DNA from: a virus
Virus record (IMG/VR): IMGVR_UViG_3300042566_000478
Span: 1-64,000 of that record
Direction: 5' to 3' (one strand)
Length of the DNA stretch: 64,000 nucleotides
Shown: piece by piece, positions 1 to 64,000 of the stretch
Layout of the letters: the number at the start of each line of letters is the position of its first letter
How positions within the stretch are numbered: the stretch's first letter is position 1
Program-made: the position numbers and the translations under genes
Notes under the pieces: generated by a model
Told to the model about the DNA's origin: nothing
The model's input: the letters and a program-made list of their open reading frames with translations, nothing else
The model's database searches: none

Positions 1-181
1 AGACACAGCACTACCCCGTCTGCATCGCTCTACGAGGCTCTGGATGGGCAATCCATGCCTACTTCTGGGTCTATGGCTGGGGCATGAATCGGTATCGGGG
101 ACTAGGTGGAGGCTTTACCCCATGTCACGCCTGCTGGTAGCAACTATTCGCTGGCACAGCACCAGAACGCTCCAGATGCTC

Positions 182-532
182 CTACACGCTCCAGACCGCT
201 ACTGGTTCACCATTGAGCGTTACCGACTCCAGAACACGCTCACGCATTCCTAGTGCGTACTCCAGCGACTCCAGATGCTCCTGTATTCCCTCCATGATGA
301 GGAGATGCTCAATGGGTTCGCTTGGGGCGAATTGTGCAATGCGTGTGGCGTATCTGGCGAGACTCACGAGCACCATCTGGGCATCGTGGCGTTGCTGTTC
401 CGTGTATGTGTCCATGCGATGTACGAGCATTCTTCGGTATCTGGATGTAAAGAGCCTGGGCGAAATCGGCTTTAGCGGCGAGATGAAATCATCAATGAAA
501 TTGGGCTCAATTCGCATGACATCGGAATGCAC
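182..532 (-). CDS. hypothetical protein
   Basis: ORF track, 116 aa; same strand as all neighbours; true start may be downstream. Confidence 0.45.
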   Translation of the reverse strand: MHSDVMRIEPNFIDDFISPLKPISPRLFTSRYRRMLVHRMDTYTEQQRHDAQMVLVSLARYATRIAQFAPSEPIEHLLIMEGIQEHLESLEYALGMRERVLESVTLNGEPVAVWSV

Positions 533-637
533 CTGTCACGAGTGTTTACGCGAAGTTTCGCTTACTCATCATCCATCTGCATTCATTCCAGAGGCTTAGA
601 AGGGCTCATATCGCCTGTAAATCTGGGCATAAATGCA

Positions 638-674
638 AAAAACCCCGATACCCACTCATCTGGGTATCGGGGCT
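638..674 (-). terminator. intrinsic terminator after 692-1510
   Basis: minus strand GCCCCGATACCCA-gatgag-TGGGTATCGGGGT followed by a T run. Confidence 0.85.
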
Positions 675-691
675 CGTGCAGAGCGATTGAC

Positions 692-1510
692 TCAGTATCC
701 ACCCTCCGCACACTTCGCACCCATGCCACGCTTGCGTGATTCATCATCGGTCAGGATGCGATTGCAATGGAAGCACCTGCCGAGATTCTGGGCGAATTGC
801 ATCTGGGCTTCATCCCATTGGGCTGAGTCCATTGCTTCAATCGCATCCATCACACGCTTCGCTTCGGTGAGTGACATGACTGGCGAATTGCTGGTGTCCT
901 CGTGGCTGAATGCTCCACCAATGATTCGCTTCAGAACATAAATCGTTCCCGACTTCCGCCTGCTCTGCACGAATCCATAGAAATCCAAATCGTTGTTGCC
1001 CGTGTGCGATGGCAATGCGAAGTAAGCATCACCATCCAAATCTGCACACGCTTCAGCGATGAACTTCTCAACACGCTTCGCAAGAATTGATGAAGGCTTC
1101 GCAGGCTCAATGCACTCACCCTTGTGATGCCAAGTAGACCAACCACCATTGCTCAACACGGCGAGTCCACTCATGTAAGCGACATCATGTCCGCAGAGTT
1201 CGCATGACTTCGCATACTTGTTTTCAATGATGCGTGTCATACCAGTTGTGCCTGCATCAACAATGTGTGAGCAATCAAATGAGAATGACACTTCAGCATT
1301 CTTTGGTGAGATGACATCAACAGGCTTGTCCTTCAATTCTGAAATCAATTTGCTCGCCTGTGACTTGGTGATATTTGCATTCTTGGATTCAATCCACGAC
1401 TTCGCAGATTCAATCGTTGGCTCAATGCCAAACAACGATGCTCGCTGTGACATGAGTGTGAGCAGGAACTTCATCTGCGCTGGAGTGATTGGTTCGGTGG
1501 ATACTGACAT
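692..1510 (-). CDS. DUF6011-like Zn-binding domain protein
   Basis: C-terminal GRCFHCNRILTDDESRKRGMGAKCA; N-terminal TPAQMKFL...TKSQASKLI helical module; AGGAGG RBS. Confidence 0.7.
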   Translation of the reverse strand: MSVSTEPITPAQMKFLLTLMSQRASLFGIEPTIESAKSWIESKNANITKSQASKLISELKDKPVDVISPKNAEVSFSFDCSHIVDAGTTGMTRIIENKYAKSCELCGHDVAYMSGLAVLSNGGWSTWHHKGECIEPAKPSSILAKRVEKFIAEACADLDGDAYFALPSHTGNNDLDFYGFVQSRRKSGTIYVLKRIIGGAFSHEDTSNSPVMSLTEAKRVMDAIEAMDSAQWDEAQMQFAQNLGRCFHCNRILTDDESRKRGMGAKCAEGGY

Positions 1511-1514
1511 GGTG

Positions 1515-1552
1515 ACCTCCTCTGGTCGTTTGGGTTACTTGAACATTACAGA
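1515..1552 (-). promoter_or_regulatory. early promoter (-10 TAATGT) with AACCCAAAC leader and AGGAGG RBS
   Basis: minus: TGTAATGTTCAAGTAACCCAAACGACCAGAGGAGGTCACCATG; -35 weak. Confidence 0.55.
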
Positions 1553-1579
1553 CATTTGGGGCGAATGTGGTGCTGGGTA

Positions 1580-3067
1580 TTAGCCCTCCCATCCGTAGGA
1601 CTCCAGAACCAACATGGCAACGGCTTTGCGCTCATCATCCAGCAGGTCATCTGCCTCGCCATCCAGAACGCTGGACAAGATTCGGTTCTTCATCATGATG
1701 ATTTGAATCATGCGCTCATCAATCGTTGAATGCTCCTCAATCGCACTCAACATGATGTGCGAAACGACATCACGCTTCTGTCCGATTCTCTGCAAACGGT
1801 CTTCGCATTGCAGAAGGTCTGCTGATGTCCAAGGCAACGATGCGCTCACATGATGTCGTGCTGATGTGAGTGTGAGTCCAGTTCCCGATGCAATGATGTT
1901 GCCAACCAACACTCGTGCTGTTCCGTTCTGGAATGCATCAACACTTGCCATCTTCGCTGAGTCATTCATGCCCCCAACAACTTGTACTGCATTCACATCT
2001 GCGAATGCATCCATGTAACGCTTCGCCTCCTCTTTGAATGCACAAGTGATGAACACCTGCTCATCGTTGTCCAGAAGTTCACGCACATAAGCAACAACGC
2101 CATTCACCTTGCCAAGTGCTGACAACTTGCGAAGTTCATTGATGCGAATCAATGCTTCTGCTCGCTCAACATTGTTCGCCTTCTCCTGACCTTTGGTGAT
2201 GCGAATCCACTCGTAGAGATTTGCTTCGGCGTAGCGATACAACTTCTCGTACTTCTCCTCCATCTCCATCGCAACTTCCATACGACCCTTGTTCGGCAAT
2301 TCCAGAACATCGGAACGCTTCATGCGAAGCATGAATGAGCCCACGAGAACATCGTGCAATTCGTTCAAGCGTTGCGCTCCACGAGTGCCATAGTTGTCAA
2401 TGCGTGGTGCATAGCGAGCCATGTATCCACGAATGCCACCTTCAAATGCACCTTGTTGCTCCAGACCATTGATGACCGACAACAATTCCATTGGGCGATT
2501 GATGAGTGGCGTTCCCGACATCATCACTCGGATTCCAGACAATGGAATTGATTGCGAAATATCAATCACGGCTTGCGAACGCTTTGCTCGCTTGCCACCC
2601 TTGATGCGCTGGCATTCATCCACGATGATTCCCTTCACATGACCCTTCAACAGATTCTTGTAACCATCTGCCGATGTGTCACCCATGATGAGTACATCAA
2701 CATCTGGCAATGACTTGATTCCCTGCTTCACAGGGTTAGTACCCGTGATGGTATGCACACTCAACTGCGGAGCGAAGCGTGAGAACTCACGCTTGAATTG
2801 CAATCGCATTGTCGGTGGGCAAACAATCAATACTGGGCGCATTCCTGCTTGAACACTTGATTGCGAAATCGCAACAGCAGTTGGTGACTTGCCTGTTCCC
2901 ATCTCCATCGCAAGCAACACTCGCTGACGCTCCAATGCAAACTTGGTTGCTTCAACTTGATGTGGCATCAATGGCAATGCAGTTTCTTGAACAGCGAAGT
3001 TCAACTTGCTTGGTGCATCATTCAAAATTGACATGAAGCCTTGAAGTGCATCTGACTGGGTTTTCAT
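1580..3067 (-). CDS. SNF2-family (HARP/SMARCAL1-like) helicase
   Basis: LMPHQ, EMGTGKS Walker A, DECQ Walker B, SGTPLINRP, GTGLTL, QCEDRLQRIGQ; start moved to ATG 3067 behind AGGAGG. Confidence 0.9.
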   Translation of the reverse strand: MKTQSDALQGFMSILNDAPSKLNFAVQETALPLMPHQVEATKFALERQRVLLAMEMGTGKSPTAVAISQSSVQAGMRPVLIVCPPTMRLQFKREFSRFAPQLSVHTITGTNPVKQGIKSLPDVDVLIMGDTSADGYKNLLKGHVKGIIVDECQRIKGGKRAKRSQAVIDISQSIPLSGIRVMMSGTPLINRPMELLSVINGLEQQGAFEGGIRGYMARYAPRIDNYGTRGAQRLNELHDVLVGSFMLRMKRSDVLELPNKGRMEVAMEMEEKYEKLYRYAEANLYEWIRITKGQEKANNVERAEALIRINELRKLSALGKVNGVVAYVRELLDNDEQVFITCAFKEEAKRYMDAFADVNAVQVVGGMNDSAKMASVDAFQNGTARVLVGNIIASGTGLTLTSARHHVSASLPWTSADLLQCEDRLQRIGQKRDVVSHIMLSAIEEHSTIDERMIQIIMMKNRILSSVLDGEADDLLDDERKAVAMLVLESYGWEG

Positions 3068-3162
3068 ATTTCCTCCTGTGGAATTGGTTGGGTTCAGCGT
3101 AGCCAGTTTGGAATGGATTCGGCAGGACATTACAGACTTTTTTTTAGAGCCCCAGAATGCCA

Positions 3163-3200
3163 GAAGCCCCGACTCCACAGGGGTTCTGGAGTCAGGGCTC
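3163..3200 (-). terminator. intrinsic terminator-like hairpin
   Basis: minus GCCCTGACTCCA-gaacccctg-TGGAGTCGGGGC-TTCT. Confidence 0.65.
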
Positions 3201-3221
3201 TGGGCTCGGCTTTGCTTCGGG

Positions 3222-3791
3222 CTACTGGTATCGCACCTCATCCCACATGGCTACCTGCATGATGCGATTCCCAGCCTCTGGTGAGAAGAAAAAGTGATTG
3301 GTCTGCATTCCCAGCCTCCATTGGCGAAGTACTGAGTCATCGGTGAGTGACAGCATCTTCACAGCACCAACGATGTCACGGCGTGACAATTCAGCCATAG
3401 TGCAGGTCGTACCAACTGTGTGACCTGACATTGGTTCACCTACCCAAAGTCTCACGAAATCTTCCCAGAACGAAACTGGATGCGAATCTTCTGCGTACTT
3501 GAACACATCTGTGAACGACACATAAGTGAACAGTTCTTGATTGTGGAAATGAGGAACATTAGTAGGCAGAGTGTTGAAGCGTGATGACAACACAGCCTTC
3601 ACGAGTGGGTCACAGAATCGCTGTGGTTCTCCTGCGAAGTCATTCATCGCTTCAATGACTCCACACTCAGAGCAAATCTCGGTCATGTTGTCTACTCGTG
3701 AGATTGCACCTGCATACATTCCTGCGTGTTCACGATTCGGAATTGGTGAATCGCATCGTGGGCAATCTTTGATTTCATTTTGAATTGACAT
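3222..3791 (-). CDS. hypothetical protein with N-terminal Zn finger
   Basis: CPRC...GAISRVDN..EICSECG; start moved to MSIQNE. Confidence 0.7.
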   Translation of the reverse strand: MSIQNEIKDCPRCDSPIPNREHAGMYAGAISRVDNMTEICSECGVIEAMNDFAGEPQRFCDPLVKAVLSSRFNTLPTNVPHFHNQELFTYVSFTDVFKYAEDSHPVSFWEDFVRLWVGEPMSGHTVGTTCTMAELSRRDIVGAVKMLSLTDDSVLRQWRLGMQTNHFFFSPEAGNRIMQVAMWDEVRYQ

Positions 3792-3792
3792 T

Positions 3793-4071
3793 TCAGAATG
3801 TCTCCTTCGTGATTGTGATTGTGTTTTCAAATGATTCTGTTTCAACAGAGATGTTGGTGATGTCTGCAAAGAACTCACCAATCGCTTGTGCTTGCTTTGC
3901 CATTGCAATGAAATGTTCTTCAACCCATTTGAAGTTGTCAGAAGTGTTCATTGTCTTTGCATCTTCACGGTACTTCTCCGATGCGTAACCAAGAATGCGA
4001 ACAAGTGTGTACGCATCAATTACGCAAGCATCTTTTTTGGTATCTGGGATTTCTACTTTTGCAAGTCTCAT
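3793..4071 (-). CDS. hypothetical protein
   Basis: start MRLAKV behind ACCCAAAC leader and AAGGAG RBS. Confidence 0.7.
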   Translation of the reverse strand: MRLAKVEIPDTKKDACVIDAYTLVRILGYASEKYREDAKTMNTSDNFKWVEEHFIAMAKQAQAIGEFFADITNISVETESFENTITITKETF

Positions 4072-4191
4072 GACTGCTCCTTTGTGTTTGGGTACTGACA
4101 TCATATGTCGGGGGTGTACCAATGTCCAACATCTAAGTTCCAGAGCCTTAGAACGCTTCCTATGAGGCGGTTTCTGGGGACATAATAGAAA

Positions 4192-4223
4192 AGAGCCCCA
4201 GACCACTTGGGTCTGAGGCTCTT
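4192..4223 (-). terminator. intrinsic terminator
   Basis: minus AAGAGCCTCAGACC-caagt-GGTCTGGGGCTCTT-TTTC. Confidence 0.8.
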
Positions 4224-4270
4224 CACCTGTGAGGCGGATTCCGACACTTAGCGGAGGCTTCGCATCGGAC

Positions 4271-4579
4271 TCACAAGTATGCGTGTAATGCTTCTGGCAA
4301 GTTGCGCCTGTACTCACCAGACTCAGCAACGAATCCATTTGGGCGAGCAATGACTGTCCACACTACGAATGGTGTGAAGTTGTTGTGTGGAAGAAAGCAC
4401 AACGCTTTCCACGATGCGTATGTTTCACCAACAACACGCTCTCCTCGCTTTTCGCATTCCAGAACAATTCCACCAGTTGTACCAACAAGGTCACCTCGTT
4501 GTAATTGGTCGTTGCTCCTGTCTTTCGGAGTGGTGTCCAAGATTGAATCAACAATCTCTTTGAATACTTGTTCTTGCAT
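4271..4579 (-). CDS. hypothetical protein
   Basis: start MQEQVF behind GAAGGAG RBS. Confidence 0.7.
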   Translation of the reverse strand: MQEQVFKEIVDSILDTTPKDRSNDQLQRGDLVGTTGGIVLECEKRGERVVGETYASWKALCFLPHNNFTPFVVWTVIARPNGFVAESGEYRRNLPEALHAYL

Positions 4580-4609
4580 TTCTGCTCCTTCGTTTGGTTT
4601 GGGATAGTC

Positions 4610-4638
4610 AGGGTATCTGCTCGTAGGACACATTTCAA
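4610..4638 (-). promoter_or_regulatory. sigma70-type promoter
   Basis: TTGAAA-17 nt-TACCCT. Confidence 0.6.
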
Positions 4639-4731
4639 ACATCATTCCCAGAGCAAATAAATCACTAGCAATGTGTAGAAGATGCACCAGCCAACTGTGG
4701 CGTAATTGAACATATTCGGGCTTTCAATCGT

Positions 4732-4788
4732 GAAGGGCTCAGAGAGTCGCAATGTTGGGGGAACATTACAGACTTTTCTGAGCCCTTC
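4732..4788 (-). terminator. long hairpin after the DUF932 gene, containing an octamer copy
   Basis: GAAGGGCTCAGA...TCTGAGCCCTTC inverted repeat with an inner GTAATGTT/AACATTGC stem. Confidence 0.65.
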
Positions 4789-4801
4789 TGGGTTGTTAGG
4801 A

Positions 4802-5866
4802 CTAAGCAGTCACCAATTCAAGTTTGGCGAGAACCATCTTGTCGTACTCTGCTTGCTGGTTTGAAACCAAGCGAGTGTAGTTACGGTTGTAACGGTTCTT
4901 GTCAGAGCCTGACAAGTGCTGATGGAATGTTGTTGTTGCTTGGATTACTCCGAGTGCTGTGTTCTTCCAAGGCAACACTCGTGGGTCTGTGCGCCACAAG
5001 CCATTCAACAAGTCACGCTTCGGATTCTGCTTGCCAGCAGAGCGAGTGTCTTGTGTGTTGGATGGAACAATGAGTGTCTTTCCAGACTCATCCTTCATGG
5101 TGAGTTCAACCATGTTGATTGGGAACAAGTCTTTCACCAGAGCATCAAACTGATTGTCAGTTACTGACCATGCTGACAACTTCTCCAACTCTTCCATCAT
5201 GTCGCTTCCTGCGCTGTAGACAATTTCAAGAGCCTCACGCAAGTTGCCGAGGTCATTCAACTGTGCTGAACGATTGTGGCGAATCTTCACCTTGTGGTCT
5301 GCATTCTCATTGAGTGCCAACTGCAAAGTGTTGTCGCAAACAACTGCTTGGAGACAACGCAAGTATTGAGTCTGTCGCATTCCGTCATGCGATGTTGTCG
5401 CAATGAGTGTTGGGCGAAACTCAAATCCAGAAGTGCTGGAGAGATTCTCTGGTACTGAGATTTGTACCCATGCACGACTGCCCTTCTGGAGCAATCCTGC
5501 TGAGTCAATTCCGAGTTCGTTGCTGTCAAGAATCGCTTCCAAGTTCTTCAACAACACATCTTCGTATTGGTGAATCTGGTAGCGATTAGAAACAACACCA
5601 AAAACTTCTCCGTTGTTGCTGTGGGTAATCGCTTGCTTGCCATCAATCACTTTGAATGAGCCATCGCTGTTCTTTGCGTACACAGGCTTTGATACTGCTT
5701 CAAAGTTGAAGAGTCGGCGTTTGACATCTTCTACTGGAACGAATCCCTCGTAGTGATTGGACTCTTCACCTTGCTCTTCGGCTCGCCAATGCCAAGCCAT
5801 TCCACGCTTCAGCGTGTTTCCAATCAGGGTCATGCGGTTCAACCAACCGCTTGTTTCTGCTGACAT
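4802..5866 (-). CDS. DUF932 / TIGR03299 phage-plasmid-like protein
   Basis: GMAWH, GVVSNRYQIHQ, SAGLLQKGSRAW, TTSHDG, AVVCDNTL, KIRH motifs. Confidence 0.85.
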   Translation of the reverse strand: MSAETSGWLNRMTLIGNTLKRGMAWHWRAEEQGEESNHYEGFVPVEDVKRRLFNFEAVSKPVYAKNSDGSFKVIDGKQAITHSNNGEVFGVVSNRYQIHQYEDVLLKNLEAILDSNELGIDSAGLLQKGSRAWVQISVPENLSSTSGFEFRPTLIATTSHDGMRQTQYLRCLQAVVCDNTLQLALNENADHKVKIRHNRSAQLNDLGNLREALEIVYSAGSDMMEELEKLSAWSVTDNQFDALVKDLFPINMVELTMKDESGKTLIVPSNTQDTRSAGKQNPKRDLLNGLWRTDPRVLPWKNTALGVIQATTTFHQHLSGSDKNRYNRNYTRLVSNQQAEYDKMVLAKLELVTA

Positions 5867-5916
5867 GATATTGCTTCTTTCTCCGCACTCTGGCGGTGTT
5901 TGGGTTTAGGACATTG

Positions 5917-5945
5917 ATTCAATCAGATGTTTTGTCTTTTTGCAA
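5917..5945 (-). promoter_or_regulatory. promoter with atypical -10
   Basis: TTGCAA-17 nt-TTGAAT; shares ATCTGATTGAAT with 7596-7607. Confidence 0.5.
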
Positions 5946-5976
5946 CATCTTCTTATTTTCTTTTTATTGCAAGGGA

Positions 5977-6870
5977 TTATCGCCATCCCTTGCCGAGGTC
6001 ACGGGCGTTCTTCCAGATACTGGATGACTCTGGTGTCTCTGATTTGGTTGCGTGAAGTTGTCGCATCACCTGCTGGCGAATCATCGTGTTCATCGCTTGG
6101 GCAAGTGCTTGTGTGAACTCTGTTTCTGACAACAAGGACATGACAATGTTTTTGAAATCAAAGTTCTTGATTTCATCTTGAACCATCTCTTTGAAATCCA
6201 TCTCATCAATTTCACTTTGTACTGCATCGCTGAAGTCGTGCTCATCAATCACATCATTGACGATTGCTGTTACTTCGTACTTCAATCTTCTGTCATCGTC
6301 TAACTCTTCAATCTTTTCTTCCAAGTCTGCGAAACGAGACTTAGTTGCGTTCTCAATTACTGCATTGAGGTCGTAGTCTTCCAATGCTTCTTCAATGACT
6401 TCATGTGCATTGATTGTCCATGCACTAAGTTTCTCAACTTCTGCTTCAAGTGCATCAATTCTGTTGCAAAGATTGTTGAGCCACTCTGGTGCTTCTGGAA
6501 CAATCTCTTCATCTCGTGATTCTGAGTTAGACACATCTTTGAATTGAAATGGATTCAAGTTGTCAAGTTCAATGTGAGTTTTGTAAATCTTTTCTGGATT
6601 CACTTTGGTGTAGTACTGCAAGTACGAAGACATTACAGAAACTCGCATTCCATTTGGCAGTCTCAACATCTCCCAACCTTCAACAGAATCGCCTGCATCA
6701 GCAAGTGTGTACGCACCATCAATCCACTCTGCTGGAAGAAGTGTTTTTGTTCCTGATGTCTGTGCTGGGATGAGTAAGTCGCTGTCACCAGTCCAATGAA
6801 CAACTCGTACATAGAGTCGCTCATTCTCTGGAAGGTCATCTGCGATGTTCCAATCGTTTTGATTATTCAT
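5977..6870 (-). CDS. hypothetical acidic coiled-coil protein
   Basis: long ORF; start MNNQND behind GAAAGAAGGAAAG. Confidence 0.75.
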   Translation of the reverse strand: MNNQNDWNIADDLPENERLYVRVVHWTGDSDLLIPAQTSGTKTLLPAEWIDGAYTLADAGDSVEGWEMLRLPNGMRVSVMSSYLQYYTKVNPEKIYKTHIELDNLNPFQFKDVSNSESRDEEIVPEAPEWLNNLCNRIDALEAEVEKLSAWTINAHEVIEEALEDYDLNAVIENATKSRFADLEEKIEELDDDRRLKYEVTAIVNDVIDEHDFSDAVQSEIDEMDFKEMVQDEIKNFDFKNIVMSLLSETEFTQALAQAMNTMIRQQVMRQLHATKSETPESSSIWKNARDLGKGWR

Positions 6871-6872
6871 GT

Positions 6873-7307
6873 TCACTTTCCTTCTTTCGTTGTCCATTGG
6901 GTTTCAATTTCATCTTTGATTGCGGTGGTAAATGTATCCCACATATAATCCGAGTTCAAACATCCAGCGAACCATTCCAAATCTTCTTTTGGCAATGCGG
7001 TGAAATACTTTGCTTTTTCTGTTTCATCTTTACTGAAATAGAACTCTGAGTTTTCTTGCAACTCTTGTTGAATTGCATCTGGACTAAATGCGATGGAGTT
7101 TGAATAATTCAAATCTCCGTAACCGCATCCTTCAAGCATTGGTCGCAATGGTTTGCCCATCTGGTCTGCAAGTTCCAGAACATCACCATCGCCACCTTGA
7201 AAGATTTCTTCTTGGTCTTGCTCTGAGAGTTCATCTGTATCAACGATGACACAATGCTCAACATAGAGAATTGTTCCAGATTGTTCACAAATAATAATCT
7301 TTGACAT
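6873..7307 (-). CDS. hypothetical protein
   Basis: acidic 144-aa ORF, translationally coupled to neighbours. Confidence 0.7.
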   Translation of the reverse strand: MSKIIICEQSGTILYVEHCVIVDTDELSEQDQEEIFQGGDGDVLELADQMGKPLRPMLEGCGYGDLNYSNSIAFSPDAIQQELQENSEFYFSKDETEKAKYFTALPKEDLEWFAGCLNSDYMWDTFTTAIKDEIETQWTTKEGK

Positions 7308-7567
7308 CAGCGCACCACCACATCGTATTCAGTTACATAAAAGTCTTCGTGACTGACTGACATATGTCCGTTCATCAATCCCTTCAACTCTTCAACACCA
7401 CCAGTTGCATAGAAGAAGATTTCTTCATCTGGATGTCCAAACACATCGCCAACTACATCTCCTTTTTCATTAGTGACTTCATCACCAAATGAAATGTAAA
7501 CATAATGGTCTGTTTTTGCTTCATCATCCCAGTATCGGATGGTTGCATTCGCACCTTCTGGTTTCAC
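7307..7567 (-). CDS. hypothetical protein
   Basis: GTG start behind AGAGGAG. Confidence 0.65.
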   Translation of the reverse strand: MKPEGANATIRYWDDEAKTDHYVYISFGDEVTNEKGDVVGDVFGHPDEEIFFYATGGVEELKGLMNGHMSVSHEDFYVTEYDVVVR

Positions 7568-7595
7568 TTTCGCTCCTCTGTTTGTTGGGACTCTC

Positions 7596-7624
7596 ATTCA
7601 ATCAGATTGGAACGGACATTACAA
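7596..7624 (-). promoter_or_regulatory. promoter whose -35 overlaps an octamer copy
   Basis: TTGTAA-17 nt-TTGAAT. Confidence 0.5.
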
Positions 7625-7644
7625 CCTTTTTCCATAGAAATGCG

Positions 7645-7792
7645 AAAGCCCCAGATGCCACTCACAAGGAAGGCATTATCTGGGGCTCAATTCACACCAA
7701 AACCCAAATTGGTGTGGCATTACCTCTGCTATTACTCAGAGGCTCGCTTGGTTACCTGTCTAACGAAAGGAGGAAAGAAAACAGGCAACCAA
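7645..7792 (-). ncRNA. putative four-hairpin small RNA / structured 3' UTR with anti-RBS loops (element A)
   Basis: stems at 7748-7792, 7723-7742, 7693-7716 and terminator 7647-7687; G-U pair favours minus strand; loops UCUUUCCUCCUUUCGUU and UUUGGGUU. Confidence 0.65.
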
Positions 7793-7796
7793 TCCT

Positions 7797-8012
7797 TTAC
7801 CAAAGTGCTTTCACATACTTGTGTGTCTCTTCTGCAACAGCATCTTTGTGAAATGGGTCGTGCATTGATGAGCGAAGTGTTTCGGCAACATCAGAACGCA
7901 CATTGGACAAAACATTGAAGTACGCCTGACCGTACCTCCACGATGGTTTGAACTGGTGGTAGTACTTCTCAACACGCTCCATGAACTCTTCGTATGAAAG
8001 TTTCTCTTTCAT
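7797..8012 (-). CDS. hypothetical protein (WRYGQAYFN...DPF type)
   Basis: motif recurrent in small phage proteins. Confidence 0.75.
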   Translation of the reverse strand: MKEKLSYEEFMERVEKYYHQFKPSWRYGQAYFNVLSNVRSDVAETLRSSMHDPFHKDAVAEETHKYVKALW

Positions 8013-8449
8013 TGCGCTCCCATCAAGTACGCAACAGCGAACTGAACTGCATCAAACAAATCGTGCGTTACATACAAACCTTCTGCACCAGAACTGTCAT
8101 TTGCATCAATCACTTCAAACCAAGGATTGCTCACATAAACAAATCGCTTTCGTTCTGTTACAAACTCATCAAGCAATTCATCAGTAGTGATTCCCCATTG
8201 CTCCAAATCGGTTGCATTGTAAATCGCTCCGTAATTGTCATGACCTTTGGACACGATGTCAATCTTCAATGTTCCTTGAACGCATACTGCAAGTTGCATG
8301 GTTGGGCTTTGTGCAAACACAACTGTCTTGTTTGCATTCCCGACATACCATTCAGCACCAGCACGAGACAAGTTTGGTGGAACATTCCAGATGACTTGTG
8401 GGACATTACGAACATTCCCACCTGTGACAATGATGTTTCCTGTGCTCAT
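8009..8449 (-). CDS. hypothetical protein
   Basis: ORF track; coupled start/stop. Confidence 0.7.
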   Translation of the reverse strand: MSTGNIIVTGGNVRNVPQVIWNVPPNLSRAGAEWYVGNANKTVVFAQSPTMQLAVCVQGTLKIDIVSKGHDNYGAIYNATDLEQWGITTDELLDEFVTERKRFVYVSNPWFEVIDANDSSGAEGLYVTHDLFDAVQFAVAYLMGAQ

Positions 8450-8757
8450 TCTTCTTCTCCTTTTGCTACATCAAGACAAAGCAATGCGACACTTCCATCA
8501 GTATCCATTTCTTGAATCGTTTGTCCATTCCATTCAACATTGCGATATGGGTACGCAGTTGCTCGCATGAATGGTTCTCCATACACCGAGATGTTGATGT
8601 CCCATTCTCCACCGCCAAGTGCTTCTGGAATGGTGACACCTTGCCACTCATCAAAGTCATCGTAAAACACCTTCTGTTCACGAATCGCTTTCTCTGCCAA
8701 ATGCAATGCTTCTTCTGTTAGGTAATTCACTAACTCTTCGCTTTTTGTCATGAACAT
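8446..8757 (-). CDS. hypothetical protein
   Basis: ORF track; GGAGG RBS. Confidence 0.7.
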   Translation of the reverse strand: MFMTKSEELVNYLTEEALHLAEKAIREQKVFYDDFDEWQGVTIPEALGGGEWDINISVYGEPFMRATAYPYRNVEWNGQTIQEMDTDGSVALLCLDVAKGEEE

Positions 8758-8981
8758 ACTTCCTCCAAGTATTCCAAATCAATGTTGAATAAAATGACCG
8801 TGTGACCTTCTGGAGCGTAAAACTTTACATACGCTCCGTCTAAATCTTCTTCCATGTCTTCATTTACATTACAGACATATTTGAGTTTCGCAACATCCTC
8901 GTCACCATAAAACTGGTTGGTGTTGAGTGCTGGAATCAACAAATCTTGTGCAACTAAATCGGGGCGAATAATGTGTGGCAT
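8748..8981 (-). CDS. hypothetical protein
   Basis: start MPHIIR overlaps upstream stop (TAATG). Confidence 0.65.
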   Translation of the reverse strand: MPHIIRPDLVAQDLLIPALNTNQFYGDEDVAKLKYVCNVNEDMEEDLDGAYVKFYAPEGHTVILFNIDLEYLEEVCS

Positions 8982-9487
8982 TAGAAGTGGAAATCCCAAA
9001 TCACGGCGTACTGGTTTTCTGGCTTGTCAGTAACACGAGTGCGAAACGCTTTCAAGTTTGCGCTGTGGTACTCAATGTCAAACACTTGTGTTTGGTAGTC
9101 GTAACCCTGCGGTTCAGCAAGTTCAAGTGCTTTCTTTGCTCGGTACACCGCCAGATAATCATCACCAAAGTAATCCTTATCATCTGACTCGTTTTTCTTA
9201 CCGATGGCTACAAGTTCGGAGATGGTGTAACTACCAACTTGTTCAATGAATCGTTCAAGGTCTGATTCCATTGAATCTTGCCACAGTTTGATTTTCTTCT
9301 CAAAGAGTTCTTCGTTGCCTTTGTAACAGAGAATGTTTGAACCATCAAACTCTCCATCCCATCTTCCACCGATTTCACTCCAGTCTGACCAAGCATCCTG
9401 AGCGTATAATTGAACGAAATCAGTTACTTTGTTTTCTGCTTCTGTCTTGTCAGTTGCTTCAACTAACAAAATGTGTCCGATATGCAT
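8981..9487 (-). CDS. hypothetical protein (WSDWSEIGGRWDG ... DFH family)
   Basis: DW..IGGRW.G and terminal D.H motif seen in phage/plasmid proteins; AAGGAG RBS. Confidence 0.8.
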   Translation of the reverse strand: MHIGHILLVEATDKTEAENKVTDFVQLYAQDAWSDWSEIGGRWDGEFDGSNILCYKGNEELFEKKIKLWQDSMESDLERFIEQVGSYTISELVAIGKKNESDDKDYFGDDYLAVYRAKKALELAEPQGYDYQTQVFDIEYHSANLKAFRTRVTDKPENQYAVIWDFHF

Positions 9488-9497
9488 GATGTCTCCT

Positions 9498-10181
9498 TTA
9501 TTGGGTTTGGGTTTGCTTAGACAACTTTACAGGTGCTGGAAGAGAAAGCAACGCCTCTTCCAACATTTTTCCAATCTCTTCCTGAACAAGTTCTTCCATC
9601 TCGTAATGAACTTCTCCAGTATCGTCATTTGACATTCTCTTGAAGATGTCAATCCACTTTTCATCTTCTGAGTTTGCAATGTCAATGAACGATTCAAAGA
9701 ACTGACCGCCACGATAGTGAGCAGTCAATCCGTAAAAACCCATGCCCATCTCTTCATATGTTTCAATGAATGCGAGAGTTGGGTAGAGAGTGCTGATGTA
9801 CTGCCACAATGGTGAACAAGGTGACCACGCAGTTTGATAACTAAACTCTGCGTAGTTTCGTGTAATGAGGTTCTGGTAAATCTCTGCTGGTGACCACTTA
9901 GTTCCCCAGTTGGCAATGTTCCAGTCGTACCAATCTTTGTAACCGTACATTACAATGTTTTCTGCTTGTTTCTTCTCGTGCGCTTCTTTTTCTGGGCTAC
10001 CTTCGGCGTACCATCCTGAAACTGTGTTTGCCAATGCATCTGGTGTTGGGTGCAGTCTGGTGAAATCGTAGATTGATTCATCATCCGTATTGCATCCATC
10101 AATTCTGACCCAATGCAAAAAGTCCGAAAGTTCGGTTGCATCTCCAACCACATTGATTGTGTTGTTGCAGTAATTAGGCAT
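9498..10181 (-). CDS. DUF1281/YubB ferredoxin-like (Api92-like) protein
   Basis: MPNYCNN, WYDWNIANWGTKW, QTAWSP, YEEMGMGFYG. Confidence 0.85.
   Translation of the reverse strand: MPNYCNNTINVVGDATELSDFLHWVRIDGCNTDDESIYDFTRLHPTPDALANTVSGWYAEGSPEKEAHEKKQAENIVMYGYKDWYDWNIANWGTKWSPAEIYQNLITRNYAEFSYQTAWSPCSPLWQYISTLYPTLAFIETYEEMGMGFYGLTAHYRGGQFFESFIDIANSEDEKWIDIFKRMSNDDTGEVHYEMEELVQEEIGKMLEEALLSLPAPVKLSKQTQTQ
9524..9551 (-). promoter_or_regulatory. promoter for 8981-9487
   Basis: TTGCTT-16 nt-TAAAGT followed by AAACCCAAACCCAA leader. Confidence 0.5.
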
Positions 10182-10497
10182 TTTCCTCTTCCTCTTCTTC
10201 TTCTTCGTAGATATCTACTTGGATTTCCATGTACTCCTGTGTGCATGGGTTTTCGGTAACAAAGTATCCGATGCGATTGATGTAATGAAAGCCACTCATA
10301 ATCCATGTGCCTTCGTCACCATCTACCCATGTCCAAATGTTTGCATCTGGTTGTTTGGCAATGAAAGCCAAATCTTCTCCATAGGTTTCAAACATCGTGC
10401 CATTCCAACCCATGTCACCATTTGGGTTTTGAATTGGTTTGAATGTTGTTTCCCACAACTCCAAATCCTTTTCCATTTCTGTTGTGATTCTAGCCAT
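10174..10497 (-). CDS. hypothetical protein
   Basis: FETYG...IWTWVDGD...GFHYINRIGYF motif common in phage early genes. Confidence 0.8.
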   Translation of the reverse strand: MARITTEMEKDLELWETTFKPIQNPNGDMGWNGTMFETYGEDLAFIAKQPDANIWTWVDGDEGTWIMSGFHYINRIGYFVTENPCTQEYMEIQVDIYEEEEEEEENA

Positions 10498-10691
10498 TAC
10501 TCCTCCTCCTTCAAGAGTTCAACCATTTCGTACAACACTTGTTGTAGCACCTCGTTACCCAATTCCACAACCCGTTCGTGAACATAACCTTCAACTTCTT
10601 CCATTGCTTCAATGCACTCGGCTTTTGACCAATGTGGGTACATTGCTTTCGCATCTTCCCAAGACCACTTGACTACAACTTCACTTGCCAT
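10497..10691 (-). CDS. hypothetical protein
   Basis: 64-aa ORF, AAGGAG RBS. Confidence 0.7.
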   Translation of the reverse strand: MASEVVVKWSWEDAKAMYPHWSKAECIEAMEEVEGYVHERVVELGNEVLQQVLYEMVELLKEEE

Positions 10692-10809
10692 TGCGCTTCT
10701 CCTTTGCTTTGAAATAAAAAGTTGTTTGAATTACTCCGTATGCGATACCCATCCACATATAAAGTGTTTCTGTTTTGAATGTGACTGTTACATCTGCAAG
10801 AATTGACAT
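10681..10809 (-). CDS. small hypothetical protein (42 aa)
   Basis: read manually: MSILADVTVTFKTETLYMWMGIAYG...; TAATG coupling. Confidence 0.45.
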   Translation of the reverse strand: MSILADVTVTFKTETLYMWMGIAYGVIQTTFYFKAKEKRNGK

Positions 10810-10982
10810 TACAGAGTTTCTCCTTCTTCAACTGCTTCTACACTCTGAAACTCACGAGTTTCAAAAAGAAACACACCTTTGTCTGATGCGTGTTCTTGTG
10901 CTGTGAATGAACTGTCTGCTTCAATCTCATACACATCAGTTTCAATGTATGTGTAATACACACGGTACTTCTGGAGTTTCAT
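10809..10982 (-). CDS. small hypothetical protein (57 aa)
   Basis: read manually: MKLQKYRVYYTYIETDVYEIEADS...; TAATG coupling. Confidence 0.65.
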   Translation of the reverse strand: MKLQKYRVYYTYIETDVYEIEADSSFTAQEHASDKGVFLFETREFQSVEAVEEGETL

Positions 10983-11218
10983 TAGAACTCACCTTCCCCT
11001 GTGATTGAGAAATAAAGAAAGTTCCACACTTGCTCGTTTATGGTTTCGTAACCACCGCTACAGTCAAACTCAGCGACTGCTTTTACCCACTCTTTTGAAT
11101 CTGCTTTCAATGGTTCATCATCGTCATCCGTAAAAAGATTTGATTCCCACCATGAACACGCAATCTCTTCGTCTGGGTTGAGTTCGCTGAGTAACCCAAT
11201 CACCTTGCTTACCTTCAT
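10982..11218 (-). CDS. hypothetical protein
   Basis: start MKVSKVIGLL behind AAGGAG. Confidence 0.7.
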   Translation of the reverse strand: MKVSKVIGLLSELNPDEEIACSWWESNLFTDDDDEPLKADSKEWVKAVAEFDCSGGYETINEQVWNFLYFSITGEGEF

Positions 11219-11247
11219 GTCTTCTCCTTTGGTTGTTCGTGTATGGA

Positions 11248-11276
11248 ACACTACAGACATCTGAATGGAATAGCAA
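11248..11276 (-). promoter_or_regulatory. sigma70-type promoter
   Basis: TTGCTA-17 nt-TAGTGT (octamer variant TGTAGTGT). Confidence 0.65.
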
Positions 11277-11293
11277 CCACCATTTCAAACTTT

Positions 11294-11728
11294 TTATCCA
11301 GCCTTACCCCGTGTGGCTTTTCCAAGAAACCCGTTTGCTCTGGCAAGCATTACTCGCTTGGCTGATGTGGACTTAGAGATACTGAATGCTTTAGCAACAG
11401 CCTCAATAGGTGACACTCCATAGTTCAATGCATCTTTGTAGATTCGGGCAACTTCTTCCAGAAGGTCATCTGGCAATGTTGCGCCACGCTGTGCGCCTTT
11501 GAGTGTTGCTTTGAAATCTGGTTTAGGAAGAATACTTGCGAGAGCATCTTTTGCTAATTGCACGATTGGTACTCGTCTGTAAATCTCCACCGTAATGGTG
11601 TTGTTATCAACTGATGTAATGCCGACACCTGTGAAGCGAAGCATTCCTCCAATTTTTGTGAACTTGATATTGACATCAAATTGCTGTTTGGTAACTGGGT
11701 CAATCCATGTGAAAGTTTCTGAGTTCAT
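11294..11728 (-). CDS. HTH DNA-binding protein
   Basis: EVARIYKDAL...PIEAVAKAFSISKSTSAKRVMLARANGFL C-terminal HTH. Confidence 0.75.
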   Translation of the reverse strand: MNSETFTWIDPVTKQQFDVNIKFTKIGGMLRFTGVGITSVDNNTITVEIYRRVPIVQLAKDALASILPKPDFKATLKGAQRGATLPDDLLEEVARIYKDALNYGVSPIEAVAKAFSISKSTSAKRVMLARANGFLGKATRGKAG

Positions 11729-12027
11729 TGTTTGTTCCTCTTACTGCGAAGGTCTTTTCGCTTTCGTGCTGTAGTACCGCCCCAGATACCTAATTCGTAA
11801 TTATCTAATGCAAAGTTGAGACAACTTTGTTTGACAGAGCAGACATTACAAAACTGTTCAATAACAACTTTGTAGTGACCACCAGCAGAACCTTTTTCTG
11901 GGAAGAATTGGTCTGCATCAACTCCTCTGCAAGCACCTTTCTCCATCCATGTCATTGGTTCACGAAGAATAAGTGTTTTGCGAATCTCTTCTTGTTGATT
12001 GATGTAAATGCTCTGTGCTGAACTCAA
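11725..12027 (-). CDS. whiB: WhiB-family transcription factor
   Basis: W...GAC, FFP, CNVCSVKQSC, GIWGG; TTG start behind GGAGG (alternative ATG 11955). Confidence 0.9.
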   Translation of the reverse strand: MSSAQSIYINQQEEIRKTLILREPMTWMEKGACRGVDADQFFPEKGSAGGHYKVVIEQFCNVCSVKQSCLNFALDNYELGIWGGTTARKRKDLRSKRNKQ

Positions 12028-12356
12028 ACTGCTTCCTCCATTTCCCAGAAGCCAAAGCAAGCACCATCGGAATCTAATGTTCCAAAGGTGCATCCTTCTG
12101 GTGCGATTGCATCCATCACATTGAAGAGATGGTCTACGAGAAACATTTCTTGTTCCTCGTCACGGACTGCTTTGGGGTCAATCATTGCGAACAGGACATC
12201 GTTCCAATCGTCAAGGATTGCTTCTTTGATTTTTGGGTCGTGTTCCCCGATGACTGCAAGGAAGGCTTTTGCCAAATCCTCGGTACGGAGTGTTCCTTCA
12301 GAAACGATGGAGTTTACCCACACATCTCCCAAAGGCTTGATGTTTTCGTAAGACAT
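12024..12356 (-). CDS. hypothetical protein
   Basis: SEGTLRTEDL...APEGCTFG..DSDGACFGFW motif seen in phage proteins. Confidence 0.8.
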   Translation of the reverse strand: MSYENIKPLGDVWVNSIVSEGTLRTEDLAKAFLAVIGEHDPKIKEAILDDWNDVLFAMIDPKAVRDEEQEMFLVDHLFNVMDAIAPEGCTFGTLDSDGACFGFWEMEEAV

Positions 12357-12380
12357 ACTTGCTCCTTCTGTAGGAGCATC

Positions 12381-12409
12381 ACATTACAGGTTCAGAACGG
12401 AAGTGGCAA
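12381..12409 (-). promoter_or_regulatory. sigma70-type promoter overlapping an octamer copy
   Basis: TTGCCA-17 nt-TAATGT. Confidence 0.7.
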
Positions 12410-12411
12410 CT

Positions 12412-12567
12412 CTATTCTGAGTCTTTTTTGCCGTGTTGAATCATGGGCAAATACTTTTCAGGAAGGGTACTTCCACCGCATTGGTGCATCGGTGGGTAAT
12501 TAGTTTTCACATACAAAATTACTTTGTGGTCACACCAAGGACAAAGATATGTCGTACCTTTATTCAC
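12412..12567 (-). CDS. small Zn-ribbon-like protein (51 aa)
   Basis: read manually: MNKGTTYLCPWCDHKVILYVKTNYPPMHQC...; GTG overlaps upstream TAG. Confidence 0.5.
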   Translation of the reverse strand: MNKGTTYLCPWCDHKVILYVKTNYPPMHQCGGSTLPEKYLPMIQHGKKDSE

Positions 12568-13100
12568 TATAAACTCCAATGCCTCAATCCACCGTTATCA
12601 AGTAAATACTTGCTCACTTTTAGGTTACAGTCAAGTGTTCTCAAAAGTTTGATTCCACCACCACAAATGTTCTTTGTTACGGTCTGCCATGAAGAATTGA
12701 CCTGTAGCAAGCCACTATCGTATGAGCCGTTCTTGTTCAATGTCCAAATGATTTTGCCATTGGCATTCCACTTAGCATTTACTGCATCTGGGTTGCATCC
12801 GCTTTCACGCCATGCAATGTACGAAAACACCTGCACAGGGAGCAAACCGTAGTCACGGAATGCCTGCTCAAATTGAGGGCATCGCCTGGTTTTATCTGAA
12901 GGGATGCGCTTATCTTCAGGTTCTGGAATTGTTGTAGTTGTAGTTGGCACAATCAAGTAAGGCTCAACTGAAATTGGGTGCTTTGGGTAAACAGATTCTG
13001 GTGTATTTGCTGTGCTTGGGGACATTACAGAAAAGATGGAGGCGAGAACAAGATTCCCTGTCAGCGCAACCGTTTTGAGTATTTCCGACAATCTAAGCAT
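12567..13100 (-). CDS. secreted lytic transglycosylase (SLT/lysozyme-like)
   Basis: signal peptide, poly-Thr linker, IAWRESGC catalytic Glu, DSGLLQVN, CNL...W. Confidence 0.8.
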   Translation of the reverse strand: MLRLSEILKTVALTGNLVLASIFSVMSPSTANTPESVYPKHPISVEPYLIVPTTTTTIPEPEDKRIPSDKTRRCPQFEQAFRDYGLLPVQVFSYIAWRESGCNPDAVNAKWNANGKIIWTLNKNGSYDSGLLQVNSSWQTVTKNICGGGIKLLRTLDCNLKVSKYLLDNGGLRHWSL

Positions 13101-13123
13101 TCATTATCCTTTGTTCGGGTAAT

Positions 13124-13208
13124 AAAAAAGCCCCATCCATTGAAGTATGGGGCGCAAGGCTCGGTATGGGGAGCACTACAAGTTTACACCAAATTAGCCT
13201 TCTAGCAA
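13124..13208 (-). promoter_or_regulatory. promoter plus short structured leader ending in a terminator
   Basis: TTGCTA-16 nt-TAAACT; hairpins 13159-13174 and 13130-13153 with T6 tail. Confidence 0.55.
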
Positions 13209-13607
13209 CCTCTGGAGCAGTATTTTTAGGTCAGGAAGTTCTTCTCCTATAAGGGGAATAATATCTACATCTATTTCATTGCGTAATGGGCGTGTTGTGT
13301 GAGCCCAATCACAATCATCACAAGCACAGCCTTGACGAAAGCGTACAACTGTTCCATGTTCAGCAAGATTGTTTGTTGTGTCCTTCTGTAGCGGTACACG
13401 CTCTTGTGGTGTTAGTCCACCCCACACTCCATATGTTTCTTTTCTTCCTATTGAGAGACACTCATCCCAAACAGGGCAGACATTACAAACTTGTTTTGCA
13501 ATGAGATAATTTATTTCTGGAGTTTGTGCGTCAAATGGTGGAAAGAAAATATCTCCATGCATTTTTCTGCACAGAGCATCCGACATCCATTCGGGAGTTT
13601 CTATCAC
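13194..13607 (-). CDS. whiB: WhiB-family transcription factor with C-terminal Cys/His extension
   Basis: WMSDALC, FFPP, CNVCPVWDEC, YGVWGG; extension HGT...GCACDDC. Confidence 0.9.
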   Translation of the reverse strand: MIETPEWMSDALCRKMHGDIFFPPFDAQTPEINYLIAKQVCNVCPVWDECLSIGRKETYGVWGGLTPQERVPLQKDTTNNLAEHGTVVRFRQGCACDDCDWAHTTRPLRNEIDVDIIPLIGEELPDLKILLQRLLEG

Positions 13608-13930
13608 TAGTGTTTCTCTCGGTACAAAACAAGAGCAATGATTGCGTATGACGCTAGGTCAATAAGAGAATCTTCAATTCCTTCGTTGCGAAGTTTGCTA
13701 CCTTTCGCTGCGGATTGCAGACGAATCACTTTGTCGTTTGCACGAATGAGTGTTCCAACCCAAGCAGGTACTCCCCAGTCAGTTGATGCACGAACATTTG
13801 CAAGAGGGTCTTCACCTGTTCCGTAATCACTACCTTTTTTTTCATGCATCTCTCCCAACTCTTGGAGTATGCGATAAAACTCTGGGTGTCCTGTTCTGTC
13901 CACGATTATTCTGCTCCGTTTTCTGTCCAC
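13607..13930 (-). CDS. DUF1599 / nucleotide-modification-associated domain protein
   Basis: KKGSDYG...DPLANV...DKVIRL...EGIEDSLIDLASYAII. Confidence 0.8.
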   Translation of the reverse strand: MDRKRSRIIVDRTGHPEFYRILQELGEMHEKKGSDYGTGEDPLANVRASTDWGVPAWVGTLIRANDKVIRLQSAAKGSKLRNEGIEDSLIDLASYAIIALVLYREKH

Positions 13931-14328
13931 TCTTCAAGACTGTCCATACCGTAAAAAATTGGCATTTCCAACCTTTCTGCTTCTTTTATTTCTTCAATCG
14001 CTTCGTAGGCTTCAAACACCAGAACAGCGTCACAACGCTTCATTACTTGAAAGCAATACTCATTCCAAAACTCTGTACTGTTGGGGTACTTTTGATTCCA
14101 GAAACCACAGGTAAGCACAGGAATTACTGGTAGACATATTCCAGAGGTGTACAACTCTTCTGCTAGGTCAATAGCATCTTGGTAATTGTCATCTATATTG
14201 TCACGGTGATATGGCCCAACAACATACACATGAGGAAGAAGAATGTGAGCCAAGGTTCTCATAAACTCTTTGTTTACTCCTTCTACCATGATGTCTTCGG
14301 AGTAGTTTCTTAGAACGAAATCCCCCAT
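13906..14328 (-). CDS. DUF1937/DUF4406-like (nucleoside deoxyribosyltransferase fold) protein
   Basis: VYVVGPY, PVIP, CDAVLV, EIKEAERLEMPIFY. Confidence 0.65.
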   Translation of the reverse strand: MGDFVLRNYSEDIMVEGVNKEFMRTLAHILLPHVYVVGPYHRDNIDDNYQDAIDLAEELYTSGICLPVIPVLTCGFWNQKYPNSTEFWNEYCFQVMKRCDAVLVFEAYEAIEEIKEAERLEMPIFYGMDSLEEWTENGAE

Positions 14329-14405
14329 TACGAATGCCTGTTCATATTAGAACGAATAGCCATGTAGTAGCAAGCAAGTGCGAGAACAATGAATACCTTT
14401 GTCAT
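14328..14405 (-). CDS. 25-aa hydrophobic peptide
   Basis: MTKVFIVLALACYYMAIRSNMNRHS; fills the gap with coupled start and stop. Confidence 0.35.
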   Translation of the reverse strand: MTKVFIVLALACYYMAIRSNMNRHS

Positions 14406-14626
14406 CACTTTTCCTGCAACCACTTCAGACCATTACGAAGATATACGGTGGCATAACAGAACGCCATGAATATAAATCCGTATTGTTTGGTTTGGATGGC
14501 AAAAATAATCCAAAGCAATTCATTGACTGAAAGAAAAAAGAATGCGTGGGCGTGTTTTTTGCCAACATACCACATCCCTGTAACGCCGAAGATGGCAAGC
14601 ACCCACGACCATATTTGTTCACTCAT
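14405..14626 (-). CDS. small membrane protein, PnuC-like three-helix unit
   Basis: WSWVLAIFGVTG...LWIIFAIQTKQYG...YLRNGLKW. Confidence 0.65.
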   Translation of the reverse strand: MSEQIWSWVLAIFGVTGMWYVGKKHAHAFFFLSVNELLWIIFAIQTKQYGFIFMAFCYATVYLRNGLKWLQEK

Positions 14627-14669
14627 TTTGTACTCCTAATATCCGTATTAGGAGTACATTAGTACAGAT

Positions 14670-14909
14670 TTACTTGTCTGTACTCCAAGCGTGAACTGAT
14701 TGAATCAGAACACCCAAAACATCGTCAGGGTTTTCATCCTCATTGACCAAAGACTGGCAATAGGTGGAAGCGGACTTAGCAACACTTTCTGCTTTTTCCA
14801 ACTTCTTAGCCATTGATTCAATCATCTGGCGAAGGGCTTGCTTGTCATCGTATGCACGAGCAAGTGATACCTGTAGGTCTTGAATTACTGCAAACTCAAA
14901 TGACTCCAT
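14670..14909 (-). CDS. hypothetical coiled-coil protein
   Basis: ORF track; GAGAGG RBS. Confidence 0.65.
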   Translation of the reverse strand: MESFEFAVIQDLQVSLARAYDDKQALRQMIESMAKKLEKAESVAKSASTYCQSLVNEDENPDDVLGVLIQSVHAWSTDK

Positions 14910-14961
14910 AAAACCTCTCTTTTTAGGTTATACACAAGCGTACAACCTATGAATGGTCTTG

Positions 14962-16398
14962 TCAAGCCTCATCCGATAGGTCAATGACATCCTGATACAT
15001 ACGGTCAGTCTGCTGGGCATTCAACCCACCTCCAGACAGTTGCCTCGTAGATTCCCCGACTGCTTGACCAAATATACGACTAAGCACCCCACTGCTTCCT
15101 CTGGCTTCTACCTCTAAGCGCATGACATCACGAGTATCCGATATGTCTTTGAACTTCTCTACCAAGTTGAACAGGCGTTCTACCTCATTGGACAACGCTG
15201 GGTCAAGACCTTGACCTTCTAGTTCTTCGGCAAAGCGAGCGAACAATACACGGCTCACTTGCATCTCCAGAAGAGCCCTCATCGCAGCCTGTAACTGGTC
15301 TTTAGTTTTGATTTCTACAGGCAACTTGAATCCACATTCTGAGTTCTCCTTGAATGCAGGACATCTGGCACTCAAATAGCAACTATTACATTGTCTGAAA
15401 AGACTACTTTGGTACTGAATTACAGGTACTTTTTCAATACCTATTTCTTCAGATTCTCCTTCTCCTGCAAGGGTTTGCGCTAATGGAGGAGTGTACTGCT
15501 CAATACCCATTACTGGTAGCAATACTTTGTCACCCTCGTGCCTCTTCTCAGACCCCCTAATAGTAATACTTGTACCCCCTGAAACCACATTTGGTGAAGT
15601 AGGCAAATTACTCAAATAGTTACTATTATCTTCATTTTCCGATAGACCTATTTCTTCTTCATCGTTGTCTTCTGATGGGTCATAGACCCCAAAAGCACCC
15701 TGCTCCCATGCTTGCCAAGACTTGATTGCCAACTTCGCAACTTCAGCGTTATCGTCTTGAACTATCTGTTCATAGTCAATTCCTAAACGAATAATGTCTG
15801 CTCGGTGTTTCTTTCGGGCAGAATCTTTTTGCTGTGCTGGGTAACGGCGTAAACCGTGACCATCCCATACTTGTGTTTCCCCGTAGCGAACTGCCGATGT
15901 CCATGAACCAACAAGAACAGAATCCCAAGGAAGGGATTCAATAATCTCTGGCTTTGACGACAAACCAATGAGTTTGGCATCCCACCTCTGAATGAGGTTT
16001 CGTATTCTGGAGATAGTTTTACCGTTTACAGCCTTGTCACTAATCGCAGCCCGACCATATCGCTGGCACAGGTAGGCAAGCCTTTCCATGTCATCTGGGT
16101 CATTCCATACTGGGATGTACCTCTCATTTAGCCATGCACCGTCATAATCAGGTCTTCCTATGATTGCAGTTAGGCTTTCGTAATGCTGGCGAATGAAATC
16201 GTCATAGCGAGTAACATCTTCATCATTCTCGGAAGTGTAAAGAATTACCTCGTTCCCACCGAACATTACAGATAAATCAAGTTCTTTTTTCTTGGGAACA
16301 GCCAAATGAGTCAGATTTATAGCAAAGCGAGTTACACCAGCATTCTGGAGAAGCGACCTGTGGGATGACTTTTCGGCATTAGCAAAGTAAATCTTCAT
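14962..16398 (-). CDS. TGT/DpdA-like TIM-barrel protein (degenerate) fused to a Cys-rich C-terminal domain
   Basis: MKIYFA, YIPVW, PWDSVLVGSWTSAVRYG resemble phage TGT-like proteins; CNSCYLSARCPAF..ECGF. Confidence 0.5.
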   Translation of the reverse strand: MKIYFANAEKSSHRSLLQNAGVTRFAINLTHLAVPKKKELDLSVMFGGNEVILYTSENDEDVTRYDDFIRQHYESLTAIIGRPDYDGAWLNERYIPVWNDPDDMERLAYLCQRYGRAAISDKAVNGKTISRIRNLIQRWDAKLIGLSSKPEIIESLPWDSVLVGSWTSAVRYGETQVWDGHGLRRYPAQQKDSARKKHRADIIRLGIDYEQIVQDDNAEVAKLAIKSWQAWEQGAFGVYDPSEDNDEEEIGLSENEDNSNYLSNLPTSPNVVSGGTSITIRGSEKRHEGDKVLLPVMGIEQYTPPLAQTLAGEGESEEIGIEKVPVIQYQSSLFRQCNSCYLSARCPAFKENSECGFKLPVEIKTKDQLQAAMRALLEMQVSRVLFARFAEELEGQGLDPALSNEVERLFNLVEKFKDISDTRDVMRLEVEARGSSGVLSRIFGQAVGESTRQLSGGGLNAQQTDRMYQDVIDLSDEA

Positions 16399-16880
16399 TC
16401 TGGCTCTTTCGTAGTCCTATACAGCGACTGTACTTCAATTTCACGAGTCAGGTCTGTCCACATCTGTTTTTCACGAGGTTTATCCTCACGCCATTCTGGG
16501 CGAACAAAGTTAGGCAACCCAACGAGAAGACATGGGATTGCTTCTTTCATAACGAGGGTTACTGCTTCTGGATTGGTATCTACATACCAGTCAATCTTTC
16601 CATAGGCGGCGTGAAGAGCCTTTACACGGTCACAAAGAGCCTTAGCCCCTGTACCACTTGCGACATCAACATGAGCAAACTTATACCCTTCACGCTTTGC
16701 CCACGATTCCAACATTTCTGCTGAAATACCATTATCGGCAAGAAGAATAACTCTTCCGTGGTATCGGGCAAATAACGCCTCATACAATTTTTGACCATCT
16801 GGAATGGGTTGTCGTGCGCCTGGAACTTGTGCTTTGTCAGTCTGTGCATATGCTACGACATCAAAAGTAACGATAAGCAT
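16395..16880 (-). CDS. HAD-fold-like protein
   Basis: LIVTFDVV N-terminal strand, WYVDTNP. Confidence 0.5.
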   Translation of the reverse strand: MLIVTFDVVAYAQTDKAQVPGARQPIPDGQKLYEALFARYHGRVILLADNGISAEMLESWAKREGYKFAHVDVASGTGAKALCDRVKALHAAYGKIDWYVDTNPEAVTLVMKEAIPCLLVGLPNFVRPEWREDKPREKQMWTDLTREIEVQSLYRTTKEPE

Positions 16881-17338
16881 CAGTCGTACATGCCCAACGC
16901 TTTACGCTCTTGTGTTGCTACATAGCCAGAACCTACTGGGCAGAAATGACAAAGGTACTGCCATTGTTCTTTAGGTACACCGACTTTGCGACCAATTGTT
17001 TTAGATTCGTCTTCCCAGTCAATGCAACTTCCTTTAGGCGCACCATGTCGCTGAAAACACTTAAGTGCCTCTACTTTGAGGTCATCACGAACTTCACGAA
17101 CCTCAATCTCGTTCTTCATCAACTCTTTTTTGATTCCAGTCTCACCATCAAGGGCATCATAGGTGGCTTGGTCACAACGGAAGATTTGAGACATGTGTGC
17201 TTCAGGGGCAGGATTTTGAGCACGAGCAAGGTGCATCTTAATGATTTCCTGCAACTCCATGTCATTGTCAGCGTTACCGTCATAATCACGCATTTTGTGC
17301 ATTGTTCCACAGGAATTGCAAACTAGAAGTCTTGGCAT
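16880..17338 (-). CDS. hypothetical Cys/His-rich protein
   Basis: CNSC, CFQRH, YLCHFCPV. Confidence 0.75.
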   Translation of the reverse strand: MPRLLVCNSCGTMHKMRDYDGNADNDMELQEIIKMHLARAQNPAPEAHMSQIFRCDQATYDALDGETGIKKELMKNEIEVREVRDDLKVEALKCFQRHGAPKGSCIDWEDESKTIGRKVGVPKEQWQYLCHFCPVGSGYVATQERKALGMYD

Positions 17339-17383
17339 GTTGTACTACTTTCTATGAACTTGTTATTTGCTGTAGTCTAGCAG

Positions 17384-17548
17384 TTACTTCTTACCTTTTT
17401 TAGACACAGCCATATTGTCCACAAGGTTTGGGTAGGGGCGACCAGCAGACTTAGCACGAGCCTTTGCCTCTGCTTTTTGGTCAGGAGTCAATTTAGTTGA
17501 TTTCTTTTTAGGGTTTGGTTTATCCCAAACGTCTTTTTTAGAAGCCAT
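17384..17548 (-). CDS. small basic protein (54 aa)
   Basis: read manually: MASKKDVWDKPNPKKKSTKLTPDQKAEAKARAKSAGRPYPNLVDNMAV... Confidence 0.75.
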   Translation of the reverse strand: MASKKDVWDKPNPKKKSTKLTPDQKAEAKARAKSAGRPYPNLVDNMAVSKKGKK

Positions 17549-17715
17549 TATTTCTTCTTCTTTTCTTTAGATTGACCTGCTTCGGACAAAGCGATTGCTA
17601 TTGCTTGTTTCTTATCTACAACAGTTGGGCCGTTCTTAGAGCCTGAACGGAGTTCACCGTGAGCGTACTCTCTCATTACTTTTGCTACTTTTTTAGCACC
17701 TTTTTTATCAGCCAT
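17548..17715 (-). CDS. DUF6496-like small basic protein (55 aa)
   Basis: read manually: KKVAKVMREYAHGELRSGSKNGPTVVDKKQAIAIALSEAG. Confidence 0.8.
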   Translation of the reverse strand: MADKKGAKKVAKVMREYAHGELRSGSKNGPTVVDKKQAIAIALSEAGQSKEKKKK

Positions 17716-18053
17716 TATTCCTCTGGTTTATCCATTGCGTCTTTTAGTGAAGAATGAAAATCTGTATCATTGGCTAGTTTCCAACGAACTTCATCATAGT
17801 TTACATCTTTCAGGTCAAAGATGTCAATCTGTCTTGGAAGGTGACCAAAAGAAACAGCAAGTTCGTGCAGTTTTTGGTCTGGTATTTTCTTCAAGACATC
17901 AAAAACAGGTTTGTTGGCGGTGCGCTTAGTCATCTCATCATTAGCGTCAGCAAACAATCCTTTTTTTGCTACAGATGGATGGAACTGTTGCTGTTCCCCA
18001 CGTTTCGCCATTTTCTTACGGCGAAACTCCGCCATGTCAATGATTTCGCCCAC
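17715..18053 (-). CDS. hypothetical protein
   Basis: ORF track; coupled to downstream gene. Confidence 0.65.
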   Translation of the reverse strand: MGEIIDMAEFRRKKMAKRGEQQQFHPSVAKKGLFADANDEMTKRTANKPVFDVLKKIPDQKLHELAVSFGHLPRQIDIFDLKDVNYDEVRWKLANDTDFHSSLKDAMDKPEE

Positions 18054-18063
18054 ATTACAACCT

Positions 18064-18264
18064 TTAGAGGCTAATTACTGGTTCAGTTGCCTCAGCCATT
18101 GGGCTCTTTGGGGTAATGCCGTACTGAGGTGGAGCAACAAGACTGCGCTTGATTGATGTACTTTCGTCTACCTCACCACCACGACTTGGGGTCAGCGACT
18201 TGTATGTACCATCCATGATTCCCAAGCGGAGGTCTTGGTTCTGTGAGCGTGAAGTATTTTGCAT
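18064..18264 (-). CDS. hypothetical protein
   Basis: SRSQNQDLRLGIMDGTYK; AAGGA RBS. Confidence 0.65.
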   Translation of the reverse strand: MQNTSRSQNQDLRLGIMDGTYKSLTPSRGGEVDESTSIKRSLVAPPQYGITPKSPMAEATEPVISL

Positions 18265-18303
18265 ATCAATCCTTATCGGTTGTGGGCAGATGCACCCATT
18301 TTA

Positions 18304-19131
18304 TCATCTACGGTTTTGTGCATTTCCTGCTGTAGAAATAACCATACCTTCAATGTTTCCAGCGTTCATAAAACCAGGTGCTGGAGAACCGTCACCACCG
18401 CCACCAAAAGTGTTGTCATTACCTTGGAATGCATTGGCTGAAGAAGCATCATTGATAACTGAACCAGTTTTTGAAGGCTTTGCAGGAGGTTTAGCAGCAG
18501 GCTTTGGCTTTACAGGTTTAGGAGTTCTGTTTGGGTTACGAGTTCCATAGGCAGGGTTTTCAGCCTTTTTCTGCGCTCGTTTTTCTGCTGTTGCCTTCTT
18601 TTGTTCATCGGTGCGTGGGGCTCTTGGGGCTCGTGAAGGTTGGGCAGGTTCAGCAGAACCACCCATAACACTGTCACCATAATTTTTAGCGGTGGTTTGT
18701 GGAGCAAAAACAGTACCCTGTGCGTTTTGTGGTGGTTGCCAGTTATCGGTAACTCGTGGTTTACTGACCGCAGAGTCACCATAATACTTACCTGTGTCTT
18801 GTGGAGCAAAAGTAGTATTTACAGGAGGGAGAGCGCCAACAATCTTGGTAATGTCATCGGCGTTAAAACCACCGCCACCGCCACCACCGCCTGAACCACC
18901 ACCGCCAGTATTGCGGTCACCATATCTGCGGTTCATTTGGCTGATGCTTTCAAAGGCATCTGGGAATGGGCTTTGTGCTTGTTTTGGTCTTCTCATAGCA
19001 GACCAGTCACGCTGAGTACCAGCGTTGGCAGGGCTAAAAGGTGCTACCTGTGGGGCTTCGCCTCGGTTGATACGCCCTGTAGCGTTATACAAAGGAGTTG
19101 TATTTACTTCACCAAAGCGGTTTGTAGGCAT
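18304..19131 (-). CDS. Gly/Pro/Lys-rich disordered protein with GSVINDASSANAFQGN motif
   Basis: low-complexity ORF; C-terminus paralogous to 20489-22108. Confidence 0.7.
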   Translation of the reverse strand: MPTNRFGEVNTTPLYNATGRINRGEAPQVAPFSPANAGTQRDWSAMRRPKQAQSPFPDAFESISQMNRRYGDRNTGGGGSGGGGGGGGFNADDITKIVGALPPVNTTFAPQDTGKYYGDSAVSKPRVTDNWQPPQNAQGTVFAPQTTAKNYGDSVMGGSAEPAQPSRAPRAPRTDEQKKATAEKRAQKKAENPAYGTRNPNRTPKPVKPKPAAKPPAKPSKTGSVINDASSANAFQGNDNTFGGGGDGSPAPGFMNAGNIEGMVISTAGNAQNRR

Positions 19132-19137
19132 GTTCTA

Positions 19138-19458
19138 TTATACCCACAGACTTTGCATTGAGTATCTACCACTACCACCGTAGGTATCGTCATTCATTTG
19201 TGCTCGGCGGAACATTACAGGAGCACCAGAAACCCATGAACGGTATGTTGGGGCGTAACGGTCTACAGATAGAACATCCATAACACCAAGTTCTTGTTTT
19301 AAGAACCCACGACTCTCTGGCATTAACTGCTGAGGAACAACAGGGCGAGTAGCACGGATAGTTTCTGGGTCAGAAATAGCATTCTGCAATGCAATATCCA
19401 CCAGCATCTCTTCACGAGATTGCCAAGGTCTGCGAGTGCGCTGGTTATCTACAGGCAT
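19138..19458 (-). CDS. hypothetical protein
   Basis: ORF track. Confidence 0.7.
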   Translation of the reverse strand: MPVDNQRTRRPWQSREEMLVDIALQNAISDPETIRATRPVVPQQLMPESRGFLKQELGVMDVLSVDRYAPTYRSWVSGAPVMFRRAQMNDDTYGGSGRYSMQSLWV

Positions 19459-19460
19459 TG

Positions 19461-19649
19461 TTACTGACCGTAACTTGCAGGAGTTTGTTGCGAGGGTAGC
19501 AACTCACTACTATCTGTTTTGTCACTAAGTTTACCAATGTCTTCTTTATTATGTTTGTCTGCTAACTCATCACTGCGAGTGTCACCGCCAAAAAATTGAC
19601 GACCAACCTTACGGTTTGGGTGATGTCGGGTGTCTTCTCCGTTAGGCAT
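19461..19649 (-). CDS. DTRH-tag small protein
   Basis: starts MPNGEDTRHHPNRKVG; GAGGAG RBS. Confidence 0.75.
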   Translation of the reverse strand: MPNGEDTRHHPNRKVGRQFFGGDTRSDELADKHNKEDIGKLSDKTDSSELLPSQQTPASYGQ

Positions 19650-19651
19650 AT

Positions 19652-19987
19652 TTACTCCTCGTAATAATGTGCTGTGCTGTGTGGGTTACTGCGGTCAGGC
19701 ATATCTATGTCAGTGTTGTGGGTGTATTGGTCACGATACATCTCATCTACATCTCCGTGGAACCTTTTCACATTTTGTATAATCTGTTCCATTGAAGCAG
19801 GTGTACCATCAAGATTGGTTCCAAAGTGTTTATGCATTTCACCATCTGTCATCGCCTCAGCCACAATTCCGTGTGATTCCGTTTGTGGCTTTAAATACGT
19901 AGGCATGCTCTTAACTACTCCTGCGGTAAATGAAACTGCGTTAAGGTGATTGTCACCTATTTCGTTATTACGATGGTCACGTGCCAT
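19652..19987 (-). CDS. hypothetical protein
   Basis: ORF track; TAATG coupling. Confidence 0.7.
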   Translation of the reverse strand: MARDHRNNEIGDNHLNAVSFTAGVVKSMPTYLKPQTESHGIVAEAMTDGEMHKHFGTNLDGTPASMEQIIQNVKRFHGDVDEMYRDQYTHNTDIDMPDRSNPHSTAHYYEE

Positions 19988-20181
19988 TAGTCTCTCATTT
20001 CTCTTTCGCTGAATCCAGAATCTGGGGTTAGACCGTCATTACCACGAGCATCTTCCATCGCTTCGTAAGCATCACGGTCTTCCTGTTCCATCTGCTTTTC
20101 ACGCATTTCGTTGTGCATATCCATAATGTCACGACCAACACGGCGACCCATGTGATGACGAGTGTCTTGTCCTCTAGGCAT
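19987..20181 (-). CDS. DTRH-tag small protein
   Basis: starts MPRGQDTRHHMGRRVG. Confidence 0.75.
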   Translation of the reverse strand: MPRGQDTRHHMGRRVGRDIMDMHNEMREKQMEQEDRDAYEAMEDARGNDGLTPDSGFSEREMRD

Positions 20182-20489
20182 TACTTAATCGGCTTTCCTC
20201 TAAATGATGGATTGTTGTTTTCATCCCATGAGAATAGCGGTTTCTTTTCTACTCTTCCAGTACCGCCTTTAGCCTTATCAATGAGGTTACGAGGGGCAAT
20301 GTCAGACAGACGGGCTTCTTGACCCGTGTACTCAGGTGTGTTTGGGTCATCCAAGTCAGGATTTCCTGGTCCACCAATCATTGCATCTTTAATGCGAGAC
20401 ATCATTGAAGGCTTTGCCTTCTTAGCACGATGTGCATCAAGACTTACAATGCGAGCACCGTGATGACGGGTGTCTTCACCTTTAGGCAT
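20181..20489 (-). CDS. DTRH-tag small protein
   Basis: starts MPKGEDTRHHGARIV. Confidence 0.75.
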   Translation of the reverse strand: MPKGEDTRHHGARIVSLDAHRAKKAKPSMMSRIKDAMIGGPGNPDLDDPNTPEYTGQEARLSDIAPRNLIDKAKGGTGRVEKKPLFSWDENNNPSFRGKPIK

Positions 20490-22108
20490 TATGGTTGCTG
20501 AGTTCTTGGATTGTTAGTTGTTGGGCGACCTTGGCGTGTTGCGTTATGTCCACGAACATGTGCATTTCCACCAGTTGAAACAGCCATACCAGGACCATCA
20601 GTAGTTGCGTTTCCACCAGTTGAGATAGCCATACCGCCACCACCAATGTTGCCAGCGTTGAAAGAGTTGTTACCAAAGGTGTTGTTGTTACCTTGGAAAG
20701 CGTTGTTGCTTGATGTGTCGTTAATGACCGCACCATTCATGCTTCTGTTGTAGTTCTTACTGGTGTTTTGTGGTGCGTATGTGTTACCGCCACCACCGCC
20801 TGAGCCACCGCTTGGAGGAGTACTTCCACCTGCGCCACCACCAGTTGGAGGTGTTGGAGGAGGGAAACCTGCACCAGGAGTTACATAACCACCACCAGGA
20901 GGTGGAGGTGGAGGTGTTCCACCGCCAGAACCAGATGTTGGGCGTGGAGGACTTGGAGGTGCTCCAGCGCCAGCAGTTGGTGCTCCACCTTTACCGCCAG
21001 AACCTGAAATCCATCCACGAATACGTGAACCAAAACTTGGCTTAGTTGGCTCTGCTTCAGGAGCAGAAACAGGTTCACTTGCAGGCGCAGACTGTGGTTT
21101 TGGAGTGGTGTCTCGGCTACCAGTTTCTTTCATGTCACGAAGTTTGCGAATGCGTTCAGCGTTAGCCTTAGCCTCTTCAGCAGTTCCGTAAACAGGTTCA
21201 CTCTTACCAGACTTGTCAGTGTTCAAAATAAAACGCCGACCATCACCTCGTGGTTTTGGTGAAGAAGTATCGGGAGCAGAATCTTCATCAGAAGAACCAT
21301 AGGTGATTACACCTACATCCTCGGAAGATTCTGACTTTCTTGGGCTAATTTCTCGGTAGCCTTGTGCTGCCAAATCGTCATATTCTGTTTTTTGTTCTGG
21401 GGTTAGTTTGTCATACCCAGGTGTTGTTTTCTTAGCCTCTGGCTTCTTGGTGAAGCGGTTAAGGTCAACAGTGTTACCTGAACTATCTGAACGAGGAACT
21501 TGTGGAGGGACAGTAGAACCCTTACCAGCAAGTGCGCTGTCATCATTAACTACTGGACCACTTGTTGGAGTTCCTTTACCCTTTGGCATCCCACCATCAT
21601 CGTTAACTACTGGTGTAGATTTTGGTGTTGGCGTTTTCTTATTAGCACCTGGCTTCTTGCTCTTAGGCTTTGCCTTTTCCTTTTCAGCAGTCTCGTTCAT
21701 GCGCTCTACTGCGGCATCAGTTGCATTCTTTTTCTTAGCAGTAGGCTTCTTAGTATCTTTTTTAGTTGCCACGGTGTCTTCTCCTGACGAAAGTAGTGGT
21801 GATGTGCGCCATGCGCCTTCTGAAACTAGTTTTTTCTTGCGCTCTTCATTAGAAGCAAGGGCTTCTGTTGGACCAGCCGCTTCACGCTTTTCTTTACGGT
21901 CAGCAAGTCTGCGACCTTTAAGTCCTGACGCTTGGTCTTCTGCGCTTACTGCTTTACGAGCAGCAGAAACAGCATCACGCATTTCCTTTTCTTCTTCTGG
22001 CAATTTATATTCGCCAGCAAGAGGACCACTAACTACCTCAGCACGACCACCACGACCACCTTTTGAGTAGTAATTCTTATCTTTTTTAGAAGCCATGATT
22101 ATCTCCAA
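20489..22108 (-). CDS. large basic intrinsically disordered protein
   Basis: K/P/G-rich; likely start MASKKD at 22096; C-terminal GAVINDTSSNNAFQGN motif. Confidence 0.75.
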   Translation of the reverse strand: MEIIMASKKDKNYYSKGGRGGRAEVVSGPLAGEYKLPEEEKEMRDAVSAARKAVSAEDQASGLKGRRLADRKEKREAAGPTEALASNEERKKKLVSEGAWRTSPLLSSGEDTVATKKDTKKPTAKKKNATDAAVERMNETAEKEKAKPKSKKPGANKKTPTPKSTPVVNDDGGMPKGKGTPTSGPVVNDDSALAGKGSTVPPQVPRSDSSGNTVDLNRFTKKPEAKKTTPGYDKLTPEQKTEYDDLAAQGYREISPRKSESSEDVGVITYGSSDEDSAPDTSSPKPRGDGRRFILNTDKSGKSEPVYGTAEEAKANAERIRKLRDMKETGSRDTTPKPQSAPASEPVSAPEAEPTKPSFGSRIRGWISGSGGKGGAPTAGAGAPPSPPRPTSGSGGGTPPPPPPGGGYVTPGAGFPPPTPPTGGGAGGSTPPSGGSGGGGGNTYAPQNTSKNYNRSMNGAVINDTSSNNAFQGNNNTFGNNSFNAGNIGGGGMAISTGGNATTDGPGMAVSTGGNAHVRGHNATRQGRPTTNNPRTQQP

Positions 22109-22599
22109 GTAGGGCGAAGCGTTTGCAAGGATGCACGGCGCTCTGCGTCAATATAATCTTGGTTAGGTTGGTCCATGACACGAGGAATGCCTTTAGGTCC
22201 AACTTTACCGTCATTCGTCAATTGTACAGGAACTGCGCCTGGAGGTGCGAACTTCCTACCTTTTGATTCATATGCGATACCAGTCCACATATTGAACTCA
22301 TCAGGCCAAATGTAATCGCCTGGATTGATTCGCTCACCTTTGTGTACTCCACGAGAGTATTGACGAGCATTCATTCGGCTTAGTGAGCCAAGAATCTTGT
22401 CCTGTCTACGATTAGACGACATTGTGCCAAGGTATCCATCTGGATACGTGGTGTCTTGTAATGTCCTGTAACCAGCAAGTTGGTAATCCTTGTTGTTACG
22501 GAAAACAGGAGCAGGGCCAAATTGCGCCTGCGTAGCAGCGCCTGGAGGGTCGGAAGGACTATTCCAATGTGTAAATGCGGTTTGAGAAGAACCAGCCAT
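22099..22599 (-). CDS. hypothetical protein
   Basis: YPDGYLGT..SNRRQDK...YSRGVHKGERI motif looks like a conserved phage protein. Confidence 0.8.
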   Translation of the reverse strand: MAGSSQTAFTHWNSPSDPPGAATQAQFGPAPVFRNNKDYQLAGYRTLQDTTYPDGYLGTMSSNRRQDKILGSLSRMNARQYSRGVHKGERINPGDYIWPDEFNMWTGIAYESKGRKFAPPGAVPVQLTNDGKVGPKGIPRVMDQPNQDYIDAERRASLQTLRPTWR

Positions 22600-22724
22600 C
22601 AGCCATTACCAGCCATACCTGCATTCATACCCGTGAGAAAACCACCTTGTGCGCCAGCCACAGCAGTGATTGGGCGTGGTTTAGCCTTTTTAGTTGCTTT
22701 CTTCTTCTTCTTTTTAGCAGCCAC
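22599..22724 (-). CDS. small Lys-rich protein (41 aa)
   Basis: read manually: GTG-AAKKKKK...PITAVAGAQGGFLTGMNAGMAGNG; coupled at both ends. Confidence 0.55.
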   Translation of the reverse strand: MAAKKKKKKATKKAKPRPITAVAGAQGGFLTGMNAGMAGNG

Positions 22725-23071
22725 TAGTTATACCAACCGTTCCTATATCTTTCTTCACGCTCTTCTTTTGGTGGCATTGGTTTTTCTTTTTTAGGGGCAG
22801 GCTTTGACTTTTCTTTATTAGGGGCAGGCTTTGGAGGGTAACTGTTGTAGTCATCCCTCTTCTTCTGTGGACCATACGGGTCGTTTGGACCACCAGGACC
22901 ATTAGGACCGCTACCACCACCAGCGCCAGCAATCTTCTTTTTAGGTGGTTTTTGTCCAGCGCCACCACCACCTGTGCTTGTTTGTGGGGCAGGTGGGTAA
23001 AACTTTTCGTTTATTTCACGAACACCTACTTTGCGAGCAGGGTTGTGACGAGTGTCTTGTCCTCTAGGCAT
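22724..23071 (-). CDS. DTRH-tag Pro/Lys-rich protein
   Basis: starts MPRGQDTRHNPARKVG. Confidence 0.75.
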   Translation of the reverse strand: MPRGQDTRHNPARKVGVREINEKFYPPAPQTSTGGGGAGQKPPKKKIAGAGGGSGPNGPGGPNDPYGPQKKRDDYNSYPPKPAPNKEKSKPAPKKEKPMPPKEEREERYRNGWYN

Positions 23072-23073
23072 GG

Positions 23074-23241
23074 TTACTTCCTATCTTGCTTAACTTTAAC
23101 TTTTACGCCACTCTTTTTACGAGAAACGCCAACATCAAAACCATCGCCATCGTAAGTAATGGTCCCGTAAAGAGGGTTACCTCCAGCAGACTTGCTCTTA
23201 TCTCGCTTGTATGAAAACTTTCCAAATTGGAATTCGTTCAT
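23074..23241 (-). CDS. small basic protein (55 aa)
   Basis: read manually: MNEFQFGKFSYKRDKSKSAGGNPLYGT...; GGAG RBS. Confidence 0.55.
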   Translation of the reverse strand: MNEFQFGKFSYKRDKSKSAGGNPLYGTITYDGDGFDVGVSRKKSGVKVKVKQDRK

Positions 23242-23243
23242 AA

Positions 23244-23447
23244 CTAACTCCAGCGTTGGTCAAGCCAAACTTTGATTTTTCCAGCACCAGTTGGTCGTGG
23301 TGGGCGAATAATGGCAACACTATCCTCACCATTTGGAACAAACCGTGAAGATGATGGATTATGCATAGCATCTACTTGTTTGCGGTTTGCACGACCACCA
23401 TATACTGGTTCACTGTAGACTTTAGAAGATTTGCGAATGTATCCCAT
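23244..23447 (-). CDS. hypothetical basic protein
   Basis: ORF track. Confidence 0.6.
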   Translation of the reverse strand: MGYIRKSSKVYSEPVYGGRANRKQVDAMHNPSSSRFVPNGEDSVAIIRPPRPTGAGKIKVWLDQRWS

Positions 23448-23449
23448 AA

Positions 23450-24016
23450 TCAGTAAGGCATATCCTTATCCATGTCAGCCCTCATTTTGTTTTCTTTTTG
23501 GCGGTAGGCTTGTTCGCCTTTAGCACCACCTTCAAGGTATGCCTTCTCACTTCTTTCTGGTTGAATGGCAAATGGGCCTGTTTGACTACGAGCAACTGAT
23601 TCGTTAGTCTTCATGCGGTCTGTTTCTTGCTTTTTAGCAACATCAAACGATTGTCCTGCGGCTTTTGACTCAGCCATTACTTTAGGGCTGTTTACTTTTT
23701 TCAAAGCCTTTGCAGACTTCTTCTTATCCTTAAGAATTGCTTTACCTTCTGGGGATGAAGGCTCATGGTAAGTGGTGTATTCAGCACCAATCTTTACACG
23801 CTTACGGGCTGTATCAGACTGAAGGATACTTGGACCACCATTACCTGTAGAAGCAGCATCACGGTCTGCTCGGCGCTGGGTCATTGCCTGTGTAGTGTTG
23901 CCACTATCGTCACGAACCGTGTGGGTGTCTGGCTTTGCGCCAACTCGTGGCTTATGTGCGCCACTGTTTGCAAACGGGGTGATACTGTTCACCTTGTCAC
24001 GATTAAACCAGCCCAT
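23450..24016 (-). CDS. hypothetical basic disordered protein
   Basis: ORF track; GAGG RBS. Confidence 0.7.
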   Translation of the reverse strand: MGWFNRDKVNSITPFANSGAHKPRVGAKPDTHTVRDDSGNTTQAMTQRRADRDAASTGNGGPSILQSDTARKRVKIGAEYTTYHEPSSPEGKAILKDKKKSAKALKKVNSPKVMAESKAAGQSFDVAKKQETDRMKTNESVARSQTGPFAIQPERSEKAYLEGGAKGEQAYRQKENKMRADMDKDMPY

Positions 24017-24019
24017 GTT

Positions 24020-24310
24020 TTACCTCACTACGGGTTTGAAGGATATAGCGGAGATATTCTCTCCATTCTCTCCAATAATATCATCAAAGCCAATAACAAA
24101 AGATAGGTCAATACCACGTGGGGCAACAAAGCCTCTTGCAATGGCTGAGGCTTTAGCGGCTTGGTTCACAGCGCTTGCGCCAATGGCACGAATCTTAGGC
24201 AATTGACCAGCCACGATTGAACGGGCAAGGATAGAACCCACGCTTTGGGGGTTACTTGAGCCTGATACTTTCAGGACATCTTCAACTTTTGTATTCAGTT
24301 CTTGGGACAT
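24020..24310 (-). CDS. spoVS: SpoVS-family (Alba-like fold) protein
   Basis: VLKVSGSSNPQSVG...AIGASAVNQAAKASAIARGFVAPRGIDL. Confidence 0.9.
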   Translation of the reverse strand: MSQELNTKVEDVLKVSGSSNPQSVGSILARSIVAGQLPKIRAIGASAVNQAAKASAIARGFVAPRGIDLSFVIGFDDIIGENGENISAISFKPVVR

Positions 24311-24352
24311 ATTGACTCCTAGTTAGGTAAACAGTTGTCCCAATAATATCAT

Positions 24353-24724
24353 TTATACGTAACCAGCATCCTTGAGCAACTTAAGCATGTCTTCTAACGG
24401 CATAATTGCATAGGATTCACCAATTGCAGCAGCACCTTTTCCTGGTCGCTTTACCACCAGCAAAGGTACTCCACGCTTTAACTTGGAAGCCTGCTCCACA
24501 GTGGCATTGAGCCATTCGCTTAGTTTAAAAGACTTCTGGTTCTTGCATTGGATGGCAATCTCTTTAGGAGGAATGTCACGAGCCTGAACTACTCCGTGAA
24601 TATCCCCAGCATCGTTCTCACCAGCGAGGGCAGTACGGCGAGCATTACAGAAATCTTGCTCCTTGAGGTAGTTGACAATTAAGGTTTCAAACGAAGTGCC
24701 TTTGGCTTTGTGTTTATTTCCCAT
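24353..24724 (-). CDS. Holliday junction resolvase (Hjc-like PD-(D/E)XK)
   Basis: KAKGTSFE, DAGDI, IQCKN, LSEWL, LVVKRPG. Confidence 0.8.
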   Translation of the reverse strand: MGNKHKAKGTSFETLIVNYLKEQDFCNARRTALAGENDAGDIHGVVQARDIPPKEIAIQCKNQKSFKLSEWLNATVEQASKLKRGVPLLVVKRPGKGAAAIGESYAIMPLEDMLKLLKDAGYV

Positions 24725-25127
24725 AACCTAACTCTTCCATAATCCTTTTACCTTTTTCCGTAATAGCGTAGACACCGTTAGGGTGACCTACCATGCTTAA
24801 CCTGGTTTCTTTAGTGGCAAACAAGAAATCTGAGCCAGCCAAAGCACTCACATAACGGCGATGGTTGTACTTACTACCTTCATCATTCATGCCTGTAAGT
24901 TCCCCAACTTCATCTGCTGTTAAATCCTTGTGGTCATAGAAACAACGCAAGACAGGGTAGTAAGGGGAACTTTCAGTAAGCGTTCCAATTATTTGTTTCT
25001 TTGTTTGTTTGTGGGCTATTCCACCTGTGTCAAGTAGGTTACGAAGACGGACAATTTCTTCAGCCGCTTCTACGCAATCTGCCTTTTTGGGAAAATTCCC
25101 ACGAAGCCTCTCAACAATATCTTTCAT
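24714..25127 (-). CDS. winged-helix protein
   Basis: KDIVERLR...AAEEIVRLR N-terminus; LTADEV...RRYVSAL...VYAITEKG. Confidence 0.65.
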   Translation of the reverse strand: MKDIVERLRGNFPKKADCVEAAEEIVRLRNLLDTGGIAHKQTKKQIIGTLTESSPYYPVLRCFYDHKDLTADEVGELTGMNDEGSKYNHRRYVSALAGSDFLFATKETRLSMVGHPNGVYAITEKGKRIMEELGYGK

Positions 25128-25597
25128 TAAGGGGTGAACCTGTGTTGGCGAAGTTCTTTACCTGACATACCAATACGGCGTGACAACTCACGAGAAACTA
25201 CCTGAGCACCACGCTCGCAACGGTCAAACACTGTGTCTACCAGTTTTCGGTAAGCACGTTTCTGTGTGTAGATTTCCAACTGCTCGGTAATCTTTGGGTC
25301 AATGTCACGCTTGGCTTTAGCCACGGTAACCAAGTCACCCTTGGTCTTGTTTCCCCACTGCTCAATCAAGATGGATGACTGGAGGTATTCAAACTCGTTA
25401 CGGGTGCGTTCCTCAGCAATCTCAGCCTGAACAAGTTGTGCTTTGGCGTAAACCAACCAAGCCATGAAGTCGGTGTACAACTCCATCAAGTCATGGTCAC
25501 CGATGTCTCCAATGTTACGAGGAAGTTCTGGGAGTAGTCCTTTTGGCTTTTCTGGTAACGGGAAGTTTTGTTTGAACAGTTCCATCTCTGGATTCAT
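25127..25597 (-). CDS. coiled-coil protein, possible UvsY-like recombination mediator
   Basis: helical; SRELSRR C-terminus; located beside RecA and Cas4-like genes. Confidence 0.5.
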   Translation of the reverse strand: MNPEMELFKQNFPLPEKPKGLLPELPRNIGDIGDHDLMELYTDFMAWLVYAKAQLVQAEIAEERTRNEFEYLQSSILIEQWGNKTKGDLVTVAKAKRDIDPKITEQLEIYTQKRAYRKLVDTVFDRCERGAQVVSRELSRRIGMSGKELRQHRFTP

Positions 25598-26468
25598 CGT
25601 CTAGTCTCCAACATGTGTTTTTATAAGGACAGTATTTGCAACCATTGCATGTGGGTTCTTCTGCCCACATTGGTCGCATTGGTGGAATGTCTCCGTTCAA
25701 TGCTGACATAAGACGCTTGCAATTGTCAAGCATTGGTTGCACTAATTCTGGGGTAAACCCAACTACAAACTCTTTAACTTCTTGTGTTGGTTTCCATTCG
25801 TACAAGAAAGTCATCTGGTGAATGCCAGTGCAATACATGTACAACAAACCTTGCCTAATGTGGCTTGGGAAAGGCTGGCGCACTTTCTTCCACATACCAT
25901 CAAGTGTTAACTCACCTTTTTGGTATTGCTTATATAAGTCAATCGCTTCAAACCTAAGAGTCCCCATACCAATTGATTTAATCTCAATAAGTGTTCGGCC
26001 CTTCTTGTCATTGACGATACCGTCAGCGTGACCAAGAATGTGGTGCTCTTCATTTCTAATTGGTACTTCACGATAAATAGGTTTAGGAGTGCCACATGAC
26101 GGACATTTCTCTGGGCTTACTGCTTCCCATTTATGGTTACAGATGTCGCTCTTACATTGCCACAGCCCCTCAAGAACACCTGCATTATTTAGCCAGTCCT
26201 GCCACTTGGCATGAATGTAATGTCCCTCAGCAAACACGTTCAGTCGTTGGAACGAGAAGTCTTCTGGGTCTTTAGGATGCTTTTTAATTGTGTACCAATT
26301 AGCCCGTGGACACCAATCTCGTTTTGCTAAGTCACTAGGGTGAATGTGGTCAGTATCTCGTGTTGATTCTCTAACATCACGGTCTTTAAGAATTTGCATA
26401 GCCACAGTTGGAAGAATACGACCATCCATAGTGAGTAACTTTTTGTAACTACTTAGTTCACTCATCAA
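25515..26468 (-). CDS. Cas4-like PD-(D/E)XK exonuclease
   Basis: HPSD..WCPR, GHADG, IEIKS, QGLLYM, CKYCPYKNTC. Confidence 0.85.
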   Translation of the reverse strand: MMSELSSYKKLLTMDGRILPTVAMQILKDRDVRESTRDTDHIHPSDLAKRDWCPRANWYTIKKHPKDPEDFSFQRLNVFAEGHYIHAKWQDWLNNAGVLEGLWQCKSDICNHKWEAVSPEKCPSCGTPKPIYREVPIRNEEHHILGHADGIVNDKKGRTLIEIKSIGMGTLRFEAIDLYKQYQKGELTLDGMWKKVRQPFPSHIRQGLLYMYCTGIHQMTFLYEWKPTQEVKEFVVGFTPELVQPMLDNCKRLMSALNGDIPPMRPMWAEEPTCNGCKYCPYKNTCWRLDDESRDGTVQTKLPVTRKAKRTTPRTSS

Positions 26469-26796
26469 TCATCTCCAGGAAATCGTCTTCAGGAATAACA
26501 ACATACCGTCTTCCACCAATGTCAAACTGCAATACTGGAAGTCTGTTCTCAATGATGGCTCGTTCTCGCAACTCAACAAGGTCAAGAGCCTTGATAGTTA
26601 TTTGTGTTAATCCTGTCGTGAGTTTGTTTTCAATGAGGAAACTTTCCGCACGAACATCATTCTTGCGAAGCCAACCAGCACCAGAGCGAGCATTACGGCT
26701 TCCCTTGTACGAATTAGCGGTTCGCTTCTCTTGTTTAACAGACGCTTTATTAATGTTCCTTCTGTCATCTGCTGGGTCCTTTCCTATAATCCTCAC
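26458..26796 (-). CDS. PD-(D/E)XK nuclease / resolvase-like protein
   Basis: QEKRTA, SGAG..KNDV, LIENK. Confidence 0.7.
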   Translation of the reverse strand: MRIIGKDPADDRRNINKASVKQEKRTANSYKGSRNARSGAGWLRKNDVRAESFLIENKLTTGLTQITIKALDLVELRERAIIENRLPVLQFDIGGRRYVVIPEDDFLEMIDE

Positions 26797-27815
26797 CGTG
26801 CCACACCGTAGTGTGCTTCAACTTTGGCAATTAAATCCTTCTGCATATCAAGGTCTTCACGGAATGCGTCAAGCATCTTGTCTTTACCTTGCCAGCGACC
26901 TTCCCCAAATGAGTAGTACGCACCAGCACGAGTAATGATGTCTACCGCAATACCAATGTTCAACATGTCCTTGAGAGTATCGTAATCACCCTTCGCAAAC
27001 CCTTGTGTTTGGGCAAAATAGAAATCAATGACAGCGCTTTGGTTAGGGCGATATGTCTTGTTCTTGAGTGTACGAGCCTTAATGGTCTGCCCTACTACTT
27101 CATCTTTCTCTTTCAACCACTCGTCACGCTTTACTTCAACACGGCAGAAGTATGCAAAGTTCTTTGCAAGACCACCTGGGGTAGTACGTGGGTCACCCCA
27201 CATAACACCAATCTTTTGTCTCCACTGGTTAATCATCAAGCCAGTGCAGTTGCGTTCCTCCGTAATAAGTGAACGCTTCTGAGCCTCTGATGACTTACGG
27301 AAAAACTTAGATGTAAGACGAGCACCAAGACCTACGGTGAACTCTTCCATCATCTTCTCGGACTCATCATCTGGAACAAGCGCAGGTAGTGAGTCAATAA
27401 CAATCATGTCAACAGCACGGTTAGCCATGACGTTGATAACCAAGTTATACGCCTGTTCCATAATGTTGGTTTCAACAATCCACAAACGGTCTAGGTCAAC
27501 ACCAATTGACTCTGCGTACTCAGGAACAAACTCTTCGGCAGCAATCCACAGACAAATAAAGTCTGGGTTAGTTGCTTGGTTAGTTGCAATGGTTTTAAAC
27601 GCAAGTGCAGTCTTACCAGAAGACTCTTCACCAATGATTTCACTCCATTGGTTTACAGGCCAGCCACCACCAAGCATCAAGTCATATGACAAAATGCCCG
27701 TGGAAATACGGTCTAATTTGCCACGGGTTTCACTACCCTTAACAATTGTTCCTGCACCGTATTGTTTGTTTACTGAATTAATGATTGAAGACAGACTGTC
27801 CCAATTGTTTTCCAC
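26793..27815 (-). CDS. recA: RecA recombinase
   Basis: ISTGILSYDLMLGGG, GEESSGKT, IVIDSLPAL, INQWR.KIGVMWG..TTPGG. Confidence 0.92.
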   Translation of the reverse strand: MENNWDSLSSIINSVNKQYGAGTIVKGSETRGKLDRISTGILSYDLMLGGGWPVNQWSEIIGEESSGKTALAFKTIATNQATNPDFICLWIAAEEFVPEYAESIGVDLDRLWIVETNIMEQAYNLVINVMANRAVDMIVIDSLPALVPDDESEKMMEEFTVGLGARLTSKFFRKSSEAQKRSLITEERNCTGLMINQWRQKIGVMWGDPRTTPGGLAKNFAYFCRVEVKRDEWLKEKDEVVGQTIKARTLKNKTYRPNQSAVIDFYFAQTQGFAKGDYDTLKDMLNIGIAVDIITRAGAYYSFGEGRWQGKDKMLDAFREDLDMQKDLIAKVEAHYGVAR

Positions 27816-27823
27816 TTGTTCTC

Positions 27824-28201
27824 CTATACCCAGTTAGATTGTTCACCTTGGTCGTAAAGTGAGTTCCACCCACATTCAAAACATCTTGGTGCAGGTACTT
27901 TACCACCTGCTGATGCATTTGAGCGACTAAAAACTTTATTACCTCCACAACGTGGACAAGTTTGATTTCCGTCTACACGATGTGCTTCTCCACCCTTCCA
28001 ATTCCTAATAGCACTGCCCATATCTGTTTGACCATTGGGGTCAACCTGCTGTGCCACATTAGTTTGGTGCTGTAACGGTGACTGCATCACACGCTGTTGT
28101 GCTTGCTGTTGTAATGCTGGAAGCACCACACGTTCTGTAGGCAATGACCTACGCTCTTCTTGGGGTGCGTTGCTTAGTTTTCTATCCCACCAACTACTCA
28201 T
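27824..28201 (-). CDS. Zn-ribbon protein
   Basis: CPRCGG...RCFECGW. Confidence 0.75.
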   Translation of the reverse strand: MSSWWDRKLSNAPQEERRSLPTERVVLPALQQQAQQRVMQSPLQHQTNVAQQVDPNGQTDMGSAIRNWKGGEAHRVDGNQTCPRCGGNKVFSRSNASAGGKVPAPRCFECGWNSLYDQGEQSNWV

Positions 28202-28210
28202 TGTTCTTCC

Positions 28211-28561
28211 TTATTCTACAGGTGATATTAACGCAATAACTTGGTTTTCTAACATCTTTTGTACGAGAGCCATACCAAATGCTACTAGTACCCCCTTGGA
28301 GCCTTCAAGCATAGCAGGGGGTGGTAATTCTTCATCATCCATTGTTTTGGACAACACCTCAGTAAACCATTCTACTGACTCTTCAATCTCATCATAGATA
28401 CCAAAGTCATGTAGTAATTCCCATTGGTCGTCAATAAGTTGTTCTTCTAATTCCTGTACTTCTTGAGAAGGTGGAGTCATCCCAACACTTTGAGCAATCT
28501 GTTGTCCACCAGGAAAGGAAAGCATCAGGCAAAAGTTTCTCTTTTCTGCAATATCGTTCAT
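28211..28561 (-). CDS. hypothetical protein
   Basis: start MNDIAE overlaps polymerase stop (ATGA). Confidence 0.7.
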   Translation of the reverse strand: MNDIAEKRNFCLMLSFPGGQQIAQSVGMTPPSQEVQELEEQLIDDQWELLHDFGIYDEIEESVEWFTEVLSKTMDDEELPPPAMLEGSKGVLVAFGMALVQKMLENQVIALISPVE

Positions 28562-30609
28562 TTTCCTTTTGCCTCCGACCAGTTCGTTGCTGCATGACAA
28601 GACACCTTAAGTGTGACTCCCATAATACTCCTATCGTGGCCCATAGCAGTAACTAGGGTGGACATTGCAGAGTTTTCATCTTCTTCTGGGGCAACTGCAA
28701 CAAGTTCGTCATGTACTTGTACCAGCATCTTGGCATTAGTTCCTACAAAGGCTTTGTTTACGTCAATCATGGCTTGCTTACAAATATCTGCGGCACTTCC
28801 CTGAATGATGGCGTTAATAGCCTGCCGTTGTGCTCGTGACTGTGTGAACGAGTCTTTGGACAAAAGGTCTGGAAGTCTGCGCCTACGACCAGTCAAGGTA
28901 GTTACATACCCAACTCGTGCGGCTTTGGTAATAGCAAGTTGCTTCCAACGTGTCAGTTCTGCAAAACTCTTATAGTAATTATTCAAAATTTCCATAGCAT
29001 GCTCATCGTCAATGCCTGTAGTACGGGCAAGTTTTGCATAACCACCACCGTATGCGGTAAGAAAGTTTACTCCCTTACCAATCTGTCGTTCTTCTGATGA
29101 CACTTCGCCTACGGGTTTCTTAAATACAGCAGCCGCAGTTGCGGCGTGAATGTCCTCGTTGTTTCTAAAAATGCGAAGCAACTGCTGGTCTTGGCTAAAC
29201 ATAGCCATTACTCGGAGTTCAATCTGGTCATAGTCAGCCACAAGCATTGTGTACCCATCTGGTGGAACAAACAAACTACGAATAGTTGAATCTCGTGGGA
29301 TGTTCTGCAAGTTCGGGTTAGACGAAGACAAACGACCAGTTGCGGCTCGGTGCAAGTTAAAAGACGGATGTAACTTACCGTTGTTCAACTTAGGCAAAAG
29401 ACCATCAACATATGTTGACTTCATCTTTTGGATTTCCGCATAGTTCAACAACAGTGGGATTAGTGGATGCTTATCTTTTAACTTCTCCAAAGCCTCGTTG
29501 TCTACAGACGGAGCACCCTTGTTAGTTTTCTTAGTTGGTTTAAGACCAAGCCCACCTGCTCGTTTACCCGTAAACAAATAGGTTTGTTTGTCCTTGTTAG
29601 AGTCTGGGTTAAACCCAGCATAAGAGTTGTCCACAATGTCTAAGAGACACTCTCTAATCTTGTTGTCTAACTCTTTGCGAAGCAGTTTAAGTGAGGCTGT
29701 GTTTACTGTAATGCCCTCATCTTCCATCAGCATGAGTACACGAAGCACTTCCATATCCTGTTTAATTGCAGGCTGGAGTTCTTCATGCATATTAAGTTTT
29801 GCTCGTAACTTTGAGTACAGCATCCATGTCCAACGAGCATCTAAGTGAACGTACTTAGCCGCAGAACTAAAGGGTACTGTGTTAATGACAGCACCAAGTT
29901 TTCCTTCTTTGGCGTAAGCGTCATGCCCACCAAAGTTTTGAGCAATTAAGTTGGTTAACGAAAATGATTGAGAGTTCTCATCTTCCAGATGTTGGAGAAT
30001 CATTGTGTCAACATATGGGCCTGGAGGTAACTCTCCGTAATACTTCTTTATAGAACGAGCGTCAAACTTTACGTTGTGTCCTACCTTTGTAAGTTCACTA
30101 AAGAATATAGGGCGAAGCGCTTCAAACACTTCGTATTTAGATAACTGTTGTGGTGGTTCTGAGTACACGCCAGGAATCACATACTTGGCTTTAGCCATTG
30201 ACTCCTTACCGCTTACAGTTACCTTGCGATATCCAGGTGGTGGAATGGTTGTACCATCACCACGCTCTTCTGGAACAATAATCTCGCCAAGAAGGTGACC
30301 CATTGGAATAGCCCATGAGCGACCATACGTAGCAATCCCAATCCAAAAGACTTCGTTGCGTAACGGGTCTAATGCCAAATCTTTGAGGTAACGCTGGCGA
30401 ATTGCTTCTGTTGATGAAGCGACAATAGAGTCCGTAGGGTTCTTGAGTGTTGCGATGTGGTCTTTGCACTCTTTTGTAAAAAGTGCATTGATATCATCAT
30501 GGCGCTCAATCACCCCACGGGACTCAATGTCAAAGGCGAACTCCCCTGCCTTTGTAACTACCTCAACAAGTTCATGCAACTCTTCAACGGTGTGTACCGT
30601 TTGTTGCAT
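28558..30609 (-). CDS. polA: family A DNA polymerase with 3'-5' exonuclease
   Basis: FDIES, GHNVKFD, ATGRLSSSNPNLQN, ADYDQIELR, KGVNF..AYG, QVHDE. Confidence 0.95.
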   Translation of the reverse strand: MQQTVHTVEELHELVEVVTKAGEFAFDIESRGVIERHDDINALFTKECKDHIATLKNPTDSIVASSTEAIRQRYLKDLALDPLRNEVFWIGIATYGRSWAIPMGHLLGEIIVPEERGDGTTIPPPGYRKVTVSGKESMAKAKYVIPGVYSEPPQQLSKYEVFEALRPIFFSELTKVGHNVKFDARSIKKYYGELPPGPYVDTMILQHLEDENSQSFSLTNLIAQNFGGHDAYAKEGKLGAVINTVPFSSAAKYVHLDARWTWMLYSKLRAKLNMHEELQPAIKQDMEVLRVLMLMEDEGITVNTASLKLLRKELDNKIRECLLDIVDNSYAGFNPDSNKDKQTYLFTGKRAGGLGLKPTKKTNKGAPSVDNEALEKLKDKHPLIPLLLNYAEIQKMKSTYVDGLLPKLNNGKLHPSFNLHRAATGRLSSSNPNLQNIPRDSTIRSLFVPPDGYTMLVADYDQIELRVMAMFSQDQQLLRIFRNNEDIHAATAAAVFKKPVGEVSSEERQIGKGVNFLTAYGGGYAKLARTTGIDDEHAMEILNNYYKSFAELTRWKQLAITKAARVGYVTTLTGRRRRLPDLLSKDSFTQSRAQRQAINAIIQGSAADICKQAMIDVNKAFVGTNAKMLVQVHDELVAVAPEEDENSAMSTLVTAMGHDRSIMGVTLKVSCHAATNWSEAKGK

Positions 30610-30614
30610 GAATC

Positions 30615-31283
30615 CTACTGAGCGTCAAGAATGTCTGTTGCTACTTCCAACAGTTCTGTGCGAGTAGGAATCTTGATAATGCTTGGGTCGTAAGCATTAT
30701 TCTTCAACACCTTCATAGTGTCTTCGTCAAATGCTTTGAGGTTCCACTCTTCAAGGTCACGCTCACGCACCATCTGCAAAATGGTTTGTGTCTGTGCTCC
30801 CTTACCAGTCTTGGATACTGCCCAGTAGTTCTTGGACAAAGGTCCTTGGCGTGGGTCAAGGTGGAAGTTCTTAAGTTGGTCAATCAAACGAACGCCAACT
30901 TCAAACGACTTAACAATTGCTTCTTCTTCGTTGCTGAGTACAGCAATGTTGAATGCAAACTTGGTGCTTGGGCGATTGCCTGCATCACAAAGTGGGCAAC
31001 CGTTTGGGTCATCGTGCAGACAAACAAATGACTTCTGGCCTTGGCGACCATCAATCCAGTGTGTGCGGAACGATGCATACGGCTCGTCTTCCAAGAACTT
31101 AATGACTTGTGTGTCTTCAGTTACCTTAAATCGTTGTGCGTATGGAGATGCTGCTTCTTGTACACGGTCTGCTGCACCCCAACCACGCTTAATGGTTTTA
31201 GATGCAGTAGGTGCGCTAACAGCCTCTGTTTTCTTCGGTGTGATTTCTTGCTCGTCATCTTCGTAATCGTCATAATTTGACAT
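30615..31283 (-). CDS. single-stranded DNA-binding protein (T4 gp32-like)
   Basis: IKFL, HW, SFVCL..CPLC; adjacent to polymerase. Confidence 0.7.
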   Translation of the reverse strand: MSNYDDYEDDEQEITPKKTEAVSAPTASKTIKRGWGAADRVQEAASPYAQRFKVTEDTQVIKFLEDEPYASFRTHWIDGRQGQKSFVCLHDDPNGCPLCDAGNRPSTKFAFNIAVLSNEEEAIVKSFEVGVRLIDQLKNFHLDPRQGPLSKNYWAVSKTGKGAQTQTILQMVRERDLEEWNLKAFDEDTMKVLKNNAYDPSIIKIPTRTELLEVATDILDAQ

Positions 31284-31305
31284 GATGTACCTTGCTCTTT
31301 CAGTG

Positions 31306-31746
31306 TTAATTTGACCAGTGTTCTTTTATGTGTTTTTTAAAGCCTACCCAATCTGCACCTTTTCCTCGTGGATTGTTGAGTCCAAAGTGTTCAACTGAGT
31401 AGAGCAATAACTCTACCTGCTTCTTGCTGTATAACCTACGCCCTTTCAAAGGTTTTCCAGGAATTTGTTCCCCATCTGGGGTAGCGGTTCTAAATGAAGG
31501 AGTAGGTATAAACCCACGTTCTTCCCACTTCCTGATGGTTCCTGGTTTCCTATCTAGGGCTTTAGCCACCTCACCTACGGTGTAGAAGGCTGTCTTCTCT
31601 CCACGAACCGTGTAATAGGTTGCGTGAAGAAAAACAAATGGGTCATCGTTAACTGCTGGTTTACTGCCTGCCCTGTTTTTGGGCGGCTTCTTACCAGGGT
31701 AGTTAGGCAAGTCCCCAAGGAAATCGTCTATGCCTTTAATGCCCAA
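31306..31746 (-). CDS. MerR-type HTH DNA-binding protein
   Basis: YTVGEVAKALDRKPGTIRKWEERGFIP...RRLYS. Confidence 0.8.
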   Translation of the reverse strand: MGIKGIDDFLGDLPNYPGKKPPKNRAGSKPAVNDDPFVFLHATYYTVRGEKTAFYTVGEVAKALDRKPGTIRKWEERGFIPTPSFRTATPDGEQIPGKPLKGRRLYSKKQVELLLYSVEHFGLNNPRGKGADWVGFKKHIKEHWSN

Positions 31747-32147
31747 GTTTCTTTCTCAACATAAAAGGTTTTAACTTTTTCTTGAATGTCTTCGTCATTC
31801 CAAGCAAGACCAAGCAACTTGTCCTCACTAAGAACTTCAATCACTTCTTTAACTGTATCCCAGTGACCATTCTCTTTAGCCCATGCTTCAGCAGCACTGG
31901 TATTGAATGACTTGGAGATACGGCGTTCACGCTTAAGTTCTACATCACCAAGGTCAATCCAGATGTTTCCTTTTTCGTCTGGCTTACCATGTGCGACCAA
32001 CATGTCTGTCAATTGTGCCTTAAGAGCGTCTGTTCGTTTTTGGGTTTGGTCAAGTAGCGACTTGTGGTTTTTATAGTCTTCAACTACTCGCCGTGCATGC
32101 GCTTCATCAAATTCTGATGCTGGTGTTTCTCGTACAATCTTTGCCAT
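31728..32147 (-). CDS. hypothetical protein
   Basis: ORF track; coiled-coil N-terminus. Confidence 0.75.
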   Translation of the reverse strand: MAKIVRETPASEFDEAHARRVVEDYKNHKSLLDQTQKRTDALKAQLTDMLVAHGKPDEKGNIWIDLGDVELKRERRISKSFNTSAAEAWAKENGHWDTVKEVIEVLSEDKLLGLAWNDEDIQEKVKTFYVEKETWALKA

Positions 32148-32148
32148 G

Positions 32149-33693
32149 TTATACCTCGCTGTTTGTTAAGAACGAAGACAGTGCGCCTAAGTTCAGTTGA
32201 AAGTTTCCCTTACTGTCGTACCCACCGTCAACAAAGGCTTTATTGATGTTTCTCTTCTCTTGCAACATTTCGTATTGTCTTTCCTCAATACTGCCCTTCA
32301 TAACGAATGACACGATATTAACGTGTGGAAACTCAGATGACAACCTGATAATTCTGGCTTCTCTTTGGTCCAATTTTCCAGCACTCCAAGGAAGGTCATA
32401 GGAAATCAAGTAGTTAGCCACGGGTAAGTCTACGCCGTAACCACCAGCATCAGATGACAAGAACAGCCTTGTGTTCTGGTCTGTAGCAAATTGTTGCTTG
32501 GCTTTATCTCTAGATAAAGTATCCATTCCACCCATAAACAATACGCTGTTAGTAAGGTGTTTAGTTGCTTCTTGAATAAGTTTAAGATTGTTCTTAAAAA
32601 ATGAAAACAATACAATTTTGTTTTTAGGGTCTTCATTAAGAACATCTTCAATGTACTGAAGTACAGCATCTAACTTAGGAGTGTTGTACTTACCTGAAAG
32701 CATTCCACGAGAAATAATGTCTGCGGAATAGCGACTTCCTCCAGCAGTCTTATCATCCATAAACAAACAAGCAGATATATGTACTAATTGTGGGTTATCG
32801 CAGAACATGCGAAGAGTTGTAAGTTTGGACATAATGTCACCTTGTGCATCACCTGCACCAGCATTACCGTAGTAGTTAGCCCACAAATCAAAACTACGAC
32901 CATGTTGTGTAACTGCTTTCTGAATTGCTTGTAACAACTCTTCAGCAATTACCTTGTATGTTGCTGCACCTGCTGAATCAAATGGAACAGGAATGAAGTG
33001 GTTAATAACCTGGGGTAACTGGTCTTGAATGTCCTCACGGGTTTTACGAACCATTACATCTTTCATGCTCTCATGTAATGATTTGAGGTTTCGGTATCTG
33101 CTTGGCTTGCCAAAGTGGTCACGGACAATAAAGGTTCGGTCAAACACTTCGTACTTACCCAATACTGCTGGGTCAACAAACTCCATAATTGAAAACAACT
33201 CTTCTGGTCTGTTCTCAATTGGTTGACCCGTAAGTGCAAATCTGTAATGGTACTTTTTACCTATGCGCTTGATTAACCTTGAGCGCTTGGTTCTTGGTGT
33301 TTTAATCATTGTTGCTTCGTCAACCACAATGGCATCAAACTTATGTTTTTCAAAATCTGCAAGGTCGTTAGCCAGTGACTCTGGGTTTACAATTACATAT
33401 TGAGAACTCAATGCTGTACGCCACAGTTTCTTGCGAGCAGCAACAGTCCCATCAATCACAATAGAAGATGAATCAGTAAACTTTTTAATTTCACGGTCCC
33501 ATTGATATTTAAGAGATGACGGAACAACAACAAGAACTTTGGTCACTTCTTTGGATGCCAACAATGTTTCTAGTGCGGAGATGGTGGTTACTGTTTTACC
33601 AGCACCCATCACAAGAGCAAGAAGCATTTGACCACGGTCAATCATCAACTCGGTGGCCTCTTCTTGAAACGGATACAACTTACCCTTAAACAC
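32149..33693 (-). CDS. SNF2-family helicase
   Basis: LYPFQ, MGAGKT, VDEAT, LTGQPIENRP, GGYGVDL, QREARIIR. Confidence 0.9.
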   Translation of the reverse strand: MFKGKLYPFQEEATELMIDRGQMLLALVMGAGKTVTTISALETLLASKEVTKVLVVVPSSLKYQWDREIKKFTDSSSIVIDGTVAARKKLWRTALSSQYVIVNPESLANDLADFEKHKFDAIVVDEATMIKTPRTKRSRLIKRIGKKYHYRFALTGQPIENRPEELFSIMEFVDPAVLGKYEVFDRTFIVRDHFGKPSRYRNLKSLHESMKDVMVRKTREDIQDQLPQVINHFIPVPFDSAGAATYKVIAEELLQAIQKAVTQHGRSFDLWANYYGNAGAGDAQGDIMSKLTTLRMFCDNPQLVHISACLFMDDKTAGGSRYSADIISRGMLSGKYNTPKLDAVLQYIEDVLNEDPKNKIVLFSFFKNNLKLIQEATKHLTNSVLFMGGMDTLSRDKAKQQFATDQNTRLFLSSDAGGYGVDLPVANYLISYDLPWSAGKLDQREARIIRLSSEFPHVNIVSFVMKGSIEERQYEMLQEKRNINKAFVDGGYDSKGNFQLNLGALSSFLTNSEV

Positions 33694-34612
33694 TTAACCA
33701 CCAGGGAAATACTGAGGCGTTTTTAAGTGCTGTGATAATTTCGTCTTGAGTCATGTCACCGATGTCTTTTGCGTTCGTGTGTGCGTAGTGTATATATTTT
33801 ATACCATTCCTGAAGGATGGTAGTTGCTTTTTAAGCCTTTTTGCGGAGTCAATACCTGCATCGTCATTGTCCATTGCAATGATAAGAGTGTCCACATGGT
33901 CTGAAAGAATCCTAATCTGTTCTTTACTAACCGCAGCACCAAAGGTAGCCAAACCACGAACACCGTTAGCAACTGTGTGAATACGAGCAACGTCTAACGG
34001 GGACTCAACAAGAACCGCAGTCTTCTTGTCCAGTTTGTCAATACCGAACAATGTCGCAGATTTCTTTACACCAATTGGATAGTTGCGAACCTTTGATGGT
34101 TCTTTCTCTTGCCAGCCAAGCAACTCTCCCATTGGAGAAACAATCGGCAAAATCCAAGCCTGCTTCTTTTCGTCAAACCTGATGCCATACTTTCGTGCAG
34201 ACTCTCGGTCAATGCCACGAGTCCATAACCAATCGTCAGATGGTGCAGAGAATGCACTAAACATCTTCCAATCAACTTCTGGCTTTACTACCTCAACTGG
34301 TTCTGCTGTGAGTCTCTCTAACCCAGTCTCAATGAGAAAAGAATGTACTGCAATAATGCTGTCAGGTTCACCTGTCAATTCAGAAACAAGCGTGGACAAA
34401 GTTCCTTTAGCACCGCATGAGTAACAAATCCACAAACCGCTACGTGCGTTCATGGACCATGATGGTGAGTTGTCTGCTTTACCTGTGGTCTTTTCATGCA
34501 CAGGGCAACACGCAGAAATCTCTTTCTCACCTACACGCTTTACCTTGACACCTAAACGTGACAAGACATCAGCAATGTCAGTAATACCAGTTGTCCCTGT
34601 CGCTGTCATCAT
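33686..34612 (-). CDS. DNA primase (CHC2 zinc finger + TOPRIM)
   Basis: CPVHE...CYSCG, LVESPLD, MDNDDAG, KDIGDM. Confidence 0.9.
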   Translation of the reverse strand: MMTATGTTGITDIADVLSRLGVKVKRVGEKEISACCPVHEKTTGKADNSPSWSMNARSGLWICYSCGAKGTLSTLVSELTGEPDSIIAVHSFLIETGLERLTAEPVEVVKPEVDWKMFSAFSAPSDDWLWTRGIDRESARKYGIRFDEKKQAWILPIVSPMGELLGWQEKEPSKVRNYPIGVKKSATLFGIDKLDKKTAVLVESPLDVARIHTVANGVRGLATFGAAVSKEQIRILSDHVDTLIIAMDNDDAGIDSAKRLKKQLPSFRNGIKYIHYAHTNAKDIGDMTQDEIITALKNASVFPWWLSV

Positions 34613-35843
34613 TCTCTCCCTCTTCTCCTACTTCTGTAAAGTCCATGTTGTTCCAGTCCCAGTTAATTCGGATTTCTCCAGATGGGGCAGAACGAGCAAT
34701 AACTACACGAATGATTCCTTGGTTCTCAATGTCTGGGTCAGACTCAACAGCAAGTACCAAGTCAGAGTCTTGAGCAAACGATGAGGTGTAACCGATTGAG
34801 TCAACAGTTACTCTGCGTGACTTCTTGTTACCTAACTTCCACGAAAGAACCTGTGTAGTACCAACAATTGGAATGTCAGCATTTTGAGCAAGTCGCTTTA
34901 ACGAACGAGTGATGTTAGTCAAGGCTTGTGGCGAACCTTTTGGTTCTCCCTGCTCGTCATCCATGAGGTACACACCGTCAACAAACAAAATGTCTGGTTT
35001 GTATTCCTGAACTTTTGCCGCTAGTGAACTTACTGTAGTAAGTGACGAGGTGTCTTCAGTAATGATAAATGGGTGCATGTTCTTGCGTAGTCGCAATGAC
35101 TCACGCACTTTTTCAAACTCCTGGTCAGAAAGACTTGCTCTCAAGATATTGCTGTATGGAACTTTGGCAACAATCGCATCGTAACGTGCGGCTTGTTCTT
35201 CAGCCGACATTTCAAATGAAACAAACAGTGGTCGCTTACCGTGAATGTGGGCAGCGTTAGCCATCATCAAGGTCATCAATGATTTACCCTTCTTTGCTTC
35301 ACCAACGAATGTAATTAACTGTTGAGGGCGAAGACCTGAAGTAATGCGGTCAAGTCCGTTAATCCCAGTGGGGATACCACGCAGAGAGTTTGGCATCTTG
35401 CGAAGTTCGTCATACTTTTCTAATCGTGCTTCCCAAGTCTCAATAAGGTTTACATCTCGTAGGCGAGCAACATCTGCTCCAGCCTTTTGAACGCCTGCGG
35501 CAAGCAACTTAAATGCTTCACTTGTATCACCAGCGTTAAGTGCAGGCATCGCTGCTGACATGGCTTCAACAAGGTTGCGTTGTCGGTAGCCAGCGTAGAG
35601 TTCATCAACCAATGCAGTGAATGGTTCTTGTTTGGCATCAACTACTTTTACTTCACCAAACTCCAAACTGAGCGCACGTTCAGTTGGAACTGAACCATGA
35701 TTACGCCAGTAGGTAATTACCCATGACCAAATCTGGCCCCACTCTTTAGTGAAGTGGTCGGCTTTTACACCGTGCTTTAATGGGTATGAAACGTCTTGCT
35801 CATTGATTACTTTGCTGATTAAGAGTTGTTCTGCACTAGCCAT
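34578..35843 (-). CDS. dnaB: replicative DnaB-like helicase
   Basis: GIPTG, GEAKKGKS, SFEMS, FVDG, LKRLA, QDSD. Confidence 0.9.
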   Translation of the reverse strand: MASAEQLLISKVINEQDVSYPLKHGVKADHFTKEWGQIWSWVITYWRNHGSVPTERALSLEFGEVKVVDAKQEPFTALVDELYAGYRQRNLVEAMSAAMPALNAGDTSEAFKLLAAGVQKAGADVARLRDVNLIETWEARLEKYDELRKMPNSLRGIPTGINGLDRITSGLRPQQLITFVGEAKKGKSLMTLMMANAAHIHGKRPLFVSFEMSAEEQAARYDAIVAKVPYSNILRASLSDQEFEKVRESLRLRKNMHPFIITEDTSSLTTVSSLAAKVQEYKPDILFVDGVYLMDDEQGEPKGSPQALTNITRSLKRLAQNADIPIVGTTQVLSWKLGNKKSRRVTVDSIGYTSSFAQDSDLVLAVESDPDIENQGIIRVVIARSAPSGEIRINWDWNNMDFTEVGEEGENDDSDRDNWYY

Positions 35844-36283
35844 CAGTTATTCCACGCAGTCTTTGATGAGACTACGGTTGCCCTGAGTCCAATTAATTTG
35901 TAATGCTCTTGGTCTGCAACATAAATCTGAGTGATACCACGATTGATGCTGAGGTCATAAGCAAGTTCTTTGATGTCTTGATATGCAACCACGTTTGTTG
36001 AAATCCCCTTTTTGAGTAACCACCTGTCTATCGCATCAGCGACTTGAGGTGGAAGCAGTGTATAAACCTCTGTACCTATTCCCAACCTGTTTACTGCGTC
36101 ACTCAAAGATTTTATGGGAAGAGTATTTGGTTCCCACAGACGGAGGTACGAATCCCATTTCTCATTGCGTAAATAATAAGATGCCTTAACTTTTGCCAAG
36201 CCTTCTGGAGGATTAGCAAGCACACCCTCAAACATGGTTGCTTGAGAACGAGCAGTAAACGAAGACAGGTCATTACCTTGCAT
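35843..36283 (-). CDS. hypothetical protein (possible degenerate HAD fold)
   Basis: start MQGNDL; FEGVL motif. Confidence 0.6.
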   Translation of the reverse strand: MQGNDLSSFTARSQATMFEGVLANPPEGLAKVKASYYLRNEKWDSYLRLWEPNTLPIKSLSDAVNRLGIGTEVYTLLPPQVADAIDRWLLKKGISTNVVAYQDIKELAYDLSINRGITQIYVADQEHYKLIGLRATVVSSKTAWNN

Positions 36284-36914
36284 GTTGACTAGTCCTGTAA
36301 TCCTTTCCTTCAAACGGAATCTGAAGCGTTGAGTCTTGAAGAATTGATGACAAGCGTGGTCCGTAAACTTTTGCTAAAGATGCAATGGTGTATTCGGAAG
36401 TAACGATAGTAATCAACTTCTGTTCATACCGACTGTTCAACAATGATACAAGAGCACCTTTTGTAAAATCAGTTTTCTTCTCAGCACCAAGACCGTCAAG
36501 CACCACAATGTCGTAAACCGAATTGAGGTACTTAAGCATGTACTCATCGCCGTACTCTTCTGGCAACTCCCCGTCATTACGAATCTCATCGTAAGAGGCT
36601 TCAACAAACTTTTCGGTAGTGATAAAGAAACCACCAACTTGTTTAGTTGCCAGTAACTCTGTCAACATTGCAGAAGCAAGGTGAGTTTTTCCTGTGCCAG
36701 TTGTTCCGCATAAATACAAACCTTCTCCGTTTGTACGGTTGTCATCAAAGTTCCCCATCCATCCACGAATGGCCTTGACAACACCCCAACTACCAACTTC
36801 TTCGTTGTAGTTTTCTAAAGTCTTATCTGCATACCTACGAGGAATGTGTGCGTTGGATACACGCTCTTTTGGTTGGCGGTTGCGCCAGTAACGAGGACCA
36901 TGCCAATCAGTCAT
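36273..36914 (-). CDS. dnaC: DnaC/IstB-like helicase loader ATPase
   Basis: IPRRY, GTTGTGKTHLA, VLDGLGAE, TIVTS, GKDYR. Confidence 0.85.
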   Translation of the reverse strand: MTDWHGPRYWRNRQPKERVSNAHIPRRYADKTLENYNEEVGSWGVVKAIRGWMGNFDDNRTNGEGLYLCGTTGTGKTHLASAMLTELLATKQVGGFFITTEKFVEASYDEIRNDGELPEEYGDEYMLKYLNSVYDIVVLDGLGAEKKTDFTKGALVSLLNSRYEQKLITIVTSEYTIASLAKVYGPRLSSILQDSTLQIPFEGKDYRTSQHAR

Positions 36915-37314
36915 TAAGGTACTTCTCCAATCGTGGGTCAAACTTCATCTGGTCTTGTGCGGTCTGCACTGTACTGCCCTGAACACGTGCGAACAACTCA
37001 CCTCTTCTTGCAGCAAATGCTCGCCACGGAGTTTCTTGTTCTTTTAATGGTGTTCGTTTAATATCATCAGCAAACAAGTCAATCATTTGGTAAATCTGTT
37101 CATGTGTTACCGAGTCTGCAACCATTGTGCTAAAGATTTTCATCATGGCTGGACCGTTAACAGGGGCGTTTAAAGACATAGACATACCAGAAGTCCTATC
37201 GTGAAGGTATGCAACTAAATCTTTAAGGTTCTTCTTCTTTGTTGGTTCAGCCTTCGGCTTGTCTTCATCAGCGCCGATTACTTTGACATCCCAGTCATCG
37301 TGTTTCTTTTTCAC
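36907..37314 (-). CDS. hypothetical protein (possible initiator C-terminal partner)
   Basis: lies between HTH initiator and loader. Confidence 0.65.
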   Translation of the reverse strand: MKKKHDDWDVKVIGADEDKPKAEPTKKKNLKDLVAYLHDRTSGMSMSLNAPVNGPAMMKIFSTMVADSVTHEQIYQMIDLFADDIKRTPLKEQETPWRAFAARRGELFARVQGSTVQTAQDQMKFDPRLEKYLND

Positions 37315-37826
37315 TCCGCCTCCAAGTTTTTAATCTGGCGCATCCACCTAGGGTCTTGAAGCATAAAAGTAGGAATTTTTCTATCTTTCTTTTTGGCTCC
37401 CTCTAGGGAATGATTAGTCTCTATAGATTGGGTGTCAGGGGTGACACCCTCCGAGGGTGTCGCTGGTGACACTAGGGGGGTGTCACTGCTGACACTATGG
37501 GGGGTGTCGCTGGTGACACCCTCCCTGGATTTCGGGTTGTTAAAGTCAACGGTGTACAAGTTTGTTTTGTTGTTTCCAGCCGAGGCTTTACGAATAGTTT
37601 TTCGGAGCACCCCAGCAGACTCAATCCGCTTCATGGCACGGATAATCGTGCTCCTACCCAAACCTGTCTTTTCAGCAAGGTGGTCGTAAGACGTAGTGAA
37701 TTGCTGTGTGTCATTGTCCATGTACTTCAAAGCGTTTACTAGTACGCATAGGGCTACTGGGTCGTTTCCGATGTACTCCATGACCCAACTTGGAATCGGG
37801 ATAAAGGTTCCACTGAACTTTGCCAT
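37311..37826 (-). CDS. HTH replication initiator (lambda O-like N-terminus)
   Basis: SYDHLAEKTGLGRSTIIRAMKRIESAG, TNLY; internal iterons. Confidence 0.8.
   Translation of the reverse strand: MAKFSGTFIPIPSWVMEYIGNDPVALCVLVNALKYMDNDTQQFTTSYDHLAEKTGLGRSTIIRAMKRIESAGVLRKTIRKASAGNNKTNLYTVDFNNPKSREGVTSDTPHSVSSDTPLVSPATPSEGVTPDTQSIETNHSLEGAKKKDRKIPTFMLQDPRWMRQIKNLEAE
37430..37521. repeat. four palindromic iterons GTGTC-N6-GACAC (putative origin)
   Basis: copies at 37432, 37457, 37480, 37504; AT-rich tract around 37365-37425. Confidence 0.8.
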
Positions 37827-37828
37827 GT

Positions 37829-37857
37829 TTGAATTTCTCCTCTTTGTGTGTTAACAT
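37829..37857 (+). promoter_or_regulatory. plus-strand promoter for element B
   Basis: TTGAAT-17 nt-TAACAT with TG extension. Confidence 0.6.
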
Positions 37858-37863
37858 TTGGTT

Positions 37864-37969
37864 ATGAGAAGGACTTCTTCCTTCTCTGCCATCCCTGGTT
37901 TCCCCTTTCTACAGGGTTGGCTTTTAGGATTGAGGGTGGCAGGGTTTCCTTCTTTGACCTGCCACTCTC
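37864..37969 (+). ncRNA. putative three-hairpin small RNA with anti-RBS loops (element B)
   Basis: stems 37866-37886, 37888-37921, 37932-37969; G-U pair favours plus strand; loops GUUUCCCCUUUCUA and GUUUCCUUCUUUGA. Confidence 0.65.
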
Positions 37970-37971
37970 TC

Positions 37972-38550
37972 CTATAACTGTTTGGTCTGAATAGACCCGT
38001 CAGAATAGACTGTAATCTGCATTACAGGCTTTACAACGGTCAAAACCTTCTCCATGCGTGGGGTAGACACTACTTCAGGTTTTGGCTCATCCTGGGGCTT
38101 CCTAGTGGCCTCTGAGGGGGTATGACCAGGGTCTACCGCTAGTGGAGCAAGCCCATTGGTCAGTTCCAAGCATTCAAGGTTTCGGTCACTTGCCCCAAAA
38201 ACCAGTTCTTTGGTCAGTTCCGTAGGTTCTCCAGACTCGTCTGTATCAAACAATACAAGGACTTTAAGTGTGTTCTCTGAGATGGTTTGGGCTTGTGCAA
38301 AAGCATCTTCTACAAGATTCTCCATGTGGTAGACAATCAAAGAAGCGTCAAGAACTGACGGGTGTACTTTTCCTGTTGAGTACACAATGAATTTTTCATT
38401 GCGAGTAATAAGCCAGTCAAGGACTCGTGCTTGACCTGCGGTTGGTTTACCTGTCCAAATGACATGGAAGCAAGTTCCTTGTGTGTCGTTCAGCCCAGTT
38501 TCAATTACGTTTGCGGAAGCGTTTCCTGTTCCACCGATTAAGTATTCCAT
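37972..38550 (-). CDS. hypothetical protein
   Basis: 192-aa ORF, AAGGA RBS. Confidence 0.75.
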   Translation of the reverse strand: MEYLIGGTGNASANVIETGLNDTQGTCFHVIWTGKPTAGQARVLDWLITRNEKFIVYSTGKVHPSVLDASLIVYHMENLVEDAFAQAQTISENTLKVLVLFDTDESGEPTELTKELVFGASDRNLECLELTNGLAPLAVDPGHTPSEATRKPQDEPKPEVVSTPRMEKVLTVVKPVMQITVYSDGSIQTKQL

Positions 38551-38559
38551 GTTGTTTCC

Positions 38560-38832
38560 TTATTTGATTGATTTTTTATGTGCCATATCTCCAGTTAGGG
38601 TGAGTAAGCGTAGCAGAGTGTGTACTGCTCCTGCAAGTGTCGCTACCACTAAACCTGACAACCATCGTTCATCAAAAGGAACAATAAAGATTGTAATGTA
38701 AGACAATATTGTTCCTGTAGTCACTTTAACCCAAGGCATTACTTCTTTTGGTAATAATGATTCAATAATTTGTAACGCTTTGTAAACGGCTAATGCACAG
38801 ATTATGTAGTTCATGTAAGTCCTGGAATCCAA
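38560..38832 (-). CDS. small multi-pass membrane protein (holin-like)
   Basis: three hydrophobic segments and basic tail; likely start 38814. Confidence 0.55.
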   Translation of the reverse strand: MDSRTYMNYIICALAVYKALQIIESLLPKEVMPWVKVTTGTILSYITIFIVPFDERWLSGLVVATLAGAVHTLLRLLTLTGDMAHKKSIK

Positions 38833-40439
38833 TCGTAAACAATCTCGTAGTCAATGTTTGTGTCAAGTAGCATGGTAACGGGTAGCAACTGCGGAATCAA
38901 CTTTTCTATAGCAAGTTCTGTCTTGCCTTTGTTAGTTGAGTATGTAGAGTAAGAAGCATATTGTGCTCCATCCCACTGGGAATCCGAAAAGTTATCTTGG
39001 TAAATAAATCCACCAAAGTCTGAATCACCATTAAAGAATGTTCCATAAGTTTTTGGTTCAACCATCCACTGGTTTACCAATACAGAGTCATTTGCATCAA
39101 GTGCGTAAATGAGTACTGGGTATGCCATAGCACTAGCACTATCTGGCATCAGAATTACACGGCGTTCACTTGGTGATATTTCAACAGGGATTAAATTGTC
39201 TGTCTGTTCATCTGTGTTCCACTCAGTCCAAGCGGCTGATGCTGACCAATATGAACCCCAGATATCGCCATCACCATCAACCATTATTGAGTTCCAATAG
39301 TCAATGTCATTGTCTACTGGTACAGCAGTTTTTGAGACAAGGGCAAATTGTGCAGAAGCAGAACTTGCATTTGTTACAAACAAACCACCTTCAACAGATG
39401 CGTAAGTGCAAGATGCACTTGACGAACTGAAATCCCATTTTTTAGTTCCAGATGTAACAACAAACTCAGAGTCAGCAATGAGGTTTACTTTTTCTGCATA
39501 CACACGAAATGTATACCGTGGTGAAGAGTAGTTCTCAATAATTTCTACTTGGCAACCAGTAACAGCAATTAAATATTGTTTGATTGCAGACAATGTTCCT
39601 TTACGTTGTCGGTAGTATCCAATGTCTTGAATTATTTGTCGGATGCGAGAAATACCAATGTCATCTGGTGTTACTTCCAGCCCAAACATGTCTGCAAGTA
39701 GCGTAAGTGATTGTGATTCAGTTACGTTTGGGTCATAGTGTTGCATTACAGAATCAAACAAAGTTCGTGTTCTGTTTAACTCAAAACCAAATGTGCTGAG
39801 GTATCTTTCCAACTGACCACGGTCTAGCCCTTGTGGGTCTAGGTTGCGCCCATACGTGTCATTTACACGGTGATGAGTAGGTATGCGTGACCAAATTTGC
39901 TCTTCGGAACCATAATTATATGGAACAAGTTCTTGTAGGTAAGCCACACGTTCGTACCAGTTGACTGCACTGATTCCAGTACCACCCTGGTTCCAATGTA
40001 AGAACATTGAGTAGTACGCCCATTGACCTGTAGGAACACCATTATGTTCAACTGAGTAAACTGAGTCGTATGAATACTGCGTTTTGATTATTGCACCGTC
40101 ACGAACTGTTTCTGGTGGTCCAGTTGGCGAATACACAATAACAATGTCAGTAACTACCGAACTCTCACTTAAGTTTTCTTCTGCTGGTGTGATTGTAAAG
40201 TTTGTCCACTCAAGAAGTACTGAAGAGTAGGAGTTAGAAATTGCTGTAAATGAAGCAGTTGTTGTTAAGTTTTCTGTAACAAAAACAATTCCATCGGAAC
40301 GTATTGCTGAGTCACTGTCTAGTCTGGTAAGACCAGTAGGTGTTGTGGTACTAATACCACGAACATAAGAACCAAACGGGTTTGCATCTGGACTTAACTC
40401 TAAGTCAGTCCTTCGTACTCTAAAGGATACTCTTGCCAT
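38811..40439 (-). CDS. baseplate wedge / tail protein I-like
   Basis: LERYLSTFGFE, YYRQRKGT..AIK motif; follows baseplate J. Confidence 0.75.
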   Translation of the reverse strand: MARVSFRVRRTDLELSPDANPFGSYVRGISTTTPTGLTRLDSDSAIRSDGIVFVTENLTTTASFTAISNSYSSVLLEWTNFTITPAEENLSESSVVTDIVIVYSPTGPPETVRDGAIIKTQYSYDSVYSVEHNGVPTGQWAYYSMFLHWNQGGTGISAVNWYERVAYLQELVPYNYGSEEQIWSRIPTHHRVNDTYGRNLDPQGLDRGQLERYLSTFGFELNRTRTLFDSVMQHYDPNVTESQSLTLLADMFGLEVTPDDIGISRIRQIIQDIGYYRQRKGTLSAIKQYLIAVTGCQVEIIENYSSPRYTFRVYAEKVNLIADSEFVVTSGTKKWDFSSSSASCTYASVEGGLFVTNASSASAQFALVSKTAVPVDNDIDYWNSIMVDGDGDIWGSYWSASAAWTEWNTDEQTDNLIPVEISPSERRVILMPDSASAMAYPVLIYALDANDSVLVNQWMVEPKTYGTFFNGDSDFGGFIYQDNFSDSQWDGAQYASYSTYSTNKGKTELAIEKLIPQLLPVTMLLDTNIDYEIVYDWIPGLT

Positions 40440-40441
40440 AA

Positions 40442-42241
40442 TTAAACGGTGATTCCTCCGCTAGAAGTAATAACAATGTTCTTTAACAAAAGAAGAGATG
40501 CTTCTCCAGAACGCACTCCAGATACAACAGGGTCCGAGCCAACTACGTCAATAACATCGTCAACTAAACCAGTTGTAAATTCTTGTACAGTTGTGTACTG
40601 AACTCCATCTACGGCAAGAATTGTTTGGTACAACTCTCCAAGTGTTATCGTTTGGTTGAAATCAACATTTTCAAATGAGAACATGTCTTTAACCGCAAGA
40701 GCAACATCTTCTTCAATTGCATCACGAACATAGTTAGGCAACACACTTAAAGTAAATTTAATAGAAACTTCGTCAAGTTCAACTTCAGGCATTACGACCA
40801 TGTTTACCCCCACCATGCTTCGTGGGTCAATGTAATCGTAAATTGTGTCTCGCACTTCTGTATCTAATGCAAGTGGCCCAGTAGTAGGGTCAACAGACAC
40901 GGTTCCGTCATAATCGTTAATGTTTCCCAACGCATAGATTTTTACTTGAGCGTTTCTAACATAACCATCAGAAACAGATGCTGAAGCAACACTTGCTGAT
41001 GCTAAATCATAGCGAAGTGTGGTTCCACTGCTACCTGTTTTTACTACATAAGTACCATTGAATGTGTCGTCAATATTGAACACTGCGATTGTTTCTCCCA
41101 CAGAAAAAGTGTGTGAAGAATCGGTAGTTAGTTGTGCAACACTTGCTGACAATTGTTTGTTTGTAATGCTTACTTGTTTAGCAGCAACATTATTTAATAC
41201 CGCTTTTGCTTTAACAACACCAGAGGTACGAAGTGTGAGGTCTTGGTAGTCCGTCAATGACACAGCACGGTCTTGCGACCTAAATGAAGATGTAATGTTT
41301 TTACGTAAGATTTCAATGCTTTCAGGATTTGCACCACCAAATGCTTTAACTGTGTTTGGGATAATAACAAGACCGTCATACCCTGCACCAATACTTGAAT
41401 CTAGTGATTCAAATTCAGTAATGGTATTAGCGGATACGTTTCCTTCAGCGCCTCGTGAAGTCCTGTAAGTAACAGTAATTACAGAGTTAGTGGTTGGTAC
41501 TTTTCCGTTTGCGTTGTTACCAAAGGTAAGAATCGTGTAGTCATCCGATGTAATGCGTGTTGAATATACAAGGTCTGTTCCAGTAGCATCAATCAGTCGC
41601 TCAATTTGAGAATAAGAAACAGAAGAGCCACCAGGTCCTTCATTTACAGTAACTGTAATTGACCTACCTACTACGTTTGGTTGGTTAAGAATAATCTGTT
41701 GATTTGAACCATTAATGCTTGTGTAGGACTCAGTATAAATTTCACCCTCAGTAAGTGGGACTCGGATGTTTCCGTCTGATTTTGAGTACGTAACATAGTT
41801 AGGAACATTTGTTCCACTTACGTTTATAGCAATTGGTGCTTGACTTAAAAAGATAACGTCAGAATTATCATATGGAGATTTACCAACAAACCTAGTATTT
41901 CTAGGAATAAGAACTGGCGCTTCATCTGTGCAGATAGAATCAGAAGGATTAATGAAGATAATCGCAGTTGCGTTACTTACTCCTTGTGCTTTGTAGTCTA
42001 AGAGGCTTGCTAAAGCCAAAACGCTTGACCGTTGTGTAGCGGTTTCCAAAAATGCTTCCTGTGCAACCCTGTCAAGGTAGTAGTGGAGTGTGTCGCCAAG
42101 GTATGCCCATAGGTCAACAAACACCATGCCAAAGTCCGTTGCTTCACGAGATGTCCATTCGGGGATAGTTTCTGAAGCACGTGAAAGCAGGTCTTCACGA
42201 ATAGACGCATAGTCCCTATTGGTATAGTCAAATTTCATCAT
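40442..42241 (-). CDS. baseplate J / wedge protein
   Basis: DYTNRDY.SIR, PEWT, DFG, E.FLETATQRSS, QDRAVSLTDY. Confidence 0.9.
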   Translation of the reverse strand: MMKFDYTNRDYASIREDLLSRASETIPEWTSREATDFGMVFVDLWAYLGDTLHYYLDRVAQEAFLETATQRSSVLALASLLDYKAQGVSNATAIIFINPSDSICTDEAPVLIPRNTRFVGKSPYDNSDVIFLSQAPIAINVSGTNVPNYVTYSKSDGNIRVPLTEGEIYTESYTSINGSNQQIILNQPNVVGRSITVTVNEGPGGSSVSYSQIERLIDATGTDLVYSTRITSDDYTILTFGNNANGKVPTTNSVITVTYRTSRGAEGNVSANTITEFESLDSSIGAGYDGLVIIPNTVKAFGGANPESIEILRKNITSSFRSQDRAVSLTDYQDLTLRTSGVVKAKAVLNNVAAKQVSITNKQLSASVAQLTTDSSHTFSVGETIAVFNIDDTFNGTYVVKTGSSGTTLRYDLASASVASASVSDGYVRNAQVKIYALGNINDYDGTVSVDPTTGPLALDTEVRDTIYDYIDPRSMVGVNMVVMPEVELDEVSIKFTLSVLPNYVRDAIEEDVALAVKDMFSFENVDFNQTITLGELYQTILAVDGVQYTTVQEFTTGLVDDVIDVVGSDPVVSGVRSGEASLLLLKNIVITSSGGITV

Positions 42242-42651
42242 AATGGGGCATCCTCAGTTAACTGGAGTGGATTATTAATTGTATATGTAGTGGTCTTTAC
42301 CATGTTTGTATATGGAAACTGGTAAGTAACCCTAATCCCAAGACTGTTTGGAAGACCAGTGGATATGTCTCCCTGTTCTATTTCCTGAACATCTATAGAA
42401 ATAATGGTTATTGATGGTATTAAGGTGCGTAGTTCAGCAAGAGACTCCATCTTAAACTCTTCAAAAACAAGTGGGTCAAACGACTCAAAGAGAAGGCTGT
42501 AGGAGTTTGAGCCAAATAACTGACTCATCGGGCGTTGACCTTGTTGAGAAAGTAGATATTCTCCTATCTGCTGTTCAACATTAGTCTCAACATCCAATAC
42601 GGCTTCTGTCTTTCCGTACTGATTAATTTGGAATGGGTATTTAAGAATCAT
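42238..42651 (-). CDS. baseplate wedge gp25/W-like
   Basis: YPF, QGQRPM...FGS; position. Confidence 0.75.
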   Translation of the reverse strand: MILKYPFQINQYGKTEAVLDVETNVEQQIGEYLLSQQGQRPMSQLFGSNSYSLLFESFDPLVFEEFKMESLAELRTLIPSITIISIDVQEIEQGDISTGLPNSLGIRVTYQFPYTNMVKTTTYTINNPLQLTEDAPL

Positions 42652-42658
42652 AAGACAG

Positions 42659-42895
42659 TCATCCTTGTGGGTTTACATTAAGAATAAAAACATTAGTAAA
42701 AGATTCATCATCAGCAGTTACAACTACTTGTTCTCCGTTTTGTGGCATAGGCCAAACTCCATCAATTTTCTTTCTACCAATTTTAGAAATTGTTATTGAT
42801 TTATCATTACCAAACTTGGTAGGAATACGAACCCGTATCTCCCCAGTCTCTGAGTTAGTATAAGAAACAATTGCTCTGTAAATGTTAGTAAACAT
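42659..42895 (-). CDS. short baseplate spike (gpV/gp5 OB-fold)
   Basis: IYRAIV, RVRIP, PQNGEQVVV. Confidence 0.7.
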   Translation of the reverse strand: MFTNIYRAIVSYTNSETGEIRVRIPTKFGNDKSITISKIGRKKIDGVWPMPQNGEQVVVTADDESFTNVFILNVNPQG

Positions 42896-44048
42896 AAGCC
42901 ATCTCTTTTTCTGTTACCCATCGTGCTTGGATTAAATTTGATTTGGGAGGTTTCTTATACTGCGGCTCGTTTATAAATGTTCCAGCAACATCAATTGTTG
43001 AATCTGTTTTAATACAAAGTTTTGTAATGTAGTGGTCTGTGTTAATAGAGTGTTCAACATTTTCTACAATCCAGTAACCATCAAACCTTGAATCATAGTT
43101 TTTAACTAGAACTAAAGAACCAGGAACTGGGGTTGAAATACCAGCGACTGTTACTTCTGCATAATAAGGAAAACTGTTTAATTTATAACCTTTTGTCATC
43201 TGGTTTAAATGCGCTTTAGATTGAGATTGAGTAGATATGCTATGCGTAAATCTGTTCTTTACTTTTTTTCCTAAACGTGTTCCTGCCAAAGCAGAGGTAG
43301 AACTTGTAATGGTTTTTCCTCTTTTATCAAGCGTGTTGATGTCATAGTTATGACTATTGCCGTATGGTGTGACATCTCCAAATGTTCCTTTAAACTCTAA
43401 GATGCTTCCAGGTTTTCTATTCTTACCTGCTGCTCTCCCTGGAGACTCCAACTCCGTAATAGGTTGATTATGAAAATATCCAGAGAATGGGTCATACACA
43501 TTAATGTGTGAACTAGTAGCGGTAACACGGTATCCAAACTTGTTTACCTCAGTTACAAGTAGTTCCCAATCAGATTGATTCTGTTGTGAAATAACTGGAA
43601 TAACAAAGTCATTATTAGGAACTGAGTACGAGGCGTTGTATTTTTTTGCCAGAGTTTTTACCAACTTAGATATTGTTGTGTTTTTATATACAGTGTTACC
43701 AATTGTTTTCATTTCGTAACTAGTACCCATACACACAATCTTTGCTTCTTGTATTAATGAGTTGTTTACAGAACCCATTCTGCTATAAGCACCAGCATCT
43801 ACATAAGCCACATACCCATAGAATGCTTTTTTATTTGCGGAATTATTACCAAGAGAAATGTATACGGGTAAACCAACATAGCCAGTGATTGAAGAGGCTG
43901 GAAAACCTGCATAAGTAATTACTGCCATGTCGTGCTTGTCTTCGGCATATGAAACTTCTACAGCAACAATACTTGAGTCACTCACGTTTCCACCGAAGAC
44001 AGATACATCAAGGAGTACCCCTTCATTAAAAAAGTCTTTTCTAATCAT
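42885..44048 (-). CDS. baseplate hub (P2 D / Mu gp44-like)
   Basis: FYGYV, SQQNQSDWELL, DGYWIVENVEH. Confidence 0.8.
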   Translation of the reverse strand: MIRKDFFNEGVLLDVSVFGGNVSDSSIVAVEVSYAEDKHDMAVITYAGFPASSITGYVGLPVYISLGNNSANKKAFYGYVAYVDAGAYSRMGSVNNSLIQEAKIVCMGTSYEMKTIGNTVYKNTTISKLVKTLAKKYNASYSVPNNDFVIPVISQQNQSDWELLVTEVNKFGYRVTATSSHINVYDPFSGYFHNQPITELESPGRAAGKNRKPGSILEFKGTFGDVTPYGNSHNYDINTLDKRGKTITSSTSALAGTRLGKKVKNRFTHSISTQSQSKAHLNQMTKGYKLNSFPYYAEVTVAGISTPVPGSLVLVKNYDSRFDGYWIVENVEHSINTDHYITKLCIKTDSTIDVAGTFINEPQYKKPPKSNLIQARWVTEKEMAYVY

Positions 44049-44296
44049 TGTGGTATACGTATTTCCATTCCAGGAGCAAGGTCTAATGGAAAAGAAATCT
44101 GTGGGTTTACATCAGCAATACGCCACCATTGTGATGCATCTCCAAATAACTTAAACGCCATGTTTTCAATAGTGTCTCCCGATGTGACTAAGTAACGAGA
44201 AACTCTTACTGGGTCTGAGTCTTTACGTGTAGCAATAATTTTTCCATCTGCACCAATCTCAGAACTTACAGCGTATCTAGATAGACCATTAATCAT
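44045..44296 (-). CDS. LysM / tail X-like protein
   Basis: GDTIENMAFKLFGDASQWWRIADVNP...IRIP. Confidence 0.85.
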   Translation of the reverse strand: MINGLSRYAVSSEIGADGKIIATRKDSDPVRVSRYLVTSGDTIENMAFKLFGDASQWWRIADVNPQISFPLDLAPGMEIRIPQ

Positions 44297-46425
44297 TACA
44301 TACCTACTGACTTAAAGAAAGAAACACCTTCACCAGATACGTTTGCACCTGCACCAGTTATATCACGATAGCCACCGTTATTCCATGCGTAAAACCATTC
44401 ATTGTTATCCATAAAAGCATTATGAACTTCAACTGTTTGTTTTTTATAGTGCCAGTCGTACAAAAATATTGACTGTCCTGGCATCACATCATCTTCAATT
44501 CTCCAACGAATACCTAATTCAACAGTAAACTTGTCTTGTTCAAACGGTTTAAGCAGTGTTCCTGCTGTGATGTCTGTTCTATTTGTAGTATCAAATGTCC
44601 AGTCAGTACCCTCACCTTCGGTAAAAAACCACCGATTAGTGGATGTTCCACCTTTGTTGGTGTGCATCAGGTCTTGACCAAATCTTCCAGTATCTGCTGT
44701 GGCTAACTGACCCTCTACCTTAAACACCCACGGGTCTTTTTCAGTTCCCCATTGGGCAAAATCGGTTGAAGATTGTTTTGGTGGTGCTCCTGGTTTATAG
44801 ATGTAACTTCCAGGTGCATCAGCAACGAATGTTTGACGAGTCTTTGCAGTTCCATTTGTATTTACTACGTGGGAATCCCAGTATATTTTTAACACTCCAT
44901 CCCAATAAAAACTAAAGTTCTTTCCCTCACTCTTCCATTGGTTTATCCAGTCTTCACCGTTTTTACCAATGCGTGTTTCTTCACTTATCCAAAACATTAC
45001 TGATGCTTCATCTGTCTGTTCAAACAAATGTTTAAACAAAAGAGCAGGTTGTTCTGGTCCACTTGGTGCGGGTGGTATTTGTGTGTATAGATACTTACCG
45101 TTTCTAGGTACGTGGTTTATAGAATAAATTCTGTTAAAGAAGTCTTTTTTCTTTAACAAGTCATCGTATTCTTTATACCTATCAAACTCAGGAGTGTTTG
45201 GAGATGGTGTTGTTACAATTGGTGCATTATTATCACCAACACCAATGTCTGGCAACTGAGTAAGGAACGTGTTCTGTTGAGCAAAGCCCATGTACAAAGC
45301 CTGCATTTGAATCATTACAGTTGCTTGTGTTGGAATCATGTCAGAAGAGAACTTATTAAACGTAACTTGAATTGATTGGACAAATCCTTCAACCATCATC
45401 CACTTAGTAAATAGAATACGAACAGGTGTAGGTGTAAGAAATGCTTTGTTACCAATGTTCATTGAGTATGCGTTATACCTATTTTGGTCAATTTTCTTAG
45501 TGTCTTCACCCGTTGGGTTAGTTGGAGAACTAGGTGAGTCTTTAGAAAATCCCCACTTGTTGCCAGCAGCATCAGCCTCTTGCTCACTTTGTATGGCATT
45601 ATAAATATCTTTTGCAAGACCTTGACCAATAACGTCATCCAAAATTAAAATGTCAGCGAGTACACCAATACGTGTTACCCATGAAGGGTCATATGGTTTT
45701 GATGGGTCTAAATAATCTATTGTGTTTGTTATGTTTTCTCTAAAGTTTGCTTTTACTGTTTTATCCCCAACAAGGTATCTTTGTGAGGCAACCTCTGCTT
45801 CTCGGTTAAACAAAAGTTCAAAAGCAAAACCAGCCTTACCAGGAATTGGTTGGGCTAACTGAGATGGGTCTTGGTTAAAGAAGAACTGCATATCGCTTTC
45901 AGCAGTAACCATTCTTGTAATGTTGTCAGGGTTAAATTGAAAGTTACATTTCATATTTCTAATTGTTGAAGCAGTTGACTTACCAGTAGTCTGCGCTTGT
46001 TTATTTTCTTTATCGTAAAACTCAGTAAGTCTACGAATATAACCACGTTCTACTGTTACTGTTTTATTGTTTACCGCATCACGATTTGTGTAACCTGGAT
46101 AAATAAATCTAGGGTTTTGGATACCACCATTAGGGGTATTCCATGATTTGTTTAAAGCACTGTTTGGGTCATAGTCATAAGCACCTTTTAATGACGAGTC
46201 AGGTCCGTCAGCAGTAGTACCAGTACTAGATGTAACACCAAAACCACTTCTACCGTTAGCGTCAGTACGTTTAATAGCACCAGCCGATGCCTGTTTTTTA
46301 GTATTGACTTTTACTATTGGAGTATTAACATTTGCATTCAAAGTTTGCAAACGAACTTGTTGCGCTTTTTTAGAAGCATAAGCATCAGCCTTTGCTCGTG
46401 CTTCTGGGCTATTTTCTCCAGCCAT
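44296..46425 (-). CDS. tail tube initiator-like protein with C-terminal extension
   Basis: FQFNPDNI, FELLFNR, F..DMIP; follows tape measure. Confidence 0.6.
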   Translation of the reverse strand: MAGENSPEARAKADAYASKKAQQVRLQTLNANVNTPIVKVNTKKQASAGAIKRTDANGRSGFGVTSSTGTTADGPDSSLKGAYDYDPNSALNKSWNTPNGGIQNPRFIYPGYTNRDAVNNKTVTVERGYIRRLTEFYDKENKQAQTTGKSTASTIRNMKCNFQFNPDNITRMVTAESDMQFFFNQDPSQLAQPIPGKAGFAFELLFNREAEVASQRYLVGDKTVKANFRENITNTIDYLDPSKPYDPSWVTRIGVLADILILDDVIGQGLAKDIYNAIQSEQEADAAGNKWGFSKDSPSSPTNPTGEDTKKIDQNRYNAYSMNIGNKAFLTPTPVRILFTKWMMVEGFVQSIQVTFNKFSSDMIPTQATVMIQMQALYMGFAQQNTFLTQLPDIGVGDNNAPIVTTPSPNTPEFDRYKEYDDLLKKKDFFNRIYSINHVPRNGKYLYTQIPPAPSGPEQPALLFKHLFEQTDEASVMFWISEETRIGKNGEDWINQWKSEGKNFSFYWDGVLKIYWDSHVVNTNGTAKTRQTFVADAPGSYIYKPGAPPKQSSTDFAQWGTEKDPWVFKVEGQLATADTGRFGQDLMHTNKGGTSTNRWFFTEGEGTDWTFDTTNRTDITAGTLLKPFEQDKFTVELGIRWRIEDDVMPGQSIFLYDWHYKKQTVEVHNAFMDNNEWFYAWNNGGYRDITGAGANVSGEGVSFFKSVGM

Positions 46426-49190
46426 TATTTACTCCTCAACAATTCTCTACGTAATTCTTTGTCTAGCATTTGGGCAATTTGATGAGCCATTGCTCGTGCA
46501 TCTTGAACATTGTTACCAGTAGATGTCACGTGAATAGTTGGCGCAATAGTCACATTAGTTCCACCAGTAACGGTCAAGTTACTGGTTCCACCACGAGTAG
46601 GTGAACTAAATTGTGGGTCACCACGATTAAGCCCAAGTTCTGCTACGGCTGCTTGAGCCTTTGGCATCCACTCCGATGTTCTTGCCATTGGTCCACCTTC
46701 TGTGTTCCAAGGTGTGTAGTTGCCACCACCAAACTCCAAACGTGCAGCCTTGATATTTGTTAGTGGGTCCCAAAGTTCTTCATCGTTAGAAATACCATAA
46801 CGCTTTCTACGAACAGTACCCATAGGGTTTGTTGGTGTATCAAGCATATTGATTTGGAAAAGGCCATATGACTTATCTGGTGGTTTACCGTTGAACACTC
46901 CAGGAATCCAGTTAGATTCACGACCAGCAATAGCAAGCATGTTTACTAAGTCTTGTCCTTTAAACCCACGCTTGTACATCATCTGAGCAATTGTTCGTGG
47001 GTCCATTGCCTTCATGCTTCTAGTACCCTTTGGTGGCGGTGTACTTGACACACGTGTTTGTGACACACCATTGACACTTGGGGATGATGAAGAACCAGTA
47101 GAAGTGTCATACATAACGTGGTTTACACCCATAGCAGAAACTTGGTCAGATAAAGACATGCCTTGGAGGTTTACATAACCACTTCCTTCTACTCCTCCAG
47201 CAGAAACATATTTGTCACCAACAAAGTCAGGGCCAATTCCATCCCAACTACCTTTTTGTACACCAGCAGGAGTACCCCACGGTGAGCCTTGTTTTTCATA
47301 TTCATAGCGTGAGTTAGGGATGTCATTAGGTTGAATGTGCCATTTTTCTCCGTTGACATCTTTAAATGTCTTAAGACCAAACCGTGCTGCGTTAGCAACA
47401 ACCCAATCAAGGTCACCAACAAGGTCGGCAGCCAAACCAAGTTCGTGCATAGAACGACCTGGAGGTGCTGCTGGAGCACCTGTCATAAGTTTGTATTCTT
47501 TACCGTTCCAAGTAACATCGCCCTTGCTTCCATCTGTTACTTCTCTGTAGCGAGAGTTAAACAGTTGGCTTTGTGTTTCTTGACTACGGAAACCTTCACC
47601 AATACCTACGTTAGGGTTTTCTGCAAACATACGAAGTAATCGGTCTTTAAATGTTGCATTAAGTTTTCCAAACGTGGGAACATTACCTAATGATGAAAGA
47701 GGTACACGGTTTCCTTTTCCGTAACCAACAGGAACACTCTTACCATTAGAGGCTGCTTGGTTTCCAGCAGAGCCTGGTTCAACAGCAGGGTCACCTCGGA
47801 ACATTGAGCCACCAAGCATTGTCATTGCCATTCCTAGTGGAAAGGTAGCAGGATTGCTCATGCTCATAGCACCAATTCCCATCAATGCTCCACCAATACC
47901 TTTTTCTACCATCCCTCCTTTAAAGTCCATACGTTTTCCAATTAATGGAGAAAGTACTTCTTCAAGTTTTCCTAATGCTTTAGTTACAGCCTGAGTATTC
48001 TTTTCCATTTGTGCAAAGTTGTCAGACTGACGCTTATAGAAGTCTTCATCCCTTCCTTCTTTTGTTCGGGCAGTTTCTTCAGCCTGTGTAGCAAAGTTGT
48101 CTTCAATTCCCATCATCTTTCGTTGTGACTTTTTGGAAGGGTCATACATTCCCTTCCCACCCTTTTTCTGATACTGCACATTTGATTCTGCGTAATCAAG
48201 AACAAGGTCAACCATGTCTTCAGGAACACCAGATGCCAACAAACGAGCACGTGTGGCAGAACCTTGTTGACGAGCACCTGCCAACATCTTTTCGTTAGTA
48301 AGACCAGTACGTTGTGTAATGTCCTTGATTACTTGGTCCATTGACCGTTGTTGCCCACCAGGGCCATAAAGACCAGTACCAAGCATCATGGTCATTCGGT
48401 TGTTTACTTGAGCAGAACCAAGTGTTTGAGCCATTGATGCCATATCACCTGTGCTCAATGAGTAACCAGATACTGCACGAAGACCTGCCATACCTGCGGC
48501 ATTCTTTTGGGCATCAATACCAGTGCTTGCCTGCAACGCAAGAAGTTCGTTAATACCGCCGTATCCTAAACGCTCACCTTGTAGAGGTTTACGCATTTGA
48601 TGGTAGTACTGGTTTTGAGTAATACCCATGCGCTGTTGGTAGGACACAGCCAGTTTGTCAGCGCTTAATGAACGGTCATAGTTAGAAGTAATACGGTTAT
48701 CTAATGCTTGAATAGCAGCATTAACAGCAGTTAATGCTTGTGCTGTCCTAAGACCCTTAACTGGTGTTAGTCCTCCCCCGTCACCATCACCGCCACGACC
48801 ACCACCACCACCAATGATTATGGTGTGGCCTTTAGCGCTTTGAATTGCGTTGGCTGCTGAAGCGTCATTGATTACTGAGCCAGTTAATGCAGGTACTGGG
48901 TTGTCTGGGATAGCACCAGTTGCTGGGTTTGCGCCTCCACCAGCGCCAAGAGCCCCAGGATTAATCTTAGAAATACCTTGAAGAAGTTTTAGTGTCTTCT
49001 CTAACTTGGTATTAATGTTTGGGAGTTGTTGGTTAAGATACTGGAAGGAGGCTTTCATCTCCTTGATACCAGCACTTATTTTATTAAACTCAGTTGTATC
49101 TAATTTGAAGCGAGCACGAACGTCAGCAGTAGCACTGCCTTTAGGGATACCCTTACCGTTGCCTGAGAGGTCAGGTTCGTTCTTAGCCAT
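46425..49190 (-). CDS. tape measure protein with M15 peptidase and lytic transglycosylase domains
   Basis: helical N-half; GFRS..Q, PPGRSMHELGLAADL, EKWH; IAGRES, SYGLFQIN. Confidence 0.85.
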   Translation of the reverse strand: MAKNEPDLSGNGKGIPKGSATADVRARFKLDTTEFNKISAGIKEMKASFQYLNQQLPNINTKLEKTLKLLQGISKINPGALGAGGGANPATGAIPDNPVPALTGSVINDASAANAIQSAKGHTIIIGGGGGRGGDGDGGGLTPVKGLRTAQALTAVNAAIQALDNRITSNYDRSLSADKLAVSYQQRMGITQNQYYHQMRKPLQGERLGYGGINELLALQASTGIDAQKNAAGMAGLRAVSGYSLSTGDMASMAQTLGSAQVNNRMTMMLGTGLYGPGGQQRSMDQVIKDITQRTGLTNEKMLAGARQQGSATRARLLASGVPEDMVDLVLDYAESNVQYQKKGGKGMYDPSKKSQRKMMGIEDNFATQAEETARTKEGRDEDFYKRQSDNFAQMEKNTQAVTKALGKLEEVLSPLIGKRMDFKGGMVEKGIGGALMGIGAMSMSNPATFPLGMAMTMLGGSMFRGDPAVEPGSAGNQAASNGKSVPVGYGKGNRVPLSSLGNVPTFGKLNATFKDRLLRMFAENPNVGIGEGFRSQETQSQLFNSRYREVTDGSKGDVTWNGKEYKLMTGAPAAPPGRSMHELGLAADLVGDLDWVVANAARFGLKTFKDVNGEKWHIQPNDIPNSRYEYEKQGSPWGTPAGVQKGSWDGIGPDFVGDKYVSAGGVEGSGYVNLQGMSLSDQVSAMGVNHVMYDTSTGSSSSPSVNGVSQTRVSSTPPPKGTRSMKAMDPRTIAQMMYKRGFKGQDLVNMLAIAGRESNWIPGVFNGKPPDKSYGLFQINMLDTPTNPMGTVRRKRYGISNDEELWDPLTNIKAARLEFGGGNYTPWNTEGGPMARTSEWMPKAQAAVAELGLNRGDPQFSSPTRGGTSNLTVTGGTNVTIAPTIHVTSTGNNVQDARAMAHQIAQMLDKELRRELLRSK

Positions 49191-49192
49191 GA

Positions 49193-49342
49193 TTACTCCT
49201 GTTTACGCCATTTGCTCATTGCTGACCAATACGCTCTTTGGCGTACTGTCATCGTCTTAATATCCTTGAGCGTGAAGCCCTTGTAAACCGTGGCAATCGT
49301 ATCGTACTCCCAATATAGTACTACTAAATCAGCCGAATAAAA
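49193..49342 (-). CDS. frameshift-accessed C-terminal extension of tail assembly chaperone
   Basis: YWEY..IA..YKGFTLKDIKTMTVRQRAYW; no good independent start; +1 frame relative to upstream gene. Confidence 0.6.
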   Translation of the reverse strand, partial: FYSADLVVLYWEYDTIATVYKGFTLKDIKTMTVRQRAYWSAMSKWRKQE

Positions 49343-50123
49343 GTGCGGCCCAGTTGAGCATGATTGGGAATGGTTGCTCGCAATGGGCGCAGAGGGCTTC
49401 CACCTCCTTGATTTCTGGCCCTGGTTGTGCTTCAGATAGTGCTTCAACAATCTTTGCTCGGTCTTTCATACCCAATTTTTTAGCCCATGCAACAGGGTCA
49501 GCAGGCTTTTTACCTTCTTCCCAAACAGCACAACGAGCAATTAAAAACGTATTTTGCTCAGGAATGCTTCTTGCTTTTAGTCCTACAAACTGACTGTCAC
49601 TTGCAGTAACAAGATTGAACTGCATAATTGTTCCATCTTTTAGAGTTACCTTAAGCGGTTCCTTTGGGTCTTTATCTGACTTCTTTACTGGGAAGTCATT
49701 CAAGTCAATTTGTACATCGTTTGATTTAACGCAATGTGGGCAAATAATTTGGTATTCACGAAAGATTCCGTAAGTAGCACGAACTGTTTCCAAAAATAAA
49801 GCATCTCGGTCACCAATAATTAGGTTGTCAACCAACCCTGGATTCTTTGTAATGTCTATATTTCCAATGGAAACAACACTGCGCTTGAGCAGATGGGACA
49901 TGTACTGTGCGTACAAAAGGTCGTCATCAGACTCAAGCGCAGCAAGTGCTTCTTCGTCTTCACCGTTTAATTCTTTTACAAATGCAGTTGTTTCCCACTC
50001 CCCTGTTTCCTGGTTTTTAAGTCCACGAAACAGTTCAATTTTTCCGTATGGAACTATTTCCATACGGGGTGTTGGGTCAGTAATTGCAGCGTTAAGCGAC
50101 ATTGCTTGTGCGTTGTTATCCAT
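49329..50123 (-). CDS. tail assembly chaperone (T4 gp26-like, CxxC motifs)
   Basis: ELNGEDEE, LIIGDRD..F, CPHC, CAHC; between tube and tape measure. Confidence 0.75.
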   Translation of the reverse strand: MDNNAQAMSLNAAITDPTPRMEIVPYGKIELFRGLKNQETGEWETTAFVKELNGEDEEALAALESDDDLLYAQYMSHLLKRSVVSIGNIDITKNPGLVDNLIIGDRDALFLETVRATYGIFREYQIICPHCVKSNDVQIDLNDFPVKKSDKDPKEPLKVTLKDGTIMQFNLVTASDSQFVGLKARSIPEQNTFLIARCAVWEEGKKPADPVAWAKKLGMKDRAKIVEALSEAQPGPEIKEVEALCAHCEQPFPIMLNWAALLFG

Positions 50124-50164
50124 GTTTTCTCCTACTTGTATTTTTTTTAATTACTTAAGTTTAA

Positions 50165-50800
50165 TTATGCTAGCAGTGCCTGCTCACCAGTCAATGCAGA
50201 GATTTCTTCAGGTTGCCATGCAATTTGGAAACCCTCATGGTGAAGGTTCATTTGCTGAATCATAATTCCGTTGTCTCCAGCGTTCAGGTCACTTAGACCG
50301 TATGCACCAGGCCAGCAGTTGTACAACCTAAATGCCAACTTTACGTTTCCTGGTATTACGTTTCTGTCTGCTGTGTTGTCGTACTGGTACTGAACACCAG
50401 ATGCTGTGTATGGGTGGTCGTAAACTTTAACGGTTACGTCACAACGGTAGTTAGTTTCGTCACCCTTAGCACCTTGGTCAAAACCTTCTGTACCTGTTCC
50501 ACCAACCCATGCATGCATGAACTTGGTCCACTTCCAAAGTTGGTCTTGTGACGCAAAAGCACCACGAGCAAATGACACTGCTGGGAAGTCTGACTGCCCA
50601 ACCATCTTGTGTGGGTGAGTATTCATCCCACCTTCACGGTAAGCAATCAGTTCGTTCTGAACTGAGAGTCCACCTACTTGAGCAAAGCCAAGGTCACCAA
50701 TACCAGTTAGGTAGTTAGTCAAGGCTGGACCAATAGGTGTAAAGCGTACTGTGAATTTAAAGTTGCGTAGAGGGTCGGTCCTCTGTGTTCTTGTTGCCAT
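50165..50800 (-). CDS. tail tube protein (T4 gp19-like)
   Basis: DPLRNFKF, GF..VGGL, YREGG, NCWP, SDLNAG, HEG. Confidence 0.9.
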   Translation of the reverse strand: MATRTQRTDPLRNFKFTVRFTPIGPALTNYLTGIGDLGFAQVGGLSVQNELIAYREGGMNTHPHKMVGQSDFPAVSFARGAFASQDQLWKWTKFMHAWVGGTGTEGFDQGAKGDETNYRCDVTVKVYDHPYTASGVQYQYDNTADRNVIPGNVKLAFRLYNCWPGAYGLSDLNAGDNGIMIQQMNLHHEGFQIAWQPEEISALTGEQALLA

Positions 50801-50809
50801 TGATATCTC

Positions 50810-52357
50810 CTAGATATTCGTGGTGACGGTGCTTCCACCAGTCCATTGACTGATGGTGATTACGATGAATTCGGCTGGTGACTGCAATGCAACTCCAACC
50901 TCAATGTTTACTGTTCCGTTTTCAATATCGTTTTGCGTGTTGTTAGTTGAGTTACAACGGACAAAGAATGCTTCCGTTGAAGTACGGCCCTTCAAACCAC
51001 CTGAAGCCCAGAAGGTGTTCAGGAGTGAAGAAACACGCACCGTAAGGTCTGCCCACAAACGCTCATCGTTTGGTTCAAACAAAGCGCTTTGAGTGCTTTC
51101 CTTAAGAAGGTCCTTAAGGTAATTAAGTGAACGGCGAACTGTGATGTACTTCTCAGAAGTATTACGTGCCAAGGTGCGAGAACCATTGATAATTACTCCA
51201 ACGCCTGGAACTACGTTAAAGAGGTTTAATTGGCTATCCTTGTACAAGTTACCTTGTTCGGTTTCTGTAAGGTTTGCTACCAAACCATACACGTTTCGGA
51301 TGTCCAAACTATAGCCAGCAGGTGCTTTAGCAACACCACGGGTTACTTCTGAACGAACCATTGCACCAAGAACCGCACCACCTGGGTAGGTATTGCGGAT
51401 AGCGGCAGCACCAGTTTTTGTTGGGTCAAACATTTTCATTGCTGGACCGTAAACTGCTGCGAAACCAGACTTGGTGTAAGGCTGTACTGCGTCAGCAAGT
51501 GCTTGCTTGTTTGTTGCGTTTAGTGGGGTATCAACAATCAACAACGAGTTTCCACGAGTTGACATCACCGTAATGGCATTGTTAATAATTGTTGATGAGG
51601 TTTGCCCAACAAGGTTAAACAAGAGTCCCGATGTAATGGTTTCGTGACGGGTAAGAGCAGTAGCCCAATCAACGGAATCAATTGCACCCACTCCCTCAGA
51701 ACCGTTGGAGAACGTAGTAGTTGTTACGTAGTCATCAACACCAATACCAGTTACGGTAAGAGTTGCATTGCTAGCCACAGTTGCTACAGTTGAAGCACTA
51801 ACATATGACGAGTAAAGGTCAAGAACGGTTGAAACATAACGGTAGTTAGCAGGGTCAACAGAAAGATTTGACCAGCGTTCTACTTCGCTACCATCAAGTT
51901 TAACTGTCAAAGTAAACAGCGAATTCTTGGTAATCTTCGGTGCTGATGACAGGTCTGTCAGTGTTTCTGTGTCAAAGGTGTAATCAACAGACAAGTCATT
52001 ACCCCAGGTTCCAGGTGATTTGGTAATCAAGAGGATAAGGTTTGCACTACTTCCACCAGTTGGCGTTGCTGTCAAGGCGCTGTAAGCGTATGTTGACGTT
52101 GCATCAATTACACGGGTAACATAGGCTGCTTGACCACCGTTTGCAAAGTAGTGGTAGACAGCATAACCAAGGTCGTAGTTGATGTCTAATGCACCAAACA
52201 AACTGGTGTACTGTGACCATGTAGTCACAAGGGTTGGTGTCGTTGGTCCACGCTCTGCTGTGCCAATAAATGCAGCAGAAGTAGGTCCATTCGCAGTTGT
52301 CAAATTGGTTGCAAACGTACCTTCCTGTACGTAAACTCCTGGGCGTTCGTATGCCAT
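50810..52357 (-). CDS. tail sheath protein
   Basis: RPGVYVQE, GVAKAPAG, GSRTL, YITVRR, FEPNDERLW, PAEFIVI. Confidence 0.95.
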   Translation of the reverse strand: MAYERPGVYVQEGTFATNLTTANGPTSAAFIGTAERGPTTPTLVTTWSQYTSLFGALDINYDLGYAVYHYFANGGQAAYVTRVIDATSTYAYSALTATPTGGSSANLILLITKSPGTWGNDLSVDYTFDTETLTDLSSAPKITKNSLFTLTVKLDGSEVERWSNLSVDPANYRYVSTVLDLYSSYVSASTVATVASNATLTVTGIGVDDYVTTTTFSNGSEGVGAIDSVDWATALTRHETITSGLLFNLVGQTSSTIINNAITVMSTRGNSLLIVDTPLNATNKQALADAVQPYTKSGFAAVYGPAMKMFDPTKTGAAAIRNTYPGGAVLGAMVRSEVTRGVAKAPAGYSLDIRNVYGLVANLTETEQGNLYKDSQLNLFNVVPGVGVIINGSRTLARNTSEKYITVRRSLNYLKDLLKESTQSALFEPNDERLWADLTVRVSSLLNTFWASGGLKGRTSTEAFFVRCNSTNNTQNDIENGTVNIEVGVALQSPAEFIVITISQWTGGSTVTTNI

Positions 52358-52393
52358 TATTACTCCTAAAGTGTAAAGGGGATTGGAAAAAAC

Positions 52394-53062
52394 TTACTCA
52401 TTGAAAACATGCAGTTGAGATGTAATTGTACTATTAATTTGGGTAACGGGTTCTGTACCTGTCAGAGCATCAAGGTCTTGACCTGTGATTTCTGCGGACA
52501 TTTTGAGAGTTAATACCTTACGGAATATGCGCTTTCGGTAACCCGATTCCATATCCAGCAAGTCTGCGTTGGTCCAGTCCAGCATGTCAAAACGGCGTAC
52601 CGTTCCGTCTGCTGGTATGTTTATGGAGTTCCAACGAAATGGGGCGACTTTTCTAATAATCCCAGAAGTCAATTGTCTGTCATGTAGGGCAGACCGTGTA
52701 TAAATAGATACCTGATAAAGCAGGTCTACTGGGATAAAGTCGTCAAAACTAAGGATGCTGGTGCTTGCTGAAACACTGGCGCTTTCGCTAGGCCAGTAGT
52801 CAATAAATGCAGGTCGGTCTTCATATAGACCACTACCTGTGGTGTCTATGTACGCACCTTGGTCAGACAACTGGCGTTCTGTAGCATGAAGAACGTCAAT
52901 AAGTTCTACCGTAATAAATGGGTAGTCTCGCTCTGTTTCTCCTTCTGGGTAACGGAAAAAGACCTTTACTGGGCGGCGTTCATTACGGTCATCGGTGACA
53001 TACAGCCCACTAAAACGTGCTTTAATAGCCTCGTCTTCGGCAAGGAGAAACCCAGTCCGCAT
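52394..53062 (-). CDS. tail terminator / completion protein
   Basis: YPFITVELID, PVDLLYQV; directly upstream of sheath. Confidence 0.6.
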   Translation of the reverse strand: MRTGFLLAEDEAIKARFSGLYVTDDRNERRPVKVFFRYPEGETERDYPFITVELIDVLHATERQLSDQGAYIDTTGSGLYEDRPAFIDYWPSESASVSASTSILSFDDFIPVDLLYQVSIYTRSALHDRQLTSGIIRKVAPFRWNSINIPADGTVRRFDMLDWTNADLLDMESGYRKRIFRKVLTLKMSAEITGQDLDALTGTEPVTQINSTITSQLHVFNE

Positions 53063-53484
53063 TAGTTCAACCCACCTTTTCCAGTGAGTTTGTCAAGTTT
53101 TTTGTTAAGGCTTAACTCTAAGCGTTTAGCACCCTTCATACATTCTTTGCGAAGAATGGATTGCGCTGGAGGACCATACTCTATTTGGACAGCCTTTGGT
53201 CCAGATTTACCATCAACCAAGTAGGAGATGGTTTCATCTGAGTTATTGTAATTAAGTTTAAAGTCTTTTACTAATGCTTTGTACTTAGGGTCACTTAACA
53301 CAAGACCTTCTTTGGCAATCTTATGCTCTTCGGCTAGGCTGGCGTTTACAGCGTCTTCAAGGTATTCCTGAAGGTTCATTATTAAATCACCAAAGAAAAG
53401 AATTGGGGAAGGGACACCTTCAATAATCTTTCTAGAACTGGAGACAGAAATAGGCGCAGATGCACGTTTGCCAACCATTGGCAC
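53062..53484 (-). CDS. hypothetical virion morphogenesis protein
   Basis: IEYG motif; position. Confidence 0.55.
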   Translation of the reverse strand: MPMVGKRASAPISVSSSRKIIEGVPSPILFFGDLIMNLQEYLEDAVNASLAEEHKIAKEGLVLSDPKYKALVKDFKLNYNNSDETISYLVDGKSGPKAVQIEYGPPAQSILRKECMKGAKRLELSLNKKLDKLTGKGGLN

Positions 53485-53528
53485 TCCTTAGTTCTAGGCG
53501 ATGTTTGCATGCCGCACGGCATACATAT

Positions 53529-54062
53529 TTAGTTTACCAGGAATGTTGGAAGCGTAGAAGGCCAAGGCAAATCATGGATTTCCATTTGTTCTGGACCTGG
53601 GTCGTTTGGCATTTCTTGGTCAACATAAACTTCAATACCTTCAACAACGATGAGCACATCATCTGTTGCACGACCACGAACACGGTACATAGATACAGCG
53701 TAGTAACGAGCATCATAAAAGAACATGTCATTTAAATGCCTCTGATACTCAAACGGTTCAGTCATACCAGCATCACGACAGTCTTCAATTGACAAAACAG
53801 CGTTGACAACCTGCACTGGTTGACGACCTTCTGGAATTGCTCGCTTGGTATCTTCAGTCTCAGTAATCATCAACACAGGTAGAGTTACCCCTGATTTATA
53901 TGCTTTACCACCAGAACCGTATGGCGCTTCATCGTAAACATCATCTATCACGCTGCCAGCGCCAAATGGTAGAAACTCAAACCACGTAATATGTTCACCT
54001 ACGCTGCGATGGTGCTTACGATACTGCTTCCGTATTTGTGCTAATTCTCTACGGGGGTCCAC
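53529..54062 (-). CDS. head-tail connector / stopper-like protein
   Basis: DDVYDE; position in head completion cluster. Confidence 0.55.
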   Translation of the reverse strand: MDPRRELAQIRKQYRKHHRSVGEHITWFEFLPFGAGSVIDDVYDEAPYGSGGKAYKSGVTLPVLMITETEDTKRAIPEGRQPVQVVNAVLSIEDCRDAGMTEPFEYQRHLNDMFFYDARYYAVSMYRVRGRATDDVLIVVEGIEVYVDQEMPNDPGPEQMEIHDLPWPSTLPTFLVN

Positions 54063-54065
54063 GGG

Positions 54066-54902
54066 TTACCAACCAGTAATCGGTGCGGTTGAATACCCTT
54101 GTTGAGGCTCAAGGTCAAGGTACACATCTTCACGAAGTGGTTCATCGTGGTCTTCAATCTTAATGTCGCCTGGGTTAATTTCAGGGAATTGTCTTTCTAT
54201 TGGACCGTAATCACCCAACTCACGTGCTTTATAAATCGGAACAAGGTATCCAGTTGTTCTAGAAACACGGCGAAGATTCATTATTTCAATGCGTTCAATA
54301 CCAATATTTAGAGCACGAGCCTGTGCTTGGTAGTTGCGAGTCCAGTAATCCAACATGGATTGAACCATTCGGAAACGCTGACTGGCAGGGATATGCACAG
54401 ACTCTGATGTCGTTACGTCAATGTCACGACTGTACTCAGTTAATAGACCCCACAAAGTTTCAACCACTGTACCCATACCAATTGTGTCTAAAACAATTGG
54501 GGCAACAAGTTCTAGTGGGGTGTCTAAGTTGTATGTATGTTGCTCAATAGAGTGACCAGCAAAGTACTCTAAGTCTTTTGGAAGAACCCATTCGTAATAA
54601 TAACCTTCTACCATTATCTTTGTAGTAGAAGAAAAAGAACGATTAAATCTTATAATCCCATTTCTATCATCCAGTGAATAGTATGTAGACGCAGATGTAT
54701 CGGATGTAATCTCAGTTGGGCTGCCGCCTGTTGGGTATGAGGCTATCCACAAAGAACTTTGTTCAATATTAGGGTTACCTAATTCATAGGTTCTACCCAC
54801 AGCGTCAAAAGATACCTGAAAGAATTTAGGGTAATCACGAAGATATGTGCGAGCAATCTCCACAATCTTTTCAACTATTGCGTGTGAGTGGTTAGCATGC
54901 AT
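54066..54902 (-). CDS. head-tail adaptor-like protein
   Basis: position; LRRVSRTTG.LVP.Y motif. Confidence 0.55.
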   Translation of the reverse strand: MHANHSHAIVEKIVEIARTYLRDYPKFFQVSFDAVGRTYELGNPNIEQSSLWIASYPTGGSPTEITSDTSASTYYSLDDRNGIIRFNRSFSSTTKIMVEGYYYEWVLPKDLEYFAGHSIEQHTYNLDTPLELVAPIVLDTIGMGTVVETLWGLLTEYSRDIDVTTSESVHIPASQRFRMVQSMLDYWTRNYQAQARALNIGIERIEIMNLRRVSRTTGYLVPIYKARELGDYGPIERQFPEINPGDIKIEDHDEPLREDVYLDLEPQQGYSTAPITGW

Positions 54903-54919
54903 AGATATAGTTTACTTTA

Positions 54920-55087
54920 CTATTGGTCGCCAGAACCAGAGCCAGGAACTGTGTCTTGTAAATCTTGACCAATAGCAGGTTGTTGTTCACGAAAACGTGG
55001 AATATGAACTCTACGAATTCTTGTAATGTCTGCTACTGAACCAGTTGGTTTAGTTAACCGTACTGCGTAGGGTGTTGTTTCAGCCAT
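54920..55087 (-). CDS. small hypothetical protein (55 aa)
   Basis: read manually: MAETTPYAVRLTKPTGSVADITRIRR...; TAATG coupling. Confidence 0.55.
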   Translation of the reverse strand: MAETTPYAVRLTKPTGSVADITRIRRVHIPRFREQQPAIGQDLQDTVPGSGSGDQ

Positions 55088-55731
55088 TAAATACCAGCAA
55101 ATAAAAATGGGTGAAGTGCTTCTTCACGTGCTCCTTCATACTTAGCAAGGTTTTGCCAAGCGCTATCTACGTATACGTATAACGATGATTGGTCAGTAGC
55201 AGGCACTGTCCCTGTACGAATGTATAAGTCACCTTGGTCTGCTGCTTCAGATGGGATAGCAGTACCAGTTCTGTGCGCCATGTTTAAGAACATGCGCTTA
55301 TCAACAACACTTAATGCGCTAAATGCCACTCCAGATTTTCTATAAAGTGCATAAAGTGGAAGTTGGCTAGATAAAGGTGTTGGGAAAATAGGGTTGGTTG
55401 CGCTAGGCGTTCCTTTAACTACACCGTACTGATACGTTGACGCATCAACACGAGTTACAACAAGAAGGTCAAAACGTGCATCTGTTTCAGGTGCATCAAA
55501 AAGAACAGTGCTTGCAGATACATAACCATAGTGGTTATTTACATAAACATAGGATGCTGTCAGCGCAGCAGAACCGTCACCTGCTGAGTAAACAGTAATG
55601 TCTGCTCCCGAAAGAACACCATAGTTGTGATTACCTAGGATTTGAAAATCAAGCGAATCTGGTTCTGCTTGGTCAAGGCTCTGGATTGTTACTCCGTACT
55701 CGCTTGCATTAGGTACTGTAAATCCAGCCAT
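55087..55731 (-). CDS. virion structural protein
   Basis: GVLSG, RFDLLVV, GTP..NP.FP, GDLYIR. Confidence 0.7.
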   Translation of the reverse strand: MAGFTVPNASEYGVTIQSLDQAEPDSLDFQILGNHNYGVLSGADITVYSAGDGSAALTASYVYVNNHYGYVSASTVLFDAPETDARFDLLVVTRVDASTYQYGVVKGTPSATNPIFPTPLSSQLPLYALYRKSGVAFSALSVVDKRMFLNMAHRTGTAIPSEAADQGDLYIRTGTVPATDQSSLYVYVDSAWQNLAKYEGAREEALHPFLFAGI

Positions 55732-55738
55732 TTAAACC

Positions 55739-56008
55739 TCAGAGGGTGTCGTAGATGTTGCCGTTCTTCTTCAAATATTCAAACAAACCACGTGGAAGTT
55801 TGTAACGCTTACCGTCATTAAACAACCATGTGTCTTGACCCCAAAACATTGTCCATGAACCTTTTACACGAGCACTAACAGTGTCGCTCTTTACTTCAGA
55901 TTCAAGTTCTTCTGCTTGAGGAATTTCTGATACAAAAAGAATCTCATCTTCTTGCTCTACAAATTCTTTGATAACTGATTTCTTTTTTACTGCCACATTA
56001 TTCTCCAA
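55739..56008 (-). CDS. hypothetical protein downstream of capsid
   Basis: ORF track. Confidence 0.7.
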   Translation of the reverse strand: MENNVAVKKKSVIKEFVEQEDEILFVSEIPQAEELESEVKSDTVSARVKGSWTMFWGQDTWLFNDGKRYKLPRGLFEYLKKNGNIYDTL

Positions 56009-56013
56009 TTGTG

Positions 56014-56052
56014 AAAGGGTTGGGGGAGTCGGGTTTTACCCCGACCCCCCAA
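56014..56052 (-). terminator. hairpin after major capsid gene
   Basis: minus TTGGGGGGTCGGG-gtaaaa-CCCGACTCCCCCAA-CCCTTT. Confidence 0.65.
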
Positions 56053-56067
56053 TACTAGTTGACTTAA

Positions 56068-57147
56068 TTACGAGGAAGCGATTGCTCCACCCTTGGTGTT
56101 CAGCAACACACGTGATTCGTGTGTAATCATGCCGAAGCCCCAAATGGCGTACCAAGCGAGTCCATGCTCACGACCAAAGTCAATTACGCCACCGTCACGG
56201 AGTTCAACTGGCAATGCGATTGCATGTCCAAATGCGTTGTCTCCAATCATGATTGCGTTGTACGACTCTGCGTTCATTGCTTGCGTACCCGATGCTGACG
56301 AGTCAATGTCTGCTGGACCTACGTTCTTCTTAACCTGAGTGGTTTCAATGAACACAACGTCATACAGACGACCAATTTCACCAAGCATGAAGTTGCCAGG
56401 TGCAGCGTACTTGGATACTTCAATGAATTCAGGCCAGTCACGGAGCGCACGGCTCTGTGATGGGTGAACGAAGCAAACGTAAGTGTCGCCAAGGCGTGGG
56501 ATGTTCTGACCAGCGAGGATTTCAACAGCATCCTTGATGGTTGCAGGTGAGAGGTAACCTGGGTTACTTGCGTCACCCAAAGTGCCTGCATCGTAAGGAG
56601 CAATTGAACCACGGGTTGCACCGAGGGTCTTGCGACCAAACACTAGGTTTGGAGGAACTGCTGCGCCGCCACCAAATGGAATTGCGGTCTGGTAGAGGGT
56701 GTTGCGAGCCTGAATGTCCATGCTTTGTGCCATGTGACGACCAAGCAAACGGCTTGACGATGCCATAACGTCATCAAACGATGCGTTAAGGAGCAATTCG
56801 GTAACTGCAAGAGCCTGACCTTGTTCACCTACGGTGATTTGAATCTGTGATGCTGACAGAGCAACTGGCTCCATACGCACACCTTCATCAAGGGTTGCTC
56901 CTTCTGTTTCGTCTACAGCAAGGTTGCTGTAGCGCATGAAGTTGATGGTCAAACCAGGTTGTACACCAAGTTCGGTCTTCTTCACTGCAAACTGTTCAAA
57001 GCGAAGAACAGGCATTGCCTGGAACAAGATTTCCTTGGACCAGATAGTTTGAATTGCTGGGGATAAAGCGGTGTCGCTACTGTAACCAGTTGAACTAATG
57101 TTCGCTGTTGCAGTAATCGCACCACCTGTTGGTGCTGGAAATGCCAT
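56068..57147 (-). CDS. major capsid protein (N4-gp56-like family)
   Basis: QAMPVLRFEQFA, ELGVQPG.TINF.RY, VHPSQ, GEIGRLYDVVFIET, DFGREH. Confidence 0.9.
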   Translation of the reverse strand: MAFPAPTGGAITATANISSTGYSSDTALSPAIQTIWSKEILFQAMPVLRFEQFAVKKTELGVQPGLTINFMRYSNLAVDETEGATLDEGVRMEPVALSASQIQITVGEQGQALAVTELLLNASFDDVMASSSRLLGRHMAQSMDIQARNTLYQTAIPFGGGAAVPPNLVFGRKTLGATRGSIAPYDAGTLGDASNPGYLSPATIKDAVEILAGQNIPRLGDTYVCFVHPSQSRALRDWPEFIEVSKYAAPGNFMLGEIGRLYDVVFIETTQVKKNVGPADIDSSASGTQAMNAESYNAIMIGDNAFGHAIALPVELRDGGVIDFGREHGLAWYAIWGFGMITHESRVLLNTKGGAIASS

Positions 57148-57179
57148 GATGTCTCCTTAAGTGACTATGGATAGATTAT

Positions 57180-57959
57180 TTAAAAACGACCTTTAGGTCG
57201 TGAACTTAAAAGCCTGTCTCGCATTTTAACATACTGGTCCATTGTCATATTACGGATATCATCCGCATTCAATGTTTGGTATTCCGTTTGAGTTTCCATT
57301 GGCCCAACGGATGGTGACGTTACCGCCACACCCTTAACACGACTTGGTTGAGTCGCTTGTTGGATACTCTCAATAATAGCAGCACTCCGTTGACGAAGGA
57401 TTTCCACTGATGCTTCAACCTCTTCTGGGGTGTTGCCTGCGACCAAATCAATCAGTTCAGGAATGATTTCGTCTTGAGACTCGTGTACACGGCGCTGGCG
57501 GTAGGTTTCAACCTCACGCAACTGGCGCTCTTTATCTAGCAATGCTTGTTGTGCAGAACGCTCTGCTTCAATTTGGGCAAAGCGGTTTTGCCATTCAGCG
57601 TCAACATTTTTAATCTTGACGTTAAATTCATCTTCAGTTCGCTTGAGAAGTTCTTTTGCGCTCAACTCATCAAACTCACGCTGACGGCGAATTTCTTCTT
57701 CCTTACGGGCAATTTCTTGCGCCTCACGGATAGCCTTCTCACGGTCTTGAGCAAGAGATGTAACTTGCTCTTCCATGCTCTTGTATCGGCTTTCAGCCTC
57801 TTCAATGCGCTTGTAGAGTTTGTCTTTCTCTTGCTTACGGATGTTTTCTACTTCGTCTTCTGTGAAGACTTTGCCCTTTGGGGCAACTGTGTTTGCCTCC
57901 GCATGAAAGGCTTCTGTAGCCTCCACAGGGATGACAATTTCGTCATTACCTTTTGCCAT
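57180..57959 (-). CDS. capsid scaffolding protein
   Basis: charged coiled coil between portal and capsid; DIRNMTMDQY..R C-terminus. Confidence 0.8.
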   Translation of the reverse strand: MAKGNDEIVIPVEATEAFHAEANTVAPKGKVFTEDEVENIRKQEKDKLYKRIEEAESRYKSMEEQVTSLAQDREKAIREAQEIARKEEEIRRQREFDELSAKELLKRTEDEFNVKIKNVDAEWQNRFAQIEAERSAQQALLDKERQLREVETYRQRRVHESQDEIIPELIDLVAGNTPEEVEASVEILRQRSAAIIESIQQATQPSRVKGVAVTSPSVGPMETQTEYQTLNADDIRNMTMDQYVKMRDRLLSSRPKGRF

Positions 57960-58012
57960 GATTTTCTCCTAAGTGTTGTTTAGCAAATATTGACTTGTGT
58001 TATTAATACGTT

Positions 58013-59704
58013 TTATTTGTCTTCGTCAGGTATACGGCGCTGGGCGAACCTTGCTCCGTATGCCTTACTAGTCATTTGGTTCATCAATTCCATTTCTACT
58101 GGTGGGATACCAGCACCTGGAAGCACTCCGCCCCCTTGAGGGCTTCCTGCACTAGTTACATTACCATCTCCTGAAGGAGCAGGTTCAAGACCCCCTCCAT
58201 TAGGAAGTAGCCCTGTAGCCATCATTACTGCTTGACCAATTTGAGCACGAATCATATCCAATGCTCCTTGGTCAACAGCGTCATCTCGTAGTTCCTCAAA
58301 GACTTCAATCATCTTCTCATTCGGGAACTCTTCACCTAGGGCTCGTAGTGCGCCCTTCTTAGATTCAATACCCAAAGCCATCTTTGCCTGCACTTCGTTG
58401 AGTTTGATAAGAGCATCAACAGGAAGTGGGTCGGGCCAGTGAATGGTTGTCTTGTATGTATTTGGGTCATTAGGGTCTAACTGTGTGAGCATGTCTGGCT
58501 CAGGCATTGCAGACTGTGACGGGTTATAAATCAACAGTTCAGGAACAAACACAGCACAAGTTTTGATAATGATTTCGTTCAGACGTTCAAGACCCTGTGT
58601 AAAGTGAATCTTCTTCATCTGGTAACGGTTCATCAAAGGCTGGTACTGAATAGCCAAAGCAACACCTGAAGTATTAGATACTGGCTGGAATTGACCAAGA
58701 GCAGTTTCAGGTACGCCAGTGATTTCATGCATTGCTCGTTTAATCATTTGCACGTATTCAATAGCACCAGACATTTCGCCACGTGACTCAAGGTTAAACA
58801 CTTGTGCTTCTTTAGGAAGACCAGCCCAAACCTTCTTAGGACCACGCTCTAGTTGTGAAGCCTTAGCACCAGTGATGATAGTTACTGGGGCAGCGTGGTA
58901 GTTGATGATGTCTGAGATTTCAGTCATCTTCTCGTTGAGTTCACGGTTCAATTGGATAATGTCCCAAATGTCTGACTGACCCCAAGGTGATGAAGTTATT
59001 GTAATGTTCGGAATGTGAACAATTGGAACAACACCAATTGGGTTTTCATACTCATCAATCAACTCATCATTGATAAATTGCTGTACGGTATTGTCCGTAA
59101 GAATTTCAGTAAATGTGTAAACCTGACGAGTTCCTTCTGGCGATGTTCCCCAGAAACGATACTTAAGTTTAAATCTGATTAAGCGCTCACGGTCATGTGG
59201 GTGATACTCAGGGAAACAATGCGCTGGGTTTAGTGGAAGAATGCGGACACGACCTGGGTGCTGTAGCCCAACACCATCAACGTAAGGTTCATCATATGCA
59301 ACTTTTACAAAGCAGTCTCCAGTGATACTTGCAAGTTGCCCCATTTGCCACAACAAATAATGTTTGTTGTTGTGGTTGTCCCACACTTCGTGAAGCAGTT
59401 GTGGAATGATTGCTTCGTTTTGCTCAGGTACTTTAAATTGAATACCTTTACCAAAGCAGAAGTTTGTAATGAAATCCGACATGGTTTTCACATAATTCAT
59501 GGTGACGTTGTTGTCACCCATCTCACGGCGGTGTGACCAGTGATGACCTAGATACCAAGCCCAAGCAGCAGAATACCTGTTGAGTCTTGGTCCATGAACT
59601 TCAAACTCTTCGTCAGCAAGTTCAACCAATCCAAGTGGACTAATCGCTACGGTTAAGTCACTAGATGCCGCCCTATAAGACGGTGACCAAAAATCAACAG
59701 GCAT
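58013..59704 (-). CDS. portal protein (SPP1 gp6-like)
   Basis: GDCFVKV, NPIGVVPIVHIPN, WGQSDI, SGVALAIQY, WPDPLP. Confidence 0.9.
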   Translation of the reverse strand: MPVDFWSPSYRAASSDLTVAISPLGLVELADEEFEVHGPRLNRYSAAWAWYLGHHWSHRREMGDNNVTMNYVKTMSDFITNFCFGKGIQFKVPEQNEAIIPQLLHEVWDNHNNKHYLLWQMGQLASITGDCFVKVAYDEPYVDGVGLQHPGRVRILPLNPAHCFPEYHPHDRERLIRFKLKYRFWGTSPEGTRQVYTFTEILTDNTVQQFINDELIDEYENPIGVVPIVHIPNITITSSPWGQSDIWDIIQLNRELNEKMTEISDIINYHAAPVTIITGAKASQLERGPKKVWAGLPKEAQVFNLESRGEMSGAIEYVQMIKRAMHEITGVPETALGQFQPVSNTSGVALAIQYQPLMNRYQMKKIHFTQGLERLNEIIIKTCAVFVPELLIYNPSQSAMPEPDMLTQLDPNDPNTYKTTIHWPDPLPVDALIKLNEVQAKMALGIESKKGALRALGEEFPNEKMIEVFEELRDDAVDQGALDMIRAQIGQAVMMATGLLPNGGGLEPAPSGDGNVTSAGSPQGGGVLPGAGIPPVEMELMNQMTSKAYGARFAQRRIPDEDK

Positions 59705-59741
59705 TCGTTACACCTTTTCTGAAAAGAAGAATACTAAGATA

Positions 59742-60011
59742 TTACTTCTTTTTTGCAGGGGCGGCTTTTTTGGCTGGTGCTTTCTTAGCAACAGGTGCTG
59801 CTTCCATAGCCTTGGTTGCTACGCTCAAAAGAAGAGCAGTGTTTTTTGGACCAATTTTGGTTGATACAACCGAGACAAGTGCTGCTACCGCAGGCAATGC
59901 GATTGCAATTACTTCTGGGGTCAAGTCCAACTTGGCTCCTGCATAGGTAAGTGCGCCCAAAACTGCGCCCTTAATTGCTGCGTCTGTTGTTTCTACTTTT
60001 GCTTGATTCAT
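59742..60011 (-). CDS. small membrane protein with PAKK-repeat tail
   Basis: two hydrophobic helices then KKAPAKKAAPAKKK. Confidence 0.7.
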   Translation of the reverse strand: MNQAKVETTDAAIKGAVLGALTYAGAKLDLTPEVIAIALPAVAALVSVVSTKIGPKNTALLLSVATKAMEAAPVAKKAPAKKAAPAKKK

Positions 60012-60038
60012 ATTAACTCCTTAATAGGGGATACCCGA

Positions 60039-60671
60039 TTATACAGGCTTACGGGTTTTGCTTTGTTCGTACTCCTGAATGTACGTGTGATACGGAGGTC
60101 CCGTATGAGGGTCAAACTTAGCACTAACGGCGAGAGCCTTCAGCGCATGGTTTTTAGCCTGTTGCACAGTTTGTTTCTTGTTGTGCGTAAGTACATGCAT
60201 AGCACCTAGGGCGTACTCGCCACCAGACCCAATCACGTACAGACCACTGGCTTCAGAAGCCCAAGCGTAATCTCCATCAACTATATAGATAGTGCCGTTA
60301 ATGGCTACAAGAATTAATGACCCTTGCTCTGCAATGTGTTGCTTGTTTTCGTTAAGGTCGGGGATTGAGTATCCTTGTGCATCAAAGCATTCACGGAGTG
60401 CTGGTATAAACTTCGCCGTAAAGAACTGGTCAAGTTTCTTCCCTTTAAGGTTTGGCGGTGGGGTCGGCGGTTGGAATACATGATGGAGAATGTTGATGGC
60501 CCGTACATCTCCAGCAGCACCAAGTAAATATTTTCCATTAGTTGATACCTTGCTACTTCCTTCACGAAGAGTTCCTATTTGCGTGGCAATGCCCCCATCA
60601 ATAGACGAGATGCGAGAGTCCACGCAGACGACTGCGAACCCATCACCTTGGACAGCGACAATAGTAGTCAT
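60039..60671 (-). CDS. HslV / proteasome beta-type Ntn protease
   Basis: N-terminal MTTIVAV, DSR, K, GAAG, IGSGGEYALGA, D..TG. Confidence 0.85.
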   Translation of the reverse strand: MTTIVAVQGDGFAVVCVDSRISSIDGGIATQIGTLREGSSKVSTNGKYLLGAAGDVRAINILHHVFQPPTPPPNLKGKKLDQFFTAKFIPALRECFDAQGYSIPDLNENKQHIAEQGSLILVAINGTIYIVDGDYAWASEASGLYVIGSGGEYALGAMHVLTHNKKQTVQQAKNHALKALAVSAKFDPHTGPPYHTYIQEYEQSKTRKPV

Positions 60672-60673
60672 GG

Positions 60674-61831
60674 CTATTCAGCGATGAATTCCTTCCCATG
60701 ATACAACGCCCAACCGTTGTAGATGGGAATAACATCGTATGCGAACCTGTGATTTCCGTCATCCTCGTAAGTGACAACACCGATACCTTGTTGCCAATTC
60801 TCGTGACGAGTTAGAGGGCGACCATCAAGGTCTACACCACCACGTGTAGAAGGAATAGCACCGTCAATTCTAGCAAGGCAACCAGGAGAAGCAGCCATAA
60901 TGGTTCTCGGACCATCAAAGTCTTCACGTGTTTTAAACGCTGTTTCAATGCGATGAATATGCCCATAGATAACACTCGTCTTCTCTTGGTTAAGGTATAC
61001 GTGTGCAGTAGAACCTGATGATTTCACACGGTCACCGTGGATGATGCGAAGTTTTTCATTGACCCAATAGTCAGATGCTGGATAACCTGGTCGGTACTCA
61101 ATACCAAACTCATCCATACGGCAAAGGTATGGGACTGAAAGAACAGGCCACGAGTCTGGTGTGTTACCTTTGCGAAGACCGTAAGCAGCACCTGCGTTTT
61201 GTACGAGGTACTTAGGCATACGTTCTTCGTGATTTCCTGCAAGCCAAATGATTTTTGCATTTGGAGCAGCAGCACGAAGTTGAGCGCAGAACAAAGTTGC
61301 ACGGTCAATTGATGCTTGTGTAGTTTGTGCATACGCAGGATATGTCACATACTTGCCCATCTCAGGAAGGTCAAGGTTGTCACCAACAAGTGCAATAACT
61401 TCAGGTTGTAAATCTTCTATAACCTTAATGCAGATGTCAAGAGCCTTTTCGTCATGTGTTGCTTCCAAGTTTCCTTCACGGTTGCGGTAATAACCAATCT
61501 GAATATCTGGAGGAACTACACAGGTCTTAAACCCTGTTGCTTTTTTCTTAGTTACTTTTGGTGTTGGTAACTTGATAGCAGGACCTTGTTGTACAACAGG
61601 CCATTCAGGACCAGACTCCCATTTAGGTGAGAACTTAAATTGCACACCAGCAAGGTCGTGAATCTCTGCTTCACCTTCTTCGTTTTTGGTAAGTGATTGA
61701 TAGAGAGATACTCGTTGTATTTGACCAATTTCGTCTACATCAATTCCTTGACGAGCAAATAGGTCAGCAAGTTTTCCAAGCACTTCTTTAGGACTCTGTG
61801 GTCCAGCAGTTAGTTCTTCTTTAATGGACAT
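60674..61831 (-). CDS. metallophosphoesterase
   Basis: PDIQ, GDNLD, GNHE, HGD, GHIHR, WQQG. Confidence 0.85.
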   Translation of the reverse strand: MSIKEELTAGPQSPKEVLGKLADLFARQGIDVDEIGQIQRVSLYQSLTKNEEGEAEIHDLAGVQFKFSPKWESGPEWPVVQQGPAIKLPTPKVTKKKATGFKTCVVPPDIQIGYYRNREGNLEATHDEKALDICIKVIEDLQPEVIALVGDNLDLPEMGKYVTYPAYAQTTQASIDRATLFCAQLRAAAPNAKIIWLAGNHEERMPKYLVQNAGAAYGLRKGNTPDSWPVLSVPYLCRMDEFGIEYRPGYPASDYWVNEKLRIIHGDRVKSSGSTAHVYLNQEKTSVIYGHIHRIETAFKTREDFDGPRTIMAASPGCLARIDGAIPSTRGGVDLDGRPLTRHENWQQGIGVVTYEDDGNHRFAYDVIPIYNGWALYHGKEFIAE

Positions 61832-62102
61832 CGCAACTACACATCTTTCTACTATGTTTTTCTACCATTCGGATTGTTACATCATGCCCATGTTTTTTAA
61901 GCAAATCAGAAAGCCACTTATACGTGTAGCCACTAGTTTGGATTGAGCGAGGTGAAGCGTTCTTTTCTCGTATTTTAACGAAAGCATCATCTAATGCTGC
62001 CTGTTCTTCAACAGACATTTCATTACGGACTTTGCCAATACCGCAAAGTTTTAGAGGAGCAGAACCTGCTTTAAGTTCGTCTAATAAACTATTTTTTGAC
62101 AT
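61821..62102 (-). CDS. hypothetical protein (C...H..CSC Zn-binding HTH-like)
   Basis: motif typical of genes upstream of phage phosphoesterases. Confidence 0.7.
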   Translation of the reverse strand: MSKNSLLDELKAGSAPLKLCGIGKVRNEMSVEEQAALDDAFVKIREKNASPRSIQTSGYTYKWLSDLLKKHGHDVTIRMVEKHSRKMCSCDVH

Positions 62103-62232
62103 TTTTCTTCTCCAACTTGTGTCGTTCTTTTTGAAGCACCTCTATTACTCTGAACAATTCTTCAGTATCAGAAGGCCCAACAAAGACCTTACTGAGATAA
62201 TAGAGGATACGGTCAATGTCATGTACCTTCAT
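62089..62232 (-). CDS. small hypothetical protein (47 aa)
   Basis: read manually: MKVHDIDRILYYLSKVFVGPSD...; behind promoter 62261-62289. Confidence 0.55.
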   Translation of the reverse strand: MKVHDIDRILYYLSKVFVGPSDTEELFRVIEVLQKERHKLEKKNVKK

Positions 62233-62260
62233 GCTACCACCCTTTTGGTTTAGGTTGTGT

Positions 62261-62289
62261 AGCGTATCCTACCTAAGTAGGTGTGTCAA
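62261..62289 (-). promoter_or_regulatory. consensus sigma70-type promoter
   Basis: TTGACA-17 nt-TACGCT with CCTAC/GTAGG palindrome in spacer. Confidence 0.7.
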
Positions 62290-62829
62290 CTACCCCTGAA
62301 AGGAAGCGACAGCCTCTGGAATATTGTCACCACATACGTAGCGCAAGTGCCAAGGCTCAGAGGGAACAACTTCCCATGAGAAGCCAAACTTTTTCACATT
62401 GGCAATCAACCAATTAAGACGTTTTGGCTCTGCGGCGTTAGCCACATCAACGGCGATGCCGAGGTTATGCTGGGACTTACCAGGTGTCGCCAACATTGCC
62501 ATACCCTTTTTCAGATACCAAGTCTTGCCTTCAAATGTTTTGGTGCTTTGACCTGGGATTGGTTCAAGTTGGTAGCGAGTAAGGAATCCTTTTTTCTGTG
62601 TTTCGTAATCACGATATGTGTCACCTGCTGAAGTCGGCTTGAGTTCAACCCCTTCAGCCTTTGCAGCAGCAACCATTGCAGCCCACGCTTTTGCCGCAAT
62701 GTGGTGCATCTTTCCGCCACCTACGGCAGGGACAAGAAGATTTGCTGGCAACTTTCCAGGCTCAATGCCCTTAAGGTCCTTTGGTAATACTACGGGAACA
62801 ATATAATCCCAAGCAACTTTCTTACTCAT
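62290..62829 (-). CDS. endolysin, M15B (VanY-like) peptidase
   Basis: YR...Q, ATPGKSQHNLGIAVD, EPWHLRY. Confidence 0.85.
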   Translation of the reverse strand: MSKKVAWDYIVPVVLPKDLKGIEPGKLPANLLVPAVGGGKMHHIAAKAWAAMVAAAKAEGVELKPTSAGDTYRDYETQKKGFLTRYQLEPIPGQSTKTFEGKTWYLKKGMAMLATPGKSQHNLGIAVDVANAAEPKRLNWLIANVKKFGFSWEVVPSEPWHLRYVCGDNIPEAVASFQG

Positions 62830-63113
62830 GCAATCTCCTCATCGTCAGGGATACCATTACCATTTTTATCTTCTGCGTTCCTGCCAGTTGAAATCATCAA
62901 ACCAGCAAGTGTTCCAGTAATGAATGTCGCTACTGAAGAAAGAACGCTAAAGAACATTTTATCATTCTCTGCTTGAGCGCCGATAGGCTGTGTAACAAAC
63001 ACAAGCGCCCAAAGCACCCCGACTGTGGTGATGAGTAGGACAAAACCAAGCATGCATCCGATTACAAACTTCAAACGGGCATCTAGTTCTGCTGAGGTTA
63101 ACCGTGGTTTCAT
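62826..63113 (-). CDS. two-TM membrane protein in lysis cassette
   Basis: two hydrophobic helices; DKNGNGIPD tail. Confidence 0.7.
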   Translation of the reverse strand: MKPRLTSAELDARLKFVIGCMLGFVLLITTVGVLWALVFVTQPIGAQAENDKMFFSVLSSVATFITGTLAGLMISTGRNAEDKNGNGIPDDEEIA

Positions 63114-63346
63114 GGTGCTGTTGTCTCCTGTGTTGGGATTAGTTCTTCTAATACTGGGTTTACTAAACCTTCCAAAGTTGGGTCAAAACCTAGTAATGTG
63201 TCTGGGCATGCCCCATCTACTTGGCATGCAGGGCGTTGGCACTCAGGCTTTTCCCAGTTTGCTGGGTCTTGGCATTCATAACGGTATTTACCGTCATAGC
63301 CACAACTTGCTAAAAGTATTGCTGAAATAAAGAATAACTTTTTCAT
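63110..63346 (-). CDS. Cys-rich lipoprotein
   Basis: lipobox LLASC then YRYECQDPANW...C...C..C. Confidence 0.75.
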   Translation of the reverse strand: MKKLFFISAILLASCGYDGKYRYECQDPANWEKPECQRPACQVDGACPDTLLGFDPTLEGLVNPVLEELIPTQETTAP

Positions 63347-63561
63347 TTCTTTTCCTTATCCATATGCCAGTCAATGTGTGTGTTCAAACGACCAGCCACT
63401 GCGTCAATACCGCTACGAACTTTGCGAAGTTCGGACATTACGTTTGCGTGGTCTTGACGATTTTCCGTTCTGAATTCTTTGAAGGACTTCAGAAGAAAAC
63501 CGACTCCAGTTCCTATTACGGGTATAGCAGCCGCAATGATGATTGCCCACGCATCGCTCAT
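63343..63561 (-). CDS. single-TM holin-like protein
   Basis: N-terminal TM, coiled coil, HIDWH tail. Confidence 0.65.
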   Translation of the reverse strand: MSDAWAIIIAAAIPVIGTGVGFLLKSFKEFRTENRQDHANVMSELRKVRSGIDAVAGRLNTHIDWHMDKEKK

Positions 63562-63564
63562 AGG

Positions 63565-63963
63565 TCACTCTTTAATTCCAAATTGTTGACCATTGATTTT
63601 ACGGCGAGCATGTACCATACTTGATGCACCTTGTGGGGTGTTATCAATTACTTCTCTAATTTTTTGTCGTTGCAAAACATCTGGAGATGCATACTTTTTA
63701 GGAATACCACCAGTTTGACCGACTGGGATATCAGGGCGAACTGGGCGAACAAAACCTGATTCCGTTGCAGCGCCTTCCATTGCTTTTAACCCTGCTGTGT
63801 GTTTTACAGTCAACCCACCAGTTTGCCCAGCAAATCCACGAGCAGTGTCGTGCATGCGAGCGTCAGTATTGTCTGCATCGTAAAGATAAAATTCTTCTTC
63901 ATTACCATGTGCGTCTTGCATCACCCAGCGTTCTGGTTTTGGTTCATCTTTACCTAACCACAA
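63565..63963 (-). CDS. hypothetical protein, probably 5'-truncated by window edge
   Basis: frame stays open towards 64000; ends KINGQQFGIKE. Confidence 0.6.
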   Translation of the reverse strand: MWLGKDEPKPERWVMQDAHGNEEEFYLYDADNTDARMHDTARGFAGQTGGLTVKHTAGLKAMEGAATESGFVRPVRPDIPVGQTGGIPKKYASPDVLQRQKIREVIDNTPQGASSMVHARRKINGQQFGIKE

Positions 63964-64000
63964 CGCTGCTTGAGTGGTAAGACCAGCATCATGTCGTTGT

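Follow-up and report, generated by a model that had tools for sequence, protein, structure and literature searches.

A two-armed motif array in a lake actinophage genome

The stretch of DNA analysed (the window) comprises 64,000 nucleotides, positions 1 to 64,000 of IMG/VR record IMGVR_UViG_3300042566_000478, a lake actinophage genome of 91.8 kb. Its genes run almost entirely one way, with 121 of the 138 called ORFs, every long one included, on the minus strand. The octamer TGTAATGT is present in 29 copies, 15 in one orientation and 14 in the other, and its orientation reverses between 19.2 and 22.5 kb with zero exceptions: the sense copies lie in a 20-kb arm, and the antisense copies in gene interiors across the other 70 kb. 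Because almost all genes are on the minus strand, this polarity is independent of the coding strand. A blind search of this genome (G0) and a relative (G3) for polarised k-mers placed TGTAATGT first.

A preliminary description of the region had listed 15 co-oriented copies, read as ACATTACA, against about one expected by chance. All 15 lie at the coordinates it gave, 0.4-0.9 would be expected on that strand within 1-20.8 kb under composition and low-order Markov models, no opposite copy occurs within 1-20.8 kb, and its spacing figures (about 1.6 kb, shrinking to about 0.5 kb towards 13.5 kb) are consistent with the coordinates. The one-way array that it proposed holds up to 20.8 kb and no further, since 14 reversed copies span 22457-91525, 10 of them in the rest of the window (Table 1) and four past it (64989, 71917, 82058 and 91525), and the pattern is therefore two-armed. 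Copies are few over the final 20 kb at the right end.

Table 1. Copies of TGTAATGT in the window and the interval in which their orientation switches.
Feature	Position	Strand	Context
Sense copy	1543..1550	-	Intergenic; SD and ATG of gene 692-1510 40 nt downstream; -10 role plausible
Sense copy	3127..3134	-	67 nt 5' of SD and ATG, the likely true start of the SNF2 gene
Sense copy	4763..4770	-	Intergenic; in the loop of a 12-nt inverted repeat
Sense copy	6630..6637	-	Within gene 5977-6897; frame S-V-M-S
Sense copy	7616..7623	-	Upstream of gene 7307-7597
Sense copy	8866..8873	-	Within gene 8748-8999 (C-N-V); next SD and ATG 116 nt downstream
Sense copy	9947..9954	-	Within gene 9498-10181
Sense copy	10806..10813	-	TAA of the copy is the stop codon of gene 10809-10982
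Sense copy	11843..11850	-	Within WhiB gene 11725-12093; C-N-V-C
Sense copy	12381..12388	-	Intergenic; TTGCCA-17-TAATGT, GAAGGAG, ATG 32 nt downstream; -10 role plausible
Sense copy	13022..13029	-	Within gene 12567-13100
Sense copy	13480..13487	-	Within WhiB gene 13194-13607; C-N-V-C
Sense copy	16263..16270	-	Close to 5' end of DpdA/TGT-like gene
Sense copy	18052..18059	-	At start of gene 17715-18053
Sense copy, last	19212..19219	-	ATG of gene 18304-19131 88 nt downstream
Switch interval	19220..22456	.	Tightly packed minus-strand genes, including 539-aa low-complexity ORF 20489-22108
Antisense copy, first	22457..22464	+	Within gene 22099-22599
Antisense copy	26216..26223	+	Within gene 25515-26468
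Antisense copy	38692..38699	+	Within gene 38560-38832
Antisense copy	41291..41298	+	Within baseplate J-like gene
Antisense copy	43023..43030	+	Within gene 42885-44048; common to both motif-bearing subclades
Antisense copy	45916..45923	+	Within gene 44296-46425
Antisense copy	48315..48322	+	Within 921-aa lysozyme-bearing tail gene
Antisense copy	49848..49855	+	Within gene 49329-50123
Antisense copy	55022..55029	+	Within gene 54920-55087; also in two motif-free relatives
Antisense copy	59000..59007	+	Within portal gene

Selection on the octamer

The intragenic copies use several reading frames, encoding S/P-V-M or C-N-V (CNVC in both WhiB genes), as reported before. Compared with a codon-aware null built from the actual proteins and codon usage, the check that had been proposed for it, the enrichment survives, with 9 sense copies in left-arm genes versus 1.67 expected (P=6e-5) and 13 antisense copies in right-arm genes versus 3.63 expected. 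Coding opportunity alone runs 1.5:1 against sense in the left arm, and cannot account for the observed 9:0; in the right arm it runs 2.8:1 in favour of antisense, insufficient to account for 13:0 plus the independent sites in relatives. Sites were also more conserved than neighbouring 8-mers, 21 of the 27 alignable between G0 and G3 being exact versus 11.2 expected (P=6e-5), and this effect was seen in both arms. The use of several frames, the codon-aware excess and the conservation of sites show that TGTAATGT is selected at the DNA level, as had been suggested from the frames. The site is not symmetrical, and which way it points matters.

Distribution in relatives and candidate hosts

The two-arm rule is kept in at least nine metagenomic phages despite heavy turnover of sites; besides G0 it holds in G1, G3, G71, G73, G75, G277, G278 and G280, many of whose sites are non-orthologous, and two subclades gained their sites in parallel. 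The copy at 55022 is probably an older occurrence, fixed by the protein, because two motif-free relatives have it too. Sister phages lack the motif, whose presence follows phage GC content, a host-linked trait, and not the core-gene tree, and which splits two sets of sister phages whose hosts are probably different.

Across the ~260 actinobacterial genomes searched, the motif was neither enriched nor polarised: the 61 of the acI-like order had 1-37 copies per genome with zero polarity, and the 10-mer reached at most 22 copies in 201 genomes of the phylum, values that hold for the candidate-host genomes searched. The phage, for comparison, has one copy per 3 kb. Copies in host-like genomes are mostly intragenic, and hence the motif is not a common host promoter.

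Anatomy of the element and a promoter reading

TGTAATGT forms the centre of a longer, asymmetric element of ~15 bp, AA-n-T-n-Y-TGTAATGT-C. Its flanking positions agree between the two arms (AA at -6/-5, T at -3, Y at -1, C at +8), and in the antisense set they stand out against a T-rich background. TAATGT matches the actinobacterial -10 form TANNNT and is preceded by TG, which directly adjoins the hexamer, unlike in the usual extended -10, where one base lies between. An SD and start codon were found 28-100 nt downstream of 6 of 7 sense copies in G277, all 4 in G75 and 7 of 15 in G0 (background 0.19-0.26). A TTGACA-like -35 hexamer lies 16-18 nt upstream of 12 of 46 sense copies, and is clear at 12381 in G0 and at 6764, 5116 and 4308 in G277, the last three reading TTGCAA or TTGTCA, a 17-nt spacer, TAATGT, ~20 nt, AGGAGG and ATG. 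The preliminary description was thus right in placing many sense copies on promoters. Among antisense copies such a hexamer is rarer than chance (1 of 63 vs 13.5%), and these would therefore need to act without one. The -35 is optional in housekeeping-sigma promoters of Actinobacteria; these accept substitutions at the middle three bases of the -10 hexamer, and an invariant 8-mer is unusual among them. Neither a sigma factor nor another specific reader was found among the phage proteins scanned.

Our preferred reading, held tentatively and at somewhat less than an even chance, is that the copies form one class of promoter core, sense in the 20-kb arm and pointing outward and antisense in the arm that holds the replication, structural and fibre genes. 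The element would be the -10 region of this class, TG plus TAATGT. Aligned with the genes of the 1-19 kb arm of the window, it would be their promoter core, in some cases with a -35, and the reversed intragenic element of the other 70 kb, lacking a -35, would fire outward and antisense to the genes. While the class is active, the 20-kb arm would be expressed and the other arm would lie under antisense transcription, and shutting the class off would reverse both effects. The reader would be RNA polymerase, acting by itself or together with a lineage-specific factor; that transcription starts at antisense copies, and that the class has a temporal role, is what we infer from this arrangement.

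Similar to this scheme, the ~90-kb myovirus PAK_P3 has many antisense units within structural genes, producing 20 antisense RNAs, 15 of them in the structural region and mostly early in infection, which are thought to restrain late genes during early gene expression (PMC4933390). Neither a shared promoter word nor a two-arm rule is described there, whereas the antisense units of the present phage, predicted from sequence alone, would share their core with the sense promoters in the 20-kb arm. T4 late promoters (TATAAATA) are likewise built on a -10-type word of 8 bp, need no -35 and mark one temporal class. They follow, however, the strand of the late genes and require gp55, gp33 and the sliding clamp, and factors of these types were not found in the present phage.

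Alternative readings of the array

The element might instead be the operator of a sequence-specific DNA-binding protein that covers the -10 of promoters in the 20-kb arm, blocking initiation, and acts in the other arm as an orientation-dependent roadblock, a stoperator-like logic with a different geometry that we consider rather unlikely. An invariant core with a shared flank of ~15 bp does resemble a protein-binding site; sense copies overlap promoter -10 regions, gene-internal copies are under selection for orientation, and avoidance of a -35 by antisense copies is expected if promoter activity is unwanted there. The operators and stoperators of phage L5, proposed earlier as the analogue, are likewise an asymmetric multi-copy site on promoters and in or between genes, whose orientation matters. 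That analogy fails in its defining feature, in that L5 sites, bound by a known repressor in a temperate phage, keep one orientation relative to transcription, whereas here transcription is one-way and the sites reverse at ~20 kb, from sense (1-19 kb) to antisense (22-92 kb). Moreover, none of the DNA-binding proteins examined matches the phyletic pattern of the motif, including both binders put forward earlier: the HTH protein (11294-11728) lacks homologues in the G75/G277 subclade, which carries the motif, and the MerR-like protein (31306-31746) is present in all motif-free relatives as well, while the HTH_36 protein also occurs in motif-free relatives. Proteins found in motif-bearing genomes alone are either small and acidic or of low complexity, and neither an integrase nor lysogeny genes turned up in the set of proteins that was scanned. 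We also weighed, as a doubtful reading, a polar 'architecture' signal of the phage lineage, neither promoter nor operator, that would orient a DNA-tracking machine, belonging to neither the host recombination nor the replication system, from a fixed internal point to both ends; such a signal would be the virus's equivalent of Chi or KOPS, served by a dedicated reader.

We consider it distinctly unlikely that an enzyme entering a linear genome at its ends reads the array as a Chi-like or roadblock signal, even though the orientation of the copies is exactly what Chi requires from both ends, given ends at the contig junction. The physical ends are probably there, by analogy with LuckySocke, the nearest cultured relative, which has a 344-bp terminal repeat and 25.3 kb from the terminase gene to the end, compared to 24.4 kb here. 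An entering helicase-nuclease of the host AdnAB type would then meet the outward copies from their 3' side and be tamed or stopped, with the dense 20-kb array protecting the more exposed end; candidate hosts have an AdnAB-like gene pair and lack RecC, the phage encodes RecA, and the link of the motif to GC content rather than to the core-gene tree would also fit. Some lambdoid phages are known to carry 20-32 host Chi sites, all pointing one way and gathered near one end, and those such as LLS and MD8 resemble the present case, as do bacterial Chi and KOPS skewed octamers, in having an exact, strongly oriented 8-mer in 20-30 copies, denser towards one end and gained by point mutation within genes (PMC12315714). 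Their word, however, is the Chi of the host itself, which is plentiful in the host genome and runs one way in the phage, whereas ours is rare among candidate hosts (without enrichment or polarity in the 61 acI-like-order and 201 phylum genomes), two-armed, flanked in a double-strand manner and located on promoters, and Chi would predict neither that extended flank nor that placement. The sharp switch, the continued conservation of copies 70 kb from their end and the scarcity of copies over the terminal 20 kb on the right also argue against it. Strand-specific nick sites of the T5/tf type for a phage endonuclease, with the nicked strand changing at the switch, are very unlikely: the motif has the brevity, exactness and strand specificity of such sites, the DNA polymerase most closely resembles those of the Streptomyces BRock group and T5-like phages, and a small PD-(D/E)XK nuclease is encoded at 24353-24724, but this nuclease occurs in motif-free relatives too and nicking leaves the promoter placement of copies unexplained. 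In known nicked phages, nicks are on one strand only. Least credible, and in our judgement extremely improbable, is a role in replication, with the motif as a strand signal (for priming, or as a leading-strand word) that diverges from an origin at ~20.8 kb. Skewed words flanking bacterial origins do show this geometry, the 1-5 kb spacing falls in the range of Okazaki fragments, and the phage encodes its own DnaG-type primase, DnaB and polymerase. The probable origin lies elsewhere, however, at six GGGTGTC/GTGACACCC iteron arms (37430-37534) within an HTH_36 initiator-like gene adjoining DnaC-like and DnaB genes, where motif polarity is unchanged, so that polarity does not switch at the predicted origin as in KOPS; in the switch interval we found neither a non-coding gap nor origin-like repeats or iterons, skew at fourfold-degenerate sites is unchanged at 20.8 kb, and the replisome genes are the same in motif-free sister phages.

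Implications

This phage family is abundant in lake metagenomes and its likely hosts are streamlined freshwater Actinobacteria, about the regulation of whose phages almost nothing is known. If the promoter reading is true, one switch would silence the expressed arm and lift the antisense cover from the other; if it is false, the array would be a Chi- or KOPS-like orientation code private to a virus. A 15-bp word at ~30 places, reversing at one conserved point, offers a handle on how the infection programme of these phages is organised.

A word that reverses orientation once along the genome

The window covers the initial 64 kb of one 91,769-bp contig of 43.7% GC (phage genome G0). The preliminary description had listed 15 copies of ACATTACA in 1543-19219, all in one orientation; the octamer is present on the plus strand at every one, and the one-way array holds for that segment but not beyond it, where the opposite strand carries 10 copies, from 22457 to 59000. 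Over the whole contig, the complementary form TGTAATGT occurs 15 times on the minus strand (1543-19212) and 14 times on the plus strand (22457-91525), with zero exceptions. Since 121 of the 138 called ORFs, including all long ones, are on the minus strand across the entire contig, the word is sense in a left arm (1-19 kb) and antisense in a right arm (22-92 kb), a split that differs from what the left part by itself had suggested. When every 6- to 10-mer was scanned blind for polarisation with two breakpoints, this word came out on top in both G0 and its relative G3. Copies have biased flanks, with a pyrimidine on either side and A-rich sequence upstream, and the exact core matters, given that one-mismatch variants are only weakly polarised (56 versus 38).

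Composition and low-order Markov models predict 0.4-0.9 copies per orientation in the left arm and 2-4 in the right. The selection at the DNA level proposed earlier was borne out by a codon-aware null model (actual proteins, genome-wide codon usage), under which in-gene sense copies in the left arm number 9 versus 1.67 expected (P=6e-5) and in-gene antisense copies in the right arm 13 versus 3.63 expected (P=1e-4), with 0 copies in discordant orientation versus 1.2 expected. When the observed places are excluded, coding opportunity favours antisense by 1.5:1 in the left arm and by 2.8:1 in the right, so that the 9:0 sense bias of the left arm runs strongly against expectation. Taken alone, the 13:0 bias of the right arm has P ~0.02; combined with the independent antisense sites of relatives, it is convincing. 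In the literature searched, the word gave nothing relevant, just primers and unrelated text.

The two-arm rule in related phages

Viral contigs were searched by protein, which revealed a large family that includes 401 terminase relatives. In G1, G3 (assembled as a complete circle of 98 kb), G71, G73, G75, G277, G278 and G280 the word is frequent too and splits into two arms as in G0, with orientation reversing in the same gene neighbourhood each time; the rule is broken by single copies in G73 (terminase gene) and G280 (near its end) and by a few in the junction region, which is rearranged. Of the 27 sites that can be aligned between G0 and G3 (86% identical), 21 match exactly versus 11.2 predicted by neighbouring 8-mers (P=6e-5), an excess to which both arms contribute. 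Many sites in G71, G73, G75 and G277 are non-orthologous to those of G0 and yet keep the rule. Other relatives (G4-G8, G72, G74 and G276) have 0-5 copies each. In a tree built from nine core proteins, genomes with the motif fall into two subclades, both of which have a motif-free genome as sister (support 99-100), and almost no right-arm sites are common to both subclades, which points to parallel accumulation of sites or to their full turnover after one gain and two losses. GC content is 41-44% in motif-bearing and 45-53% in motif-free genomes.

As substitute polarised words, motif-free relatives offered just a weak ATGTTGT pattern and, in coding sequence, Gly-rich repeats of the GGTGGT type; the intergenic 8-mer CCTCCTCA, common to G4-G8, proved to be the reverse complement of a cassette of ribosome-binding site plus start in an oppositely oriented gene block. 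Across this block (e.g. G6 42-50 kb), the genes have almost the same cassette for translation start, CCTGAGGAGG-N6-9-ATG. The Streptomyces phage LuckySocke has no polarised word.

Candidate hosts

The runs containing this DNA are lake-water metagenomes, and a search for hosts with a WhiB protein returned just Streptomyces and one lake actinobacterial MAG, on which a sample of its order was centred. Genomes of this order span 1.2-2.2 Mb, consistent with acI-type hosts. The word is present at 1-37 copies per genome and lacks polarity in the 61 genomes of the order, while its 10-mer with pyrimidine flanks has at most 22 copies per genome among 201 genomes across the phylum (including three unpublished ones, G093, G195 and G249, of which the conclusion is independent), and 20 host-like occurrences viewed in context were mostly intragenic. 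Given the low counts, the absent polarity and this location, a host-wide role of the word as Chi, KOPS or promoter signal is rejected for the genomes searched. Host-like genomes contain an AdnAB-like helicase-nuclease gene pair, and RecC was not found in them. Two of them at ~40% GC, G039 and G043 (L154-L173), have 16-18 copies per 1.2 Mb versus ~70 by a rough base-composition estimate, on which basis the word may be avoided in candidate hosts.

Gene map, origin and genome ends

The structural genes identify the phage as a myovirus.

Assigned genes of G0 and their positions on the contig
Feature	Position	Remark
Sheath	50810-52357	
Baseplate J	40442-42241	
Portal	58013-59704	
Capsid	56068-57147	
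Terminase	65771-67336	outside the window
RecA	26793-27815	
Family A polymerase	28558-30609	
SNF2	32149-33693	
DnaG-type primase	33686-34612	
DnaB	34578-35843	
DnaC-like loader	36273-36941	
HTH_36 initiator-like protein	37311-37826	

The left arm encodes a DpdA/TGT-like protein, two WhiB proteins, a second SNF2 protein, DUF932, DUF6011 and many small ORFs. The DpdA/TGT-like gene (14962-16398, phrog_887) adjoins those for DUF1599 ('nucleotide modification associated') and DUF7768 proteins, and this region (13607-17338) is likely a 7-deazaguanine-type DNA modification module, one that motif-free relatives also have. Strong minus-strand intrinsic terminators with 15-bp stems are found at 4190-4224 and at 640-675, the latter ending the entire minus-strand gene array. 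At fourfold-degenerate sites, 1-10000 has a GC of 0.34 versus 0.15-0.26 in other bins and, unlike the remaining genome, a positive AT skew on the coding strand, which may be a sign of different origin or expression class. Lake metatranscriptome contigs, unstranded and with DNA carry-over possible, match the arm at 6594-6744, 12387-14842 and 17501-19328 with 90-99% identity; stretches that lack RNA contigs are uninformative.

The switch interval between the arms (19220-22456) is densely packed with genes without a family match, including one for a 539-aa Lys/Pro/Gly/Asn-rich protein that has no match in cultured phages, and no non-coding gap or origin-like repeat was found in it. Two basic low-complexity proteins that flank the switch (18304-19131 and 20489-22108) share the C-terminal motif VIND.SS.NAFQGN.NTFG...NAGNI...IST.GNA, and homologues of them turned up in motif-bearing genomes only. 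A ~55-nt repeat (19597-19651, 20129-20183, 20437-20491 and 23019-23073) opens four small genes with a common N-terminal peptide.

Inside the gene for the HTH_36 initiator-like protein, which adjoins the DnaC-like and DnaB genes, six arms GGGTGTC/GTGACACCC in a lambda-O-like arrangement (37430-37534) probably mark the replication origin, which would be of lambda-O type. Copies on either side of it point the same way, so this is not where polarity is set, and skew at fourfold-degenerate sites has no step at the orientation switch.

A DNA search found no close relatives of G0 among cultured phages, the closest being Streptomyces phages of the BRock/LuckySocke group (terminase identity 46-47%). 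LuckySocke has an exact 344-bp terminal repeat and all genes on one strand, and 25.3 kb lie between its left end and the terminase gene; in G0, 24.4 kb separate the terminase gene from the right contig end. By analogy, the physical ends would lie at the contig junction, where both arms converge. Assemblies often break at this junction, and G1, G3 and G71 carry there 3.5-5 kb that G0 is without, a variable block on the opposite strand. In G3 this block (L010 13799-16883; G3 73799-76883) comprises ~8 small genes on that strand, with three paralogues bearing a DGHHR motif (ParB-N/sulfiredoxin-like).

Anatomy of the copies

Seven sense copies in G0 (1543, 3127, 7616, 8866, 11843, 12381 and 19212) lie shortly upstream of a Shine-Dalgarno sequence (SD) and start codon. 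This pattern is clearer in the independent subclade, where such copies are 28-99 nt upstream of SD and start in 6/7 cases in G277 and 4/4 in G75, versus a background of 0.19-0.24. Three G277 copies have a full promoter-like layout (TTGCAA or TTGTCA, 17-nt spacer, TAATGT, ~20 nt, AGGAGG, ATG), and G0 site 12381 reads TTGCCA-17-TAATGT; a -35 of this kind accompanies 1 of 63 antisense copies versus 13.5% by chance. Common to both sets of copies are A at -6 and -5, T at -3, Y at -1 and C at +8, a flank that in the antisense set opposes the local T-rich background, and the recognised element is therefore ~15 bp long and identical in both arms. A sigma-70 consensus scan of 1-20 kb gave fewer matches than shuffled sequence. 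The ATG within the motif was dropped as a mini-ORF start, with frames and lengths varying from copy to copy.

A perfect 12-nt inverted repeat (GAAGGGCTCAGA ... TCTGAGCCCTTC; 4745-4810) has copy 4763 in its loop. Terminator-like hairpins in 38000-58000 number 30 versus 15.9 in shuffles, 20 of them on the plus (antisense) strand, and some follow antisense copies 45916, 49848 and 38692 at a distance of 90-220 nt downstream.

Possible roles of the word

This is a real pattern under selection as DNA, linked to chromosome position and confined to certain phage lineages. Promoter anatomy in the sense copies, together with a flank of double-strand type, argues for the transcription machinery, or a protein acting on it, rather than a single-strand signal such as Chi. 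We tentatively favour, at somewhat below even chances, a single promoter-core class deployed in two orientations, a reading suggested by sequence. A promoter is inherently polar; sense copies inside genes of a different temporal class would be harmful, and antisense copies there could keep those genes down. In the myovirus PAK_P3, structural genes have documented antisense RNAs early in infection (PMC4933390). Against it stand the invariant core, the TG register and the outcome of phyletic profiling, which yielded no lineage-specific reader: among the five proteins remaining, three small acidic and two basic low-complexity ones, none has a DNA-binding fold by Pfam or PHROGs. Small genes linked to the motif lie at 4271-4687, 10174-10497 and 14670-14909. 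The protein encoded at 4271-4645 has 11 relatives only, none named.

Next in rank, and unlikely, comes an operator with a polar roadblock role; the likeness to L5 stoperators drawn in the preliminary description did not survive, as the copies do not follow the orientation rule of that family and the pattern thus falls outside it. A Chi-like end signal, to which we give slightly less credence, would suit the geometry of the probable ends and the fact that motif presence tracks GC content, not phylogeny, but host enrichment failed to appear in the genomes searched, where the pattern differs from host Chi. Nick sites are improbable compared with these three readings, and a replication signal is more improbable still; nor is the pattern one of origin-centred skewed words. 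In the way it works it comes closest to a class of phage promoters paired with antisense transcription early in infection. Altogether, what is new here, and to our knowledge without earlier description, is one exact word deployed along two arms and apparently gained in parallel by two subclades.

Follow-up and report, generated by a model that had tools for sequence, protein, structure and literature searches.

A conserved four-hairpin RNA element at a gene boundary of an uncultured myovirus, with loops complementary to leaders of the phage's own genes

Does the long gap that follows a small gene of an uncultured phage hold a regulatory RNA, and if it does, which sequences would that RNA read? 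The window (the whole stretch of DNA analysed here, 64,000 nt) covers the opening 64 kb of an IMG/VR record of 91,769 bp (~92 kb) whose completeness is about 94%, and the minus strand carries all genes. Because a tail sheath, baseplate J, an SPP1-type portal, a family A DNA polymerase and an SNF2 helicase are encoded, we assign the phage to the myoviruses. Among cultured phages, none has a polymerase more than 35% identical to its family A enzyme, and a blastn search of INPHARED phages with positions 7300-8100 gave no match. Searches of the neighbouring genes in Pfam and PHROGs assigned no function to them, and ARAGORN found no tRNA or tmRNA genes in the window. The gap of interest separates a 71-aa gene (8012-7797) from the next start codon, GTG 7567, and at 229 nt it is among the largest in this part of the genome. 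The element begins 5 nt after the stop codon of the 71-aa gene, which served as the positional anchor in all lineages.

Fold and conservation of the element

On the minus strand, which is the coding strand, positions 7800-7630 (the element itself occupies about 7792-7640) fold into four hairpins with a minimum free energy (MFE) of -70.3 kcal/mol. Shuffled sequences average -45.9 +/- 3.9 kcal/mol, which gives the element a z-score of -6.3, and none of 200 shuffles folds as well. The plus strand folds more weakly, at -57.9 kcal/mol. The initial annotation had described four tandem hairpins on the minus strand and had pointed to a G-U pair in stem 1 as favouring it; the hairpins were recovered at the same positions, and the pair is real, with further G-U pairs in hairpins 2 and 4 and in relatives. 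We rejected a plus-strand reading, in which an SD-like GGAGG would precede an ORF: no start codon lies in range, this strand folds less stably, and the G-U pairs would turn into A-C mismatches there. The coordinates of the hairpins, of the adjacent genes and of the candidate target leaders are collected in Table 1.

Table 1. Positions of the predicted element, its neighbouring genes and candidate target leaders in the window
Feature	Positions	Strand	Description
71-aa gene	7797..8012	-	upstream of the element; phrog_8466, unknown function
Hairpin 1	7790-7780/7760-7750	-	11-bp stem; 19-nt loop 7779-7761 with anti-SD-like core CUUUCCUCCUUUCG
Three-way junction	7642..7747	-	GCGA (7747-7744) pairs with UCGC (7645-7642); encloses hairpins 2, 3 and 4
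Hairpin 2	7743-7737/7728-7722	-	invariant 7-bp stem; loop AGUAAUAG
Hairpin 3	7717-7709/7700-7692	-	covarying 9-bp stem; invariant loop UUUGGGUU (7708-7701)
Hairpin 4	7688-7679/7655-7646; feature 7636..7688	-	G+C-rich 10-11-bp stem with apical extension, then UUUCGCAUUUCU
TGTAATGT octamer	7616..7623	-	12 nt after the hairpin-4 U-tract; candidate phage-specific promoter for the next unit
Next gene (86 aa)	7307..7567	-	starts at GTG 7567; second-best loop-1 partner among 150 translation initiation regions, -17.2 kcal/mol
Best candidate target	6868..6904	-	AAACCCAA (6904-6897), 5 nt, AACGAAAGAAGGAAAG (6891-6876), 5 nt, ATG 6870
Leader box AAACCCAAA	9506..9514	-	19 nt before ATG 9487
AAACCCAAA box	5907-5899	-	before start 5866
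Box class member	4603-4597	-	before start 4579
Box class member	4093-4087	-	before start 4071
Box class member		-	before start 3067; same class as AAACCCAAA
Box ACCCAAA	1535-1529	-	before start 1510

Within this fold, loops 1 and 3 are predicted to be unpaired (0.96-1.0). Hairpin 4 is terminator-like, with a strong stem that has 6 G-C pairs, but its loop region is long and its U-tract interrupted; a simple terminator scan made no call there, and the tail of the hairpin is similar to that of the terminator called at 4224-4190. The helix that closes the three-way junction is predicted only, because it is invariant among the variants. Loop-loop kissing inside the element was considered and set aside, as inspection gave at most 3 bp.

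The element is carried by eight related IMG/VR contigs and one more metagenome contig, which together contain 8 distinct variants at 82-99% identity. Pairs were counted in a hand-checked alignment (A4) of 49 pairs. Across the 8 variants, 99.5% of the cells are standard pairs, and 10 pairs are doubly compensated, 5 of them in the stem of hairpin 1 and 4 in the stem of hairpin 3. None of 500 shuffles reached the observed conservation of pairing, controls in which the partner was slid were 32-47% paired, and the RNAalifold covariation term was -4.73. Three variants also share a paired U-A insertion in hairpin 4. The initial annotation had proposed a comparison of homologous loci; in this clade both the stems and the loops are kept.

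Nearly all changes sit in stems 1 and 3. The stem positions that flank loops 1 and 3 vary at 26 of 40 places, whereas the core of loop 1 shows one change in 12 columns and loop 3 shows none in 8; variable stems combined with fixed loops fit hairpins that would present a sequence. The stem of hairpin 2, the outer stem of hairpin 4 and the linkers are invariant in sequence beyond structural need, and the loop of hairpin 2 differs in one variant (L009). Sequence comparison places the element under purifying selection; its identity (82-96%) exceeds that of third codon positions in the adjacent gene (68-85%). Conservation also extends across the whole stretch from the TGTAATGT octamer to the next start codon.

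We searched Rfam with cmscan, as had also been proposed, using positions 6000-10000 and 7560-7830 and accepting E-values up to 10. No family was matched, and the hits were noise of at most 20 bits (two snoRNA models, a hammerhead model and MEG8); on this covariance-model test the element lies outside every curated family. Run on the whole genome, covariance model R1 found no second copy, so that there is one element per genome. The same model gave no match in 17 loci with distant homologues of the 71-aa gene (35-54% amino acid identity), so that the four-hairpin form belongs, on this evidence, to a single narrow clade. A pattern scan of metagenomes added a single new variant (L024), and a pattern scan of genome contigs found no element. 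Judged from this comparison, we regard the structured RNA as new and well supported and its function as plausible only.

Complementarity of loops 1 and 3 to the phage's own leaders

The initial annotation had proposed an RNA with many targets, in which each hairpin loop would act as a separate guide and loop 1 would pair with ribosome-binding sites. We compared loop 1 with 150 translation initiation regions (TIRs), using the real loop and shuffled C/U loops. The mean duplex energy of loop 1 over the 150 TIRs was reached by 69% of the shuffles. At least 7 contiguous nucleotides complementary to loop 1 were found in 15 TIRs, compared with 10.6 +/- 4.9 for shuffled loops, and 18% of the shuffles reach this count. 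Because shuffled loops pair equally well, which is the outcome that the initial annotation had itself named as speaking against the idea, loop 1 is not demonstrably a specific guide to many ribosome-binding sites. A role as separate guides is left to hairpins 1 and 3 at most, since hairpins 2 and 4 have no such complementarity.

The best candidate for an individual target is the site before ATG 6870, the start of a 297-aa ORF (6870-5977); this site lies within the last codons of a 144-aa gene. Loop 1 (7777-7762) is complementary at 15 of 16 nt to 6891-6876, a match that had been noticed at the outset, and this is the sole site with at most one mismatch in the window; 0.5% of shuffled loop-1 sequences have a site this good. 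Loop 3, in a match absent from the initial annotation, pairs with 8 nt of AAACCCAA. TIR 6870 ranks first of the 150 for each loop separately (-20.0 kcal/mol for loop 1 and -10.8 kcal/mol for loop 3), and it is the top site for loop 3 as well because AAACCCAA sits 5 nt upstream of the 15/16 match. When both loops were scored jointly along the whole coding strand, 6904-6876 was again best, at -30.8 kcal/mol versus -25.8 kcal/mol for the runner-up. Positions that adjoin a loop-3 complement of at least 8 nt make up 1.3% of the total, and the joint chance of the bipartite site is about 6e-5. The order of the two boxes suits antiparallel pairing, in which the 5' loop would meet the SD and the 3' loop the upstream box, and the target site is predicted to be mostly open (0.72-0.80). 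A simple inverted duplication of 6904-6876 was considered and rejected: the spacing between the boxes is 5 nt in the target but 54 nt in the element.

The bipartite site is kept in the subclade that has the 96-aa and 144-aa genes, and its conservation there does not exceed that of the flanking coding sequence. The sister clade (L004/L016, L006/L019, L024 and G005) has identical loops and other downstream genes, and no 15/16 site was found in the 9-20 kb examined there. Because this clade keeps the loops without the site, a single target cannot explain the conservation of the loops.

A wider set of candidate targets shares a leader box. The motif (A)ACCCAA(AC) lies 10-40 nt before the starts at 9487, 6870, 5866, 4579, 4071, 3067 and 1510, and a weaker form precedes 7567. 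The box stands upstream of an AAGGAG-type SD and, among leaders, is found only in the 1-10 kb region. Complements to loop 3 of at least 7 nt occur in 6 of 45 local leaders versus 2.8% of background windows (p = 1.5e-3 for the local 20 kb), the leader counts here and below being based on gene calls of our own that are crude and ad hoc. The complementarity of loop 3 to the leaders at 5866, 9487 and 1510, which the first reading of the sequence had picked out, was found again. In the sister clade, 5 of 49 leaders have loop-3 complements of at least 7 nt (p = 0.012). Among all TIRs, 3 have a complement of at least 8 nt compared with 0.8, which is borderline (p about 0.05).

Two further observations concern these leaders. 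The box often follows, by 4-8 nt, a TGTAATGT-like or T(A/C)AATG-like motif, and for this reason it may mark the 5' ends of transcripts. On the minus strand, the leaders of 7567 (7600-7585) and 5866 (5935-5915) both contain ATCTGATTGAAT, followed by GTCC and a CCCAA box, a resemblance that suggests duplicated promoter-leader cassettes.

The corresponding position in other lineages

Homologues of the 71-aa gene at 35-54% identity are encoded at 25 loci, and two closer homologues are P0003 (72% identical) and P0004 (59%). In the lineage G001 (L035, with a near copy in L059), the gap is followed by a promoter-like stretch of clear homology to the window's, with three hairpins before it, of which the middle one has the loop UUUGGUUG. 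The leaders of G001 carry AACCAAA in place of ACCCAAA (10 of 94 leaders, p = 3e-4). In cross-lineage tests, the window's loop was not enriched in G001 leaders, nor was the G001 loop in the leaders of the window. As far as these sequences go, loop and leader box have changed together between the window's lineage and G001.

In G002, the 15 nt immediately after the stop codon (with CUCCUUGGU) complement the leader consensus ACCAAGGAG, and 8 of 38 leaders match at 9 nt or more. The corresponding segment of G003/G004, CUCCUUGAG, matches UCAAGGAG in 5 of 100 and 4 of 42 leaders, respectively. The anti-SD segments of G002 and G003/G004 are single-stranded, and no more than one leader is matched by a foreign segment; in none of G002, G003 and G004 did the hairpin loops match the lineage's own leaders. 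From the data on the window, G001, G002 and G003/G004 it follows that four lineages have, at the same position, a sequence antisense to their own leader motif, in a comparison that covers few lineages and hairpins chosen after inspection. Inside the clade of the window no covariation of loop and target is visible, because the loops are invariant there.

The loci of two of these lineages share a further arrangement. In L027 (G002), at 3213-3350, the segment after the stop codon of the 71-aa homologue is a perfect 10-nt complement of the next gene's SD, and in L031-L034 and L026, at 3222-3360, the segment after the stop is a 7-nt complement of it. In all of these contigs one long hairpin and a TTGT(A/C)A(A/T)TGT motif lie between the complements, which the MFE fold pairs with each other. 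No sequencing run recorded as RNA was found to contain the window's locus, and two runs aligned to it gave contigs. One of these, 345 nt long and from a wastewater 'RNA-Seq' library (probably DNA), aligns to window positions 7719-7918 and covers the end of the 71-aa gene and hairpins 1 and 2. Its hairpin 1 has a 3-nt loop deletion, as in L006; past hairpin 2 it has a different stem, whose loop again contains UUUUGGGUU.

Possible function and relation to known RNAs

The sequence comparisons lead us to regard the element as probably an antisense regulator of translation. The specific form that we favour, and to which we give serious but tentative credence, is that of an anti-leader RNA that would close a transcription unit at its 3' end and repress the translation of genes in the following units. 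A structured non-coding RNA of ~150 nt would be made from the coding strand as the 3' tail of the unit whose last gene is the 71-aa gene; this unit would run from about 11.2 kb to hairpin 4, where the RNA would end. Hairpins 1 and 3 would act as presentation stems for an anti-SD loop, CCUCCUUUCG, and an anti-box loop, UUUGGGUU. The two loops would pair antiparallel with both boxes of a leader class, 5'-ACCCAA(AC)...AAGGAG-3', on the phage's own genes, the majority of them located in the following units. The strongest pairing would form at the contiguous bipartite site before the 297-aa ORF at 6870, and pairing would occlude the ribosome-binding site and thereby repress translation. Accumulation of the RNA, its action in trans and its repressive effect are all inferred. 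The comparison among lineages partly supports the anti-leader idea. A broader version is possible but more doubtful: across a group of uncultured myoviruses, a boundary RNA would carry antisense copies of the leader of the following units (box and SD) and would co-evolve with it lineage by lineage. If this is true, a boundary anti-leader RNA would amount to a genome-wide, RNA-based timer for the translation of a class of genes.

Other functions have to be weighed against this one. The TIR of gene 7567 is the second of the 150 for loop 1, some complementarity between the two is present in all variants (-12 to -21 kcal/mol), and read-through past hairpin 4 is plausible because its U-tract is weak. 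The element could then work as a gate in cis, with the anti-SD of a read-through transcript pairing with the SD of gene 7567, a reading that would also find a parallel in the 10-nt perfect complement of G002 and the 7-nt complements of G003/G004, which flank a hairpin and are paired in the MFE fold. We nevertheless think such a gate unlikely, and the same holds for its second part, by which gene 7567 would be translated only from transcripts of the internal TGTAATGT promoter, which are without the anti-SD. Loop 3 matches the leader of 7567 by 5 nt only and other leaders by 8-9 nt, the leader of the next gene in G001 has no box, and the best site lies 880 nt off, ahead of the unit's third gene; a gate of this kind, moreover, would have no need of two covarying hairpins for presentation.

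A more modest role would be that of a passive module at the 3' end, in which a terminator would be joined by structures that stabilise the upstream mRNA or direct its processing, RNase III or RNase E sites for instance. The terminator-like hairpin 4 and the location of the element, which closes a unit and is followed at once by a promoter-like motif, agree with such a role, and covariation proves structure, not antisense function. We hold little expectation that this is the whole account, since the loops are fixed although the stems next to them have changed, and as little that the complementarities are by-products of pyrimidine-rich loops meeting purine-rich and C/A-rich leaders. The loop-1 statistics, which equal those of the shuffles, would agree with by-products; the joint chance of the bipartite site, and the loops or segments that match their own leaders in four lineages, argue against them. 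It is very improbable, in our judgement, that the element is a protein-binding or decoy RNA whose fixed loops, invariant hairpins 2 and 4 and junction bind a phage or host protein or the 30S subunit, or that its partners are a chaperone, a ribosomal protein or a translational repressor rather than mRNAs. Such an RNA would account for the invariance beyond structural need in hairpins 2 and 4 and the linkers, and the core of loop 1 does resemble the 3' tail of 16S rRNA, which in the host may differ. It would leave the lineage-specific complementarity to leader boxes unexplained, and no partner protein is identifiable among the neighbouring genes because these have no family assignment.

Among known systems, one from phages P1 and P7 invites comparison with the anti-leader reading. 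A passage in PMC8198154, citing Citron & Schuster 1990, describes C4 as an antisense RNA that shares an operon with icd and ant, is encoded upstream of both, and is required for the repression of ant. By analogy, the logic of our element appears closest to that of this c4 RNA. Both are small structured phage RNAs that lie upstream of their targets (candidate targets in our case) in the same orientation, both have exposed regions complementary to downstream mRNA sites that include a ribosome-binding site, and the outcome proposed here would likewise be translational repression of the phage's own genes. The c4 RNA has two-site complementarity to downstream mRNA; in the window, too, two complementary sites are found in the co-oriented downstream mRNA, one of them covering the ribosome-binding site of a candidate target. 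Unlike c4, the element matches no Rfam family, the C4 model included, and it has four hairpins and a three-way junction, at the end of the preceding unit and behind a terminator-like hairpin. Its candidate targets form a whole leader class, whereas those of c4 belong to one operon, and the phages that carry it, uncultured myoviruses, show no sign of lysogeny control.

RNAIII of S. aureus and RsaE/RoxS and FsrA of Firmicutes are chromosomal RNAs of the host whose C-run seeds pair with G-rich SDs. The element would resemble them in that pyrimidine-rich, unpaired hairpin loops pair with SDs and several hairpins may contact one mRNA twice; it differs in that one loop has a sequence like the anti-SD itself (CCUCCUUUC), with another loop that would read a C/A-rich box upstream of the SD. 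We sought homology to RNAs of this type in Rfam and found none, and as a multi-target anti-RBS seed of the RNAIII/RoxS kind loop 1 did no better than composition-matched shuffles. To our knowledge, few regulatory RNAs of virulent or uncultured phages have been described, and almost none act on the phage's own translation signals. If the anti-leader reading is true, one conserved RNA would read the leader code of a phage gene set, and code and reader would change together between lineages. Such a pair would offer a compact model for RNA-based timing in phage development and a search strategy for viral metagenomes, namely to look for conserved hairpin loops that are complementary to over-represented leader motifs.

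Trans-acting small RNAs are known from other phages. Lambda PreS/LPR1 and vibriophage VpdS have an unpaired seed and a shared target motif; these Hfq-dependent RNAs of temperate phages were discovered by experiment and mainly regulate host mRNAs (bioRxiv 10.1101/2024.10.31.621285). The element has in common with them that it is phage-encoded and would use an unpaired seed for a motif common to many targets; its candidate targets, unlike theirs, are the phage's own leaders, and it is known here from sequence alone. We also considered sRNA2 of PAK_P3 as an anti-RBS analogue and discarded it, as it instead resembles a T-psi-C loop (PMC4933390).

The octamer that follows the element has a distribution of its own. 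In the whole genome (G000), TGTAATGT occurs in 29 copies, compared with about 1.4 expected per strand, and it is strictly strand-polar. All 15 copies on the coding strand lie at about 1543-19219 and all 14 on the opposite strand at 22457-91525, inside genes, so that the orientation flips near 20 kb. These copies may represent a set of promoters, first sense and then antisense, or else a DNA motif with polarity, either origin-related or Chi-like. At about 4790-4732 on the minus strand, TGTAATGT lies within the loop of a strong 12-bp hairpin (GAAGGGCUCAGA / UCUGAGCCCUUC), whereas the other copies follow a hairpin.

Follow-up and report, generated by a model that had tools for sequence, protein, structure and literature searches.

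The question raised by this locus is whether the short spacer ahead of a phage replication initiator gene encodes an RNA of its own and, if so, on which strand that RNA is made and what it acts on. The window analyzed here is the first 64 kb (64,000 nucleotides) of a 91.8-kb IMG/VR virus record, and the minus strand holds nearly all of its genes. The locus, called element B, occupies a 145-nt spacer between two minus-strand genes, an upstream gene for a 192-aa protein and the gene for the initiator. An earlier note had seen in this spacer a plus-strand promoter and, after it, three hairpins with C/U-rich loops, the third of which was proposed to be antisense to the ribosome binding site (RBS) of the 192-aa gene.

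The initiator (37311..37826, minus strand; start codon at 37824-26) is a 171-aa, lambda-O-like protein with an HTH_36 domain, and genes for a DnaC-like loader, DnaB, and primase lie downstream of it. Four palindromic origin iterons (GGGTGTC-n6-GACACCC, with a period of about 24 bp) are located at 37430-37534, within the initiator gene, and were kept there in all relatives, including one whose initiator is only 49% identical. Iterons inside an O-like initiator gene are, as far as their layout tells, the lambda-type origin arrangement. On the other side of the spacer, the 192-aa gene (37972..38550, minus strand), with its RBS 14-mer at 38554-38567, encodes a protein with a SLOG/DprA-like fold, and tail and baseplate genes are found further upstream. 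The structure model of this protein was confident for residues 1-140 (pLDDT about 90), which adopt a Rossmann-like SLOG fold, and the C-terminal 50 residues were disordered. The best matches of the model in the PDB were weak and included a Moco carrier protein (E 3e-4), DprA, LOG, and ShosA; the Atlas leads were YAcAr/DprA. A contig from the freshwater metatranscriptome run X20 was 99% identical to positions 38357-38513, a part of the 192-aa gene, possibly through DNA carry-over. The contig covers only those positions, which lie outside element B, and has no bearing on the element either way.

The host matters to the reading of promoters in this genome. Two WhiB-like genes (11749-11949 and 13395-13589, both on the minus strand) scored above the Pfam cut-off, and when the same test was applied to control genomes, Corynebacterium was the sole match. 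Because the phage carries two WhiB genes, the host is judged from gene content to be actinobacterial. The nearest relatives of the phage DnaB were the DnaBs of Streptomyces phages. The gene layout of Streptomyces phage Alone3 differs from that of the window and yielded no comparison, a blastn search against cultured phages gave zero matches, and the initiator had no relative among the bacterial genomes scanned.

Folding of the plus strand gave the three hairpins that the earlier note had described. Hairpin a (37866..37886) has 8 bp and the loop CUUCU; hairpin b (37888..37921) has a loop at 37898-37911 that contains CCCCUUUCU; and hairpin c (37925..37974), presumed to form the 3' end of the RNA, has 12 bp and a 5-bp outer stem that takes in the stop codon of the 192-aa gene, with its loop at 37944-37957. 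The folding energy of the spacer was -57.4 kcal/mol (z -5.2) on the plus strand and -48.7 kcal/mol (z -4.9) on the minus strand, and neither value was matched by any shuffle. The loops were also pyrimidine-rich in the relatives, and the hairpins with C/U-rich loops are confirmed.

As relatives, protein and pattern scans yielded eleven usable sequences, which came from freshwater contigs of viral or metagenome origin. A covariance model of element B (R1), built on five close sequences, recovered every relative at E 1e-14 or better and found a single copy in the 91.8-kb genome, and a looser viral scan gave seven new loci, all of them at chance level and none matched by R1. In the model alignment of the eleven sequences, 95.9% of the pair cells were paired, and compensatory change, with both sides altered, was seen at 15 of 34 pairs, a count equalled by 0 of 500 shuffles. 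These changes comprise 5 of the 8 pairs in helix 1 (hairpin a), 6 of the 9 in helices 2 and 3 (hairpin b), and four in helix 4 of hairpin c, which was 100% paired on the plus strand and includes a conserved G-U. As a control, the pairing partners were slid by one to three columns, and pairing dropped to about 50%. Hairpin a of L007 kept its shape with a wholly different sequence. In L031, where the initiator is only 49% identical, the spacer retained all three hairpins; between the window and L031, the element was 73% identical, compared with 62-65% for the flanking genes. Element B is, on this comparative evidence, almost certainly a real, conserved, structured element under selection. The arrangement first proposed, a plus-strand promoter and then three pyrimidine-loop hairpins opposite the initiator leader, was both conserved and co-varying in 11 lineages.

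Several other identities for the spacer were examined. A search with 4227 Rfam families, including 6C and C4, gave zero matches to the window at gathering scores, matches in 37600-38200 were at chance level (E 0.25 or higher), and no tRNA or tmRNA was found. No intrinsic terminator, in the form of a hairpin with a U-tract, was flagged at 37925-37990, where the plus-strand tail is UCCUAUAACUGUUUGG. A rho-independent terminator of the upstream operon would need a U-tract on the sense strand, and the sense tail after hairpin c, CUCAAUCCUAAAAGCC, has none. A plus-strand ORF of 48 aa (37848-37994) was rejected since the spacer lengths in the relatives (143-152 nt) differ by non-multiples of 3, as was a sense leader peptide from a 13-codon ORF after loop 2, whose start codon is missing in L003, L007, and L031. 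Loops with GGA of the CsrA type were not present in the L004-type loop c or in loop b of L007, and an initiator operator was rejected since the hairpin arms do not track the iterons.

The promoter opposite the initiator was supported by its conservation, and not by its score. In Actinobacteria, the -10 element is TAnnnT, with or without TGn, and this rule is applicable here since the host is actinobacterial. The -35-like hexamer TTGAAT (37829..37834, plus strand) adjoins the initiator start codon, and TTGnnT was found at a spacing of 16-17 nt in 7 of 8 distinct lineages, a conservation that the translation start region may also constrain. The extended -10 element TGT-TAACAT (37849..37857, plus strand; TGn-TAnnnT) occupied one fixed position in all 11 lineages, at -31 relative to the initiator ATG (-30 in L031). 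Five different -10 hexamers occurred (TAACAT, TACGCT, TACTAT, TACGAT, and TATATT), such that the inner bases drift and the T, A, and T, together with the TG, are fixed. The predicted transcription start is an A at 37864, 7 nt after the -10 element. A "TA" was conserved 6-8 nt past the -10 element, with a conserved A at 7 nt (8 nt in L007), and 2 nt further on came the first helix, which began 8-9 nt after the -10 element in every lineage. Sense-strand TAnnnT elements within the spacer numbered zero in the 11 lineages. The full promoter, TTGAAT-17-TGT-TAACAT, scored only 8 of 12 and was not flagged by a consensus scan; thus, the place and sequence of the promoter at 37829-57 were borne out and its description as a good promoter, in the sense of strength, was not.

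The earlier note had also regarded this promoter as the only plus-strand transcription signal, which proved incorrect because the window has ten plus-strand copies of TGTAATGT. This motif occurred 25 times in the window (1543-59007) against four expected, and its strand was position dependent, with 15 copies, all on the minus strand, as far as 19.2 kb and 10 copies, all on the plus strand, from 22.4 kb onward. One plus-strand copy, at 38692, is near element B. The motif includes the TAnnnT hexamer TAATGT, and its plus-strand copies could be additional antisense promoters.

Several features of the alignment differ between the two strands. The G-U pair of hairpin c (alignment columns 88/124), which had been noticed in the window as favoring the plus strand, was kept in 9 of the 11 sequences and is an A-C mismatch on the sense strand. 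G-U cells numbered 17 on the plus strand vs. eight on the minus strand, and paired cells amounted to 95.9% vs. 93.5%, in an alignment that had been fitted to the plus-strand model. Of 12 sequences, 11 had the more stable fold on the antisense strand, by 1.5-9.3 kcal/mol, the exception being L009, which folded better in sense. G-U pairs that favor the sense strand were found in hairpin a in L006 and in the L008 clade and in hairpin b in L005. From these comparisons, the fixed TGn-TAnnnT, and the near-constant distance between it and the first helix, we favor the plus-strand (antisense) RNA as the functional form, with fair confidence although short of proof.

The loops have an anti-Shine-Dalgarno character. 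Loop b contained CCCCUUUCU in every lineage, with CCCCCUUUCU in several; CCCCUUUCU is one base off the widespread 16S 3' tail, which is CCUCCUUUCU(A) (PMC6288834), and loop c was CU-rich in all lineages, so the anti-RBS flavor of the element is real. As the earlier note had reported, loop c (37944-57) matched 38554-67 at 13 of 14 positions. Nowhere else in the window did it find a match with at most one mismatch. When loop c was compared with 130 RBSs, that of the 192-aa gene ranked first by a margin of only 0.3 kcal/mol. In the L004 and L031 clades, loop c had diverged and the RBS of the 192-aa gene was unchanged, contrary to the idea that the loop would change with the neighboring RBS in relatives. 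The energies of loops paired with their own RBS were -14.5, -8.6, and -9.3 kcal/mol, and cross-lineage pairs were equally good. Because the match is energetically unremarkable and without co-evolution in relatives, the RBS of the 192-aa gene is a weak candidate for a specific target of loop c, and a role of loop c as a specific antisense regulator of it is not supported. A search of the window for targets of loop b gave nothing beyond chance, in agreement with the earlier view that this loop has no clear target there.

The explanation toward which we lean, with confidence only a little better than even, is that element B encodes an antisense RNA, about 110 nt long, that controls the initiator in cis. 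A host sigma-A-type polymerase would fire from the extended -10 promoter (TGT-TAACAT) on the plus strand at about 37864, and the RNA would fold into the three hairpins and probably end past hairpin c, near position 37975, where the upstream gene has its stop codon. As the spacer contains no sense TAnnnT or -10 element, the initiator probably shares a transcript with the SLOG-like gene upstream of it, and the plus-strand RNA would be fully complementary to the presumed initiator mRNA leader, that is, the sense spacer (37827..37971, minus strand), which carries complementary purine-rich loops and the Shine-Dalgarno (SD) sequence AGAGGAG at 37837-37843. The exposed pyrimidine loops may kiss the purine loops of the leader, after which a duplex would form and be cut (e.g., by RNase III, as with lambda OOP and the cII-O mRNA), or the output of the initiator would be otherwise lowered. 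In this way, the RNA would restrain or time replication at the iteron origin that the initiator gene contains. The predicted RNA ends about 20 nt short of the initiator SD, so perfect pairing would not block the SD, which makes its simple masking unlikely. A terminator of the attenuator type was not found before the initiator RBS. Antisense control of replication initiators is textbook knowledge for plasmids and lambda; for phages of freshwater Actinobacteria, no description of it is known to us. The hosts of such phages are mostly uncultured, and a candidate RNA that is conserved and co-varying, and whose start can be predicted precisely, would offer a testable handle on the replication timing of these phages.

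The same structure could instead function within the sense mRNA, where it would lie between the cistrons of the 192-aa protein and the initiator and offer SD-like loops rich in purines (AGAAAGGGG, AAGGAAAC) as ribosome standby, protein-binding, or processing sites or as 3' stabilizers of the upstream message. The sense strand certainly lies within a gene-dense, one-strand operon, it folds well in its own right (z -4.9), several G-U pairs are specific to it, and its loop 2 can pair over 9 nt with the 16S tail (PMC6288834). However, a role in sense is difficult to reconcile with the conserved A-C mismatch in hairpin c (a plus-strand G-U pair in 9 of the 11 sequences) or with a fold that is weaker in sense in 11 of 12, and it leaves a position-fixed TGn-TAnnnT on the opposite strand unexplained. 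A termination role would have to do without a U-tract, and the GGA motifs of the loops are unconserved. We regard a sense-strand function as unlikely, though still to be reckoned with.

Two further readings are less probable. If the plus-strand RNA were mainly a trans-acting anti-Shine-Dalgarno RNA, its loops would bind the RBS of the 192-aa gene or many RBSs. The 13/14 match, sole near-match in the window and first of 130 RBSs, is in keeping with this, as are the near copy of the 16S tail in loop b and the existence in Actinobacteria of sRNAs that bind mRNA through C-rich loops, such as 6C (PMC6486639). We nonetheless consider it improbable, given the 0.3 kcal/mol that separates this RBS from others, loops and RBSs that have not co-evolved and whose cross pairs are as good as their own, and loop b targets that do not rise above chance. 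The other reading is at the level of DNA: the initiator would use the element as an operator or accessory site, or the element would be a direct repeat left when the 192-aa gene inserted. In the window, hairpin c has arms (GAGGGTGGC) that do resemble the iteron half-site GAGGGTGTC, and the 14-mer is present on both sides of the 192-aa gene, but the arms become GAGGGCGGT in the L004 and L031 clades and the iterons remain GGGTGTC. Covariation that preserves pairing, with G-U intermediates, points to RNA, and the 192-aa gene is present in all relatives, with no empty site known; a DNA-level element is highly improbable.

The earlier note had grouped element B with a second locus, element A (7625-7800). 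Element A was predicted to fold better on the minus strand (-70.3 kcal/mol) than on the plus strand (-57.9 kcal/mol), its first minus-strand loop holds CCUCCUUUC, an exact copy of the 16S anti-SD core and tail, and a U-rich tail follows its last hairpin. The covariance model of element B did not match element A, its weak matches falling elsewhere. By these comparisons, element A is not a homologue of element B, and the two share a design, namely, anti-SD-like loops on the strand that is likely transcribed; the proposed single class therefore survives as a common design and fails as a homology. The sense loops of element B were not among the best targets of an element A RNA. That one genome has two unrelated elements whose loops copy the 16S tail is a hint of wider use of anti-SD RNAs by these phages. 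Both RNAs (A with CCUCCUUUC, B with CCCCUUUCU) might be ribosome-tail mimics that occupy many host and phage SD sites, a speculative and distinctly improbable reading that, if true, would mean a global shift in translation, e.g., toward leaderless messages, and not the control of one gene.

Known RNAs offer several points of comparison for an antisense RNA to the initiator leader. In phages P1 and P7, the loops of the c4 RNA pair with RBS regions, and this RNA shares the strand of its target, from which it is processed. Unlike c4 RNA, the RNA predicted from element B is on the strand opposite to its target, and element B has no match to the Rfam C4 family. The 6C sRNA of Actinobacteria pairs its exposed C-rich loops with G-rich mRNA sites without a chaperone and is trans-encoded and chromosomal (PMC6486639). 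Element B shares with 6C the host phylum and exposed pyrimidine loops and differs in that its loops are CU-rich, 11-17 nt long, and perfectly complementary to a cis target, with no Rfam match.

Closer likenesses were found among the RNAs that act on replication genes. RNAI of pT181, RNAII of pMV158, and RNAIII of pIP501 are countertranscripts that control plasmid rep genes; such RNAs lie opposite the untranslated leader of the initiator, have stem-loops as interaction sites and a promoter inside or at the leader, and, in the case of RNAII, are located between two co-transcribed genes (PMC5703833). The sequence evidence places element B in a similar position, opposite a presumed initiator leader, with stem-loops and a predicted leader-side promoter, and, as with RNAII, between two genes, which are probably co-transcribed. 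Unlike the plasmid countertranscripts, element B belongs to a virulent-type phage of 92 kb and has no attenuator-type terminator. In lambda, the tO-oop-pO unit lies between cII and O, and the pO promoter, immediately ahead of O, drives the OOP RNA, a self-terminating transcript of 77 nt that extends into cII at its 3' end and overlaps 52-55 nt of that gene (PMC3349717). The RNA predicted for element B differs from OOP in its length of about 110 nt, its three hairpins, the absence of a U-tract terminator, an overlap limited to the stop codon, the actinobacterial host, and the lack of similarity in sequence or in Rfam. Like OOP, it would be a short antisense RNA whose promoter lies immediately ahead of an O-type initiator gene with an iteron origin, and it would run against the main operon and toward the 3' end of the upstream gene. 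On this reading, element B would belong with the cis-antisense countertranscripts of replication initiators, not by homology but by likeness of kind.
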